A stretch of 64,000 nucleotides of DNA from Ruditapes philippinarum (Eukaryota): positions 62,001-126,000 of the forward strand of contig NW_026867374.1 in NCBI RefSeq assembly GCF_026571515.1, read 5' to 3'. This document shows positions 1 through 64,000 of the stretch, piece after piece. The position numbers and the translations under genes were made by a program. How positions within the stretch are numbered: position 1 is the first letter of the stretch; the number at the start of each line of letters is the position of its first letter. The notes beneath the pieces were generated by a model, which had not been told where the DNA came from, searched no databases, and saw only the letters and a list, made by a program, of their open reading frames with translations.

Positions 1-540
1 ATCAAGATGACATGTCGTGACAAAGACCCATATCCCTACCTTCAAGGTCAAGGTCACACTTATAGTTTGAAGGTACTCGTTCTCTCGAGAAGATTTTGAA
101 GATACACATTAATGTACGGACTGTAACTCTGTCATGCATGGAAGGATTTTAAAATAACTTGGCACAAATGTCTACCACATCAAGACAATGTGTCGCGGCT
201 AAGGCTTATGTCCGTCTGTCCGTGTGTCCCCACTTACACAACAATCATGTCCAGACTGTAACATTGTCATGCTTTGAGGGATTTTGAAATAATTTGACAC
301 AAATGTCTATCTCATAACAACATTTTGTCACGTCCAGGAACCACGTTCCTTCTTCAAAGGTCAAGGTCACACTTTTACTTTGAAGGTTCATGCTATCACA
401 ATAAGAGATTACAGGTACAATAATACAAAGAATAATATTAAGCAATTAGTTACTTTCATTCTCTTTTCTTTTCATAATACCTGCATGCTTAAGAAACCTT
501 TTCGGGGGCATTCGTCACTTGGGAGACAGCTCTTGTTCAA
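1..540 (+). mobile_element. Helentron/HINE-like non-autonomous element (3' part) with tandem 'caaggtcaaggtcac' core repeats
   Basis: Repeating units containing aaggtcaaggtcacact and aaataacttggcacaaatgtctacc, a GTCC/GTCT microsatellite at ~210, and an end 'gggggcattcgtcac...gacagctcttgtt' typical of this repeat class. Confidence 0.55.
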
Positions 541-699
541 TCTATCAATTTGTTTACTATTACAAACAAGGAAACAGGTTCGTTTTAAAGAAATTAATAT
601 GTATATATCTTTTAAAGTTTTGTCTTATGTGATGATTTGGATACTGCTGTGCCGACATAGTTAGACTTTTATGTAGAAAAGCGAGGTTATACACTTACC

Positions 700-1830
700 T
701 TTTTATTAAGCCCCAACGGGCGGCATATTGAAATCGCAACGTACGTCTGTCCTTGTTCCCACTTACACAACTTTTATATGCGGACTATGACTTTGTCATG
801 AATTGAAGGATTTTAAAATAATTTGACATACATTTCTAAAACATCGTAATGATATGTCACGTCTTTAAAAGACGTGTGTCCCTACCTCAAAAGTCAAGGT
901 CAGACTTAGAGTTTAAAGGTTCTCATTTTCACAATAAAAGTTTTGAAGGTCCACACATTCGTGTCCGGACCGTAGCTTGGTTAAGCAGGGATGAATTTTG
1001 AAATAACCTAGCATATATGTCTACCACTTGAGGACGACGTGTCGCGTCCAAAACCTATGTCCCTACCTCTAAGGTCAAGGCGACACTTGTAGTTAGAACA
1101 AGAAGAATTTGAAGTACACATCCGTGTCCAGATTGTATCTTTGTCATGGATTTAAAGATTTTAAAATAACTTGGCACAATCATCAATTATCACATCAAGA
1201 CAACGTGTCGCGTGTAAGGCCCATGTCACTACCTAAAAGGCCAATGTCACACTTAGAAGTTGAATGTACACATTAGTATCCGGACTGTTACTATGTGATG
1301 CATTGAAAGATTTTAAATCATTTGGTATACATGTCTACAACATCATGACGATGCGTCGCATTTAAGACCTATGTCCATACCTCAAAAGTCTAGATCAAAT
1401 TTACAGTTTGAAGGTTAACATTCTCACAATTAGAATTTAAAGGTACACGCATTCGAGTCCGAACTGTAACTTTGTCATGCATGGAAGATTTTTGAAATAA
1501 CCATGCATGTCAACCACGTGAAGACGACGTGTCGAGTCCAAGACCCATGTCCCTACCTCCAAGGTCAAGGTCACACTTTTAGTTCGAATGAACTCGTTCT
1601 CAAAAGAAGAGTTTGAAGATACACATTTGTGTGCGGACTGTAACTTTGTCATGCATTAACATTAAAGGATTTTAAAATAACTTGGCATAAAGTTTTACGT
1701 CTTCCACATCAAGGCGGCGTGTCCTAACTAAGGCCCATGCAACTTCATCAAAGGTCAAGGTCACACTTAGAGGTTGAATGTGCACATTCCTGTCAGGACT
1801 GTACCTTTGTCATGCTTTAAAGGATTTTAA
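700..1830 (+). mobile_element. Second Helentron/HINE-like element with ~6 diverged ~150-190 bp core repeats
   Basis: Starts at T-run 'tttttattaagccccaacgggcggcatat', then gtctgtcc, then repeated units (ggactgtaactttgtcatgc...aaggtcaaggtcacac). Confidence 0.55.
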
Positions 1831-2859
1831 GATATAATAAATATACTTATTTTTTTCTTTAATAATTTGGAGTAATACCGACGAACGCACCAATTTTAAT
1901 GACTCCAATGCAGCCGAACAATCTGTAGAATCCGTAGTTTAATTTACTTGATCTATGCAACTTATCCTAAAGTAACTCACGGAGAAATCTCTCTATTGAA
2001 AACATTTTACTTTATAAATTGACTTTTCAATTGAATTCAAACCTATGTCATTGAACTGTATAAATCGATATACACATTTTTGAAAAATAAAAAGGCGAAA
2101 TATGATATTTGAATACGTTTATATATATCTGCGTATATATAATTATATATGTTTACTATGAAACGGGTTTAAATACATAATAGCCAGCTGTTTAGTAATT
2201 ATGTTATCAAAATTCAAGGTTTATGTCAATTTTTTTTAATACTTAACTGATTATTTTGAAAGGGTTTTAAACAGAGGTAAAGTATAATATGTTTTTTTAC
2301 TTATTTCGTTTAACTTACTTCAATTTCATATTACATTTTAAGCATATTCTCTTGTGAAATTGCTCTATGTTAATTCATTTTATACTTCAAAGAACATTCA
2401 GCGAGTATATTAATATATTCCATTGTTCTTTATATATTCAGTTGTAAACTACATTGTATAAGTTTTAGCGTGTTTTCATTTTCCATCTTTGTGTTAAAGA
2501 GAATTCAACATCGCTTTAATTTGTTTACGTTTTCGTTCTAGCACACGCACTATAAGTTATAAAAAATTAAAGCGATACAAATCAATTTCATACGACAAAT
2601 TTTACAAACGCGCCCTGCGCGCACATACAGCCATAGCGAGCAATGTTTTAAACAGTTTTAAGAAAATTGTCAACTTGACGATAATTTTTCTCATATATAT
2701 CATTTTCTATGGATAGGTAAGACCTTTAGTTCTAAAAACAATTATTCAATATATAGTCATGCAAGATCAAGACAGCGACATTCGTGAAATGAAACACAGA
2801 TATAAAGGTTGCTTTTTTAAAATTATTAATGCTTATACATGTATTATGTTTCAGATAAA

Positions 2860-2943
2860 ATGGAAAAGGACGGTTTACCGCCGCCGTTCCCTTTGACCGC
2901 CGATGAGGCAGCTTTCCGTCTTCCTCCACCTTCTTACGAAGAC
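2860..2943 (+). CDS. Gene A coding exon 1: MEKDGLPPPFPLTADEAAFRLPPPSYED (PPSY)
   Basis: tttcag acceptor at 2854, ATG 2860, gtgagt donor 2944; homologous to 20517-20606. Confidence 0.9.
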
Positions 2944-5900
2944 GTGAGTAGCCACTTTTTAAGACAATTTGATAAATTTTTATCGTCGTTTCTTTATCAA
3001 AACTCCATTAAACTTTATATTAAGAAATTTTATTAAATCGAAAGTATCAAAATTATATTGGTATAAAAATTTGGGAGTGAAACATCTTGGTGTAAACTGT
3101 CTTGGGAGTGAAACATGTCTACATTCAAATCTGTGTTAAAGACCACCTCTGAATAAAAATCACCATTTGCATAAAGGCCACTCAGAGACAATCCTTCATT
3201 GATAATAAAGAACAAAGTAACCTCCATATACAGACCACTTGCCTCGCCCTTGGATGACCTTTGTTAACAGGTTTTACTGTACCTGTTTTCAAAATTGCCA
3301 CTTACCGACATCAAGAAAGAGATGTACAGTCGACATAAAGAAAGAGATATACAGTGTAACACTTTGTTTTTTAAGCTTACAGAACTTACTTTATTTTTGA
3401 ATTTATTTATAACTAAAATGAGAAAACATAAACCAACTAGAACGAGATGATGATTTTACTTTTAAATTTAAATTACAAAAGAACATATTTAACTTTATAA
3501 AGTTTAAAGGCACTCCACTGACTTATTTTTACATAACCAGACTGGATATAGTTTTTTCAAGATTATTGATCCATTTGATGAGGGTTAGATCAATAACTTA
3601 TCTGCAAAATTGCAGATCATAGGCCCAGTTCATTTTCCCAGAATAAATATTCATTGTCAAAGTGAAAATTAACCCTAAATTAAAAAGCGTTGCAACGCTT
3701 TTAACTAAAGTCTGAGTAAGAATTATAGGTCAGCAATACGATTTTCAATATTTCTGGGATGTATTTCTTATTTGTCTTTTGCAGACCTTTTTGTTTAAGT
3801 GTCCCAGCTGTTTTTGATGTTGTTCTTTCATGTAATTGGAATTGGAGTTTCTGTAATATTTACAGATTATGGGAGTGTATCAGACATCGATTAAGGAAGT
3901 GGAAATCAGCCGTGATATTCCTACGTTGGCCTATATAGATTTAATGCCAAAATGTATTAGCAGCGGAAATATAGCGGGGAATGTGGCGCCGAAATTTGGG
4001 GACTATAGGTATGCGTATATTTAGGTACAAAGCATCACATACACACGCGCGTGAGCACGTACGCACGCACACACACATGCGCGCGCACACACGTACACAC
4101 GCGCTCGCGCAATCAAGCAAACAACAAAAATGATAAAGACAAAGTTTGCTGTTTGTATAATATAGAGTTTTATATAGAAATAATCATTTTCATTTCGAAA
4201 TGACCGCCTCCGTGGTCGAGGGGTAAGAGTCGGTGACTTCTAATCCGGTTACCTCTCTTGCGTGGTTCAATCCCCGGGAGATGCTTTGGTTGTTTAGCAC
4301 GGAGGAAGGTAGTCTAGTACTGGTGTAACTCTCCAGGAACGATGGTTAGGAAACTACCCGCCTATATGACTGAAATACTGTTGGGGAAAAGTCGTAAATG
4401 AAACAAACAAACAAACGAAAGTTTCATTGTAAATTATGTAGCGAATTAAAAAGTACGAATAAAGTGTATGGACCAAAGGCCTTATAAATACAGTGACCAA
4501 ATGAATTCTTATTAGTAAATGTATAAATGGTCTACTTTTGTACTAAATTAAACACATTTATCAAATCTTAATTACACGTACTTATAACTCTTCTTATATC
4601 AGCACAAAGTAAGCACAAAAAAGATAAATCATAAGACCGGAAAATACTTTAGGAACTAAAGTTTTATTTTACATTACAGTACGCTCATAGACGCGGCAAA
4701 CCGCTTCCTTATAGATAACCCCAACATGGCTATATGGAAATGTGAGTCTGTGACAAAGAAACTAAGCTGGGACAAGAAAGGAACAATAAGTTACGAACTG
4801 AACACCATGATACGTCACGAAGCGACCTTTGGCTTCTTAGTGTTCATTAAAGGCTTAAGGTAAGTTTTCAGAGATCATATCTAATTCCAGATGGCTGAGA
4901 TATATAGATTTAGTTCTCGTTTCATGTTGCATTTTGCATTTTAAGTTACTTAGTTATACATTTTGTATAATTCAAAAGAATGACAACAAAGATTTTAGTA
5001 TAAGTGCATGTGTTTATTTCATAATGTGAACTGTATAATATGACATTAATTTTTATATATTATATTACAATATACATGCAAACTGGACTGGGTGGTAAAT
5101 ATAAGTCAAACTTGATAAATGAGAGTTCTACATGTAATTCTAAACGCGTGCATGCATTATAAGTTGTCATTATTACAAGCTGTCATCATAAAAAGTTGTC
5201 TCAACGCCCAGTGTGCAGAGTTCGAATTTGGTATTTGCCCAGAGCAGATATATACTTATGTATTAAGTAATAAAATGTGAAACATCTGTGCGTTCTCTTT
5301 CCGTTATACGACATTCAGACATGAAGTCTGAGATAAATATACACTTCGTTATGATATCAGCTGAGTTATAAAATACTGATAAGTTTCTTTTAACGCAATT
5401 ACGAGATATTTAACGAAATTTTAAATAGTTTTGAAATCTTATAGCTGAATAAAAATCTTTTTGTTTGAATCTCTTAAGAACATAATTTACTCATCTACAC
5501 CGCTTCAGATTGACAAATCAGAAGCAAGAATGTCCAAGACTTGTTCCCAGCAATAGTTGCTTATTTCTGTTCATACTTATTTTACCCCCGGTTTTAACTG
5601 CTCAAAGTCAATGCTATGACATGTAAAAGTCATTTTTATGATATAAGTACATGTAGTAAGAAGAAAATTGAATATTTTCTGTGATAATCTAACGTATATA
5701 TGTGTTTCAAGGTTATGGCTGACAAAAGACCCGAACCCAAGAGGTCCTCCTCAACAGATCGGTCTGAAGAACATTGTACCTCGCAAGATGTCTGTAGAAA
5801 TGCCTACAAGAAGAGGCTATTATGGGTACGGTTCTGGATCTTATTTTAGCTAGGATAGTGAAATGCTTTTATCATCTGTATTAAACAGGGCCATATTTTA

Positions 5901-8900
5901 CAAAATAACCAAGCTTTTTTAATGTGACATTTAATTTTATTGATTCAACTGTACTTTTGCTAAAATACCCGAATGTTCTTTCCGGCTCTTGTTTGCGGAC
6001 CTTTTGTATACGACGCAAAATAACTCACTCACTCCCTACCGACCGACCGACCGACCGACCAAAAATTAACAAATTCATGTTGGTTTAATCAATTAAGTAA
6101 TTTCGATGGCTTTGTTTTCTTAAGTGGTGGTAAAGTTACCATCGACGGAGAGCAGTACAAAATGACCAATGGCTTTAACCAGATTGAAGTGCTAGAAAAT
6201 CTCCGTGACACTATGGCAAATATGAAGGAAACCCTTGAAAACGACCCATTACCAGGTAAAATACTATACATTTTTTGTATTCATTGAAATTTCCGTAGTC
6301 CACTGTAATAGGTTTAACGTTACAGGGTCCAACACAGGAACAATATACAGAANNNNNNNNNNNNNNNNNNNNNNNNNNNNNNNNNNNNNNNNNNNNNNNN
6401 NNNNNNNNNNNNNNNNNNNNNNNNNNNNNNNNNNNNNNNNNNNNNNNNNNNNNNNNNNNNNNNNNNNNNNNNNNNNNNNNNNNNNNNNNNNNNNNNNNNN
6501 NNNNNNNNNNNNNTGAATCAATGAATAAGTAAATATATGAATAAATCAATCACCAAATTAATGACATGAAGACTTTGCAATTGTTTTTTTTTTTGCATTT
6601 TTTCTTTTTCAGACAATGCATTTTAAATTAGTTTTGATCATATTTTGGTAATGTTTGATTTTTATTGACTCTAGTAATTGAATAAACAGAAATCTTTATT
6701 TATGCTTAAAGTTTAAACTCTAGAGTATCATCATATAGAATTATGCCAGGTCTGTCTCTTCTAACATATGAAATGTATATGTTGATCTAGTTTTTAGACA
6801 TGTGGTTTCATAACTTCATTTACTGGCGGCATGGCCAAGTGGTTAACGCGTCGGCCTAGTAATTTAAGGATCTCTAGCCGTGCATGTTCAAAACCCGTGA
6901 GGGACAAGCCGCAAGATAATTAACATTCTGTACTGGTCGGTTCCAGGAACAGAGAGTGTGTCTATAATTTTGATTTACCTACACAGTCGAACTAAAATAA
7001 ATTCTGTATAAACTAAACACAGGTACAATCTTGACAATCGAAACAGACAGAATAAAAGCATATGACCAGTTCAAGAGTGACCTTGACCCGGAGTCAACAT
7101 CCTGGTCCGAAAACAAATCACGGTTCCGGAGGTTCACACAAGTTATCCGAATATTTTATATAAAGGGGACCCCGGCCAAGGAAGAAATAGGTATTATAAT
7201 GAACTATTCTTAATAATTTTATCTTAACTTTACCAGCTATCATAATAAATGAAGTACTGATATTACAGAAATAGTTCCTCGTCTCTTAGCTTATAATACC
7301 TGGAGCAGTTCTGAACCTTCCTCTATATTCAGTAAGACCATAACGCCGCCGTAGAAAAGTGGTAATGGCAAATTTCTAACTTATCCCGCACTTATGTGGT
7401 TTTGTGTGTGGAACTTATTCATCTAGCTACGGAGGATCGTTGGTTCTACAAAGTTAAGATAATGTAAAGGCCGCTTTCAGTGAAGTCCATTGTGGCGGAG
7501 AGTTGCCTTTATAGGTTGAGGCCTCAGAATTTCAGCCACCGTTTAACCCTGCGTGATCGTAAGAGGAGACAAAATCTAAATGTGTTCGTATTACTGGAGT
7601 CTATGAATCTCTAAGCTCCAGCAGATGAGGTGGTTTTGAACCCAGGTGTTGTGTAATACCGAGGTTTGCTAATATCGTCTTTACCGTTTCGTCGCCATAT
7701 GACCGAAACTGTTTTAGTGCAAAAAATAATAAAAATGAATACATAAATAAATAAATGAATATATAAAATATTCTAGAAAATATTTAAAAAAATAAATCAG
7801 TGAAGTTTGAAAGCTGTCAGTGTATAAGTTGCATTGTCACATTACTCATAAAATCGGCGAGTTTCTAGTCATACTGGTACTGGTCGCAGCCCTACAGTAT
7901 GACCTATAGAAGGTGGCATCATATGTCCCTCTGTGCCGAAGATACCGATAATTAATTTTTTGAAACATTTAAAACTAATTCAAGCTGAATTTTGAATTTG
8001 ATTTTGATTTAGATTTTTGTCTATTGAAAAGTAACAAATATCAGGACACCAGGTGCTATGTAAACTCTGACATCTATGTATATGATAGGTTATGAAGAAT
8101 TTGTACCAGAGGTATGTGCTGTGGGTGACTCCCTCAAACCTGCCCAGTTCGAACCGTTCGAGAACCTCATGACCCGGCTTGCTTATTGGGTATCAGCTAA
8201 TAAGGTAAGGCACAATTTTCAGTTCTGAACCAGGATTTGCATCAGTAAAAATTGAGCAAAACGTTATTTAAATTTGCATGCCTCCAGATGAGCCAAAATA
8301 TTTCAAGAAAATCAAACTCGAGAAAAATGTTTTAAGATTTTAAGAAAAGATTGACATGTTAACTGCAGTTAATGACTGATTTTGCAGTATTTATCACCAA
8401 ATTTCTGCTGCGTGACTAACGCATTAAGGGCTATTTTTGCATGTTTTGTCCCCTTTTTTGGTAATACACGTGGATTGTCAGTGCCGTTTTCAATCTTTGT
8501 TCAATTCACAATATTTTACTATAAAATTTACTTTTTCATGGACATAAGCATGAATCTGCAGGCACGCTGCTTTAAAATACCTGTCGGGTACACTTGCGAT
8601 TAAGTTAAATTGTTATCAAGGCAAATGGACGTACTCAGGCAGTTTACGGTTTCAGGTTTTTGGACAATTATGATAGCTAGATTTCGTTAGCTATGATATA
8701 CAACTCAAGCCGACTGAAACTTTATTTAGTTTGTTGTTACACCTTATATAAATGTTACACCTTATATAAACCAATGAATTGAATTAAATCGGAACAGTAA
8801 CTAAAGCGAACGTTCTGTCATATTTAAGCTGCAGACCAAAGTTGTAATGCAGTATACATGTATTCATTATTTGCATACATGAATTTTGAATGAATGCTTT

Positions 8901-11900
8901 CTTAAATCTTAAGATACGTAGATAGGTAGGTAACGGACATAAAATTAAATTCACAGTATCACTTTGAGAATATTAAAGTCGGATAGATTGTTATTTTTAA
9001 CTGCTTTTAATGCTTTCAGGGACAACGTATTGTGAATATTCAACAGTATGACGCCATAGTGAATAAATATTTTCGTGAGTTTTTACATTTATACTCGTAT
9101 AAAGCTATATACTTGAATAAGATTTATCCTCACATCTTTTAGTAAATAAATTGTGGTTTTTGTTGTTGAGTTTGTCTTGTTTTAAGTGTTTTGGTATGCC
9201 TAATGTATGTGTGTATGTGTGTGTGTGCACGCGCGCGTTCGTGCGTCCGTGTGCGTGTGTGCATGTCTGTCTGTCTGTGTGTTAACTCCATACTTTACAA
9301 GAATGATGTCGATTTAGGTTTGTTTTGTTGTTTAAGATATCAATCAAGTAGACCTATACCACTTTCATGTGCTATGTTTATAACATAAGTTAACTTAAGT
9401 AAGATTACTTCTCTATTTCACAGACGATGTAGAGGTCTGTTCTGACTCTACGGACGATTTCATCTCAACGTTCCAAGAGCAGCGTTTTGCGCGGACACTT
9501 CGAGTATTCTACACCAAGTCGTCTGCTGTGCGCGCGCTTCCCGCCAATTTCATAACATGTCGTCTGTTTATACCCGCGCGCACTGGTCCCCGAACTTTTG
9601 AATGTATGACACAGACGATGAACAGGATTGATGCCTGGCTCAATGTGACCGGTAACTTCTAGATCACCTTACATAATCAAACAACTGTTTTGGTTTGTCC
9701 TAAAGATAGTTTAAGTTTACTTAACCCAATACCCGTTATACACGCCTTTTAACGCCTTTTTCACCCCCACCCAAATGGTGAAAATGCCTTATTTAGGCCC
9801 CAACACATGTTTTTGTCTGAGGAGAAATGTTGCTTAAAAATAGACCACTTTTTTTGGCGCCGCCCCCATCCAAAAGATACATCAGGGGTTGCCAGAAGGG
9901 GGACGTGCCCCCTTCTGTTTGGAGGTTCATCGCCAAAAAATGTTTGGACTTGAAAGAGGCTAAAAATGACACCAGGTCGATCATAAGGTAACTTGTAACC
10001 AACGCTGGAAAGCCTTTAATTGTCTCTATCTCTATCCATTGAGAAGTTAATCAATTTTGATGGAAAAAATCATAGCAAAATAGTGACTTTTGGCAATTTT
10101 GAGATGTCCCCTCGTTGCCATGGTAACAGAAAATTTTACACTGAGCATGTCGTTACAAAGGCAGTGGTCCAGTTAACATTTGTGCCAAGTTTGATTAGTA
10201 TTGAAGCAGTTTTTATAGTTTTATAGCATTTTGAATTTGTAACGGGAGACTTTTCAATGAAAACAGTCATTTTTCACAAAATGCTCATGAAGTAATGGGT
10301 TAATAATACTAAACGTCCAGAAGAGATTCAAAATATCCTTCATTGCATTTTAAGACAGCGAATGATTAGTATTACCACGGATTTATATTACATCATCTTC
10401 GAGACATCGACCTTAGGGTACTATTTGATATACTGGGAGTCACATCTCTAACCTTAAGGTGCAGCGTCAGTGACACTCAGTCCATCCTTACACCACAGCT
10501 AGTTGTGTCCAACTAAGCATTCAATACCTCACGTTCACTATTTTTTTTGGCTTTGTTTTACTGGTAATCATAAGCACATATTGAATATACAATACATAGG
10601 ATATAAATCAAACTATCATAGAATGAAACTATTTTAGGGTGTATTTGTCTGAACATCTTTCATTCCAGTTTGGAGTTGTAATTGTTTTAAGAGAGGCAAC
10701 CAATCTCGTGATGTGATGCATTCCATAACCTTATATATGCACGGGGATCAATTGGCCGTGTACTTTCATTGTTTGCTTCTCAGTAAACATAAAACGGATT
10801 CGAGCCCTACTAGGGAAAATGCCATCAACGATGGCCTTACCAACTGGTTATTTCCAGGAAGAGGACTCTATCTAGAGTCATTCAGATAAAATTCAAGCTT
10901 TCATTACGATTGAGCTAAACTAAATATCTTTGAACTAAAAACTAAGGTATCCACTGGTGAAGCTTATATCAATATTACTTTCTGTCTCGACTTTGCCTGA
11001 ACTAGTTCATGGTATGTAGCTTATAGCTTTCAGCAGTTAAGCAGGAAAGTCGCAATATGACATCCTATCCCGTAAATGTCGAAAGTATTTGGTGACGTTT
11101 GAAGTAACTTGCTAATTGTTTTTTTCAGGTCTGCCTATATTTTCTGTGGAGACTGTAGAGTTATTGTTCAATGATCATACCCCACTGGGAGCAGATTGTG
11201 TGAAATCGGACTACAAGGCACAACAATTGTCGGGCAAACACTGGATAACAGCTATCAGGTAGCTTTAATGAGTTGATACTGTAAAACCCGTGTCAGACAT
11301 CATTTCTGAATCTAGGAATCCTTTTACAAGGAACCTCAATCTACATTTTTTTCTCGTGATCGATTTTATTTTACGATTACAGGTCATGGTCCAGGTTTTA
11401 ATAATGTAATTTTCGGACAAACAAGGGTATATATTACATTATGTAGTAAATACATACACCATAGGACGAACTGCATGCTTGTTAATTTTTAATATTTTCT
11501 TGTTATTTTACAAACAACATTTGAACTCCTAGTAAAACATTCACAACTTATATTAGCAATTGTCATAAACAACTAAGGAAAACACAATCAGGTTTTACAG
11601 TTTCTTTCTTTATCATAGTCTCATCTATCGTATATAAACAATTTGCATATAAAACATTGGCGCACAGACAATGAAAATCATATTCTGTTAAGCAATTCTT
11701 AGACTGATTAGAGGGATAACTCTTCAGCACATATTACTTTAGTGAAGATTCACTGCAGATTTGTCTCCCTTATTTGTTCATTAGAACAACACCTGATGAA
11801 AGTTATTATTTTCATGACAGTTACAATTTTTACTAAAACATTTCAGATATTCTCACACTGTATGAAATCGAATTACCTTTGATGTAAGCCGGTACATGTG

Positions 11901-12185
11901 TATTACATTACAGGAATAACAAAGTCAGTTTATTTTTTAGATGAAAATCAGAAGTTGTATTGTATACTGACTTTGATATTAATTATATCTAACCGATAAA
12001 CCCAGGGTCCTATTGTTCTTTTTTTTTAATTTGCTAAGAGATAATTAAATCTTAATAAATATTTATATATATATTTAAGGGTATACTTCACTACGCCGTT
12101 CAGTGAGCCTAACCTGGATCTTTTACCCCCACTACCAGTGTACATGACCGGCGGATCAAAGTCGAAATCGTGCAATATTCTTTGA
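2860..12185 (+). CDS. Gene A: uncharacterised 484-aa protein with N-terminal PPxY, four ~100-aa repeats and C-terminal CaaX (CNIL); 11 coding exons
   Basis: Exons 2860-2943, 3866-4008, 4680-4859, 5712-5825, 6125-6255, 7023-7190, 8089-8204, 9020-9074, 9424-9651, 11129-11258, 12080-12185. All introns are GT-AG with matching phases (0,2,2,2,1,1,0,1,1,2). The spliced 1455 nt is open to TGA. Every exon has a homologous counterpart in gene B. Confidence 0.9.
3122..3279. mobile_element. Tc1/mariner-type MITE (degenerate)
   Basis: TA flanks; left end cattcaaatctgtgttaa is an imperfect inverted match to right end ttaacaggttttactg; internal gaccac repeats. Confidence 0.45.
3507..3730 (+). mobile_element. 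Kolobok-like MITE fragment; related inverted copy at ~17690-17895
   Basis: ttaa|aggcactccactga start; internal aaagcgttgcaa also present near 17700; the other copy ends tcagtggattccct|ttaa. Confidence 0.4.
3866..4008 (+). CDS. Gene A exon 2: IMGVYQTSIKEV...APKFGDY
   Basis: tttacag / gtatgc boundaries; 143 nt, same length as gene B exon 2. Confidence 0.9.
4040..4110. repeat. (CA)/(CG) alternating purine-pyrimidine microsatellite
   Basis: acacacgcgcgtgagcacgtacgcacgcacacacacatgcgcgcgcacac seen directly. Confidence 0.8.
4202..4416 (+). mobile_element. tRNA-derived SINE
   Basis: A-box-like gtggtcgaggggt, B-box-like ggttcaatccc, 3' 'cgcctatatgactgaaatactgtt' and (AAAC)n tail. Confidence 0.75.
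4680..4859 (+). CDS. Gene A exon 3: TLIDAANRFL...FIKGL
   Basis: ttacag / gtaagt boundaries; homologous to the 5' part of gene B exon 3. Confidence 0.9.
5712..5825 (+). CDS. Gene A exon 4: LWLTKDPNPRGPPQQIG...RRGYY
   Basis: ttcaag / gtacgg boundaries; homologous to the 3' part of gene B exon 3. Confidence 0.85.
6125..6255 (+). CDS. Gene A exon 5: GGKVTIDGE...LENDPLP
   Basis: ttttcttaag acceptor (alternative in-frame AG at 6097), gtaaaa donor; ends DPLP versus DPIP in gene B. Confidence 0.8.
6353..6513. other. Assembly gap (N run) in gene A intron 5
   Basis: 161 Ns. Confidence 1.
6822..7018 (+). mobile_element. tRNA-derived SINE abutting the gene A exon 6 acceptor
   Basis: tggccaagtggttaa A-box, gttcaaaaccc B-box, 'ctggtcggttccaggaac' core, tail aaataaattctgtataaactaaac. 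Confidence 0.75.
7023..7190 (+). CDS. Gene A exon 6: TILTIETD...VIRIFYIKGTPAKEEI
   Basis: cacag / gtatta boundaries; 168 nt, same as the gene B counterpart. Confidence 0.9.
8089..8204 (+). CDS. Gene A exon 7: YEEFVPEV...AYWVSANK
   Basis: gatag / gtaagg boundaries; homologous to 24428-24546. Confidence 0.85.
8272..8571 (+). mobile_element. Kolobok-like MITE (TTAA target); second copy at 35777-36106
   Basis: TTAA on both sides; internal sequence (cagatgagc..., cagtatttatcacca...tgtgactaac) shared with 35777-36106. Confidence 0.6.
9020..9074 (+). CDS. Gene A exon 8: GQRIVNIQQYDAIVNKYF
   Basis: tttcag / gtgagt boundaries; 55 nt, as in gene B. Confidence 0.9.
9205..9282. repeat. (GT)/(GC) microsatellite
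   Basis: tatgtgtgtatgtgtgtgtgtgcacgcgcgcg... seen directly. Confidence 0.8.
9424..9651 (+). CDS. Gene A exon 9: DVEVCSDSTDD...RIDAWLNVT
   Basis: ttcacag / gtaact boundaries; open frame; 3' half highly similar to gene B. Confidence 0.9.
9725..10299. mobile_element. piggyBac-like non-autonomous DNA transposon
   Basis: TTAA|CCCAATAC ... GTAATGGG|TTAA: CCC-initiated short TIRs with TTAA duplication. Confidence 0.65.
10750..10940 (+). mobile_element. Degenerate SINE, same family as 6822-7018
   Basis: ggattcgagccc B-box, ctggttatttccaggaa core, gagctaaactaaat tail. Confidence 0.55.
11129..11258 (+). CDS. Gene A exon 10: LPIFSVETVELLF...GKHWITAI
   Basis: ttttcag / gtagct boundaries; 130 nt, as in gene B. 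Confidence 0.9.
12080..12185 (+). CDS. Gene A exon 11: VYFTTPFSEP...LPPLPVYMTGGSKSKSCNIL* (CaaX)
   Basis: tttaag acceptor; TGA at 12183-12185; homologous to 27027-27126. Confidence 0.9.
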
Positions 12186-12899
12186 TGGTCTTTGTCATAA
12201 CAGCCTGCAGAAATAGATAGAACTGTTTTTGACGAAGAATATATCCGACAGCAATGTTCAGTTCCCATATATGTGGCAGAAAAAGGTCAAAGAAACTCCA
12301 CTGAGGTCCAAAAGCCTTAAACATAACTTTTGAATTTCTTACACAGACCAGTTGGGTCACTTAAAATAGAAAGCTATCCTAGTAAAGTTAAGAAATATAC
12401 TCCGAATAAATTAAAAATCTTATTTTTGTGCTATTCTTATAGACAGGACTGATTTTGAGAATTTGGCTCCCTATAAGATACTAGAGGCATTTTGTAGTAC
12501 AAGTGGTATCTTGGTGTATTTAACCTATTTAAGGTATGCTGAATCCGATAAAGGTGGATACCAAATTGAAAAACTTGATCTTGACTATTGAAATGGCCAT
12601 TTAAAATGAACACTAAAATGGACGCCAAATTTCTTTATCATAAATAGATGATAGAGCCTGAAATTTGTCACAAAGCATGTTTAGGTAAAAACTAATTTGA
12701 CACCAAAACATAATTTAAAAAGAAAAACAATCCAATAGAGCCGTCCTATCTGCTTTCATGTATTTTATCTGGCACTCTATGCAAGCATATAGAAAGGCTA
12801 CTCAGATGCCTACTTACACAGCCTGCTATGTGTGAGGGGGTTAAAACATGTGCATGCAAAATATACATTAATTAAAGGCACCTTTCTCTTGGGTTTTGG

Positions 12900-13880
12900 A
12901 GTTCTCTTTTTGTCAGTTCTTCTCTTATTAGTCGTGATCTTCGTTCTTCTGTAATTGGTCCTGATCTCAATTTTTTTTGTTGTTAGACGTTCTGTTGTCG
13001 GTGCTCATCTCTGTTTTAATGTTATCGGTCATCGTCTTCGTTCTACTGTTATCGGTTCTCGTCTTCGTTCTTCTCCGTTCTTCTGTCATCTGTTCTGTCT
13101 CTATTTTTCTGTAATCAGTTTAATTGTTGTCAATTCTTCTGTCAGCAGTCCTCGTCTATGTTATTCTGTTATCAATCCTCTCTCCGTTGTCTTGTTGTCA
13201 GGTCTTCTGTTATCGTTCACTGTTCTGTTCTTTTCTTCTGTAATCAGTCCTGGTCTCCGTTTTCATGTCGTCAATTCGTCTTTTATCGATACCCGTCTAC
13301 ATTCTTCTGTCATCAGTTTTCGTCTATGTAATTCGTTTATCAATCCTCGTCTTTTGTTGTCAGTTCTTCTTTTATCGGTCCCTGTCCTGTTCTGTTATCG
13401 GTGCTTCTCTATCTTTTCTTCTGTAATCAGTCCTGGTCTCTGTTTTTATGTTGTCAATTCTACTGTCATCGCTTCCCGACTCCATTCGTCTGTCATCAGT
13501 TGTCATCTATGTTATTCTATTATCGGTCCCCGTCTCTATTTTTCTGTTATCTGTCCTCGTCTCCGTTGTCTTGTTTTCAGTTCTTCTGTTATCGTTCTCT
13601 GTCTCTGTTATCTGTCCTCGTCTCTGTTGGCTTGTTGACAGTTCTTCTGTTATCGGTCCCTGTCTCTATTCCTCTGTTATCGGTCCTCGTCTCCGTTCCC
13701 TTGTTGTCAGTTTTTCTGTTATCGGTCCCTGTCTCTGTTCTTCTGTTAGCGATCCTCGTCTCTGTTCGCTTGTTGTCAGTTCTTGTCTCCGTTCTTCCTT
13801 CTGTTATCAGTCGTTGTCTTCGGTCTTGTACTTTCGGTACTTGTTTCCTGCTCCGATAAGGTCTTCTCTTGTTTCTTTCG
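12900..13880. repeat. Pyrimidine-rich degenerate minisatellite (units such as tctgttatcggtcctcgtctc)
   Basis: Dozens of diverged tandem units; they explain the long S/V/L/C-rich ORFs in all frames. Confidence 0.85.
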
Positions 13881-13941
13881 TTGCCGTCATTATGTGTCCA
13901 TGTCCCAGTTTCACCAGTCTTGTAGTTATTTATTCGTTCAG

Positions 13942-14014
13942 TAGAGTAGCGGGGATCGAACTCACGACCCCTTGATTTGTAGGCAGACAGTGTTACCACT
14001 GCACCATAGCGCCC
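13942..14014 (-). mobile_element. tRNA-like (SINE head) sequence, not a functional tRNA
   Basis: Minus strand GGGCGCTATGGTGCAGTGGTAACAC...GGTCGTGAGTTCGATCCCCG has A and B boxes, but the acceptor and anticodon stems do not pair. Confidence 0.65.
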
Positions 14015-15747
14015 GCTCTGAATTATAACCATTTTTGAAAATCCTTTATACATTAAATACTATTTCAATGGCTAACAAGGGTGTATTACAATTATATTTT
14101 AACACCTCTACTATGTAGCCAACCCACGTGACTTTTATGTATGGTCAAAGAAAATATTGCTCGATTTATAACAAATAATATTTTTATAGATGAATTTGCT
14201 GTTACTTTAAGATATCCTGGAAATTTATTGAAGGGTACCTGGAATTCTAATGTATATCGAATGATGTGATAATCTTCTTGTAGAATTATCTCAAAATCGT
14301 GACTGAATTCAAAATTTTCGAGAGCTGCCATGGTAAAGCAAGCACACGTAGCAATCTCCCGGTTTCAGACATGTTATGACTCGATGAAAATATGTTGTTG
14401 TTGTTGTTTTTAACTTTAACTTTAAATTTCAAATTAAATAGTCACTAATTTTTAAACAAGATACTAAACATTTGTTGTTTTCTGTATTTTTGTTAAGAAT
14501 GTGATAAGTCTACACTTCTAACTTTAAGATTATCGATTATCCATAATATACCTGTTGCAGTTATAATTGAATCTAAAAAATGAATTATGCAGATATTATT
14601 TTCGGCAGAAAACAACAAATGCAAACAAAAAAACATGCAGCATACATGTGTAATGTTCACGATGTGCTGAAAAACGGCACTTTATTAATTTCAATATTTC
14701 AGCAAGTGACACATTTTTAATGGGACAAAAATGTTGTTGTAACCATTTAAAAAGTAGGATTTGTAAATTTGTAAGTTAGATATTTTTATCCTAGTTTGCT
14801 CAATACTCAATTAAAACATTTTTATATATAAACCTGAGGTAAAGAAAATTGACAGAAAAAAACTTTCATAGATTGAGATGGAGCCAAGATGTCGTAGATA
14901 TTTGGGTGACAAAAGGAGATTTTGATCCTGATAATGTTTTAAGTAGGATATACATATTACAAGCTTATACTCTTAAAATTTTGTACCGCCTTAATTCAGT
15001 TTTTTTAAAAACGTGCAATTATGTAATTATTATGTCTTTAGTTAGTTTCTGGAGAAAAGGCTTAACAAAGGTGGTATCTTTTATTTGTATCATAGTTTGG
15101 AGACCTTTCTGTTGAAAATGTGTCAGGGTTAAATCGTATACATATACATACACAGTGCGTTAACTGGAGTGCGGGTATTAGTTACCCGCACTCCAGAGCA
15201 TGCCCATTGATTGGCTCATTTTTGCTGGGGTTTACATATTGTGACGGCAGAGAAAGGGAAAGCGACAGAAATGTCATATTAAGATGTTCGTTCATTGGTT
15301 CATTTTTGCCGGGGTTTCATATTGTGACAACAAGGTACGCGCTTTTATGTTTGACTATGATACAAAAGAGAAAGAACACCAAAACACTCGGCAATCTGAT
15401 TAATACTCGGGGGCTACGCCCCCTCGTACAAATCAGATAGCCTCTTGTTGCGGTGCTCTTTCTATTACTTAATACAATGTAGATAAATTTAATAATGTGT
15501 CACATGTCGCCTTGAAAAAAGATTTTTCGTGATGATTTTGCGCATACTTAATCCCGCTCTTGCATGTTGGAACAACAATATATTATAGTTCATTTGTTTG
15601 GATACACGGCCTCATTGCTTATTTTGTATAGTCTTATTTTATTGACCTGTCAATTTTGAAAACATTACATCACTAATTGAAATATAAGATTACTCTTCGA
15701 TTTCGTTGGTAATGTTTACGAGATAAATATGGAGTATATAGAGGGCA

Positions 15748-15895
15748 TTTGTTTGTTTGTGTGTAAGATGAAATTTTATTTCATCGAGTGGGCTTTAAAA
15801 ACAGTATTCCCACGTGTGGCGTGGCCACGAGTGAGAATACTGTTTTTAAAGTTCACGAGATGAAATAAAATTACATCTGACACAACAAACAAACA
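15748..15895. repeat. ~150 bp imperfect palindrome, probably part of a non-autonomous (possibly Crypton-like) DNA element
   Basis: agatgaaattttatttcatcgagtg...aaaacagtattc-ccacgtgtggc / gccacgagtgagaatactgttttt...cacgagatgaaataaaattacatct. Confidence 0.6.
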
Positions 15896-18432
15896 CATTT
15901 TATTTTTATTTTATGCTCAAAAATAAGTTAAAACGAAATTTCCTTGATAGCAACTTTAATATTTAAATCTGTTTTCCCCACTTGTAGCCTCTATTATGTA
16001 CATGTATTAGTCGAATTTCTCTTAAAATACAAGAATTCTTGGGCTGAAAAATAAGTTCGACAATCAACGTTAAATGTCGATGATATTATTCATTTTATTA
16101 AAAAAAATACGAATGATCGCTTAATTTAATAATAAAAACAACAATTTTAGTAGGAGAAGAAGTTCGACCATCCATCCATATTTCTGTTACTTACTGCGAA
16201 TATATATTTGATCTGGCTCTGTTAAATGTAAGCGGCCGCCATTTTTAAAAAGTTGTGTATTTCACTGGAGGAAAATAATTGTGTTTGATTCAGAGGGATA
16301 TCATTTGGATTTGTAAGTCATACACCTTTTTTAAAGAAAGAAAACTTATTTGAGGATTGTAACAGACAATAAATAAGTGTTGACAGATGTTTAAACATTT
16401 AAAAAGTGGCTAGGGAATATGAAACTTGGAATTGTTGAAAGTACTTATTCTTTGGGCTGATGGCTGTCATTGCTTTTCAAGTTTTCATAAAGCATACGGC
16501 AGTTATTGCTCGTAGGAAACTTAAATATGCCCAAATGTCATCAAGAGCAGTTTTGCATGTGGAAGGAATGTATTTTTCAGACTGTTAAAATGAAACAATC
16601 AATTAAGGGACGATATTTGCTGATTGGTAATTTGGATAATAGAAGTAAGTTTTCTTCTTTTTATTACTTTTGACATTTAAGTTATTTATCAATTTCAGCT
16701 TTGCTTTTCTCTAAACAGTCTGACATTGTCAGAATTGTCAGCAAAAATAAAATTAAGGTACCACATGTGGAAAATCTTAAGAAAGTAGTTTCGTCATTGA
16801 AAAGTGTGAAATTATTTTTTTATAATTTTCACTGTGAAATTATGAAATATAATTTTCACGGATAAATCAGTATTCCACTGAAAAGCATAAAATTAAAAAA
16901 AACTATAATACTAATGTTAGTGAAAGTCACATCTGCTAAAAGTGTACACGTCAACGCTACTTTCGCAGTAGCACAGCCGGTTAAGTGATTGACTGATGTG
17001 TGAGAGGTCTATGGTTTGATTCCTACCGTTGCCTTTTTTAAGACCTACTGTTGTTTTTTTTGTTGTTGTTGTTGTTTTGGGTGGGGGCGCAGTATATATT
17101 TTAAGAAATTTTTGTCTCAGTTTGTGTTGTGTTTATGGCATTGAAATGACATTTTTTGACATTTCAAAATAGTTTTTAAATATTCATTTTAAACCATAAA
17201 TTACGAAGTAATTACGAAATATTAATTTGTTATTACGAAATATTTATTCTTTGGTAATACTTATAAACTAAGTTTATTGTTAGATATAAGTCAAGTAAAC
17301 ATTTTTTTTTCAATCTTTGTCATATACCTTAACGCGATAGGATAGTAAAACAGTGCTGTATATACCGTTTATTGAGCCATAAGGCTTATAATCGCTATAT
17401 TTGGTGGCCAATCTCATTAAAATCTGATCATATTGAATAATCATTTGATTTTGACAAGAATAGTTAATTGCATCATATTGTATCATAGTTTTAATGACTT
17501 ATTTTACTATTTTAAGCGGCGATTTTCAATTGACCTTTTGAAGGTCAATGTCAATTTTATTTTCTTGGTATCCACCCTCATCGTCTTCAGCATACCCATA
17601 TTAGGTTAAAACACTCAAGATATTACTTGTACTATAAAATGCCTCTAGCATTCATATTTTCTTAAAATCAGTCCTGTCTATTAGTCCGATTTGAGTGAAA
17701 AGCGTTGCAAGGTTTTTCAATTTTGGGTCACTTTTTACAACTAAAAAATAATTATTCTGGACAAATAGACGGAGCAAATGATCTGAAATGTTGTATACAA
17801 GTTATTAGTCTATACCTACAATAAGTGGAATATGAATCTTAATTTTTTTTTTATTTCTAGTCCAGTTTTTAAAAAAACCTTCAGTGGATTCCCTTTAATG
17901 AAATGAAGAAAATCTTGTTGTTTTTTTTACATGTTCAGGCATAAATATATGTTTGTGTTTCTTATAAGTTGTGATATACATGAAGAACTTTGTCATTCTA
18001 AAACTGTAAGCAGGTTCCGTTATTGAAGACAATAAGCTTATAGTGGATGCGTTACTTCTAATCTTTTGATAGAAGAAGATAGTATTGGACAAGTGTTATT
18101 AAAGAAACTTAAACTATAAATCATAAATATCATACAAAATATTTTTGTCTGTTACTTACTTTAGAAAGGCATTTACATGAATATAGGCATGAACATGCTT
18201 GTACATAAGAGTGCTTTCATTATAAACATTTAAACGATATTTGAAATGTTGTAGATTTTTTGTTATAAATGATGAAAATGTTTTGTGTTATTGTGATTTT
18301 CTTCTTATGGTTCAAACTGTTTAATAAAACATTTGTTTGTTCGTTTGTGTTTTAATCATTATAAGTATTATTATTATCATTATTATTGTTGTTGTTGTTT
18401 TTTGGTTATTATTATTGTTGTTGTTTTTTTGT

Positions 18433-18816
18433 NNNNNNNNNNNNNNNNNNNNNNNNNNNNNNNNNNNNNNNNNNNNNNNNNNNNNNNNNNNNNNNNNNNN
18501 NNNNNNNNNNNNNNNNNNNNNNNNNNNNNNNNNNNNNNNNNNNNNNNNNNNNNNNNNNNNNNNNNNNNNNNNNNNNNNNNNNNNNNNNNNNNNNNNNNNN
18601 NNNNNNNNNNNNNNNNNNNNNNNNNNNNNNNNNNNNNNNNNNNNNNNNNNNNNNNNNNNNNNNNNNNNNNNNNNNNNNNNNNNNNNNNNNNNNNNNNNNN
18701 NNNNNNNNNNNNNNNNNNNNNNNNNNNNNNNNNNNNNNNNNNNNNNNNNNNNNNNNNNNNNNNNNNNNNNNNNNNNNNNNNNNNNNNNNNNNNNNNNNNN
18801 NNNNNNNNNNNNNNNN
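18433..18816. other. Assembly gap (N run)
   Basis: 384 Ns, flanked by (TTA)/(TTG) simple repeats and poly-C. Confidence 1.
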
Positions 18817-20117
18817 TCCCCCCCCCTAAGTTACGTTAGCGATGTCTGATGCTAAAAGCCATCGTTGTATACCCCCTCGACTGTTGTAACGACAAAACAA
18901 TAACAACAAAACAACGGTGAAACATTGGTATAGATTTATCTTATCAGTCCAATAATTTTCATTTCTCTCCAACGCCTTGGACGGAATTTTGAAGAAAGGT
19001 ACCAAACAATGGTGGTGTTGGTAGTTTTCGCTCCGGATCACGGCAGTAAGCCACATAGATTTTACCAGAGCACAATCGTTCCTGGACAGGTACAGTGTGA
19101 ATAACCGTTGAAAGAATTTCTCAATCAATCACAATGCACCGTTCAGGAATCGAGCTCGGATCGCCCAATTCACTGTCCAACGCTCTAATTATTGACCGGC
19201 TTACACTGTTAACTAACCGGACGGTGCTAGTATCTGCAAACAATATTTATGTATATTAACCAGGTACCCGTGTCCGGGTTAGAAGTCCGATATTCATACA
19301 TAAACTATCGATAAAAAGTACAATACTTTCAACACGGCAGTATTGCAGTGGTCTATATAACCGGTTAAGCTTATTTCAAAATACACAAATGTAGAAATTA
19401 AAAAGAGACACAAGGAATATCAGAACAGGCAGTGATAAATGTGCGATATAAAGTCATTTTAAAACAAAACCTAGTTCTAAAAATGTGACTGATTAATGAC
19501 AGATCGATTAACTGCAAGGTAAGAATTGTATTTCAATATTTATACATGTAAATAGATCAATACACGGTTATCAGGTTATTAAACATGTTGTACGATATGA
19601 ACTTAAAGGGTGAATATGCTTTGTTTACGTTTGTTATTGGTGATGTAATGGGGTCATGTTTTTAATAATTCGTCGATTTGTTGAGTTTCATAAAATCACT
19701 GTAAAATATTAGTTTAAACGCCTTTTTTCGCGACCATATAACATTGTAGAATAATAGTTAAACCCGTTTTTTACGCGTAAAATAATAGCTTAAATCACAT
19801 TTCGCAACCATATTATAGCAATGTAAAATGATCGTTTGACTATAAGATTAAAGTTTTTTTCGTAATCGTTCCAAAAATAAATATATATATTTAAGACCTT
19901 GGGATTTAAGTTTGTTTGTATATAAAAACTTAAACTTTTTTTTAAATAAGTAAATATTGTCTAAATTACAATTTGTCATTCTTAGTACCCATAGTTTGTC
20001 AAAAATGCTCAAAAATCACAAATATTGTTCAACCATATGGCTAATGCTTCCGGCATAACCTTTAGTATTTATATACTAATAGATTACAAAGGTTCTATAT
20101 TGTATATAATTGTTAGC

Positions 20118-20348
20118 TATGGTGGCTGATTTGTGCCATGTCAAATTTTCGCTCCGCGGGCGCCTGGCGAAAATACGAAAATGCGGTAAAACACCACTTT
20201 GTCGTACTTTCGGTCCGCGGGGCGTGGTGACTTCGCCAAGTGCGCCCCGCGAAGCGAAAGTACGACAAAATGGTGACTGTTGTATTTTCGTGTTTTCGCC
20301 CTGCGCCCGCAAAGCGAAAGTACGACATGGCACAAAACAGCCACCATA
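20118..20348. mobile_element. IS3EU-like MITE (TATGG...CCATA termini)
   Basis: TIR tatggtggctgatttgtgccatgtc / gacatggcacaaaacagccaccata; internal gcgaaagtacga repeats resemble 61667-62538; flanks gttagc/actagc may be a decayed 6-bp TSD. Confidence 0.6.
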
Positions 20349-20516
20349 ACTAGCTTTTACATGTTAGTACTTTTTTCTGTGGACATAAACTTATATCATA
20401 TAAAATATATTTGATACTATTTCAGAGAAATGTGAAGTACTGTGTCGAATCATTGCAAGCTAAAGTGGGTATTCATATCTTAATGCAATATTAAATCAAT
20501 TAGAAAAGACATCACG

Positions 20517-20606
20517 ATGGAGAAAGGAGATGAAGGACGGTATCCACCAAATGTATTCACGGCCGATGAGGCGGCATTCCGCATTCCACCACCAACTTAT
20601 GAAGAG
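20517..20606 (+). CDS. Gene B exon 1: MEKGDEGRYPPNVFTADEAAFRIPPPTYEE
   Basis: ATG 20517, GT 20607; TADEAAFR shared with gene A. Confidence 0.9.
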
Positions 20607-23600
20607 GTTTGATTAGTCTATAATTATCATAATTACAATAATTTATAAGTTTCCTGAAGTTTATAATATGTAAAGTGAATATGCAACGTTTTGCTGAACT
20701 TTTGTTAGATTTAATGGCTCTACCATCAGAACTTGCTAAGTTATACATGTACGTATAAAAATATAATTGAGCCGTGTCACGACAAAACCAACATTGTGCG
20801 TTTGCGACCAGCATGGATCCAGACCAGCCTGCGCATCCGCGCAGTCTGATCAGGATCCATGCTGTTCGCTATCAGTTTCTCTACTTGTAATAGGGTTGGT
20901 AAGCGAACAACATGGATCCTGATCAGACTGCGCGGATGCGCAGGCTGGTCTGGATCCATGCTGGTCGCAAACCCATTATGTTGGTTTTGTCATGACACGG
21001 CTCAATTATATAATCTGGATAAGTGAATACCCGCGACCAGCAGCGCGGGGCTTCTATCAGGTGCTTGATAATCCAATAGTGTCCTTCCCAACTACTACGA
21101 CTAACTGATACATAATTTGTTGATATCTTATTGTATTCAATTATTATTTTAGATATCTATTTTTTTCCTCTTATAATTAGATAATTATATGAGAAAAGAC
21201 ATTCAATACCATCGATTTTTCATAATTATAAAATCTTACATTTAATAGCCGAACAGACGAGAATATCTGGCTGGATATATAAATTTAAAAGACAGTAACA
21301 GGCCTTGAAGTATACATTTTTCCCCTAATACCTTTATACAAATATACAGCAACAGTTTAAAAATCGGCGCTTTAATCGACATGTTAACTCGACAGAAAAT
21401 GTGAAGTTTTGATTTTAGTAAGCTATTTAAAAAGAACACACTATATTTTTTTGTATAATTAAGAGCTTACATGTATTACATTCTCTACAGGTGATGGGAG
21501 TTTACCAAACATCGGTCAAATCTATTGGTCAGACATCGGACATATCACCGCTCGCATACATAGATATAATGCCAAGATGTCTTAAAGTCGGTAATATCGC
21601 TGGGAAAGTAGTTCCAACATTCGACGACTTTAGGTATAAACCGATTAGAAATCAATTAAAAAAAAAATTATGATATTCATCAAGAAAAACACAGAAAACA
21701 TTAGGAAAACGATAAAAATATCAAGCATTAAGTACTTACCGCTTTAAGTCATTCCAAAATTACTGTTTGCTGGATGACATAACATGAAAGCATGTCTATT
21801 AAAGCCTTTAAGTATGATCGTTTGCAGTCATCGTTATTGCGGTTTAGCCCTATGCAGAATGCGCATGTGCGAAATGCCGCATCCGTTTCTGTGGAAAAAT
21901 TCTATCGTAAAAAGGTCTATTGTCTCCAAAACTGTAAGAAACTAACAGTTCTTATTTCAGATAAATACACGTATATTGAACATGTTTAACATTTCTGATT
22001 TGCAACAGAATACTACTTAAGCATACATATTTACAAAAGACTTACTACGGAAAAAATGATATGAGATCGCTAGTTTAAACTTATTAATTTAATTTCAGCG
22101 CAATTGTTGAAGGGGCAAACCGCTGGCTCCAGGACAATCCGGGACTCAGTGTTTGGAAATGCGAGACAATCATCAGAAAATTGACACATGGTAAAGACGG
22201 TTCACTAAGTTATGAACTGAATGAAATGTTGAGACACGATTCAACATTCGGATTTATTGTGTTTATAAAAGGTATCAGATTATGGTTGACAAAGAAGACA
22301 TTGGCTGGTCCACCTCAACAACTAGGTATCAAAACTGTAGTCCCGGAGAAAGTCACTATTGAGGTCCCTATGAATAGATATAGGTAAATAAAATTATTTG
22401 ATTTACATACAAACATAATAAATGATAACACAAGTTGAGGAATACGTACAAAATGTTGGTAACTTACATGATACAAAGACTTTAAGATGCCCATATCGGC
22501 TTTTCGTTACGTAATGAATGTAAGTAAACATAAACTGTTTAACATGGGATGTATCTATCTAATATAACCAATACAACATTTACTTACTACGACGACTAAT
22601 TATCTGAGAATAAGATATTTTGCATTTTTATTTGTTTTGTTCAAATATTATTTTCTTTTCAAGAAATAAGCATGTTCTATAAACTAACATACCATATAAC
22701 TTCAAGGTATCATCATATCTTTACACTTTTTGGAGTCACGTGTGATATAATTAGACTATCATTGACTGTTAATAAAGTTACATACACTTTCAACTGACTT
22801 TTTATTTCACTTTTTATTTAGAGGTGGCCGAGGACGGATTATTATCGGTGGCGAGGTTGTTACTCATTTAAATACTAACATGTACACAGTAACAACATTT
22901 GAGGGGCTGGAAGATACCATGAAGAAGTTACAAACGAAACTGAAGGACGATCCAATACCAGGTTTTTATCATATTTGTTTTTCTTTTCGTCTTGAAAATG
23001 AACAATGGCAACAAAAACTTTACCATTTTATGTTTGAATGTTGAATTCTGCTTAAGCCGGTGTTAGGGGGCGTAGACGGTAACTTGCATTTTCCATTACC
23101 ATCCCTGAACATGCTCAATCAAACCGAGCCTGCATCATTTTGAAATTTGTTGTTTTGGGGTTTTGTACAAGTCTTGCTTTTAAATTAGTTAATCTATCTA
23201 CACGATTTGTGATAACTTACCATATTCTTAAATATTATCGAAGTAATAAAGATTGATTGATGGGAAACAATAAATTCACCAATATAATCATGAAATTGCG
23301 TTTACATGTTCATTAATAATGATGATGATGGCGGCAATAAGTATGATGGTGGTGTTGACAAATCCTGTATACGTGAATATGATGATGATGATAACGATGA
23401 TAATTGCATGGATAATTATCGATTAAGCTGACGACGACAGTAACAAGTATAACGATGATGATGTTGATGCTGATGATGAAGACGTGGGTAATTAGACTGA
23501 TGACGACAGTAACAAGTATAACGACGATGATGTAGATGTTGTTGATGATGATGATGATGATGATGATGGTGGTGATGATGACGTGGATAATTAGGCTGAC

Positions 23601-26600
23601 GACGACAGTAGCAAGTAGAACGATGAGTATTATGATGTTTTGATGATGATGATGAATATTTCGACAATTTGCATAATTGGATTCTGAACTTACTATTTAC
23701 TACTGGTACTGTTACCGAGTGTGAATGCGTTTCTAGATATTTTTTTATCATATACAACATTCTAATATTATGCAAACAGGTACTGTGCTTACAATAGAAA
23801 CCGACAATGTGAAGGCGTATGAAGGTCTGCAAAAGGACTTTGATCCGGAGAGTACGTGTTGGTCTGAGAATAAAGATAAATCACAAAGAAATACACAGGT
23901 TATCCGAATATTCTACGTCAAAGGATCACCTACAAACGCAGATATTGGTAAAAACTTACCTTTAGTGATATAGTATATAGTTACCTATGAAAAAAATAAA
24001 ACATAAGATTTATGCTTTGATTTTAATAAATAATTCTTTTGTAAGGTTAATAATTCATTGTATGTTTGAATAATCAAACTTAAGACATGTAGTAGTAATG
24101 TGGTCAAAATCCTCCTTTGATTTTTTCCGTTGCTTATGCGTGCTGTAACTTCTTTAGTAACATCATTTTCCTCGTAGCAGTTATCCCCCACTCTCTCATT
24201 TTCTTACAGAAGCATAGCTTCACGATCCCGCTGCGAGGTGTATATAGAAATATAACCTTTATTTATTACATTTATGCGTGGCAATAATAATGATATTTGC
24301 TAATACTAAAATAAGACGAAAATCAAAACAAAAACAAAAATGATAGAACAATAACTTTATTTTTATAAGCTTATTGTTTTATCTTATTATTGCTGGAATA
24401 ATTGTCAGTATTGCATCACTTTTGTAGGCTACACAGAGATCATACCGGACGTGAAAGAACAACCGGAATCGGCACTTAAACAAGGGAAGTTTGAAAACTT
24501 TGACAACGTTTTATCTTCATTAAGTCAATGGGTGTCTAAAAACCAAGTAAGTAATGAGTATTGTTTTAAAGTAAGTGTTCAGTTTAACATGACCGTCTGG
24601 CACCTCAATAAGTTCATTTTCTCTGTTTCGATTTTAATACAGGCCCGACACTATATCACATGGATACTCATTTCCTTTAACTAGCAGAGGGAGAAGTCGG
24701 AACTCGGAAGCATTCGGCTATCTGGGTAGACCACGCAGACGTTCTTTAAGCTGACTGGACTGGTGCCTCAAATGAAACCAATGAATTACAGGGAGTTTTG
24801 GAAACACGGTGTACTTGCAAAAAGACATAGCTCCATCGCCAGATCGCCATTCGCGAAACATAAAATGTATAAATATTGACAATGTCGTCTGTATCTGAAT
24901 GTATCTATCGACTGAATGCTAGTAACATTGATGAATATTTTTCAGGGGCTACGGGTTGTCAACATTCAGCAATACGACGCTTATGTAAAATCCTCAATGT
25001 GTAAGTAGATGACAGCGTATACATTTGATGAGAAATACAAAGATGTTGTTATCATTATTAAACCAAAGTCTAAGCATACTGTTTCTGACATAATGCATAA
25101 TTTCTCCTAAAAGTCTAGAAGTTCAATATGCAACATTTTACACTGACATGTGGCATGTTACTTCTTTGTCACCCAATTGCACAATTATTTTTGTTACGAC
25201 CTTCTTTAAGAGTACTGAATATCCCACATATGTTGTTTAAGCACACAAACCTGTCGTGAAAATCTATCACAAAGTCGGTTTGTGTCCTTATAATCGGGAA
25301 TGTCCTATTTATTCACACATTAGTGTTTCATATTATATGCTCATTCAGTATTATGACTTCTACCAAGTCATCAATATATCTATTAATGATTACATCTCTC
25401 TCAGTAACAGTCAGTTACGTCACATCTATTCTACGATGACACGGGTCTAGTTCTGTAGACGTATGCACATATTAGGATTTACACAACAGCTTCTAACGGT
25501 GTGCCACCTAGTATTGTGACGTCACGTTTGTTTTTACCTGCTCGGACAGGAAGACGGACATTTGAATGTATGACACAGACAATGGAAAGAATTGATGCTT
25601 GGCTCCGTGTGACAGGTAAATAACTCGTGTTGTCTGATTAACTTGCAAGTAGTCATTCTTTGCTGAAAGCAGTTTTAAGGCATTTTTGTAAAATTTAATT
25701 AAATTGTTGTTACATTGTACCATCGATTCACGTAACTTGGTCATTCAGAATATAAGACAAATGGTCGTACTGATGTTTTTCTTGAAAACGTTCATGTCAA
25801 TAACAGGATCGCCATTATACGGCTATATATATGATATTGTAATTGTTTTAATGGTTTTAATAGATAGTGTATTGGAATAAATTGATTTTCATTAACTAGG
25901 GATTCATAAAATGTAGTGTAATGATTTCCCTTTGACTTCTCCAAACAAATAACTTGTGTGATGTAAAAACTTATCAAGTCTTATTGTACTGTCCGATATA
26001 AGAGTTTGTGCCATCAAATAGAAGAAGCGGTATTTTCTTATTCGTATTCTTCAACACGTTTCAATGTTAAAAACATCTTCTATACAAATATGGCCACACA
26101 CAAGGCAATTGTATTTACTTTCATACATGTATTTTTGAATAATTTGAAAGGTGTGCCAATCTATTCGGTCGAAACAGTGGAGCTTTTATTTAACGAGACG
26201 AACCCAGATGGCGCCGACTGTACACGTTCAGAATACACCGTCCAGGCTCTGTCAGGCAAACATTGGTTGACGGCAATCAGGTACTGCTACTACACTGTAT
26301 ATGTATATTCCCTTTGGTAAAACGCAGGTTTATTTCGAACATCCTAACATCTAGCAGATTCTCCTACTAGAAACATGTTTTCTTTGGTAAAATACAAGTT
26401 TCTTATGAACCTTTAAGTAAACCTTTTCTAGGTTCTTCTACTAGATACGCGTTTCTTTTCTGAAATGTAGGTCTGTTTGTAATACATAAGTTAACTTCAC
26501 TGTTGAACACGGCGTTAGCCGATTCTTATATAGGTTTTGCAACTGTGTACACATCCATTAGAATCTACTCAACAGAGTAAAATGACATTCTGATTTGCCT

Positions 26601-27126
26601 TCACCACTTGTTTTTTGTTGTTGTTGTTGTTGTTGCCATTTTGACAGAACGTTGTTACTTTGGGCACCATTATGTTTTATTTTATTCTAAAAATAAACCG
26701 AGCCACACGGGTTATATATACCGTTGTAACTTGATATGAACAAGGCTTGCTTTTATAATGATTTGATATGGATGTGTTGGACTTGGTAATTAAACACGTG
26801 GTTGATAAAAATTGTATCCAACATTGATTATTGGAAGATCAAATGTTGCAAAGGGTGAAAGTTTATTAGTTACATTTTATAAGGGAAAAAATTAGTATTT
26901 GAACTGTAAAACCTAGCGAGACAGGACTTAAACAATTAAAACGTTGTATTTTGACTATTAAATAAAAAACATAGTGACTATTTTTGTGACAGCGTAGTGG
27001 AATTGGTCAAATATTTTATTTTACAGGGTGTACTTCTGTGGACCATATATTGAGCCAGATCCAGCTATGCTACCACCACTTCCGGTCGGTAAACACGGAG
27101 GTTCAAGTTCATGTCTTATTTTGTAA
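20517..27126 (+). CDS. Gene B: paralog of gene A (PPTY, four repeats, C-terminal CLIL); 10 coding exons, exon 8 disrupted as assembled
   Basis: Exons 20517-20606, 21491-21633, 22099-22383, 22822-22961, 23780-23947, 24428-24546, 24946-25000, ~25405-25615 (5' half frame-disrupted), 26151-26280, 27027-27126. GT-AG introns with the same phases as gene A. Confidence 0.8.
20766..21006. mobile_element. Palindromic (foldback) MITE; second copy at ~35010-35236
   Basis: Near-perfect ~110-bp inverted arms attgagccgtgtcacgacaaaaccaac...gttggttttgtcatgacacggctcaat with TA/TATA flanks. Confidence 0.85.
21491..21633 (+). CDS. Gene B exon 2: VMGVYQTSVK...VPTFDDF
   Basis: ctacag / gtataa boundaries; 143 nt. 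Confidence 0.9.
22099..22383 (+). CDS. Gene B exon 3 (equals gene A exons 3+4 fused)
   Basis: tttcag / gtaaat boundaries; reads ...FIKGIRLWLTK... without an intron. Confidence 0.9.
22822..22961 (+). CDS. Gene B exon 4: GGRGRIIIGGE...LKDDPIP
   Basis: tttag / gttttt boundaries; homologous to 6125-6255. Confidence 0.85.
23318..23655. repeat. (GAT)n microsatellite with three diverged ~70-bp units
   Basis: gatgatgatg runs and repeated 'ctgacgacgacagtaacaagtataacgatga'; explains the poly-His minus-strand ORF. Confidence 0.85.
23780..23947 (+). CDS. Gene B exon 5: TVLTIETD...VIRIFYVKGSPTNADI
   Basis: aacag / gtaaaa boundaries; 168 nt. Confidence 0.9.
24428..24546 (+). CDS. Gene B exon 6: YTEIIPDV...SQWVSKNQ
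   Basis: ttgtag / gtaagt boundaries. Confidence 0.85.
24946..25000 (+). CDS. Gene B exon 7: GLRVVNIQQYDAYVKSSM
   Basis: tttcag / gtaagt boundaries; 55 nt. Confidence 0.9.
25405..25615 (+). CDS. Gene B exon 8; 3' part intact (IRIYTT...RLFLPARTGRRTFECMTQTMERIDAWLRVT), 5' part frame-disrupted
   Basis: In-frame TAG at 25456-25458; the 5' part aligns to gene A 'VCSDSTDD' only if several single-base deletions are allowed. Confidence 0.7.
26151..26280 (+). CDS. Gene B exon 9: VPIYSVETVELLF...GKHWLTAI
   Basis: gaaag / gtactg boundaries; 130 nt. Confidence 0.9.
27027..27126 (+). CDS. Gene B exon 10: VYFCGPYIEPDPAMLPPLPVGKHGGSSSCLIL* (CaaX)
   Basis: ttacag acceptor; TAA at 27124-27126. Confidence 0.9.
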
Positions 27127-29483
27127 AAGAGAACACGTCAGTTATACAAATCTACAAACAAACTACCTGTGATATTATAATATTATGAGTATTTTTGTTA
27201 TTGCTCCTTTTGATATTTCATGTTATGTTGATATTTGTAATTTTTGTTATTTTTGTTATGATTAATTATTGCTCAATTTGATATGTCATGTTATATTGAT
27301 ATTTGTGTCTATTTTGATTGTTACTTTTGTTACTCACTACATTGAACTACATACACGTCACATTCGGAACGTGTGATTCATTTTTAAATATCAGTGAACA
27401 TGAAAGAAAAACTGTATGAAAGTTCAAAGACTATTATTACTTCTACTTATGGTAGTAAAAGAAGAAGAAAACGAGAAATAACTTATTTTGCGTTCTGTCA
27501 TAAAACATAATTATACATTCTGTTGAAAAATTTGTTTCGTATTGCATAACCGATCAGTGGCTTATACAAATTATTTTTTTTTATTGTTGGCCAATAAGAA
27601 TCACATGATATTAGTCAGATATTTAGAAATTTTTAACTTGAACATGTCATATTTTTTCGTTATATTCGTACCATCAAAGAATATCAGTAGGACAAATGTT
27701 TATAACACTAAAATAATGTTTGTCAAGATAGTTAGTAAGGTATGTCAATACGTTTATCCCTCGGTAGGAAAGCTACATACGTGAGGTTAACTGCCAGTAT
27801 AAAGCTACGTACCCTCTGCCAGGAAGACAAGCTGCATAGACTGTGATCAAATTCATTATAATGATATATGTTTGACATTAGTCAAAAATTAACAATGGCT
27901 GAACATAACTTTATTAAGGATTATAACAAAGCCGATAAAAGTACAGTAACGATGTCGGAATGATGTACTTGTAATAAAGCAATAGATCAGGACTGACATT
28001 ACTCTTGACTTAATCATTATTCCATCATTTTATGTTTGTATAACGTTATTTAGCTTAGAATTTGTCTTTTTCAAAATGAATTAATAATGCGTTGTTCTTT
28101 TTCTTTCATGATACCAATAAAAATTTTATTGCTTCTTTTATTCTTCGTTTTCTTGTTTGCTTTTTTGGAAGCATAATTCGTGAAAGTGTCTTGTATTTAA
28201 AATAATAAATGGTATTATACTGTTCAACACTAGAAAAATAAGAAGAATTATCTTCAACATTATTTTTCTTTTTCTAACCCATGAAAAAGACTCAAAATTA
28301 ATTGAAAACTTCAAACAACTTCTGACGGTCGAAGGTCCAAGACTTATACTTCTATTGGTCTAAAACGACAAAAGTCATTATGAGACAAAGAAAAAACACA
28401 CGGTATAAATAAGCAACGTGACTCAGTTTAATAATTTCTGACGTATAAGACAACGTTCTGCAACATGGACTCCAGAATTACAATATGACTTGGCAAATGC
28501 TATTCCATGTTTATGAGACCGCGTTGACTCCTAAATACCAATTGTCTATGCAAGAAGAAACTTTATGGCATGCACTTACGGCACATCATTTTGCCAATTC
28601 TGAATAAAAACAAAAAAGTATATTTTTATTGAAAATGAGCAACATTTTTTTTTAGCTATGACATTTGAACCCACATTGACTGTTACAATTTTCTGATGCA
28701 ATATTGATAAATATCTATTACTGATATAAAGAATTGAATATTGAAGAAGGGAAAAACTTGTAATGTTGCAGGGTCTCTATCTCTTTTGTGTAATATTAAA
28801 AAAACACAACATATTGCCTCGTTGATCTCTCTGGCGTTCATTCAACAAAAAGGCGTTTTATACAACATTGCAGACGAAATGTAACTTTAAATAATATATT
28901 ATTCATATGTACGTCCAATTGTGTATATTTATATATCAAAACAGTGTTCCAAAATACAAAGACTAAACTTCCAATCGATTCTCTGGAAGTACACGTGTTG
29001 TTTTGGTTCTGTTTCTTTGTTGTTTTTGTTTTGTTTTATATATATAAAATCGCATTGTTATTCCAAACGCAACCAGTTTAACATCTATAAATGTATTGGA
29101 GAGAATGGCGCATCAAAATAGGTCAAACTTGCCTTTTTATGATTTTTCCTCAGGATAAAACGGCAGGTAATAAAGTAATTTCCGGTTAATTAAAGAGTCG
29201 TGACTGAAACATTATTGTACTTTTGTGCTGTTTCAGAAATATATAAGATTTTTTTCTCAATATATTTGTGTTGCTTTAGGGATTTGTGCATACTCTTTTT
29301 AAATGTTTATTTTACATATATTCACCTTCTTTAGCTGTTCTTTTAAAATCAAAATTTAAATTGTTCAACAGACCAGAATTGGTATTGACATAAATTATGT
29401 ACTAGCTAGTATGAGTGTTTAGTGAACCAAAATGATTACCATGTATATAGCTCAGATAATGTAAAATCAACATTGAGTGTCAA

Positions 29484-29735
29484 CGATCGAGAAGTTGAGG
29501 ACGTTGACATCAAACCACTAGCTGCTGTGGGTTCGAATCCGAAAGGACTTTGGACTTTTTCATATGACGAAGCTAACCAGCTAGCTTTTGGAACGTCGGT
29601 AGTTCTACTCAGGTACCCGTTCGTTGCTAAAATAACGTATGGAAGGGCACCTGAGGTCTTCCTCCATTATTCTATAAGCTGAATAGTCGCCATATGACCT
29701 GTACTGTGATGGTGCGACGTAAAACCCAACAGAAA
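29484..29735 (+). mobile_element. SINE (5'-degenerate)
   Basis: gggttcgaatcc B-box, 'ggaacgtcggtagttctactcaggt...gaggtcttcctcca...gtcgccatatgacc...gtgcgacgtaaaaccc' body. Confidence 0.75.
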
Positions 29736-31011
29736 TGTAATAATGTACAATAATTAATGGTAATATACTGTTCAGCACTAGAAAAATAAGAAGAATTATC
29801 TTCAACATTATTTTTCTTTTTCTAACACATGAAAAAGACTCAAAATTAATTGAAAACTTCAGACAACTTCCGACGGTCGAAGGTTCAAGACAAAAGTCAT
29901 TATGAGACAAAGAAAAAACACACATCATGAACTGTATGGTCTAAATAAGCAACGTGACTCAGTTCAATAATCTCGGACGTATTAGGCAACGTTCTGCAAC
30001 ATGGTATCCGGAATTACAATATGACTTTGCAAATGCTATTCCATGTTTATGAGACCGCATTGACTCCTAAATATCAATTGTCTATGCAAGAAGAAACTTT
30101 ATGGCATGCTCTTACGGCACATTATTTTGCCAATTCTGAATCATAAATTTCATGCAAAGAACAAAAATGTATATTCTTATTGAAAAACATTTTTTCTAGC
30201 TATGACATTCAATCTTTGAAATTGACTGTTACAATTTTCTGATGCAATATTGATAAATATAATTATCGATATAAAGAATTGAAAATTGAAAAAGAGAAAA
30301 ACTTGTAATGTTGCTGGGTCTCTCTCTCTCTTTTGTGTAATATTAAAAAAAACACAACATATTGCCTTGTTGATCACTCGACTGGTATTCATTCAACAAA
30401 AAGGCGTATTATTCAACATTGCAGACGAAATGTAACTTAAAATAATATATAATTCATCTGCACGTCTAATTGTGTATATTTATATATCAAAACAGTGTTC
30501 CAAAATACAAAGACTAAACTTCCAATCGATTCTCTGGAAGTACACGTGTTGTTTTGGTTTTGTTTCTTTCTTTTTTTTCTTTTTTTTTATGAAATCGCAT
30601 TGTTATTCCAAACGCAATCAGTTAAACATCTATGAATGTATTGGAGAGAATGGCGCATCAAAATAGGTCAAACCTGCCTTTTTATGATTTTTCGTCACAT
30701 TTAAACGGCAGGTAATAAAGTAATTTCTGGTTAATTAAAGAGTCGTGACTGAAACATTATTGTATTTTTGTGCTGTTTCAGAAATATATAAGATTTTTTT
30801 TCTAAATATATTTGTGTTGCTTTAGGGATTTTTAAATGTTTATTTTACATATGTTCACCTTCTTTAGCTGTTCTTTTAAAATCAAATTTTAAATTGTGCA
30901 ACAGACCAGAATTGTTATTGACATAAATCGTGTACAAAGCTAGTATGAGTGTTTAGTGAACCAAAATGATTACCATGTATATAGCTCAGATAATGTAAAA
31001 TCAACATTGAG

Positions 31012-31250
31012 CGTCAATGGTCGAGATGTTAAGGCCGTTGGCATCAAATCCGAAAGGACTTTTGACTTTTTCATATGACGAAGCTACCCAGCTAGGTTTT
31101 GGAACGTCGGTAGTTCTACTCAGGTACCCGTTTATGCCTGAAAAAACGTATGGAAGGGAACCTGAGGTCTTCCTCCATCATTTCAAAAGCTGGATAGTCG
31201 CCATTTATGACCTGTACTGTGATGGTGCGACGTAAAACCCAACAGAAATG
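31012..31250 (+). mobile_element. SINE (duplicate of 29484-29735)
   Basis: Same body sequence. Confidence 0.75.
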
Positions 31251-33170
31251 TAATAATGTACAATAATTAAGAGTATTATACTGTTCAACACTAGAAAAAT
31301 AAGAAGAATTATCTTCAACATTATTTTTCTTTTTCTAACCCATGAAAAAGACTCAAAATTAATTGAAAACTTCAAACAACTTCCGACGGTCGAAGGTTCA
31401 AGACAAAAGTCATTATGAGACAAAGAATAACACACACCATGAACTGTATGGTGTAAATAAGCAACGTGACTCAGTGCAATTATTTTGGACGTAATAGGCA
31501 ACGTTCTGCAACATGGTATCCGGCATTACAATATGACTTGGCAAATGCAATTCCATGTTTATGAGACCGTGTTGACTCCTAAATATCAATTGTCTATGCA
31601 AGAAGAAACTTTATGGCATGCACTTACGGTACATTATTTTTGTCAATTCTGAATCATAAATATCATGCAAAGAAAAAAATGTATATTCCTATTGGAAATG
31701 AGAATATGTTCTTCTGGCTATGATATTTGAATTCACTTTGACTGTTTCAATTTTCCGATGCAATATTGATATACGATTAAGTGTGATATACTCACTTTGC
31801 ATACGTGATAGGTTAAAACTTCTTCAATTGACAGCCCCAGCCCGGTTTATTTTTGATCAACCCTCGTACATGTATATATATTATTGGTAATTGAAAAAGT
31901 GAAAGCTTGTAATGTTGCAGGGTCTTTCGAGCTCTCTGGTGGGATATTAAAAGTAGCAACACATATTTCCGACTTCATCTCCCAACTGGCATTCATTCAA
32001 CAAAAAAGCGTATTATTCAACATTGCAGACGCAAAATTAATTTGAATAATATATTATTCATTTCTTGTATCCAATTTTGTATCTTTCAAAACAGCGTTCT
32101 AAAAATATCAAACATCTAATCAATTCCCTGGAAGCGCACGTGTTTTTGTTGTTGTTGTTTTTTTTTAATAAGAAAAATTGCCCTTCCAAACGCGCAACCA
32201 GTTTAACATGAGAAAATGACGCATCAAAGCATATCAATCGTGCCTTTTTTCGTTTTTCTTTACATTAAAACGGCAGGTAATAGAGCAATTCCCGGTGAAT
32301 TACACCGCAATGATTTGTATAAACTTGAATTACTTTAGTATGCACAGCGTTCGGGTAGTTGTGCAGAGTAGTGACTTAACCATTATTGTAATTTTGTGCT
32401 GCTTCTGAAATACATAAGAGTTTTATTAATTTTCGATATTTGTGCTGTATTAGGAATTTGTGCATACTCTTTTTAAATGTTACTTACCGTTTTTCTTAAA
32501 TTAAAATGGAAAATGTGCAACAGACCGGAATTAGTATTGACATAAATCGTGCACTAAGCAAGCAATATTCCATTGTTTTTGGAGGTGGTTGTTATGATAG
32601 CAAATACTACTGCGTCACGAAGATTAAACCTCATTAAAACATTTTAAACAACAATGGCACATTAGTCGTATGACAATGTTTGGTACACACAATTTAAACC
32701 ATGAAACCAGCTAAAGATAAAAATGTATTTATTAAACTTTTGGGGCGCCCGGTTGACGACGGGTTTTTAAGGTCGCTGACTTAAAAAGAATTTTTAAAAC
32801 CCCAACCGCGGGGCTTCGAACCCCCGACAGTGTCGGGTGAAAAAACCCTATCCGGGAAAGCTTTAGGGGAACGGGGGGTGGTTCTACAAAAGGAAACCCT
32901 TTTTTGTGCCTAAAATTTAACCCCAGGGAAAAGGGAAAACCTTTGAGGTTTTCCCAAAAAAACGGGTTTAAGTCGCCATTTTGACCTTTTAACTGTTTTG
33001 GTGCAAACGAAAAAAACCCACAGAAATTTAATCAACTAAAAAAATGTGTAAAAATGCAATGAAAATATACAAGTCAATTCGAAATTTTTTTTAAAATTTC
33101 CTTTTTGTTTTTTTTGAAAATTGTAATTCCACCCGAAAAAATTTGCATTGTCTTTTCAAAATATTAAATG

Positions 33171-33290
33171 GAAACACGCAAACACCGCTCTTTTTATTGA
33201 GTTTAAAATCCAATAATCATGTTCATTGTAAAGCGTTAAGAGTCAATGGGGCTATTGTCTTTTACCCGTTTGCCCAGGGATTATAAATTA
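33171..33290 (+). promoter_or_regulatory. Conserved non-coding module upstream of first-exon cassette V1
   Basis: cacgcaaacaccgctctttttattgagtttaaaatccaataatca...gtcaatgg is homologous to 45391-45508; both lie ~500-520 bp before an ATG. Confidence 0.55.
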
Positions 33291-33693
33291 AAAGGTAAAA
33301 TCTGCCCGCTTTGGGAATGCGGTTTTACCGTATTATAGTTTAAAATTATCCGATAGGGAGGAAAGAAAAGATTATAAATATTTATAGTAGGATGTTTTTT
33401 GTGTAAGCATTACTTTAGGAAGTATATTTTGACTCGGATTGCTACAAATGTTTACTCCAAGCTATCTCTTTTTACTAAATTAGACTAGATCATCTGCCAA
33501 TTAAGAAATATAGATAAGAAAGGATTTTTTTTTGGCTTTAGATTATAAGATAGCGTGAATACATCATCGTTTTCATTGATTAAATTTACCTGATAAAACC
33601 TTGTCGTTTCGAGATTTTACGTGAGGAGATAAATTGGAATTTAGAAGTAGTGTTTGATCAAATTTACGTGGAGACATATTTGAATTAGAAAGA

Positions 33694-33783
33694 ATGGAAG
33701 AGGAAAAGAAGGATGTTAATCTGCCGTCAGAAACTCCGGCCAATGAACATCAATTTCACCATCCTCCTCCAGAATATAACGAG
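33694..33783 (+). CDS. Orphan first coding exon V1: MEEEKKDVNLPSETPANEHQFHHPPPEYNE (PPEY)
   Basis: ATG 33694, 30 open codons, GAG|gttagt phase-0 donor; aligns to gene A/B exon 1 (A[D/N]ExxFxxPPPxYxE). Confidence 0.8.
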
Positions 33784-35009
33784 GTTAGTAATCTAAATAT
33801 TTTTATTTTTTATTTTAGCACAGACATCTTATTAACAGGTACATTAAGTAAGCAATAGAACTTTGAAAAAAGAAGTTATACATACATGATAAGTACATTA
33901 TATTATGACCATTGCACATTTTTATCGTGATGCAGTAAATAAGAAACTATTTTGTATAGGCAACATTTTGCATAAAGCCTGGAGTATGTATTGTCCTATA
34001 GAAATTATAAAAGAATCATATCGTGTAAAAAATATTACACGTTCCCGCCATGAAAGAAATTATTAGAAGATATCAAGAACAAATATTTCAATCGGTGAAT
34101 GGTTGGAATTTAGACTGCTTTTTTCTAGACTGTTAAGAAACGATAACAACGATGTCTAACATAGTAGTACCTGATTTTGTTTTTGCCATATTGAACTATA
34201 GCGTTTTAACACTTGTTACCCTGTCCTCTAAATAAGTCCTTAAGAGTGTTTTCTGTATGTACATTCTATTAAAGTTATTTTGAAATTGCCGTTAAATATG
34301 AAAAACAATGTCGTATCTTTAGGAACACTCCATTGAAATTACAATGTACATAATTAACATATTTTCCATACATGTAAGTGAGTTTGAATTGTATTGGTTC
34401 TGAAAAAAGTACTAGTTTATATCTTAAAAGCATGATGTATATAAATTTATCCTTAAGAAGTAATTGGCAAATAGGGAATTCAAACGTGCCCTTTTATTAA
34501 ACATGACCCCATTTTTTTCCGTTTAAAATGTTTTGTTATCATATTCTAATAACATGCAAAGTTTAAAGAAATTCTATTGAACAGTTTTCATTTTGCTTAT
34601 ATGTCTATATGAAAACTCCGGAAAACGTCTTTAAATAAATTTTAATATTTTTATGTTAAAGCTTGAATATTGCTTAAACCTGTGCTAGAGAGCATAAGGT
34701 GTATTGCGCTTCCCATTTATGGCCATGAATAGACTCAGTCAAACCAAAGTCTTTTTATTCAATGCTATTGATGGATCACTTTTTTCAGACTATGATTTTG
34801 CTGATTTATATCTATATCTTAAAAGATTTATATCTATATCTTAAAATGACTGTGCCATTTTAATGTTCTAATCATAATGCCATGAATTTTTCAGACTTTA
34901 TAAACCAGAGAAAACATGTTGATCATACTTAACGTTTGACAAAACATATTCTACTCCATCAGTTCTCAAGATTGCTAACACGTCAGGCATTTGGTACGTT
35001 AAATAACAC

Positions 35010-35236
35010 CATAATCAACAGTGGGTTTGCGACCAGCATGGATCCAGACCAGCTTGCGCATCCACGCAGTCTGATCAGGATCCATGCTCTTCGCTTACCA
35101 ACTCTTTTACAAGTAGAGAAACTGATAGCGAACAGCATGGATCCTGATCAGACTGCGCATCCGCGCTCTCTGGTCTGGATCAATGCTGATCGCAAACCAA
35201 TTATGTTGGTTGGTTTTGTCATGACGCGGCTCAAAT
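35010..35236. mobile_element. Palindromic MITE, same family as 20766-21006 (left end truncated)
   Basis: gcgaccagcatggatccagaccag...gtcatgacgcggctcaa. Confidence 0.8.
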
Positions 35237-35776
35237 GTGTTTTTATCTTTTTCAATTCTACCTCTAACAAAGTTTTCACATTATTCCTGACACAGCGGTA
35301 TACACCATACTGACAGATAAATAATAGAAACACTCTGTCGGTGTCACTTTTTCGTGTCAAAATCCCAATTATCTTTCTTCGTATTAGTGAAAAGTCACGC
35401 ACTATATCATTTTGAGCTCCTGTTGTACGAGTGTTGCTTATTTACTAAGCAAATAACGGCATAATTGATATTGAATGGACGTAACTTCATAATACAATAC
35501 TGTGTTGTTGTTTCCTTTTTACTATACTAGGAAATAATTTTTGGCATTGCAACTTAGAGATTTTTGTCATGATCATCGATTCGATCAAAATCATCGAATC
35601 GATCAAAACCTTTGGGATATTGTCATGAGAATGTATCTTTACAATTTATTTCAAATTTTGTTTTTGTTTTGTTACATTATTTTAGTCGAAAAAAAATACT
35701 TGTAAAAACTAATGGTTGTCTTCAATGTGAATTTTGTACTCTTTGGTATAATGTACTATATTTACATGCTATTTAA

Positions 35777-36106
35777 AGCTGCATTCTTTCAGATGAGCGA
35801 ATGTTTATCAAGAAATCAAACTTGAAAGAATGTACGAAGTAGAAATTATTAGTGATTTAAGTTATAATTAGTACATGTTATACACGGTAAAAACTGATTT
35901 TACAGTATTTATCACCATATTTCTACTGTGTGACTAACACAGTAATGGCTAGTTTTGCATTTACATTGTATTTACTTTTTTTGTGGTAATTTACATAGAT
36001 ATAAAGTGCCGTTTGCAATGTGTAATTTACATTTTTGTTCACTTCACAATATTTTACTTTTAAACACATTTGTAATGTTCATGAAAAAAGCTGGAACCAT
36101 GCTGCT
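35777..36106 (+). mobile_element. Kolobok-like MITE
   Basis: TTAA|agctgcat ... atgctgct|TTAA; homologous to 8272-8571. Confidence 0.65.
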
Positions 36107-38125
36107 TTAAAAGTATTTTGAGAATAATTGCCGCCAGCTCACGAAATCTGCTTTGCCGAAAGGACAGAAGTAAATAAAGGAAAACATCTTTTTAATATGA
36201 ATCATTTCAGGATTGTCCGTTGTTGCTGATTTATTAATGATGTCAGCGAAGAACTTTAACAACAAATCAGATTCGTTTGTTGCTTACGAAAAGAGGATAA
36301 CAAACCACTTTCAGTTGTTTTATTCTGCTTACTCGGTTTCTTGACGACAAATAGCCAAATTCACGTATTTAAATATTATCGCCCAGCTAATATCGCTTTG
36401 TCGTGCGGTTCCTTGAAGCAGCAGACGAAATTCATATGTTTTTGTCTTGTAGTTTGACGCGTAAGCGCTAGCGAAAACATAAATATACAGTATTTACCAT
36501 AATGTCAGATATCTTGTGGAATTCCATTGCAAAGTTAATGATATTACTTTCAATATTGATATATCACTTAAGGGATGGGATGATGCCAATTTATTGTGTG
36601 TATTATTACAACCCAGTAAAGTATAAAAATGTATACATATTACCAAATCCATTAATGTACATATTGTTGAAGAGGATAATGCCTTTATAATATAATGTTG
36701 CCATTTGCCGAATCAGTAATGATATTTGTTGATGGAAAATAAATGATACGTCATCAAGTGAATATGATTTTATAATTTATTCTGTTAAAAACTGCTTGAA
36801 CCAACGAAATTGCAGCTATTTTTATATAATATATTTTAACATTTGAAATAAAAATATATTATTTTGACTATTTGCTTGATTTGTGCTTATTGCGATGTTT
36901 GCTGATAATAAAGAACAGTTCAGATATGTATGTCAAATGATAACAGGATGTTTTATGCTTATGTTCCTTTTAAAAATGCGCATTGTTAAGTTCAAATAAT
37001 GAAGTATAAAACATATAACCACTTTGAAGGAGAACGCCCTGGTGCTGCCTTAAATAGCATCTGAAAAGCAATAATGTCCAGTCCAGTCCACAAGTTCGGA
37101 TCACCGTTCAAAGTCACTAATCCCCAGAACTCGAGCTGAAAATTGCTAAACCTGTTTGCAATGATAATTAAAACGAAGTACCATAAATTTTTTTTTTCAA
37201 ACCAAGTACACTTAAGATCATACGAGTCTTATACCGGCTGCCGGTACAAATCACAGTATCTGGCTCGAGAATAAGAACGCAATTCATGCATAAAAGGCGC
37301 GCGGGAATGACGTCGTTTAAAAAAAGGTGACTTGCTTACGGGAGGGGTGGGGGGAATATAACAGGTTTTTCTAGCACCGGTGTAAACGGTAGATATAATC
37401 ATGTCTGATATGCAAGAAAATCCAGTCTGATATGCAAGGAAAAACACTATAATTTTGTAATAATGTTGTACCTCACACTATGCGCCACAATCTACAATCT
37501 ACATACCCCCTGGGATGATATTTGTTTTGGGGTTTCTGCAGCCACTATAAATAAAACAACAAACAATTCATTACCTGACACCAAAATGACACAAAAAGTA
37601 TGTCAAATACAGTACATAAGCATTTATTCATCGTAACTCCAATGTGAAAAAAAAATCCAATAATGTTCCTATTGCAATAGACCCAGAGTCAAGTTCTTTG
37701 CTGTATTGAGCTCCTTTTCAATTGATCTGAAATTATATATTCAAAAGGAATGAGAGAAAAACATTACCGTAACTGGTATCGATCCTAAGTACAGATTAAG
37801 GCAGGAAGAAATTTATGTATAGTGTGTCATTATTTGATGATGCCGCGAATATCATCTCATTACAGTGTGCTGTCGTGTGGTTTTATTCAAACATTATACT
37901 TTGTTTTGCTGCTTTAGAGCAGTATTAGTGTTTGCTAATCTAATCAATTGCAGATTTTCGAGTCTGATTAACTAACAATTAGCTTGCGCGTAATGAACGT
38001 GAAACAGGAAAAAGAAATAATAACTTAATCAGTAGTAATAATAGTTTCTGGAAAAAAAACATATAAAAAGGAATATCTATAGAATTGATTTTACTTATAT
38101 CAAGAAAATAACTTAAATTCAAAAC

Positions 38126-38203
38126 ATGGAAGAAACAAGTAGTATGTCGGATGTTTCTGTTGGTGAACCTTCTTATTGTCAACCTCCAGAGGAACATAGT
38201 GAG
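38126..38203 (+). CDS. Orphan first coding exon V2: MEETSSMSDVSVGEPSYCQPPEEHSE (PY motif degenerate)
   Basis: aaacATGG context, 26 open codons, GAG|gtaatt phase-0 donor; YCQPPEEHSE aligns position for position with FHHPPPEYNE. Confidence 0.65.
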
Positions 38204-41200
38204 GTAATTACAAAATTGTTTATTTAACGTTTTACCTGCATATCAATTATTGTTTTAGTTCAATAATATAGTTAAGTTATAATATAGTTTGGTTTAAACA
38301 TATTTGCATTTAAGATATTTTTATATACACATGTTTATATTTTACAATTTAAAGCAAAAGAAATTGGACAGGAGCTACAGTAACTCATGGTAGTTCTCTC
38401 CTTTAATAAAAGCAATACGAACATATAATACCTGACTTATTAGAATTTTAATTAAAGAGAATAGATGAAGAAAAATTAGAAAAGAAATACAAATATGTAA
38501 GTAATTCATGGAAAATAATAGCGAGTAAGATTGGGGAAAGAGGAGAATGCGGATGTTTCTGAATAAAATTAACGTATCATTTTCAATCCTTAAGGTAAGA
38601 ACTTCATGTATGAATAAATGTTTGATTTACGAATACAAACTATGCCACATATATGTATGTAAATAACGGTCACGGAAATTTGTATATATCAAAATAATGG
38701 GGTTTGTTCTTAGTTGAAGCAAAATTATATTGTTTATTAAGAATATTATATATTTCATTACTCTTACAGAACAAGTAAACTTTACAATATTTAATATTCA
38801 AGCAATAAGAAATTATTTCATCAATATAATTAATATCATAATAATGCAAATAATTTTCTCAAAATTTGAGTGACTTTAACACAATGTATACTATGCTGTT
38901 TATACCATGAAGAACCGAAGCACTCACACAAGTCATAACAATATATTTCTGCTCTTCGACAGTTAACTAGTACGTGTGTGCATAAATATTTGTTATTCCT
39001 TTTTATTTTCTTTATGGTATATTTCTCCATTCAAATCTCATTACTTCCAAAAATTAGTTAAAGTTAAACCGCAATGATGACCCTTATACTTGAACTACTT
39101 TTCATTGCGCAGCGTAAGCGTAGCCGTTGATAATGTACTTCTATTTCCCGCGCTTTTTAAAAAATAGTATAAAGTTGCTGGGGTATTTTATGAACTTGTA
39201 GTCAATTACAATATTTCGTTCTTATAATTCTCGTTATTCTAGTATTGACGGCATATACGGGAGTATATAGCCTTCTTGATTTCTCGTCAGCAACTTGTAT
39301 TACTAATAGTGTACGAAGCGTGATGGATTAAAAGATAAATGTATAAACATAATAAATATTATTTTATAATTTATCAATAGAAAATTTGTTCAAAATGCAT
39401 TACAAACTACATGAACGACAACTAAATCTGAATTTTGAAGGTATTACTTAGTCAAGCTTATCAATATAATCTTTAACAATGTTGTTCTTTTGTTCCAATG
39501 GTTTCGAAAACTACGTAATGCGATAAGCTATACGTAGCTGCGCACCTTGGGGATGTTAGATAGTTTCGTATAGCAGAAGTAACCTTTAAATGTCATTTTA
39601 TATCATGTTATCCAAAGAGGGTCCATATTTCATACAAAACAAAGCAATAAATTATTCTACAATGAATTTGTTGTCGTTCTCATATCTACGACGTTAAATA
39701 TTTTATAACAATAAAACAAATAACACAATACAACAGCAATCCATTGCAAACGGGGATTTAATATGAGACAAACATTAAAACCCGTTTTTTATCAGTGCTG
39801 TTCCCCTATATACTGACAATTGGTGGTATAACGGTAAAAGTCTACATTTGATAAGAAATTGTTCAAACATCGATTTATAAGTCCAAATGTGATATTCTTT
39901 GCTGGAAAGCATGCAAACATCTCTGTATAACAAAGTTAGTCGGCTGTTTTGCTGCTATTACATCCCCTAGACAACAACAAATTACACCTTATTGCTCGTA
40001 CCATTAATATCAGGCTTATTTTAGTAATATTATATTATTTATACATCAAGAACTAGAAAATCAATTAGATCAATCAATGTTCATGCGAGACATACTTAAA
40101 ATATGGCGTATTTTTAACCCTTTTAACATAAGTGCCGAATATGGCAGGCCCACTAATTGAGCCCGGTCTACAGACAATTTAATGCAAACCATTCCATTGG
40201 CCACGAATGGACAAAAGTGTCTGTTTTATTGGCTTTTTCCATGTACTGAAGCACTTAAGATACTTAGAAATGGAATAATAATTGAATAATAAGTCATGGA
40301 AAGTATGGCAAAGGTGATGTCGATGTTGAAGATAAAGTTTGCACGTATTGGTTACAGTATACATATTATTTGCCGATACCCTTTCAAAAGTCTGGCCTTG
40401 GTTACAGGGAAATTTTGTTTACTTTTTAAAAGCAAACTGTTGGTATCAAAATTTGCAGAAATGCGTAGACTTCTAAATGGTTTACACTTAATTAAAATTT
40501 GATCATTATCAGAACTTCAAATACTGGTTATCAAGAGAGAGGGAGAGGTGAAAATAATATTTTCAGAAGTATACCTTTTGTGTATGCGGTTTTGCATTTG
40601 GATATCTGAGTTCTTGACCGAAACATCATTCATCATCTCAAGTCCGTAACATGACGTTACATCAGTTCCATGCTGTCTCGAACACTTTGGATGATCCATT
40701 TTCTAGATGGACGCATTGCTTAATTGTACAATAGTCTTTTAAAAGTCACAGTATCATTTTTTCCCTTCAGCTATTTACACGAAGCCACAATTGTGACAAT
40801 TGAAAAACGTCAAAACAGAGTAAAATATTGTGTATTCTGCAAATTTTGATATCATATTTGTCACTATTCTGCTCAGATTTGCCAATCCAAGTAACCAAGT
40901 GCACGCTTTCTTTTGCAACTGAGTATATATCAAAAACAATTTCTTGTAATATGTAGGAGTTTAACCATATCAGATTTCAATAACAAACATTTCTTTTACA
41001 TAAATTTGGTCATATCTGTCTTTAATTTAAGATATTATTAGTTTTACTTTTCATAAATCAGTCTCATTAATCTTTGTCATGCAATACTAGAACAATAATT
41101 ATACTACCATGTACGTTGTAAGTTATACTTAGAGGTAAAAATAAGCGTTATTGTGAAATTGACCTAAATGACAAAAATTGCATGGGTGGAAAAAATGCTC

Positions 41201-44200
41201 TATATATAAGTATCTTTAATATTACAAAAAATGCGTTTCTCTACAAAAACAAGTACCAACAACAGTCAGTTTACAAACAAACCGACATTTTCTTCTGGAT
41301 GACAAAATTATATTAAAACATGTCATCTATATATTATCATTGAGGAATAACAAAAATTAACAATAATTAAAAAAAATATCAATGATAAATTCCCACGATA
41401 GAGTAGACTTATTAATTCTTATCGTAACAACTGAATTAAAGTCACAATGCGTTTTTTCGTTGGGTTATATTTTGCAAAATTAAATGCGTCAAAACACAGG
41501 TATCAAATAATATGAATAAGCTTGAATTCACTTTGTAAAAAGCAATGAAAAGTAACCACAACAAAAATAGGAGCAGCAAACAAACTTAACAACTTGCATA
41601 GAACATTTAAAATTTAAATAATCAAATTCACGGTATTTTGTTCCTTGCGTAAACTTGTCGTTACACTAATAAATACTTAGTATGACTACCACTGTATTAC
41701 CTTTGTTAAAAATGAATTGAACATCCTTTTTTAATTAAGCTTTTAAGTATGATAAATTTGATTTCCTTTCAAATCTATGTCCTTTTCCTGAATCCTTTTC
41801 ATTGATTATTATACTATATTGGAAAGAATAGCCAATTTAACTTGGTATATTGTCTAACAACGAAATTTTATTACATACAGCATTTTTATAAAAGATGGTT
41901 AAGAGTACATACGGTACATCTGTTTATAATAGTTTTTTTTTATAAAAAACACCACAAAAATTGTTAACAGACATAGCTACATATTGAAGTAATTAGTACA
42001 AGTACTGTAAAGATTACTGTCAGATAATAATTAACATGGCAAATTGTTAGACAAATACAAATAAAAAAGACAATATATAGCATATAACATACTTTTTTCT
42101 CTTGATTTGGGACGTTAGATATATAACTATGTTTCTTATTGTTTCTAAATAAACCAGTGTTTTGAACTTTATAGTGGCTTAAACATTCTTATCTCAGTGC
42201 GTCTATTCATATGCACATGACTAAATCGCCATATACATTGAATCGCTGTATTTATTTCAAGTTGATAACATTTTTTTTGTATTTTAGAATGACTTTAACC
42301 TGAATTTCAGCTTAACAGCGTGCTGGGTTTTTTTTTAAAGAAAAACTGAATCTCTTTTATGTCAGAGGCAACATTTGTGGGAAAACATAAATTTCTAAAT
42401 CCTCATAACAAGATTTGTATTGATAAAGTGAAATGAAAGCAGGAGAGTTTATTGAATTTAAATGTTTAGAACATTTTACTGTCCGCTTTTACAGTCAGCT
42501 TTTTACTCTTCTCTAATGTTCATACATTGTTTTGAGAATATATTTTTGTTGGTGATTATAATTTTGAAATCGTATTATTAAAAGTGAAAATTTACATAAC
42601 AGCACGACTTCTTGCAACTTGGGGTCAATTACATTGAAATGTAATGACCTGCATTACATTACAATTCCATTAACAGACCTCTATTCATTATATTACGTCT
42701 TTAAATAAACCCAATGTCATAGAAATGTGAATAGCAAAGTGTTCAACGTATAAATATCACTAGTTATAAGAATACTCGTACTAAATACGTACATTCAAAC
42801 TACAGATAAAATTAATACACAATAAATAAAACAGTTTAAAGTCAAACAGTTTTGAACAACCCAGAGTGTTAGTTACATGTACTTTAAAGCAACACCAGGG
42901 GGTCAAAATCACCTCTCCTTCTGGAGCTAAGAGATACATAAACTCCAGTAAATCGAACCTATTTAGTCGCCGTTGGGTATACGGCGACTGCAATTCTTAG
43001 GCATCAACCTTAAAAAGCAACCCTCAGCCACAAGAGGGACAAACCGTATTACTAAGTGCGTTCTAACACACTATTCTGTAATATATATATTGAATAAAAT
43101 GACAAGTTCTTTGTTACTTAAATGTGAAAACAGTTACGACAGTGTGTTTAAAGAGAAGTAGATTTATAGTTACTTTATATGTCATTTTCCATTTCCTGTT
43201 TAGCTGAATTTTTACTTAGCACACATATGAATTTTTCAGTACCGTCATTACTGAGACGGATTAAACTAACTTTAACATCAGGAAAGATATTTCTTCAAGT
43301 TTTATTGCAAGATGTCATGAATTAATAATTAAAAAAGTAAAATTGTTTTTGTAGAATTCTATGCTGTCGTTCCTCCTTACAAGTTGAATTTGCTCTAAAG
43401 GGCCTTATCCTATACACTAAATACAAGGTGTAATAAAAATAATTAGAAAAGTGTTTGTTGTTCATACTGCGATCTCAGAAACATAAAGCAGATCTGATCA
43501 CAAACCAAACTTTGTTATAAGAACAGATACTAGTATGCAAGTGTTTCTTCTTTTCTCCTTCATCCACAGTATCAAACCATCTACTTTTATGAGTGTGTCT
43601 GAAATTCATTTTGAAGTATTTCTTTGTAAGATGAAGATAATTTATACAATTTACGGTACTGTCAGTAATTTGTTTGTCGAGGAATATTTGTGTATATATC
43701 ATTTAACATTGATCTCCTGTTGATGCAATTGTTTTTTCTAAATTTGGAACGCCAACAATCATAAATAGTTAATTTTCTATCCAGCAAATTGCATAGATAC
43801 ACCCTTGGGATTTCGTTATTATATCTGCTTGGTACTAATACTTTTCTCAACACAGTTATCTACCATCTTCCGAATGGTTTCTATAAGTTTTATAATTTCC
43901 TGTTTGAATAATTTATAATGACATCCCGCCGTTTTTCGGCCGTGTACCCTGTCCTGTTTGGTGTCCTGCTGGGCTCCTTGCCGATGGTCCTGTGTTGAGG
44001 GATGCGTTCGTTGAATGCCTCCTTTCCTTGTTGATCTTGCTTTTCATATTTTACAATGATAGTGTGTCATTTTAAATGCTATAAATTACATGTTTTGTAC
44101 TTTAGAACATGATTGGTCGGAATAAAATCACATCAAAAGTGTATTATAATATCGCATTGTTTTTTTTGTAACTTCAGTCATACCGTTCATCGTCGTTTTA

Positions 44201-45390
44201 AATTTATCTTTAAAGCCTGAACAAATTATATTAGTAACTGACAAATGAACATTTATGGCTTAGTTTCAAGTTCCCAAGATACTAATTGATATAATTTAAA
44301 CATGTCGGTTTCATCTGCTGACATTTTGCTTCTAGTTATTAAAGTCATATAGTATTTTACAGCTCTGTAGAGAGCAGGCACATATACATTTGTAATTCTG
44401 CTTCAATATAACACTGACTGTAATAATATATATGATGAAATTAGATTTAACATATAATAAAAGTGATATCATTGAAAAATGTTATCATTAAGTAAAGATG
44501 CCATGATTTTATTGACTGATATTATTTTCTTAGAAAAAAGTCGGCATAGAAATATTGTGTTAAGTAGGTTTTTTGTCTTGCCTTTATTATACTGTAACAA
44601 CTTATATAGTCACAAACCTTACAAGATTCCATCTATAATATATGAATTATGCAATAGTTTTACCTTAACTATAATATAATTATCAATTTAGACTGTTTTT
44701 CCTAAACATTTTAGCAATATTTCCTAGAATAAAAAAACAACAAATTATTATATCAAAATTTTCTCTCTATATATAAAAAATCAACAAAAGATGCCAATAA
44801 TTAAAAATATAACTAGTTATAAAAACAAATTTTGACGAAGCATTTAAAACATAAATCAAATTCTGCGAAACCATTTTTTTTGAAAATGTATTGCTACCTG
44901 GATGGATTAAGTTGATTTAGAGAATATTTATGGATTTGCTATATCATAAGGCATTGGTCTTGGTTTAATTATCACTAACTCTTCTGTTTTAGTCCACTTT
45001 TGATACATTCACTGGTGAACACAATGTCGGAGAGCAAATCAACTTTAATACCCATTTATTGCACATAACAATCATATTATATTACCTTTCATACTTGGCA
45101 AGATTGCAAGATTGTAAAAAGGACTAAAATATTCATAACGGTTGATGAATTTTTTTTGAATAACCATATAAAACTAAACAAAAGTAGACAGCATGTTGGC
45201 CGTCCGTTACCTCTTGCGTCGCCTCATAAATTTTAACCATTATGCGTGTTGTAGGTCCATAAATGGCAAATGGGTCAAATGGCCTGCATTCAATAACTAG
45301 GAACCTGTACATCAATACATAATTGTTCTCTTCATACACTTTATAATGCTATCTTAGACGACGAGTAGTTCCAATTCACTGTCGTATTAT

Positions 45391-45508
45391 GAAGCCACGC
45401 AAACATCGTTTTTTATTGAGTAAAAATCCCGATAATCAAGTGTTTTGTAATACGCCAAAAGTCAATGCGCTCTAGTATTTTGCCTGTTTATACAGATCAT
45501 CAGTTAAG
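45391..45508 (+). promoter_or_regulatory. Conserved non-coding module upstream of first-exon cassette V3
   Basis: cacgcaaacatcgttttttattgagtaaaaatcccgataatca...gtcaatgc is homologous to 33171-33290. Confidence 0.55.
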
Positions 45509-45889
45509 TGTATTGGATACCTTGATAAAGGATTTACATGATAAAATATCAATTAAAGATAGAGTAGAGAGTATAATTCACTTTAGTCGCGCTAATTTTA
45601 ACATTTATTCACCAGAAGTGTTCATGATTTGGGACTAAAATAAATTATTATAACTAACCTTAGGCCATCGGCCAAGTTTTGAATTATTGTCGGGGATTGT
45701 GATAATTATTCTAAAGTTAACGTTAAAGTTCAAAAGAGATGTTTCTTCAAACTTATGAATTTACATGATTGATAATAAGCGTTTATGATTGTATAGTTCT
45801 CAAAATACATTGGAATAACGTTAAAGAAATCAGCAACAATTTAGATGCTATAAGTGGTCAAATTAACAAGGATTCGTTTAATTAAGACA

Positions 45890-45964
45890 ATGGATAAGGA
45901 ATATTACAAGGTTTATAATCAATCGGATCTACAATTCCGCCATCCGCCGCCAGAATATACAGAG
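45890..45964 (+). CDS. Orphan first coding exon V3: MDKEYYKVYNQSDLQFRHPPPEYTE (PPEY)
   Basis: acaATGG context, 25 open codons, GAG|gtgagt consensus phase-0 donor; QFRHPPPEYTE resembles V1 QFHHPPPEYNE. Confidence 0.8.
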
Positions 45965-47683
45965 GTGAGTACAGGCATATTAACATTTTCATGTAATCAA
46001 CTGATCAACATTACATTAACGACCTATTTTAAAAATGCACGGTAACGTCTGATTCTTAGAAATATATAATCTATTACTCTCTAAAGCATTAATTTACTTT
46101 TAACAAATAATTGTATTAAATAGTTCAATCTCTATCAAAGCTATGGAAGATTTACCTGAGAAGTAATATTCATTCATAATATTGATGTTTTTATTTTGCT
46201 CTCGCAGGAGATGAATTATTACTCTTAGATAAACTCCACTACGTATCATTTTCTTCGACAAATACTTTGTATCGTGGCTAACACACCTTTTCAACACATT
46301 GTAGTAATTAACTTAGTGTTTTAATTGCCCGCATCATAAGAAAAGTACAATAAAATCAGTATGTGTTACATTGTTGTTCTCGTTTGACGTTCAAACACAC
46401 TAAAAATACTTTTTACAAAGCACACATGCCAGTTTGTTAAGTGGTTCATGTAGATAACGGAAACTGTATATTCAATTTCAACGTTTTTCTGTAAATAGTA
46501 ATTATGTTCTTAGTACGGAATCGTAGTTGTTTACAATCGCAGCAAAGTACAGCAAAGTACAATTTGGTAGATGTACAGATTCGATCCACATGTATCGCTT
46601 AGAAAAGATTCTAAATTTAGTTCTGCTGCAGTAAAATAATCATTATAATCAAAACAAATCGTCTTATCTTGAAGATTTTGCAATAAATCTTGATTTACAA
46701 ATTAAGAGGTAGATTTGATTTTGTTTAGCTACCTCTAAATAACTATTACATAAGACAAGAATTGCTGTATTATTCATTGTCCAAGAACAAGAGGTGTTTT
46801 TCTTCTTCTAAATTTCTATAAGGGGTAATGATTGCGGCTGTTAATTAATATTTGATGCACTCAGTCTACATTGGTCGTCCCATGTGACACATTCGCATGC
46901 GCAAATTAAAACACGCAAGGCATAGAAGCATGCAACATTTACTACATTTATGTTCCTTATTGAATAAAAAAAAATCTCCATTCACATATGTTATTTTTGC
47001 ACTCGTGTTTAAAAATATTTGGATATTAAACTAAATATAATGATTTAGAGATAAATATAGGCATAAATATTTCTAAAATAGTTCTAAATTTCATTCGTAA
47101 CGTAGTAATAATTTCAGAAAATGTTTCCAAGTAAGACAACTTAAATATTTTACTTTGGTCAAATGAAATAGGTGATGAAACATAAGAAAACATGTCAATC
47201 TTCATGAAGTAGTAAAGAAATAGCTACTCTTTAAACATTCCCTTCCTTTCCTTTTTGGCTTAAAGTAAGATTAATTCTGGTAAAGAGCGTAACTTTATTC
47301 TCATACAGAATATTCCGAGGTTGGTACAGGAATTTTCGTATATTTGACAATCGTTTAAAAACGTTTGAACTACATACCGCAACATTTGTTTCGCATTTTC
47401 ATAAATCCTAACAAAACGTTTTTTTTTCTCTACTGATAAAGTTATTATTAAATGTTCTGGAGGTAAAGTATCAATACATCAAAGAAAAGAATATTTAACA
47501 ATATCTCATATAATATAAATCCAGAATATTGATAAATGACTTGTGGATGAACGAATATGTGAAGATCCTACCATAGTTTTACAAGGGTCATACTCCCCAC
47601 TTTTATTAAATTATCAAAAACGTTGAATCAAAATTTGGCTGATTCAATCTCCTTCCCGATAATGTACTTTTTATAGACTAACA

Positions 47684-50171
47684 CCCAGCAAACACAAGAC
47701 GTCATACTGATGTCAGATTTAAGTCAGGTTCTGACGTCGGATGACGGTCGGAAAAACGGTTGGATTTGAAAGTTTTTTTGACGTAATAATCTGACGTCAG
47801 GTAGACGTCAGAATCTAACCATTATTTAACCTTTTTCTGACCAAAATCTGACCATTATCTAACCATTTTTCGACCTCAATCTGACAATTTTCTGACCTCA
47901 ATCTGACCATTTTCCGACCTAAATCTAACCAGTTTCTAACCATTTTCCGACCTCAATCTGACCATTTTCCGACCTAAATATTAACGCCTTTTCTGCCCTA
48001 AATCTGATCATTTTCTGACCTTCATCTTATCATTCCCCTAATCCTTTTTGTTTCACCACGTCATCAATATTTTCTGGCTAATCCTGATTTGATCTAATTT
48101 AATATAACTCATTCTATTAAGTAACTTTCCCTCAAATGAAATGTATAACAGAAAACTAAAGCAAAAAATATGTTTCATGCTTTTTTTAATTTAAGATAAA
48201 AGTTGCAATTTTAAGCTGATACATACAATTTTAGTAGATTCTGCAAGGTAAATAATTTTCATAATTAAACAAAATAAAACATAAAATAAGTTAATTACAA
48301 AACAAAAAGTATTACAAAAACAATGACATAAATGAAACTAAGAAAACATGTACAAATATTAAAGAACAAAACAATGTATGCACATTTCTATCAAAGTTTG
48401 CTGTATCAAATAAAACAATGAAAATATTATAATTTTAAGAAAAGTTAAAAGATTCTGATAATAATGTTTCAAGCAATTTATGACAGATTTTCAGTACTTT
48501 AACTATATTTCTACAGCATTTCTAAAACATTTAATGCCATTTTGCATATTTTGACCTCCTTTGATAATTGTCAGGAATGTATAAATTGCTGCCTTTTAGT
48601 TACTTCACAAAGTTATACTTTTAGATATCCATGAGAATTAGCACGAATTTTGAGGTGTGATGCTTTAAGATATGACCTTCTTTCAGCACCCCTCGTCTGT
48701 CCGGAGAATTAATATGTAGCGTTTGTAGCGCCCAATAGCGTGTGTGACATCATTTTCACTGAAAAAAAAAAGAAATTTATGAAACATGTAAAAATAACAA
48801 GCAAAAATGTTTTCATGGTTATCATGGTTATCTTAACTTAATGGACAATTATGCCAACATTTTATAAGAGAGCTTTAACAAAAATTAAAAGTAAACATAA
48901 ATACTGAACATTTAAAAAGCCGCTTTTAAATTCCAGTTTAGTATGGATTAAAGTATGTAATAGAATTTACAAAAATCTTACTTTCATATGTTTCTTTTTA
49001 CATATTCACGTGTTTCCGTCCCTCCGACCTTTGAGAGCATGTCCAACACTTTAACTACCTGAAAAGAAAATTATATTCTAACTTATGTATATATTCTACT
49101 TTAAATATTTCATAGTCTTAAATTAAAGATTTAATGCCGAAATGTCTGGAACCAAAACGTCTTGCGTTATTTGGGACCGGAACGTTTTTGGTTATTTGGG
49201 ACCGAAACGTTTTGGTCCGAAATGCTCGAAATCGTACAAATTCATTCTCAATTCTCAGATTTTAACTGACAAAAACATTACAGTTTAAGAAAAATATGAA
49301 AACTAAATATTCTCTTTGGTAATACTGAAAGGCATATTATAAACTTATCACAAGCAGAGTTAAAACATGTCAATTTTAAAAGGATTTATTATTAGACATT
49401 ATCGCGAATTTGTGTGACATTTTACTTCAGCTGTTCAAATAATGATAATTAAATTTAAGAGTGCTTGCAACCATGCAATTATTTATCAAATAAAGAGTAG
49501 AAATAAATCTAAATAAATTGAACTGACCTTTTTGTTCAAGAAAATCTATAATATTCACTTATAAATGCATTCCAATTCCTGACCGACAGCCAAAACGTAA
49601 CGCCTACGAATTTGAATTTCCATCCACGTGACTTTAGATTCGAATTAAAGGTTAATCATGTTTTCTTTCCCTTTTCTGTCACTAAGATTAAATGTTAAAC
49701 CACTATTAAAAACGCGTTATTTTGATACATATAATGTACCACAAATGATAATATTATGTACAACGTTAAAATTTAAATGATTGGAACTTGTAAACAGATC
49801 TGTGACTATAAATAGCTTTCATAACAATAACACATGTAACTTGCGTATATACAGCGCCACCTATATGTTTTATTAGGTTGCAGCGCCGCGATCTTGGTCT
49901 GTATTTATATAAGAACACTTCATTTGTAATCCAAATAACATTTGAAAAAAGTTTAAATGATTACAACAGCGAATAAGGATTATTTTTTGTTATTTTTTTT
50001 TACCTACCGTCAGGACACCGACCATAACCTGACGTTAGTACGACGTCAAAAAGAAACGTCTATTAGACATCGGTATTTTAACGTCAGATTTACGTCGTAT
50101 TTTGGTCGCCGATGTTGTGACCAAAATCTTACAGTAATCCGACGTTATTTTAACGTCATGTGTTTGCTGGG
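47684..50171 (-). mobile_element. EnSpm/CMC-like internally deleted DNA transposon
   Basis: TIR CCCAGCAAACACA[A/T]GACGT at both ends, 2-bp flanking duplication CA/CA, subterminal ~22-bp tandem repeats (47815-48030), decayed minus-strand exons. Confidence 0.75.
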
Positions 50172-50261
50172 CATGGAAGTAAAGTTCTTTTTTTCAAAAT
50201 GTTATATTTTCGCAAAGTAGCGTTGCAGTATTAGCATAGTGACCCAATTAAAACGAGTCTT

Positions 50262-53200
50262 TCAGTTTCAATTACTGTTTATCAACTATGCTTACCAACC
50301 CTCTTTATTTCAAGATTTATGCATCAACAGCGCGTGAATACTGACTTGATAAGTGTTTATATGTCATCATTAATCTAGTATAGATTCTACAGAGTCTTAA
50401 TCTGTTATAGAACGCATTGATTCCACTATAATATGTTTCTATGTAATTGTAACAATCCCCCGAGAACTATTTCACTGTGAATACATGATTATTTACACAA
50501 TGTTGACAAAGTTTATGTCACTTGGGTCTTTTATAATGGCAATGTATAAGATAGATAAAAAGTGAATTATTTGTCATAAATCAGTATCAAATGAGACAAT
50601 GGGGAAAAACACAACTTAATACAATCATAATACATTTGTGTGATTATGGATATTTGAAAATGAATAAACTGTCCGGGGGATGAAAATGATACAATGAGGT
50701 GATTTTCATATGAATATTTATGAGGCCAGTTGTGACTATGTAAAAAATTAAAAATACGTTTCATAATAATTTTCTTCCTAAACATTACATGTCAAGAACA
50801 TAGATATTTTGATATCTAAGAGCATTTTTAAGAAGGTGGGAAAATATGAATGACTGTAATGAGTAAAATGTAAAAAAACAATGGTTAATTTTCGGTGTCC
50901 TTTGAATAAAATATTTGTACAATAAGCTTTTATCCAGAAAGAGTGAGAAAGAGGAATATATTGAAGAATGTTGTTCTATTTTTCTAAACTGATAATAGCC
51001 CATAAGCATGTAGCAGAAAAAATATATAAATGAAAAAAAAAAAAAACAACAAATCTTGGCAGTTAACATATTTAGCTTGCAATACTGTAAACTATAGTCA
51101 GGCATATTGTAGATCTTTGTAAATCTATAAATGACCCGGACAGTAAACTTGAGTCTTTCATCACACCAGTGTTGACCTAAGAATGCTATAATTAAGATTC
51201 ATTGGTGTCTTATTACTAATATATGTTACCAGGAAAACAAATTAATTGTTGGCGTATCTCTAACATGTTGTATCAATTAGCAAGAAAGAATATCGCACAA
51301 TGTATTAAATATTTAGTCGTAATTATGTTTTATTCCGCTAGCTTCTCATCGGATTATTATCTGATCAAGACAGTTTAATACTCTATCTTCTAATGATTAA
51401 GGTTTCTAGCAGACTTTTTTTCTCAATTATAGACAATGGTATGACCTATAACATAATGTTGACAAAGTCTATGTCACTTGGGCTTTTATAATGACAATGC
51501 ATAAGATAGATAAGAAGTGAAATATTTGTCATAAATCAGTATCAAATGAGACAATGGGGAAAAACATACAATCATAATACATTTGTTTGATTATGGATAT
51601 TTGAAAAGGAATAAACTGTCCGGGGGTGAAAATGATACACTGTGGTGATTTTCATAAGCGAGATTGTGACTATGTAAAGAATTAAAAATACGTTTCATAA
51701 TACTTGTCTTCCAAAACATTACATGTCCAGAAAATGTATTCTTTCATTAAAGCCATATTTCACCTTAAGATTTAACGAATCATTTAGACAATCAGGTCAA
51801 ATGGGCTGTAATCTGATATTTTGATACCTTAGAGAATTTAAAAAGGTGGGAAAATATGAATGACTGTAATGGGTAAAATTTAAAAGAACAATGTTTATAT
51901 TTCGGTCTCCTTTAAATAAAATATTTGTACACAAATATCTTTTATCCAGAAAGAGTGAGAAAGAGGAATATATTGAAGAATGTTGTTCTATTTTTCTAAA
52001 CTGATAATAGCCCATGAGCATGTAGCAGAAAAGATATAAATGAAAACCCAAATCTTGGCAGTTAACATATTTAGCTTGCAATACTGTAAAAAATAGTCAG
52101 ACATATTGTAGATCTTTGTAAATCTATAAATGACCCGGACAGTAAACTTGAGTCGTTCATCACACCAGTGTTGACCTTAGAAACTATAATTGTGATTCAT
52201 TGGTTCTTATAACTAAAATCTGTTACCAGGAAAACAATAGAATGATTGTTGGCTCTGTCTCGTTTGTATTGCTCCAACATCTTGTATCAATTAGTAAGAA
52301 AGAATATCGCACAATGTAGATGTGTATGTTTATTATGTTTAATCGTAATAATGTTATATTCCGCTAGCTTCTCATCGGCTGCTTATCTTATAAAGACAGT
52401 TTAATCATCTTCTCAATGATTAAGGTTTAAAGCAGGCTTCTTTTCTCAATTATAGACAATGGTATGACCTATAAACACAAATATATAACAATAATACGAT
52501 AATACTTAAACTGAAATAATGAGGCTATTAGAAGTGCAAACATGATGTCCCTACCTTTTGATATTACTACTAATAATTTGCTATGATTGTTAACAAATAA
52601 ATCGTGTAGCATTTGGGAAATTCATTTTCAATTCAACAACAGGAATAATTTTTTCGGACTGAAATTTGACCTTTGAGAAGATACAAAGTTTTAGATGAAT
52701 AGCTTTCTTTCCTTTTAACTCATTTGTTCCATTTCAATATTGATAGTGGGTGTATCTATTTCTTTCGAGTATTTAAATCTGCAAATGCATCCCGCAAAAA
52801 AAAATCCGCATATGAAGAAATTGAAAAAAAGTCCGAGTGACACTGGAGATGTTTAAGCACGACACATTATGAAACGCCAGGCCGTCATGATGTTATATTG
52901 CAGTCAGCCAATTTCTAAGTGGCAGTCAGATTATGCATTTTCAAAGAACGTGTAATAACGACGTTTGCACGCGTGATATTATTCGTTAACACACGTATCC
53001 GTCTCCGTATAAAGGTGTGTAATTATATGCATAAATCGGTTACTGACAAAGCATACTTGAGTAACATGAACATTTCAACCACAGTTCAATTACTTTTTAT
53101 CAACTGTGCTTACTTACCCTCATTATTTTTAAATTTATACATCAACAACGCGGGAGTATTGACATGATAAGTGTTTATATGTCATCATTAATTGAAGACC

Positions 53201-55705
53201 TAGTATGGAATTCTACATAGTCTAAATCTGGTAAAGAACGCATTGATTCAACTATAATATGTTTCTATGTAATTGTAACAATCCCCCGAGAATTGTATCA
53301 CCGTGAATACATGATTATTTACACAATGTTGACAAAGTCTATGTCACTTGGGTCTTTTATAATGACAATGTATAAGATAGATAAAATGTGAATTATTTGT
53401 CATAAATCAGTATCAAATGACACAATGGGGAAAAACAAAACTTGATACAATCATAATACATTTGTGTGATTATGGATATTTGAAAATGAATAAACTGTCC
53501 GGGGGATGAAAATGATACAATGAGGTGATTTTCATATGAATATTTATGAGGCCAGTTGTGACTATGTAAAAAATTAAAAATATGTTTCATAATAAATTTC
53601 TTCCTAAACATTACATGTCAAGAACATATATTGTTTCATAAAGTCATATATTTCACTTTAAGATTTGACGGATCATTTAGACAATAATGTCAAATGGACT
53701 GTAATCTGATATTTTAATATCTTAGAGCATTTAAGAAGGTGGGGAAATATAATATGAATGACAGATTGTAATGAGTGAAATTTAAAAACAATGTTTATAT
53801 TTCGGTCTCCTCTGAACAACGTATTTGTACAATAAGCTTTCATCCAGAAAGAGGGAGAAAGAGAAATATATTGAAGAATGTTGTTCTATATTTCTAAACT
53901 GATAATAGCCCATGAACATGTAGCAGAATAAATATAAATGAAAACCCAAATCTTGGCAGTTAATATATTTAGCTTGTAACGTTGTGCTGTATAATATAGT
54001 CAGACATATTGTAGATCTTTGTAAATCTATAAATGACCCGGACAGTAAACTTGAATCGTTCATCACACCAGTGTTGACATTGGAATGCTATAATTAATAA
54101 GATTCATCGGTGTCTTATATACCAAGAAAACAAGATAATGAGTGTTGGCTCAGTCTTAGGGCCCGTCTTCACCTATCCAAGTCTTGAATGCAAGTATCAT
54201 ATTCTCTTGTATTGGATAGTGTAGACACCCTACTTGAATGAGTTTTAAAGAGAAATTATGTGACATTCAAGAAGATAATTCCTTGCAAGAAAGTTAGAAC
54301 ACGTTCTATTTTTCTACAAGTTTTGGCTGTCAAGACACTGATAACACCGGTTTGACACAAAACATGTGCCCCGAAGGTGTGATAGTGTTGTTCTTTTATT
54401 ATTTTCTGACTTTTCTTGTTACTGATTCAGTGTTCATGATCTGTAAATTTTAATAAATGTATAAAATATCTTGGTCAGAGGATCATATCAATAAACTGAT
54501 ACACCAGAAGAGCAAAAAAAAATAAGTTTTTCAAGTAGTCAAAATAGATTTTAAATGATCTTGTTCATTTAGTGAATAACTTTCATCAAATAAAGAATTT
54601 GCATCAATTTATCAGCTCAAAAAAATATTTTTCTCACATTTTCCATTATTTTATAAGAATGTACACATTTCAATTTCATTTGCTCCATTGTTTTTAGCTA
54701 ATTGCATCATTTTCCCGCTTTTTTATTCACATATTTTACAGAAACATGATAGCATTGCAAAGACAAAGGTATAAATCCTGGACAATCTTAATTAGACATT
54801 CCAGTAAAAATTGTGCCTGATTAAATATTGAAAGGGCCATTTATTTAGCTTATCTAAATGTGACATGTAAGAAACTTGAATAGGTGTAGACACGGCCTTA
54901 TTTGTATTGCTTCAACATCTTGTATCAATTAGCAAGAAAGAATATCGCACAATGTATTAAATATTAAGTCGTAATAATGTTTTTTTCCGCTAGCTTCTCA
55001 TCAGATGCTTATCTTATCAAGACAGTTTAATACTCTATCTTCTCAATGATTCAGGTTTCCTGCAGACTTATTTTTCTCAATTATAAACAATGGTATGACC
55101 TATAAACATAAATATATAATAGCATGATAGTACTTAAACCGAAATAACGATGCGAACATGATGTAATTACCCTCTTCTTTTTACTACTATTACTTTGTCA
55201 AGATTGTTTACAAATAAATCGTGTAACATTGGAAAATTCAATTTTCAATCCAACAACAGGAATATTTTTTTAGGACTGAAATATGACTTTTTAGAATAAA
55301 CAAAGTTATAGTAAAAATAGTTTTTTACTGTTAACTCATTGTTCCATTTCAATAATGATAGTGGGTGAATGAATTTTGTACTTGTATTTGCATCAATTCT
55401 GCATATGCACGAGGACCATATTCGCACGAGGACGTATGTTAGCCCAAACCCGCATTGCAAGGGATTGAAAAAAGAGTCTGAGTGACTTTGCAGATGGTAA
55501 AGTACGGTATGTAATTGCTGGAGTCGTCAATAGGTTTAACTGCAGTCAGCAATTTTTGAGTGGCACCAAGATCTTGCATTTTCAAAATAACGGCGTTATA
55601 GCACGTTTTCTTCTCCATATAAACGTGCATAATTTAAACAAAATACTTGTTTAATCGGTTATTGACAAATTATAGTTGAGTAACATGAACAATTCAACCA
55701 TAATA
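50262..55705 (+). repeat. Complex tandem duplication (blocks X-Y-Y-Z-X-Y-Z)
   Basis: Block Y (aatgttgacaaagt[t/c]tatgtcacttggg...ggtatgacctata) at ~50497, ~51455, ~53325; block X at ~50262 and ~53085; block Z at ~52475 and ~55105. Confidence 0.9.
54159..54897. mobile_element. PIF/Harbinger-type MITE
   Basis: TTA duplication both sides; TIRs gggcccgtcttcacctatccaag / cttgaataggtgtagacacggcc; empty site visible in the sister repeat at ~52251. Confidence 0.8.
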
Positions 55706-57167
55706 TAATTCAAACTAAAAGGGTTAAAATTGTAACCAAAATGGGACATTGTATTATGTTCCAGACCCATAACCCACATAAACAAAATCAATTATCAGGC
55801 AATTGCCCAAATAATATCGTAATCAATGTAGCATCACATCTTGTTGACCTGTGTTCTCTCTTATAGCATTATTTCTGGCATTTCTCTCCATTATCAGCGA
55901 TAAAGCTTAATTATCTGCACATCATAGATAATTGACACACAATAAAAACAATTAGCTTATTGAATGGCTATATAATAACATTTACGCAAGTAAGTATGAG
56001 GTAGAAGTTTCACGTGATTGAGTTGTGTTTAATTATTTTATAGGAAATATAGGAATAACTGATTCGTTACAAAAGTTAAAACATGCATACGTTTCTGATA
56101 AAATGAAATTGCAAAATGATATGAATTGGAAAAAAAATCCCTTAAAGATTTTTGAAATTTCATTAATATGATATTAAATAGACAGACAATGTAACACATA
56201 CACAAAATCGCTATCTGGGTAGGTCGGTTAATTGCACTTATTACTGTCGTTACTTAATTTACCCAAACAAATTAAGCCTTCATAATTTTCAACTTTGCTG
56301 TGTAAGCAAACCTTAAATGTTTTGGTTTTGACTATTGATGTAGGTAGAAAGAGATGTAAAGGCCAACGCCCATTTAATAGTACAATTTGTTCAATTTTCT
56401 TATTTGTATTTTTTTTATCTGTCACTAACATGTATAAGTAGATTATTTAATCTACTATTAATTAAAAATAATTGATAAATAATCGGACGCGTGTTGGCTA
56501 TAAAATCCTTTCTGTTGTTATCGTTGTGTATGCCGCCTTTCTGTTACTGTCCAATAATGAATTACGGACATCGACACCTGACAGTAATGGCATGGCGGAA
56601 CGTTATAATAGTTTATACATTGAGTGGAAATAACCAATAATCTTCTGAGCAATACGGAGTGAAAAGTCTGTGATAAACACTTATGTTTTTGTTCTTATTA
56701 TTCAAATCAGTATCAATTGTACACTTTAGTAGATATTGCATTGCGTCACTTCTGGATTATTATATTCAGCGAGTTGTTTTCTAATATCAAGAAATGATCA
56801 ATAATATTTCCTTTTAAAAACATCTGAGCAGAAATCATTTATTTCTTTCAAAATAAAAAATGATGTATTTTAGCATACCATGATGTTGGAGAAATAAAAG
56901 AAGCTTAATTAAGATAAAAATAGTCATTTTCAATATAATTAACAACAGGGACATTACGGTATTTAATTAACAGATATTTTATTTGCGGACATATAAATTT
57001 TGTTTAAAATGAAAAGTGATATAATTGAAATGAAAATGTGTTGGTGTGTAAATTGGGCATAATTTTGTTGTTAAATATTAACTTGGATGTTTTTCACATT
57101 TTTATGGATGTACCGGAACTATAATAAATTTGGAGTTAAACATTAAACTGCACACAAAAAAACTGAT

Positions 57168-57245
57168 ATGGATATCAAACGGTCAAATTCACCTTTCCAT
57201 GTTAATCATTTAAAGACACGAATACACCTACCAGAACTGTCTGAG
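57168..57245 (+). CDS. Orphan first coding exon V4: MDIKRSNSPFHVNHLKTRIHLPELSE (PY motif lost)
   Basis: gatATGG context, 26 open codons, GAG|gtatgt phase-0 donor; RIHLPELSE aligns with RIPPPTYEE / RHPPPEYTE. Confidence 0.55.
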
Positions 57246-57319
57246 GTATGTAAATGATACGAATTTGTTTTCTTTAAAATGAGCTTACGGTATTAATCAA
57301 AGCCTGCAACATTTCCAAG

Positions 57320-57506
57320 TAGTCCGGACAAACTTTAAAAATAAAAAATATTAAAGGGCCATAACTCTTACAAAAATCTTTGAACCGGAAAATGCTGACA
57401 ATATGCACAACTACACTTGGTACTGATCATTCCTGTAAAGTTTGGATGAAATTGCACCAGTAGTTTATGAGGAGTAGTCCGAACAAGTTTTGTGACGGAC
57501 GGACGG

Positions 57507-57538
<32 letters not shown>

Positions 57539-57586
57539 GAAGTGATCCCTATTTGTCGCCACTACTCCGTAGAGGCGACACAAAAA
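57320..57586 (-). mobile_element. Short Helentron/HINE-like fragment
   Basis: Minus strand starts tttttgtgtcgcctctacggagtagtggcgac, then (GTCT/GTCC)n, then one core unit. Confidence 0.6.
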
Positions 57587-59862
57587 TGACTTCATTTGAC
57601 ACAGGAACAGATAATCAAGTTAATGGTCATCGTTTAGTCTTAGTGACGTTGAATGACTAAAATATAGATCTCGAGTTTTAAAACAAAGACAAAGGTACTA
57701 TCTTAATAGTAAGATAATGGTTTTCATTCAAACAATGCGAGAGATATCCAGTGTATCCCTTTCAGTAAATGACAATAGTAAATAAATGGCACATTTTTGT
57801 GTAAGGTAGACATGTGATTGTAGATACTTGTATGAACGAATATTCCTGCTTTGCCAAATGAACCAAATATTTGTAAATTATGTTATTGGCGAGACGTTGT
57901 GTGATGCCATCCAAATCTGATATTTTCTAGACAGACTTTTAGATAAAGGTTACTAGAAAAATATCTCCTCTTAAAAAGCGAGATAAGTCGTCTATCGATT
58001 CAAAAACTAAAACAAAAACATAATTGAGTTTGATTGAGTCGTCCTAGTCATTGAGAGATTTGTGATTGATTTAAAGGGTGTTGAATATTGAATATATACA
58101 GTCTTACATAAATTAAAGCTGGTTGTAAACTAAATTTAGCCGATAGATCAATCAAACAATTATAGTTATCAGTCCCATCAGTCCTTTTATAGGAATATTT
58201 ATCAAAAATGAAACGAATGAAACAAAACAAAAGCACTTTTAGACATGGTCGCAAGTTATTTCTAGTAGCCCTGCGCATCACAGCTTGTATTAGACATATA
58301 TGTAAAGTAAGCATTTAGCCTTCGTCATAGTGTTGACTACACTATAGAAATGTTTGAACCCCTGATCGAAACATGGTGCGGTTTAAGTAAACGAAAATAG
58401 CACATGCTCAAAATTGGCGATGTACAAAATTATCTTCAAAGACCAAAACACACATCCGACTACCCTTTAACAAATGTTATAGGTTATTTTTGGAAATATA
58501 CAAATGAATTTATGGCATTGAATTGTCTCATTTCATGAAAGATTGGTTGAATATTGTATCTGTAAGTAACTTGTGTGGGGTACCCTGTGTCATAAATCAT
58601 ATGCAATATCCGGATTACCTTACTCCTGCTTAGTATTTTCCATTGGAGTTATTGTATTTTGAATTTTAAATACAGACTAGATGTGATAACCGTTGCATCT
58701 TTCACTATCTGTCATTAATCATTTGATAAAAATCAAACTAAATCTGAATTTTATGCTTGTCTTGTGTCCAAAAGTTGATATCTAAGGATCTAATTATTAC
58801 ACGCAGAAAAGTATATTTCTATTGTAAAAATTAAGAAAATATAAATATACTTCTTTGTTGTATCAATAAAGACTAAAATTATTATTAAGTGTTAAAAGTG
58901 AATCGTGTGTGGATAGATTACTTGCTGTTGGCAATTTACCAAGAAAGGGTCATTTTCCCTGCTCAAAAAGAATGTTAATTGTATGTTCTGTATTTATCTA
59001 TTTTTTGGTAAAGCAATTAAAGTTAGGTTTGCTATGAGAAAACATTTTGTTCTTTTTCCGCATCATGTACTACAATGATATAAGTTTACATGGTATAAAG
59101 TCGGTAAAAACCAGCCAATTGTTAAAAGTAAATGAATAACTGACCTTTAAAAGTAATATTTCAAAGAACTGACAATATCGTTATATTTTGTAAATACACT
59201 GCTGTTAAGCGAACAATGATGGGTAAGAGTTTGATTTTAGATTTGATTTAGGCAGGCAGGATAATGTAAATAGAGATAATTAACCTTTTAAAATGGATAA
59301 GTAAAATTTTCTTTGTATAACAAAGTGATTGACATCTGTTTTAAAATCTATATGTGAATATATTTGTTTGGACGTGATTGGAAAACAAGAAAGTAACCCC
59401 CCCCCCATTCTCCTGTAAACATATTAACTTAAACAATATATTTCGAGACGTTATTAGTCGAGATATATTACGTTCAAGTAGGAAAGCTTTTAATCATTTT
59501 ATAGATGACAAGACATTGAAGGAAATAATACAAAGAAAAATAATAATAATGTCAAATTGTTAATTTATTGTAAAATGTTTCATAAAATGGTAATTCTGTT
59601 AATATAAATTTGTATCCCAATGATACAATTTTGTCGCAACCAGAACTATGACAGTAATATGTGTATTATTTTTGTATTTTATTGCGTCTCGTAAAAGAAA
59701 GGCGTTAAATGTTGATTTCCATTATGCATAGCATTAAAAAAACACACGCACACACAAATGACGACTAAGAGAGGCATTTCATGTAAATGTCATTTGCAAT
59801 CTTGCAAGTACTTTCTCTAGTCTATACGATACCACACAATCAGACAAGCTGTAAAATCTTAG

Positions 59863-61176
59863 TTATGCCTCCACTTCGAAGAAGAGGGGGTATATTGCTT
59901 TGCACTTGTCGGTCCGTCGGTCCGTCGGTCTGTCGGTCCTTCGGTCCGTCGGTCCGTAGACCAAATGGTTTCCGAGTGATAACTAAAGAACCCTTAGGCC
60001 TAGAAACTTCAAACTTGGTATGGTGATTGGTCATGACCAGTACATGACCCCTATTAATTTTGGGGTCAAGGGGTCAAAGGTCAAGGTCACATTGACCTTG
60101 TAGGTAAAAACGGTTTCCGATCAATAACTAAAGAACACTTAGGCCTAGGAACTTTAAACTTGGTATGATGATTGGTCAAGACTAGCAGATGACCCCTGTT
60201 GATTTAGGGGTCAAGTGGTCAAAGGTCAAGGTCACATTGATCTTGTAGGTAAAAACGGTTTCCTATCAATAACTAAAGAACCCTTAGGCCTAGAGACTTC
60301 AAACTTGGTAAGATGATTGGTCATGACCAGCAGATGACCCCTATTGATATTGGGGTCAAGGGGGAAGGTCAAGGTCACATTGACCTTGTAGGTAAAAACG
60401 GTTTCTGATCAATAACTAAAGAACGCTTAGGCCTAGGAATTTCAAACTTGGTATGATGATTGGTCATGACCAGCAGATGACCCTTATTGATTTTGGGGTC
60501 AAAGGTCAAGGTCGCATTGACCTTGTAGGTGAAAACGGTTTCTGATCAATAACTTAAGAACGCTTAGGCCTAGGAACTTCAAACTTGGTATGATGATTGG
60601 TCATGACCAGCAGATGACCCCTATTGATTTTGGGGCCAAGGGGTCAAAGGTCAAGGTCACATTGACCTTGTAGGTAAAAACGGTTTCCGATCAATAACTA
60701 AAGAACCCTTAGGCCTAGGAACTTCAAACTTAGTATGATGATTGGTCATGACCAGTAGATGACCCCTATTGATTTTGGGGTCAAGGGGTCAATGTCATAG
60801 TGACCTTGTACTTAATGACTGTTTCTGAGCAATAACTCAACAACTCAAGTTGTCTTGGTTGATATTTTTATGTGCTTTTGGTATACACATTTGAAGGTCT
60901 TATGTAATATAACAACTTGGCTGTCATTAATGAGGCCTATGTGATTCATAAAATTTATGTATATATTATTTGGTAAGATTTTTAATAACATTAATTGCTG
61001 CACACAACCTATGGGGTCACAATAATTATTACCTTGTGACTAGTCATGACCAGTAGATACTAGATAACCCTTATTAATTGCTTGTTCACTGGGTCAGAAG
61101 TCATGCATAATAACCTGATCACATGACAAATTGGCTGCCGATAGGGGGCATACATGTTTTACAAACATATCTTGTT
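59863..61176 (+). mobile_element. Apparently complete Helentron/HINE-like element with ~6 tandem ~145-bp core repeats
   Basis: 5' ttatgcctcc...gggggtatatt, (GGTC/CGTC) microsatellite, units at ~59966, 60111, 60256, 60399, 60536, 60681, 3' gggggcat + hairpin atgttttacaaacat + cttgtt. Confidence 0.8.
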
Positions 61177-61666
61177 TTGTTTGTGTTTGTTTGGTTTTAC
61201 GGCGCACCAATATAGTTTAGGCCGAAACAGGACAGATGGGTTTGGCTAACCTTGGTTGTTACAAACCTAAACACTAGAGTCTAAACAATCTCACCTGCAG
61301 GAGCTAAGAGATGCATAGACTTCAGTAATTCGAACCCATTTAGCCGCCTCTTACGATCACGCAGGGTATAACGGTCGCAACAATTCTGATGCCTCAACCT
61401 GTAAAGGCAACGTCTTCGCCGCAAAGAGATTGTTAATTCTAAAAAAATGATATCAGAGTATTGAAAAACAAAACAAACAAAAAACTCTGACTTTTATTTT
61501 TGAGTCAAATTAGTACATTTATTTAATTGTCTCTTAGCAACAGATTAAATCGGTTTCAATTTTAAAAACGCAAGACAATTTTTAAAAGTCATCCATCTCC
61601 AGAATCAAAGAATAACTATGAAATGATGATAAAGTAATAATATTGCATGTTAACAAATCCCTTTTG

Positions 61667-62538
61667 TACGGAATGCCGTTAGGGCCATTGCCTATGAATG
61701 TGTTGATCTGAAACGCGATAGTCGATAGTACGATGATGAAAACGCGAAATCACGAAACTACGATGGTGAAAATGCGAAAGCACGATGATGAAAACGCGAA
61801 AGTACGATGATGAAAACGCGACAGTACGATACTACGATGATGAAAGCGCGATAAACTATCGTGTTTTCACCATCGTACTGTCGCGTTTTCACCATCGTAG
61901 TTTCGTTATTTCGCGTTTTCATCATCGTACTGTCGTGTTTTCATCATCGTACTATCGCGTTTTCACCATCGTACTATCGCGTTTTCACCATCGTACTATC
62001 GCGTTTTCATCATCGTACTGTCGTGTTTTCATCATCGTACTATCGCGTTTTCACCATCGTACTGTCGTGATTTCATCATCGTACTATCGCGTTTTCATCA
62101 TCGTACTATCGCGTTTTTACCATCGTAGTTTCGTGATTTCGTGTTTTCACCATCGTACTATCGACTATCGCGTTTCAGATTAACACATTCATAGGCGATG
62201 GCCCTTACGGCATTCCGTAATGCCGTTAGGGCCATCGCCTATGAATGGTTTGATCTGAAACGCGATACTCGACAGTACGATGATGAAAACGCGAAATCAC
62301 GAAACTACGATGGTGAAAACGCGACAGTACGATGGTGAAAACACGATAGTTTATCGCGTTTTCATCATCGTAGTATCGTACTGTCGCGATTTCAACATCG
62401 TACTATCGCGTTTTCATCATCGTGCTTTCGCGTTTTCACCATCGTAGTTTCGTGATTTCGCGTTTTCACCATCGTACTATCGACTATCGCGTTTTAGATC
62501 AACACATTCATAGGCGATGGCCCTAACGGCATTCCGTA
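61667..62538. mobile_element. IS3EU-like foldback MITE present as an inverted dimer
   Basis: Ends TACGGAATGCCG / CGGCATTCCGTA, exact 6-bp duplication CTTTTG both sides, internal TIR junction at ~62219, arms made of ~22-bp repeats. Confidence 0.75.
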
Positions 62539-64000
62539 CTTTTGTGGTATAGTTAACGAACATTCTTTCGAATATGAAAGAGTAAAGCATGTCAAGTCAC
62601 AGATCATTTTCTTTGTTTTGATTTATTTTTAGAATAAAACATTAGAAGTGTAAATCAACAAATTTGAAACAAAATTTCTCCCCAAAAGACAACTTGTTTA
62701 TGTAATGTTTTCAAACCATTGTCCTAATTTCAAAATTATTTCCAGCTGCAATTGCCATATTTTCAAATATCAGGATAGTACTCTAAATATTACAATTCTA
62801 ATTATATGACTGCGTTAAATTCCATTCTTTCATTTTTACAATAAAAGAAAACCACATTTATATTTATTGAAATCAATTATTAAATGCGCATCTTATCGGT
62901 ATGAAATATCACCATTAGCACTGAAACATCATTTAGTACGCACAGATTGTTAACAGCTTCATCTTAACGTACACAATTATGGTATCTTTTTAATCTTAAT
63001 CGTTCACTTCCTCATCAAGGTTTATTTATAGCGAGAAAATCATCAAAATCTTCTTAGATTCATTCAACGAGCTGACTATGATGTGGTTAATATATTATTC
63101 AAGATTCCCCAAAAAAATAAGAATGAACGATAAATTATTTATACCCATCCGCAATTTCATGTAGTTTATATAGTTTATACGTTTTCCTTCACTTATAAAA
63201 GCTGTTTACCATTTTATATTTAATCCCGATCATTGAATAAGTTTTTTTAACTAAAATTTGAATATGTTTTATGTGTTATTTTTATTGCAATGAACAGACT
63301 GAAAAAAGGAATTGTTTGAGTAAAGAATGCATGAAAAAAGTAATCCAGAATAAGGCTTATTAATTATTTACAAAGTCACTGCTACCTAAATAAAGAGGAA
63401 CACCAGCTGCGATGATAAATCACTGTCCCGTAAAAGCAGAAAGTAGCTGAAGTTTGATGACAAAGTTTATATAACACAGGTTTACTGATCATTTCTCGTC
63501 CAATCTCATTTTTATTTTAAGTAATACTATAATAAAACATCATAGTGTTTACGAAAGTAACTTGGCTTCCAACATGTTTTATCCAAACTCCTCCAAAGGT
63601 ATTTGCCACATGCTAATCCCTTGGCACAATATAGTTCACATACTGTTGCGCTTATATTTGAAGTTTTATTGGCAAAAGTTTGTTTGAACCCAAAGTATTC
63701 TTAATTACGGAGTAAATCTTTTTTCTTTGTTTATCTTTTTATCGAAATCTAAAGTAATTTTGTTTAAAACTGAATAACCTAAAATTGATACATTTTGTTC
63801 TTAGCAGTCAATCCTTTGTACACATCGGTTACACAGCTGAATCATCTTTTGCTGTTTGATCAGTAGTAAAATTAAAGTGGTTTCATTTTTTTTTGTATGG
63901 AATTTACAAAGCCATTTTATTTACGTTTTGCTACTTCAATGACATATTCTGTTACACCACTGCTGCTTTTAGTCGCGAAATAACTTTAAGGATGTTCAAA

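Follow-up and report, generated by a model that had tools for sequence, protein, structure and literature searches.

A conserved four-repeat protein family with an N-terminal PY motif and a predicted prenyl anchor, clustered in tandem in the clam Ruditapes philippinarum

NDFIP, ARRDC and LITAF proteins are PY-motif adaptors of NEDD4-type ubiquitin ligases. The known adaptors of NEDD4/Rsp5 are membrane-associated, as the clam family described here would be, and the ligase family is likely the same; however, their anchors are transmembrane helices, arrestin domains or LITAF domains, whereas the clam proteins combine a CaaX box with a globular core of four repeats. The same extended PY motif, with acidic and hydrophobic residues after the tyrosine, occurs in Commissureless, PRRG1-4, CYYR1 and yeast Rcr1/2, examples being GLPSYEQAV in PRRG4 and GLPSYDEAL in Comm, a Nedd4-binding protein (PMC5578492, in excerpt). 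Prenylated ubiquitin-system adaptors, for example FBL2, have been predicted earlier (excerpt of PMC1847700), and FBL2/FBXL2, USP32 and the MUBs likewise place a CaaX anchor on a ubiquitin-pathway protein (PMC1847700; PMC4996978), but their folds are unrelated and they work without a PY motif, via SCF, on E2s or as a protease.

The window analysed here is a stretch of 64,000 nucleotides of R. philippinarum (contig NW_026867374.1, positions 62,001 to 126,000, forward strand). The first-pass annotation of this DNA had described two paralogues, here genes A and B, with PPxY, LPPLP and a terminal CNIL or CLIL followed by a stop, and all of these lie on the + strand where it had placed them. Gene A gives, as it had claimed, an open frame of 484 aa through 10 GT-AG introns; its splicing is deduced from the model and from homologues, transcript evidence covering gene B only. 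The RefSeq Mercenaria protein LOC123540686 is 73% identical to that of gene A over 487 columns.

2860-12185, +, gene A, 11 exons
2860..2943, +, coding exon 1, extended PY motif (PPSY 2926-2937), phase-0 donor
3866..4008, +, exon 2, repeat 1 starts
4680..4859, +, exon 3, helix and strands of repeat 1
5712..5825, +, exon 4
6125..6255, +, exon 5, helix of repeat 2
7023..7190, +, exon 6, strands of repeat 2
8089..8204, +, exon 7, repeat 3 starts
9020..9074, +, exon 8
9424..9651, +, exon 9, repeat 3 ends and repeat 4 starts
11129..11258, +, exon 10
12080..12185, +, last coding exon, proline-rich tail, LPPLP 12123-12137, CaaX CNIL 12171-12182, stop to 12185

Gene B, of which the provisional protein is 53% identical to that of gene A, has coding exons in the same phases, with one of the introns of A missing.

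20517-27126, +, gene B, 10 coding exons, provisional model
20517..20606, +, first coding stretch, PY motif PPTY 20589-20600 (model and contigs)
21491..21633, +, exon 2 (model and spliced contigs)
22099..22383, +, exon 3, equal to exons 3 and 4 of A with one intron missing (model and contigs)
22822..22961, +, exon 4 (model and contigs)
23780..23947, +, exon 5 (model and contigs)
24428..24546, +, exon 6 (model and contigs)
24946..25000, +, exon 7 (model; contig depth in bin)
25487..25615, +, exon 8, 3' part only (model and contigs; about 105 nt of the 5' part missing from the window)
26151..26280, +, exon 9 (model and contigs)
27027..27126, +, last coding exon, LPPLP 27070-27084, CaaX CLIL 27112-27123, stop to 27126

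The expression of gene B was followed in four runs aligned to 20400-27300, namely three contig sets, which we guess to be RNA, and one raw RNA read set of low depth. Contigs join exons 2-3-4-5 (run X1), 5-6 (run X4) and 9-10 (run X4), omitting the predicted introns, and the last of these continues beyond the stop into the 3' UTR; splicing past the CaaX exon was not seen in them. The PPxY exon of B begins at about 20426, with an in-frame stop 5' of the ATG, and a transcript contig extends 166 nt upstream of the part aligning at 20424. Thus, the idea that both paralogues start with a PPxY exon needs correction for B, in which this is the first coding exon but another exon precedes it. Likewise, B is not open in the assembly, in which every exon 8 acceptor that was tried leads to a TAG at 25456-25458, to a frameshift or, with a weak donor, to a protein 27 aa shorter. 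It is, however, in frame in transcripts: a contig of run X7 has 280 nt between exon 5 and 25487, which leaves 105 nt once exons 6 and 7 are subtracted, giving an in-frame exon 8 of 234 nt, a figure that is arithmetic and assumes that both exons are used whole. Gene B is therefore expressed intact in the sample of run X7, and the missing part has no other copy within the 64-kb window, which at this place is either misassembled or carries a deleted allele. The stretch 25415-25486, just before the 3' part of exon 8, mismatches the contigs, which hold 105 other nucleotides. A variant within the CaaX codons of B is synonymous. Over 26151-27126, the contigs contain two versions of the last exons (3 versus 10 differences per approximately 130 nt in run X7), indicating either high heterozygosity or a very close additional paralogue.

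At E up to 0.001, a profile built from four homologues retrieved 349 representatives, and 150 of them were examined. Named members come from bivalves, gastropods, annelids, a brachiopod, a bryozoan, chelicerates, an ostracod, a tardigrade, a priapulid, a hemichordate, amphioxus and a tunicate; none from vertebrates, insects, nematodes or cnidarians was present among the approximately 50 rows with names that were checked. The four-repeat family has no match in Pfam, NCBIfam or PDB, and a description of it was not found in literature searches made mostly at the level of listings. A quick tree places A beside LOC123540686 (support 100) and B beside LOC123540761/LOC128549190 (support 90), so that the duplication is older than the split from Mercenaria. 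Loci are nearly consecutive in Dimorphilus (9047, 9052, 9054, 9055) and Sinanodonta (038898, 038900), and four Mercenaria family loci lie on a contig, or contigs, of equal size, which together suggest repeated tandem expansion. A separate mollusc clade (P0031, P0039, P0042, P0046, P0048, P0051 and P0060; support 100) is without PPxY, and its CaaX boxes end in S or Q, mostly behind an acidic tail containing tryptophan; it is apparently a farnesylated, ligase-free branch.

The body of the protein consists of four repeats of about 90 aa, a feature that the first-pass annotation had missed. Each is predicted to fold as beta-alpha-beta-beta, in the order strand-helix-strand-strand (AlphaFold pLDDT 91.5). 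In 103 aligned proteins, an arginine in the last strand is nearly invariant (R134 99%, R259 100%, R356 100%, R449 94%) and a Glu or Gln is kept in the middle strand (E96 98%, E223 89%, Q319 86%, E413 96%). Twenty-eight single repeats scanned gave no Pfam match. In predicted structure, one repeat comes nearest to an unnamed 95-aa bacterial cluster of the ESM Atlas (TM 0.64/0.65 over 78 residues) and, more distantly, to the clusters of Spore_Cse60 (PF10957) and DUF4177 (PF13783; TM 0.43-0.50 by query), all of them under the bar for naming a family. Unnamed clusters of 90-95 aa from Bacteroidota and Cyanobacteriota are candidate single-repeat relatives by predicted structure; these, like Spore_Cse60 and DUF4177, are bacterial and have a single repeat, whereas the clam family has four.

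Dodecin and DUF74, small oligomers of the same topology, are among the tied structure matches. Both bind small ligands, and this brings in the main rival to an adaptor function, namely that the core itself serves as a ligand-binding or catalytic module tethered to the membrane, the PY motif being only the protein's own degron or sorting signal. Were the four repeats to close up about a common axis, the invariant Arg/Glu set could surround a central site, and the core is retained in the 34 of 88 members that lack PPxY. However, neither sequence nor fold searches matched the core to any enzyme or ligand-binding family, and the Arg/Glu pairs may be mere structural salt bridges. We consider this hypothesis rather unlikely, if worth keeping in mind. 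The C-terminal domain of KCTD5 and the H1 domain of KCTD8-12-16 also have three antiparallel strands with a helix between strands 1 and 2, and KCTD5 serves a ubiquitin ligase as its oligomeric substrate receptor (both from an excerpt of PMC10348674). Several copies of its domain act together, as in the four-repeat family, but this is an analogy only, and the BTB domain of KCTD proteins found no match in our Pfam scans of the family.

Short motifs taken alone are weak evidence at this locus, because the six frames of the window contain 27 cases of CxxL followed by a stop; it is exon context and conservation that carry the case. PPxY is found 5 times in the same frames, 4 of them in a first-exon-like context on the + strand. 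Conservation was assessed in a broad set of 178 stored proteins (124 reaching the C-terminal end of the profile, 103 N-complete) and in a strict set of 88 members with four full repeats, reduced to 44 by thinning to less than 40% identity.

The CaaX box is conserved far above chance. A cysteine stands at position -4 in 107 of the 124 proteins that reach the profile end, and the a2 residue is I, L or V in 106 of these 107 boxes; in the strict set the box is kept in 76/88 members, and in 36/44 after thinning, against a cysteine frequency of 1.8%. Both A and B have it, with an aliphatic a2, on the terminal exon, that of B being spliced in contigs, and prenylation is predicted for the family from the CaaX rule. 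The first-pass annotation had specified geranylgeranylation. The final leucine on which this was based is present in A and B, but the homologues do not support geranylgeranylation as a trait of the whole family: X is L in 34 of the 76 boxes and I, V or F in 13 (L/I/V/F in 47), while 29 end in S, M, Q or T. The signal of the family is therefore prenylation, not geranylgeranylation alone, and CXXL can be used by either prenyl enzyme (excerpt of PMC1847700). An additional cysteine just upstream of the box, in 18/76, possibly serves for palmitoylation. The last 13 or so residues are predicted to be disordered (AlphaFold pLDDT 57 and 48), as would be a flexible anchor linker, and neither A nor the provisional B has a signal peptide or transmembrane stretch (maximal 19-residue hydropathy 1.17 and 0.96, respectively), in agreement with what had been noted before.

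The PY motif is likewise conserved far above chance. In the broad set, PPxY is present in the leader of 60 of the 103 N-complete proteins, against 3.8 by shuffling; in the strict set, 54/88 members have it (shuffle mean 2.9, maximum 10 in 1000), and 23/44 after thinning (mean 1.6, maximum 6). It occurs together with CaaX in 47/88, and in 18/44 at less than 40% identity, so that the combination of motifs that the first-pass annotation had pointed out extends to distant homologues. The consensus is P-P-P-S-Y-E-E-[VAI], and since the distance of the motif from repeat 1 varies between 8 and 51 residues, in leaders that otherwise cannot be aligned, it behaves like a selected linear motif. This bears on a further hypothesis, in which PPSYEE is mainly an intramolecular strand, structural or autoinhibitory, that docks on the core, any WW binding being incidental. 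For the Mercenaria protein orthologous to A, an ordered leader is indeed predicted, and the flanks ADEAAF and MGVYQTS are kept in close relatives, but in distant phyla the flanks are unrelated at the variable distance just mentioned, and the motif is swapped freely between alternative first exons; we regard it as improbable.

Two other suggestions of the first-pass annotation found no support. PPLP, read there as a group II WW ligand, occurs in only 9/88 members (3/44 after thinning), in a stretch predicted to be ordered (pLDDT 95-97). The second was the late-domain or microvesicle reading, which we considered in the form of a cellular late-domain protein like ARRDC1, whose lipid anchor and PPxY would drive outward microvesicle budding via ESCRT. 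Viral matrix/Gag proteins likewise pair a membrane anchor with PPxY, and P[TS]AP is found in 5/88 members (shuffle mean 1.45, maximum 4). Nevertheless, A and B contain neither P[TS]AP nor YPxL, ALIX-type motifs show no enrichment in the family (8/88 against 21 expected), and no viral structure matched the family significantly. Polybasic patches are present in only 5/76 CaaX members, which argues against firm targeting to the plasma membrane. Nothing supports budding specifically, and we give this scenario very little credence.

The tandem cluster that had been proposed extends past 27126, with two orphan first exons downstream:

33694..33783, +, orphan copy 1, ATG to phase-0 GT, PPEY (33 bits, leader profile)
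45890..45964, +, orphan copy 2, PPEY, phase-0 GTGAGT donor (19 bits, leader profile)

They were scored with a profile of 17 database leaders applied to the 889 candidate ATG-to-GT exons of the window, in which the first exons of A and B reach 52-55 bits; the candidate ranking next after the two orphans scores 7.6, and none of six controls exceeds 6.7. No gene body for them was found within the 64 kb. A third Mercenaria paralogue, LOC123541053, offers a parallel: its isoforms X1-X6, which are RefSeq predictions, put six leaders on one identical body of 457 aa, with PPxY in X2, X5 and X6 and degenerate forms in X1, X3 and X4, whereas X7 begins after the leader. The simplest reading is that the orphans are likely alternative first exons of the orthologue of LOC123541053, its body lying beyond the window, although they could also be relics. 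Such variable first exons had escaped the earlier annotation, and the two spare ones probably let the third copy turn ligase docking on and off.

Our preferred interpretation, which we put forward tentatively and at slightly less than even confidence, is that of a prenyl-anchored adaptor of NEDD4-family ligases for endo-lysosomal sorting. The predicted lipid tail would keep the protein at the cytosolic side of a membrane, where the four-repeat core would likely grip a putative membrane partner. Through its PY motif the protein would likely bring in a NEDD4-family ligase, which in turn would ubiquitinate the partner and send it to endo-lysosomal sorting. Paralogues and isoforms without PPxY would be ligase-free versions, and the choice of first exon would therefore tune ligase recruitment. 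While the family would act like the PY adaptors, it is not a member of the NDFIP, Comm/PRRG, ARRDC or LITAF families, none of whose Pfam families (arrestin, LITAF, NDFIP, Comm/PRRG) was detected among 103 scanned members. The stronger claim, of an undescribed class of NEDD4 adaptors that is widespread among invertebrate bilaterians, with a prenyl group in place of the transmembrane anchor, a cargo-reading single-chain ring of four repeats without solved precedent and, in clams, a protocadherin-like array of alternative first exons giving one constant body working, weakened or absent PY motifs, seems to us doubtful as a whole. If the adaptor reading is right, prenyl anchor, four-repeat core and PY motif would make a new architecture for the control of membrane proteins by NEDD4-type ligases. 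The function is directly testable, since the model is confident, one substitution suffices to disable either motif, and isoforms with and without PY occur naturally. Even if the adaptor reading is wrong, this well-folded, conserved and unnamed family, which is found from molluscs and tardigrades through to amphioxus and tunicates but lacks both a Pfam entry and a solved relative, deserves a domain definition.

Finally, the window contains several repeats. The segment 32735-33100 is, by eye, a homopolymer-rich, error-like copy of an adjoining repeat, which suggests a poorly polished stretch of assembly. Two local multi-copy duplications (28195-32480 and 50263-55367; units of about 1.5 kb, 84-92% identical) lie between and after the orphan exons, with no coding match to the four-repeat family. 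A palindromic, MITE-like interspersed repeat of about 250 bp is present at 20761-21011 and 35010-35246, where all four runs reach very high depth, and 59963-60844 and 61666-62539 hold a 145-bp tandem array (5.8 copies) and an element of about 870 bp whose terminal inverted repeats, of 273 bp, flank a 22-bp array.

Follow-up and report, generated by a model that had tools for sequence, protein, structure and literature searches.

Three tandem first coding exons are probably alternative starts of one gene for an uncharacterised CaaX protein in the clam Ruditapes philippinarum

Sequence comparisons suggest that three homologous exons arranged in tandem on the + strand of a Ruditapes philippinarum contig, V1 and V3 inside the window (the whole stretch of 64,000 nucleotides analysed) and V5 beyond its end, are probably alternative first coding exons of a third tandem paralog, gene C. 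Each of the three has its own ATG and a phase-0 donor, and all of them lie upstream of one gene C body. The same gene in Mercenaria mercenaria is annotated with six interchangeable first exons, which makes it probable that the Ruditapes gene also chooses one start among several. A sequence-only reading had proposed that four such cassettes, V1 to V4, join one shared body; since V1, V3 and V5 are supported and V2 and V4 are not, that architecture is probably right for three cassettes, not for four.

The features of the locus are as follows. Positions are those of the window; for parts beyond the window end at 64000 we use an extended coordinate, equal to the contig coordinate minus 62000. A slash in a motif marks the exon end.

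2860..2943, + strand: coding exon 1 of gene A, a comparator, which continues into its own body up to a CaaX exon ending at 12182
6353-6513 and 18433-18816: stretches of N
20517..20606, + strand: coding exon 1 of gene B, a comparator, which continues into its own body up to a CaaX exon ending at 27123
32701..33201, no strand assigned: homopolymer-stutter patch directly 5' of V1; probably an assembly window left unpolished; unique in the genome
33168..33291, + strand: non-coding module ~520 nt upstream of the V1 ATG, common to V3; candidate promoter or leader element
33694..33783, + strand: V1, intact putative alternative first coding exon of 30 codons, PPPEY intact, donor GAG/GTTAGT
38126..38203, + strand: V2, doubtful cassette; ORF and donor present, family likeness only in the C-terminal PPEEH.E
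45389..45506, + strand: V3 copy of the module, ~495 nt upstream of the V3 ATG, ~71-74% identical to the V1 copy
45890..45964, + strand: V3, intact putative alternative first coding exon of 25 codons, PPPEY intact, donor GAG/GTGAGT
57168..57245, + strand: V4, open frame and donor, not distinguishable from a chance ORF
extended 82755-82844 (contig 144755-144844), + strand: V5, intact exon 1 beyond the window, with ATG and phase-0 donor
extended 85341-85490 (contig 147341-147490): garbled exon-2-like sequence, located between V5 and exon 3a
extended 118975-132761 (contig 180975-194761), + strand: gene C body, exons 3a-10 with CaaX

Gene A and gene B are each complete, with a body over exons 2-10, a CaaX end and an exon 2 that starts in phase 0. 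They belong to a family of uncharacterised PPxY...CaaX proteins of ~480 aa found in molluscs, amphioxus, nemerteans and others, for which the atlas offers only the name 'hypothetical protein'; no Pfam domain was detected on the exons or on full-length relatives. On the 274-kb contig there are exactly five sequences of exon-1 type (A, B, V1, V3 and V5), all of them full length and on the + strand with ATG and donor, versus only three bodies, and no decayed exon-1 relics were found on it.

The four ATG-initiated open reading frames that the sequence-only reading had placed on the + strand of the window, each ending GAG/GT in phase 0, are all present. Among them, V1 and V3 are, by sequence, demonstrable homologues of the first coding exons of gene A and gene B. 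Searched with a profile built from the six Mercenaria exon 1s, A, B and two orthologues, from which the V exons were excluded, 2852 ATG-ORF-GT candidates yielded V1 at E=1.2e-8 and V3 at E=4.5e-4, and V1 matched the exon 1 of Mercenaria isoform X1 at E=6e-8. On the whole 274-kb contig the pattern PPP.Y.[ED]/GT occurs only in the exon 1s of A and B and in V1 and V3; the site FRHLSPEYSW/GT at extended 121700 was taken as chance, being part of a minisatellite element whose copy after gene A has no such site.

V1 and V3 are conserved as islands, comprising the upstream module (about -500, single copy in the genome), a block directly 5' of the ATG and the last 11 codons with the donor, in a background that is otherwise unalignable. 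The last 11 codons differ by 3 synonymous and 2 non-synonymous changes, none of the latter within PPPEY. The sequence downstream of V1 does not resemble that downstream of V3, and V5 presents no match to the upstream module or to the pre-ATG block.

The body of the third paralog, predicted by the sequence-only reading to lie past 64000, was found there on the same strand; it begins 55 kb and ends 69 kb past the window end. Its exons 3a-10 are all open, have canonical AG/GT sites, end in CAIL and are 81-100% identical to their Mercenaria counterparts. No exon 1 adjoins this body; the intact V1, V3 and V5 are orphans upstream of it. The earlier observation that no family body exons separate the cassettes also stood: tblastn with body exons searched singly revealed none between gene B and the gene C body, and a 32-sequence family profile run against all six-frame open segments revealed none either. 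Whole-protein queries were full-length database proteins; short database 'proteins' matching exon 3 were set aside as run-through predictions on genomic contigs rather than transcripts. An exon-2-like word, DLMPKC, at 49128-49166 is a chance occurrence in repeat-like sequence.

The junction between cassettes and body depends on exon 2, because exon 3a starts in phase 2, and a cassette spliced straight to it would be out of frame. V5 lies ~2.5 kb upstream of the sole exon-2-like sequence, which sits at the expected place and carries gene-C-specific residues. As assembled, this sequence has a frameshift, an in-frame stop and neither AG nor GT, and an intact gene C exon 2 was not found elsewhere in the genome. 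It sits inside a sharply bounded 500-bp homopolymer-stutter patch (extended 85251-85751), in which 50% of positions survive homopolymer compression versus 69 +/- 5% contig-wide; total length is kept while heteropolymer has turned into runs, unlike natural decay, and three further patches of 500-950 bp, at 32701-33201 and at extended 79301-80251 and 80901-81801, resemble it. The identity of 58-61% to exon 2 of A and B is what would be expected from ~70% true identity combined with roughly 13% raw-read error. We infer that the garbled exon 2 is probably assembly noise. Counting against the alternative-first-exon reading, the introns would have to be long, spanning 51.6 kb (V1 to exon 2), 39.4 kb (V3 to exon 2) and 33.5 kb (between exons 2 and 3a).

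The orthologue of gene C in Mercenaria mercenaria is LOC123541053 (per-exon body identity 81-100%), which shares a chromosome with two sister loci, LOC123540686 and LOC123540761. Its isoforms X1-X7 (XP_045182602.2, XP_045182390.2, XP_045182468.2, XP_045182533.2, XP_053380415.1, XP_045182668.2 and XP_053380416.1) are automated RefSeq models, known here from their protein sequences. Isoforms X1-X6 do not differ from exon 2 on and vary only in a first coding exon of ~30 residues, and the point where they diverge coincides with the exon 1/exon 2 boundary of gene B; a related bivalve is thus annotated with six alternative first exons on one body at the orthologous locus. These first exons are clearly alike (41-90% identity), with PPxY intact in some and broken in others. 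As proposed for gene C, LOC123541053 is annotated with several ~30-aa first exons of one type that join one exon 2; it differs in having six clearly related cassettes, compared with three supported in Ruditapes. By sequence, V1, V3 and V5 are closer to the Mercenaria gene-C exon 1s (34-53%, 29-44% and 23-40% identity, respectively) than to A/B-type exon 1s (33-40%, 32-40% and 17-20%). The sequence-only reading had known of no description of this architecture in the family, which is only partly borne out: we found no literature on LOC123541053, on gene C or on such first-exon arrays in molluscs, but the architecture is implicit in the Mercenaria RefSeq models.

The use of all four cassettes V1 to V4, with V2 and V4 as highly diverged members, appears improbable. 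Both lie on the right strand and at the right place in the array with phase-0 GAG/GT donors, and the last 10 residues of V2 score 26, second among ~15,600 non-family GT sites. Against this, V2 and V4 rank only 415th and 134th of the 2852 candidates with an enlarged exon-1 profile, neither has nucleotide similarity to any other cassette, and their divergence is at odds with the clear mutual likeness of all six Mercenaria cassettes. The last 10 residues of V4 score 12, a value that 10 chance sites also attain, and V4 gave no hit in the search that matched V1 to the exon 1 of Mercenaria isoform X1. Furthermore, the pattern of an ATG, 20-35 open codons and GAG/GT occurs 14 further times in 548 kb of strand, which predicts 0.94 occurrences by chance in the 37-kb interval and a probability of ~0.24 for at least two. 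On these comparisons V2 may be a very diverged array member, and V4 is probably a chance ORF.

Alternatively, gene C might have lost its 5' end, with exon 2 truly decayed and the three cassettes recently orphaned, so that no family protein is made and an ancestral array still alive in Mercenaria is in early decay here. The broken exon 2 without splice sites, and the lack of another in the genome, fit this reading; we consider it rather unlikely, given that the damage is limited to one sharply bounded patch with three counterparts elsewhere, that its length-preserving conversion into runs is unlike natural decay, that its identity fits read error, and that neither exons 3a-10 nor any of the three cassettes is damaged. 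It also seems unlikely that V1, V3 and V5 are inert exon-1-only duplicates, never transcribed or spliced and open by chance. Such a frame could persist for a while in exons of 75-90 nt, but the flanks have diverged past alignment while ATG, frame, PPPEY codons (through synonymous changes) and donor were kept, three of three cassettes are intact with no decayed copy, and the Mercenaria orthologue is annotated as using such exons. Very unlikely, finally, is that V1 and V3 begin separate small genes whose other exons, unrelated to the family, lie between the cassettes: intervals of 4-37 kb could conceal short exons invisible to family homology searches, yet they contain tandem and interspersed repeats and no open segment of at least 90 aa with coding character, the sequences following V1 and V3 are unlike each other, and in the Mercenaria models such exons lead into the family body.

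If V1, V3 and V5 are alternative first exons of gene C, each cassette would supply a start codon, a disordered N-terminal tail 25-30 codons long and a phase-0 donor. Each would presumably have a separate promoter and would be spliced to one common exon 2 (starting in phase 0 and ending in phase 2) and on to exons 3a-10. The predicted products would have one four-repeat, CaaX-tailed body in common and differ in the N-terminal peptide alone, including the presence of PPxY, which V1 and V3 would supply and V5 would not, with a putative role for the motif. PPxY, the canonical ligand of the WW domains of NEDD4-type ligases, stands directly before the exon 1/exon 2 junction in A, B, V1, V3 and many family members, and is absent from V5 and some Mercenaria cassettes. 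An AlphaFold model of the Mercenaria protein shows disorder in the exon-1 peptide (pLDDT 44-58) and places exon 2 within the fold, so that swapping exon 1 would change a linear motif and not the structure. Foldseek gave no match against the PDB, and VIA-align returned only generic alpha/beta (ferredoxin/ACT/S6-like) matches, with Z <= 5.4.

As a tentative extension, venerid clams may possess a small protocadherin-style first-exon array on an uncharacterised prenylated protein, in which promoter choice might set the presence of PPxY and thus NEDD4-type binding, ubiquitination or relocation, with birth-and-death turnover of the cassettes and an upstream element resembling that of protocadherins.

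To our knowledge, few arrays of first coding exons that are paralogous and mutually exclusive exist apart from the vertebrate protocadherin and UGT1A loci. The alternative-first-exon reading of gene C, if true, would add a second, much simpler example, in molluscs and conserved between two clam genera. It would offer a compact model for how such arrays arise when a promoter and its exon 1 are duplicated in tandem, and for promoter choice that toggles a short linear motif (PPxY) on a constant body. For a conserved animal protein family without an annotated domain, the array would provide a first route to function. For annotation, gene models at this locus would require long-range first-exon joins, and the assembly has noisy 500-bp patches able to mimic pseudo-exons.

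The clustered protocadherins (Pcdh alpha and gamma) resemble the clam locus in having tandem, same-strand, homologous first exons, each with an ATG and a donor, and constant exons downstream. They also resemble it in birth-and-death array evolution, represented in Mercenaria by lineage-specific cassette pairs of 83-90% identity. The variable Pcdh exons are preceded by a conserved sequence element, and Pcdh promoter choice is stochastic and CTCF-dependent. The variable Pcdh exons differ in being ~2.4 kb long and in encoding the entire ectodomain together with the membrane span and some of the tail, whereas each clam cassette encodes 25-30 residues of disordered tail; the arrays comprise 14-22 such exons in Pcdh versus 3-6 in clams. 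UGT1A is alike in that a choice of first exons, each under its own promoter, leads into a set of common exons, and in that the variable part alters specificity while the common part is kept; its first exons, however, encode a folded substrate-binding domain of ~285 residues rather than a short linear-motif peptide. Genes with ordinary alternative promoters, whose two or three first exons are unrelated to one another, likewise alter the N-terminus through promoter choice, whereas the clam first exons are paralogous copies in a tandem array, a far less common arrangement.

The contig carries genes A and B, confirmed as tandem paralogs with about 10 coding exons each, followed by a third paralog, gene C. 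The sequence-only reading had taken four short ATG exons downstream of gene B (V1-V4) for alternative promoter-plus-first-exon cassettes of such a third paralog, whose body is indeed present beyond them. The analysis covered the entire 274,334-bp contig (window G000:C15861:62001-126000, + strand; N runs only at 6353-6513 and 18433-18816), with the following features, extended coordinates being contig positions minus 62000:

2860-2943, gene A coding exon 1
end at 12182, gene A CaaX exon
20517-20606, gene B coding exon 1
end at 27123, gene B CaaX exon
33694-33783, + strand, V1
38126-38203, + strand, V2
45890-45964, + strand, V3
57168-57245, + strand, V4
extended 82755-82844, V5, a new exon
contig 147341-147490, the only gene C exon-2-like sequence, 2.5 kb 3' of V5
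contig 180975-194761, gene C exons 3a, 3b and 4-10, terminating in CAIL and a stop

Gene C exons 3a-10 are each open and each carry AG/GT sites. From 27.2 kb to extended 118.9 kb, exon-wise tblastn revealed no homologues of exons 2-10, and a 32-sequence family profile, applied to the full set of 15,400 open segments from a six-frame translation of the contig, detected no family body exon in the same interval. Exon 3 is single in gene B (22088-22384) and split into 3a and 3b in genes A (4669-4860 and 5689-5814) and C, reflecting either an intron lost from gene B or one gained by A and C. Gene C exon 3a has a locally duplicated acceptor region (contig 180895-181005; extended 118895-119005), in which a decoy copy bearing its own AG precedes the real acceptor by about 70 nt.

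Several repeats were also noted at the locus. A macro-tandem repeat (28145-32061; three units of about 1.5 kb, 73-97% identity) separates the end of gene B from V1, and units spaced 1.0-2.8 kb with 79-95% identity, carrying matching minus-strand open segments, occupy 50384-54087. A satellite with nested 145/425-bp periods lies at 59963-60844 and a minisatellite with about 10 copies of a 22-bp unit at 61911-62127. A ~540-bp element (62001-62540) has hundreds of genome copies at 98-99% identity, often alongside an inverted partial copy, and has the appearance of a young and highly active repeat. A Ser/Val/Leu-rich minisatellite, open in several frames, recurs after gene A (12955-13972) and in the gene C exon 3b-4 intron (extended 121530-122703), and a ~225-bp palindromic MITE-like element in gene B intron 1 (20783-21005) and 1.2 kb 3' of V1 (35010-35234), its two copies sharing 82% identity and matching on both strands.

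Besides A, B and C, the genome contains a single further family body, a distant fourth member on a different contig, indicated by weak similarity to exons 3, 5 and 8 at G000:C5844:159742-163881, minus strand. With gene B exon 3 as query, phmmer retrieved some 50 relatives from 1.84 billion representatives, among them full-length sequences of about 480 aa. Databases name the family only as "uncharacterized" or "hypothetical protein", and no Pfam domain was found in it. Gene C is most closely related to Mercenaria mercenaria LOC123541053 (81-100% identity per exon), whose 90% cluster contains RefSeq isoforms X1-X7. In an alignment, X1-X6 share every residue encoded from exon 2 onward and differ only in their first ~30 residues; X7 begins in exon 2. 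The point at which they diverge matches the exon 1/exon 2 boundary of gene B. Two sister loci lie on the same Mercenaria chromosome, indicating that the three-gene cluster is conserved. The AlphaFold model of the Mercenaria protein (P0054; mean pLDDT 84, pTM 0.84) is composed of four helix-plus-sheet repeats, with exon 1 disordered and exon 2 within the fold; Foldseek gave no match to it, and VIA-align gave only generic ferredoxin/ACT/S6-like matches (Z <= 5.4), which are uninformative.

All four V frames were found exactly as first described, but only V1 and V3 are supported as members of the putative array, where they are joined by V5. An exon-1 profile based on A, B, two orthologues and the six Mercenaria first exons, leaving the V exons out, was applied to all 2852 "ATG, 18-45 codons, GT" candidates from either strand. 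Its best hits below A and B were V1 (E=1.2e-8), V5 (E=2.4e-4) and V3 (E=4.5e-4), with no other candidate under E=2. V1, V3 and V5 are also closer to Mercenaria gene-C first exons (best identity 53%, 44% and 40%, respectively) than to A/B exon 1, and the only four sites on the contig with the motif PPP.Y.[ED] directly before GT are those of A, B, V1 and V3. Among the six Mercenaria first exons, PPxY is kept in three and broken in three. When the profile was enlarged with V1, V3 and V5, V4 ranked 134 and V2 415. Chance could account for such frames: the bare pattern (ATG, 20-35 codons, GAG|GT) has 14 further occurrences in 548 kb of strand, giving 0.94 expected in the 37-kb interval (P(>=2) ~0.24). 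The sole argument for V2, a weak one, is that its final ten residues come second among ~15,600 non-family GT sites; V4 has none comparable. Each is single copy, with an interspersed repeat beginning 60-85 bp past its donor. Across all open segments of the contig, with neither ATG nor GT required, exactly five exon-1-type sequences were detected, every one full length, and no decayed exon-1 relics.

V1 and V3 are alignable only in islands: a 120-nt upstream module ~500 nt 5' of the ATG (71-74% identity, single copy in the genome), a block right before the ATG, and the last 11 codons plus donor, which contain three synonymous and two non-synonymous differences, the latter outside PPPEY. Small as these numbers are, the pattern is that expected from selection on a promoter-plus-exon cassette.

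Exon 2 of A and B runs from phase 0 to phase 2; because gene C exon 3a starts in phase 2, the cassettes need an exon 2. The single gene C candidate carries gene-C-specific residues and, as assembled, a frameshift, a stop and neither AG nor GT. It sits in a patch with abrupt edges (contig 147251-147751; extended 85251-85751) with a homopolymer compression ratio of 0.50 versus 0.69 +/- 0.05 contig-wide, where heteropolymer is replaced by runs of all four bases with length unchanged. Three similar patches of 500-950 bp, likewise with sharp limits and a ratio of about 0.50, lie at 32701-33201 (just upstream of V1), extended 79301-80251 and extended 80901-81801, and all four are probably unpolished long-read assembly windows. 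The identity of the candidate to A/B exon 2 (58-61%, versus 72% between A and B) fits an intact exon with raw long-read error. Such patches can mimic pseudo-exons.

In the proposed mechanism, every cassette would have its own promoter, and the resulting transcript would join that cassette to exon 2, followed by the constant body. All products would have one prenylated four-repeat alpha/beta body in common, and the sole variation would lie in their disordered N-terminal peptide, which contains PPxY when encoded by V1 or V3 and lacks it when encoded by V5. PPxY is a ligand of the WW domains of NEDD4-type ligases and CaaX directs prenylation, roles that they may have in the gene C protein.

Taken together, these data suggest that the earlier proposal of a protocadherin/UGT1A-style array is largely right for V1, V3 and the new V5. 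The alternative-first-exon design is already implicit in the Mercenaria RefSeq models; a literature search found no published description of it.

Follow-up and report, generated by a model that had tools for sequence, protein, structure and literature searches.

Tandem first exons with intact and broken PPxY motifs in a candidate third paralog of an uncharacterised clam gene family

The short open reading frames V1 to V4 are best explained as tandem duplicates of a short exon that begins the coding sequence of one gene, here called gene C, which would be the third paralog of an uncharacterised clam protein family. They lie in a 64,000-nucleotide stretch of Ruditapes philippinarum DNA (contig NW_026867374.1, positions 62,001 to 126,000 of the forward strand; hereafter, the window). 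We give a probability of roughly 0.55 to the reading in which each of these first exons is joined to a single protein body located beyond the window, the resulting isoforms either carry or lack a PPxY (PY) motif, and the exons, referred to below as cassettes, undergo birth-and-death turnover. The existence of a tandem array of homologous, same-phase 5' coding exons is firm for V1, V2 and V3 and weak for V4.

Two members of the family precede the array on the same strand. Gene A (2860-12185, plus strand) has 11 coding exons that specify 485 amino acids and end in the CaaX-like sequence CNIL, and gene B (20517-27126, plus strand) ends in CLIL. Each has a single PY exon, which is located at 2860-2943 in gene A and terminates in FRLPPPSYED (motif PPSY), and at 20517-20606 in gene B, where it terminates in FRIPPPTYEE (motif PPTY). 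In gene B, the acceptor of the exon near 25400-25615 is uncertain, and this exon appears disrupted. Gene A is the ortholog of Mercenaria LOC123540686 (74% identity over the compared body; tree support 100/99), and gene B is the ortholog of Mercenaria LOC123540761/LOC128549190 (81-82% identity; support 95/93).

Proteins of this family, which are found without annotation in molluscs, annelids, brachiopods, hemichordates and amphioxus, share a layout of an N-terminal PPxY, four alpha/beta repeats and a C-terminal CaaX. The terminal C-a-a-X sequence is CNIL in A, CLIL in B and CSIL in Mercenaria gene C, and is found in 24 of 26 close relatives; from sequence, this end is predicted to be prenylated and to bind membranes. 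Pfam gave two single-member matches among 105 family proteins and nothing usable for six exon peptides and four full proteins, and the best hit of a PDB sequence search with the family had an E value of 0.15. Foldseek searches with whole chains returned no match at E 0.001, which does not make the fold a new one. The best VIA structure match reached a Z score of 5.7 over 50 residues, and an Atlas search returned only unnamed clusters. The A, B and C proteins of R. philippinarum itself were not among the protein-search returns. A metagenome scan produced 119 pattern matches that reduce to two loci, both representing the family gene of another bivalve, and one of these (L001) contains one PY exon that ends at the same junction. 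Titles and the beginnings of abstracts revealed no literature on this protein family or locus.

The four open cassettes are all on the plus strand. V1 (33694-33783, 30 codons) ends in FHHPPPEYNE at a phase-0 donor, and V3 (45890-45964, 25 codons) ends in FRHPPPEYTE, each with an intact PPEY. V2 (38126-38203, 26 codons) ends in YCQPPEEHSE, with PEEH at the motif positions, and the candidate cassette V4 (57168-57245, 26 codons) ends in TRIHLPELSE, with LPEL at these positions. All six exons, including the first exons of genes A and B, have a reading frame without stops that begins with an ATG and continues up to a GT donor in phase 0. The donors of all four V cassettes rank within the top ~1% of GT sites in the window, with that of V4 the strongest, and each of the four V start codons has a purine at -3 and a G at +4.

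To score the cassettes, we used a profile trained on 17 database N-termini only. Among 3731 plus-strand GT sites, V1, V3 and V2 rank third, fourth and fifth, respectively, and none of the 3516 minus-strand control sites scores as high as these three. The V2 score was equalled in one of 150 shuffles, and by sequence V2 is clearly homologous to the family first exons. V4 ranks ninth, higher scores occur at six of the 3516 minus-strand sites, and its peptide score by itself was equalled in 133 of 1000 shuffles. When this score was combined with Kozak context and donor strength, the result was matched in 1 of 1000 shuffles, using thresholds chosen after the V values were seen. The proposed homology of V4 is therefore weak and near background. 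A repeated ATG-GT site within duplications at 50-56 kb was also considered as a cassette and was rejected because it has no profile support.

No family body exon and no N gap was found between positions 27201 and 64000, so the body of gene C would be located beyond the window, with positions 57246-64000 (plus strand), which likewise contain no family body exon, forming part of the presumed intron that leads to it. We consider it very improbable that each V exon instead begins its own gene, the body of which the assembly has collapsed or lost. The family does duplicate in tandem, as with A and B and with the two B-like loci in Mercenaria, and no gene C body is seen in the window. However, neither a body exon nor an N gap separates the V exons, and the Mercenaria models place six such exons on one body.

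The terminal decapeptides of all six exons read exactly as an earlier note on this DNA gave them, and the sequences confirm the intact PPxY motifs of A, B, V1 and V3. An [L/P]PxY sequence is present in these four exons and absent from V2 and V4. That note also held that V2 and V4 had lost both the Tyr and the spacing of the prolines. This description fits V2, in which the second Pro and the Tyr are gone, but not V4, which keeps L-P and thus by the [L/P]PxY rule retains the spacing and lacks the Tyr alone. The alternation of intact and broken motifs does not amount to a pattern, since two of the six possible orders of two intact and two broken cassettes alternate (a 1-in-3 chance), and an additional decayed cassette that was overlooked earlier sits between V3 and V4. 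The five PPPEY codons of V1 and V3 differ by two synonymous changes and no replacement. Of 26 non-gene-C proteins from database searches, 25 have retained PP[S/T]Y, and the motif is intact in 2/4 open cassettes of the window, 3/6 Mercenaria cassettes and 0/2 other gene-C relatives. The retention elsewhere in the family indicates that the motif is labile mainly in the cassette gene. Among 99 further full-length relatives, 40 have a PPxY within the first 110 residues, with flanks that are otherwise unlike.

Support for a shared body comes from Mercenaria mercenaria LOC123541053, which is represented in RefSeq by computational models (XP_045182602 and six further isoforms) that are named only 'uncharacterized protein', and for which no paper was found. 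Isoforms X1 to X6 have six homologous N-termini on one identical 457-amino-acid body, whereas X7 starts at a Met in exon 2 and has no cassette exon. This locus, a third paralog, forms a clade separate from the A and B orthologs (support 100/99), and we infer that it is the ortholog of gene C in the window. LOC123541053 and the orthologs of A and B are each on a contig of 74,526,284 nucleotides, which does not in itself place them next to each other. A shared body with PY-containing and PY-lacking isoforms, as proposed earlier, is thus supported by the models of the Mercenaria paralog, and for the V exons of the window no junction is present among the matches listed.

The motif breaks differently in the two species. 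X2, X5 and X6 have a canonical PPxY, and X1, X3 and X4 are broken; all six retain the Tyr, with the prolines broken in three, whereas the Tyr is lost in the broken cassettes of the window. The Mercenaria gene-C body contains no other [L/P]PxY. In a first-exon tree (30 columns), V1-V4 and X1-X6 group apart from the A/B-type exons (100/98). Removal of the motif columns reduces the support to 65/89, with V4 leaving the clade and one A-type exon entering it. X1 and X3 are 90% identical and X4 and X6 are 82% identical, suggesting recent duplications, and the data neither establish nor reject cassette monophyly by species (p-AU 0.14 and 0.16).

Turnover is also evident within the window. A decayed fifth cassette at about 47175-47319 (plus strand) consists of a 5' remnant reading KHVNL and a 3' remnant reading HTEYSE with its GT donor. 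These remnants share one frame but are separated by inserted sequence with in-frame stops, and no open start is present. A match of this quality was reached in 0 of 40 shuffles, and the last 30 bases of the dead copy are identical to V1 at 20 positions, to V2 at 18 and to V4 at 12. When neutral decay was simulated at 0.5 changes per site, 0.4-1.9% of runs (range 0.06-6.9%) ended with the exon still open, and 83-100% of the exons that remained open lost the motif without any selection for its loss. V2 is consequently unlikely to have stayed open at its divergence under neutral decay, which the earlier note had named as a possible refutation. The cassettes are a real set of variable first exons in birth-and-death turnover, in which selection appears to maintain a functional start and donor for V2 and the PPEY of V1 and V3. 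On this basis, the on/off character of the motif more likely reflects released constraint than a conserved, purpose-built switch.

Such a switch would require that the PY-broken class predates the split of the clams and has been kept since because ligase-resistant isoforms are needed, which we judge rather unlikely. In its favour, V2 groups with the PY-broken X1 and X3 (96/92; 88/88 when the motif columns are omitted), the second Pro is missing from all three, the intact share is about half in both species (2/4 and 3/6), and V2 is open despite its high divergence. However, the intact V1 and V3 likewise have X1 or X3 as their best pairwise match (z 10.7 and 7.1), so the apparent orthology of V2 with X1/X3 is unspecific. 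The branches of V2 and V4, based on 24-30 columns, are also long, and the placement of V4 with X4/X6 (83/79) disappears without the motif. Moreover, the Tyr that is lost in the window is kept in all six Mercenaria cassettes, and the simulated exons lose the motif readily without selection. One-to-one orthologs of V2 and V4 in a sister species, a comparison the earlier note had suggested, are not established by these trees and pairwise matches with the Mercenaria cassettes.

Four RNA runs were sampled over positions 37340-57339, a region that leaves V1 outside, using 4-5 in 100 of each run and bins of 667 bases. RNA over this region is dominated by repeats. The V3 bin has a depth about tenfold or more above that of adjacent bins. 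In two runs, the V2 bin has depths of 0.22 and 0.43, compared to 0-0.51 for exon-free bins, and the V4 bin, flanked by higher bins, has depths of 0.86 and 0.79, and neither of two contig sets has a contig over it. No splice junctions, starts or loose ends of V exons are among the matches listed, which are mostly repeats and stop short of a further 19 joints and 965 loose ends. In this small read sample, the proposed expression of V2 and V4 therefore finds no support, with V2 at background and V4 indistinguishable.

These data fit an explanation in which V2 and V4 are silent relics, V4 perhaps being a chance ATG-to-GT frame, and only PY-containing isoforms are made. The raised V3 bin, the ease with which shuffled sequences match the V4 peptide score (133/1000) and the dead cassette, which demonstrates that copies do decay, all point in this direction. 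Nevertheless, we regard it as unlikely, since the RNA sample is small and coarsely binned, an exon at such divergence rarely stays open under neutrality, V2 and V4 both retain a Kozak context and top-1% donors, and the broken-motif cassettes of Mercenaria are annotated as isoforms.

Most probably, transcription of each cassette starts at a promoter of its own, which we infer because no Mercenaria model has two cassettes. Comparison of the cassettes revealed no shared upstream element (z about 3 at most), and a scan for TATA sequences upstream was uninformative. In A, V2 and V3, acceptor-like AGs precede the ATG by 3-21 bases, although these are no better than random. They bear on an arrangement of mutually exclusive internal cassettes that share one promoter and a non-coding exon upstream, such that splicing sets the PY state. 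In gene A, a pyrimidine-rich AG lies 5 bases ahead of the start codon, the AGs of V2 and V3 at 21 and 3 bases before the ATG have scores within those seen for true acceptors, and X7, by starting in exon 2, could reflect skipping of all cassettes. This arrangement is nonetheless improbable. Its acceptor scores of 2.2-3.2 do not exceed the lower quartile (3.2; median 4.7) of the top-scoring AGs from random 200-base windows, and V4 has no acceptor near its ATG. To keep the cassettes strictly exclusive across more than 23 kb would also take a special mechanism, whereas separate promoters would provide it directly.

The role of the motif as a ligand is suggested by other proteins. Both PPEY and LPTY of AMOTL1 are reported to bind NEDD4 proteins (PMC6410177), and mutation of the Pro or Tyr in the PY motif of ENaC is reported to impair Nedd4-2 binding (PMC2582799). 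In a structural model of the Mercenaria APKY isoform, residues 1-30 have pLDDT values of 57, 76 and 78 (range 57-78), and a helix is predicted at residues 28-32 over the Tyr. The N-terminal tail may therefore be less disordered than expected of a free ligand.

This prediction leaves some room for another function of the conserved Tyr, either in core packing or in a YxxPhi sequence whose last position would be the first residue of exon 2, in which case NEDD4 would not be the partner that distinguishes the isoforms. YxxPhi is a sorting signal recognised by adaptor proteins. The Tyr is kept in all six Mercenaria cassettes though the prolines break in three, the residue at Tyr+3 is Val or Ile in close family members, and the predicted helix adjoins the first core strand. 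We find such a role quite unlikely, however, because the recurrence of PPxY in 40 of 99 relatives with unlike flanks fits a WW-domain ligand. The extended PY motif PPxYxxL is moreover described as including a hydrophobic residue at Tyr+3 (PMC2582799).

In the preferred reading, each V cassette would be spliced singly to the shared body, giving isoforms with a PPxY from V1 and V3 and isoforms lacking it from V2 and probably V4. The PPxY of the V1 and V3 isoforms is predicted to recruit NEDD4-family ligases to a body that would be held at the membrane by its predicted prenylated CaaX end. Presumably, PPEY isoforms would be ubiquitinated and then sorted or degraded, whereas PY-less isoforms would persist. 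A bolder version, which we put forward tentatively, is that gene C is a degron dial selected in venerid clams, whose promoter-linked micro-cassettes have graded affinities for NEDD4 ligases (PPEY, PPKY, APKY, PSDY, PLDY, PEEH, LPEL and none). Promoter choice in a given tissue or stress state might then set the lifetime or vesicle sorting of a prenylated, four-repeat membrane protein. An array of this kind would link the choice of promoter directly with protein turnover, offer a naturally occurring set of PY variants, all on a single body, for assessing WW-domain tolerance, and provide a first handle on an unannotated invertebrate family. If the motif losses reflect drift only, the array would still clearly exemplify the birth and death of exons.

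Pairs of isoforms that differ in PY motifs are known from other systems. The Epstein-Barr virus proteins LMP2A and LMP2B use different promoters. The N-terminal domain of LMP2A is described as recruiting WW-domain ligases through PY motifs, and LMP2B lacks this domain (PMC4314583, PMC10535929). As presented in these sources, this system differs from the clam array in being viral and in having two isoforms distinguished by the presence or absence of a 119-residue domain. Similarly, angiomotin p130 is reported to bind NEDD4L via N-terminal PPXY motifs, and p80, which is without them, does not (PMC4337731). The Mercenaria isoforms resemble this pair in sharing one C-terminal body and differing in the PY motif. 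However, p80 is described as losing the whole N-terminal extension by alternative splicing, whereas the clam gene has duplicated exons with intact or point-broken predicted motifs. Known pairs of PY-positive and PY-negative isoforms simply have or lack an N-terminal extension.

Clusters of multiple variable first exons are described for vertebrate clustered protocadherins, UGT1A, plectin and nNOS (PMC3338513, PMC7811963), and chelicerate sDscam genes are reported to have 5' cassette arrays (PMC4835542). The clam array resembles these, as the cited accounts portray them, in its tandem homologous 5' exons, in the single set of constant exons of the Mercenaria models and in its species-varying number of cassettes. 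Those clusters are described as varying an ectodomain or substrate-binding domain and the clam protein family is unrelated to them; its variable part is a peptide of 25-34 residues in which the PY motif is the sole recognisable content. The array was already implicit in the automatic annotation of LOC123541053, where six cassettes all have the Tyr. Whereas arrays of variable first exons usually diversify recognition domains, the repeated unit in these clams would be little more than the PY motif itself.

The window is AT-rich animal DNA, and the nearest named relatives of its proteins are from Mercenaria mercenaria (82% on one exon), which places it in a venerid-like clam. Its first 27 kb are taken up by two paralogs, gene A (2860-12185), an ortholog of Mercenaria LOC123540686, and gene B (20517-27126), an ortholog of LOC123540761/LOC128549190. 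At 25400-25480 in gene B, the exon matching the 228-base exon of gene A is interrupted by stops toward its 5′ end and seems to change frame there. Mercenaria B-type models likewise skip or depart from family sequence at the equivalent place, which may point to decay of gene B in both species or else to an assembly error. Between gene B and the first cassette, 28100-32600 holds a ~1.5 kb unit repeated in tandem three to four times (copies 72-87% identical), and no family exon was found inside it.

Four plus-strand exons, V1 (33694-33783), V2 (38126-38203), V3 (45890-45964), and V4 (57168-57245), are candidate first-exon cassettes of a third paralog, gene C. The decapeptides that the earlier note read from A, B, and V1-V4 are present as given, and each closes an open exon running from ATG to a phase-0 GT. 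All four cassette donors are in the top 1%, and each ATG has a purine at −3 and G at +4. An N-terminus profile trained on 17 database sequences, with window sequences excluded, places V1, V3, and V2 third to fifth, right behind A and B, out of 3731 GT sites on the plus strand; none of 3516 minus-strand sites scores as high. V4 ranks ninth; its score on its own is equalled in 133 of 1000 shuffles, or in 1 of 1000 when Kozak and donor filters, picked after the fact, are added. At the position of the PY motif ([L/P]PxY, the predicted ligand of NEDD4-family WW domains), V2 has PEEH and V4 has LPEL. The claim that both had lost the tyrosine and the proline spacing thus holds for V2, whereas V4 has lost the tyrosine and retains L-P. 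The proposed alternation of intact and broken motifs is not a pattern, since two intact and two broken exons take such an order one time in three.

A decayed fifth cassette, overlooked in the earlier note, lies between V3 and V4 at 47175-47319. Its donor at 47319 was found by BLAST with V1 and V3. A DNA profile of V1 and V3 gives this site 22.0, a value close to those of A and B; none of 63349 minus-strand positions scores as high, nor did the maximum of any of 40 shuffles reach it. A profile that includes A, B, and L001, a family gene of another bivalve, is less decisive, being equalled in 10 of 40. A KHVNL block 135 bases upstream, in the same frame, resembles the 5′ ends of V1 and the Mercenaria cassettes and ranks fifth of 127954 (~0.006 expected within 150 bases). 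In-frame stops separate this block from the 3′ remnant. The region is a dead cassette copy, and therefore the array turns over. In a 30-base comparison with V1, the dead copy has 20 matches, against 18 for V2 and 12 for V4. Between it and V4, degenerate tandem duplications of 1-2.8 kb occupy 50250-55700, and in three copies a run rich in pyrimidines precedes an ATG and a GT, which may make up an ATG-only micro-exon. Satellite-like arrays follow at 59900-60800 (145-base unit) and 61700-62540 (22-base unit, inverted arrangement).

In 27201-64000, neither a six-frame family profile nor tblastn queries of the A, B, and gene C types found a body exon, the matches being chance-level scraps, and the only N runs in the window are at 6353 and 18433. 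The gene C body must therefore lie beyond the window. The third Mercenaria paralog, LOC123541053, the probable gene C ortholog, is on a contig equal in length to that of the A and B orthologs and has seven RefSeq isoforms, which are computational models; models of this sort generally rest on RNA alignments. Six (X1-X6) differ solely in an N-terminus of 29-34 residues and have the same junction and one identical 457-residue body, while the seventh (X7) begins at the exon-2 methionine. Three of the six cassettes are canonical (PPEY, PPEY, PPKY) and three broken (PSDY, PLDY, APKY), with the motif tyrosine retained in all. In a tree built on 30 columns, V1-V4 cluster with X1-X6, apart from A/B-type first exons (support 100/98); when the motif columns are dropped, support is 65/89, V4 falls outside, and one A-type exon falls inside.

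RNA matches to 37340-57339 were taken from two raw runs (4-5 in 100 reads used) and two contig sets, with repeats dominating. The V3 bin, with summed depths of 1.58 and 1.57, stands above three flanking bins (0.05-0.15) and is touched by both contig sets, which is weak RNA support for V3 expression. The V2 bin (0.22, 0.43) is at the level of exon-free bins (0-0.51), with nothing above background in the two sampled runs, and an intronic piece of 33 bases can account for its contig depth. In the V4 bin, depth (0.86, 0.79) is indistinguishable from that of its neighbours, and neither set has a contig there. The check on V2 and V4 transcripts proposed in the earlier note thus gave no signal distinct from background or neighbouring bins at this sampling; the V3 bin is raised. 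The note's proposal of a shared body with and without the motif is supported by the Mercenaria models; in the window, no V-exon splice junction is among the matches listed from the two runs and two contig sets. No common upstream element was detected among the cassette flanks, and acceptor-like AGs ahead of the cassette ATGs do not outscore those of random windows. Because none of the seven Mercenaria models contains two cassettes, separate promoters would be the simplest account of one cassette per model.

Outside gene C, PP[S/T]Y followed by V/I-M-G occurs in 25 of the 26 proteins from the two protein searches, the exception (P0019) being a low-quality model without the junction. In the gene C lineage, the canonical motif is present in 2/4 open window cassettes, 3/6 Mercenaria cassettes, and 0/2 Logan relatives. 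A more distant molluscan subfamily (Mercenaria LOC123537860 [P0054], Haliotis P0047, Babylonia P0048, and oyster P0060) also lacks the motif and retains a CaaX-like end; the contig of its Mercenaria member has the length seen for A, B, and C in that species. As judged from sequence identity, the cassettes evolve fast, with best cross-species values of 53% (V1), 38% (V2), 52% (V3), and 34% (V4) versus 72% and 56% for the PY exons of A and B and their orthologs. An array kept by selection as a dial of graded predicted NEDD4 affinities is an unlikely reading. The PPPEY common to V1 and V3 shows two synonymous and zero replacement differences, which are small numbers. In neutral-decay simulations, 83-100% of the survivors are without the motif, and hence motif loss needs no positive selection. 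ATG, frame, and donor all survive in 0.06-6.9% of runs across the divergences tried; because such survival is rare and V1 is closer to the dead copy than to V2 or V4, V2 has probably been retained as a functional start exon. V2 clusters with the broken X1 and X3 (96/92; 88/88 without motif columns). This may point to a conserved PY-less class, as a lead only, because the intact V1 and V3 also have X1 or X3 as their best match.

The family is unnamed and has 329 representatives at E 0.001, with named-organism members in gastropods, bivalves, Owenia, Lingula, Ptychodera, and Branchiostoma. An N-terminal [L/P]PxY occurs in 40 of another 99 full-length relatives, and 71 of the 99 have a CaaX-like end, loosely defined. 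An AlphaFold model of the Mercenaria protein (pLDDT 90.5, pTM 0.89) has four strand-helix-strand-strand repeats; Pfam, PDB sequence, and fold searches with family proteins gave no clear match. The N-terminal PY and the prenylation motif together would suit a protein that is tethered to membranes and serves NEDD4-family ligases as substrate or adaptor. Exon 2 of A (3866), B (21491), and the family begins V/I-M-G-x-x-x-T/S, and M-G-x-x-x-S/T resembles the N-myristoylation consensus. Across 55 distinct PY contexts, Met-Gly stands at the exon-2 start in 22 and the longer pattern fits in 16. Since X7 and the Logan protein P0036 both begin at the exon-2 methionine, there may be a short form that lacks the PY motif and is possibly myristoylated; alternatively, the V/I-M-G segment may be conserved as a core strand of the modelled fold. 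The residue at Tyr+3 (Val or Ile) comes from exon 2, and therefore the extended PPxYxxΦ motif crosses the splice junction. L001 has one PPSY exon (1072-1167) with the same phase-0 junction.

The cassette array is real, a shared body is likely, and isoforms with and without the PY motif are likely in Mercenaria and plausible in the window species. The best explanation, to which we give a probability slightly above one half, is that V1-V4 are tandem gene C first exons on one shared body, yielding both kinds of isoform. A putative PY switch by choice of cassette is a reasonable, testable consequence. No precedent for an array of motif-sized paralogous cassettes was found in the mainly open-access literature searched. 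Both ingredients are already known. Variable-first-exon arrays occur in Pcdh, UGT, plectin, and chelicerate sDscam (PMC3338513, PMC7811963, PMC4835542). PPxY is treated in general terms in PMC8368996, AMOTL1 binds NEDD4-family ligases through PPEY and LPTY (PMC6410177), and in ENaC, mutation of Pro or Tyr in the PY motif, whose extended form is PPxYxxL, weakens Nedd4-2 binding (PMC2582799). As for paired isoforms, AMOT p80, without the PPXY extension, fails to bind NEDD4L (PMC4337731), and LMP2B is without the N-terminal domain present in LMP2A (PMC4314583), the PY motif of which is the topic of work cited in PMC10535929.
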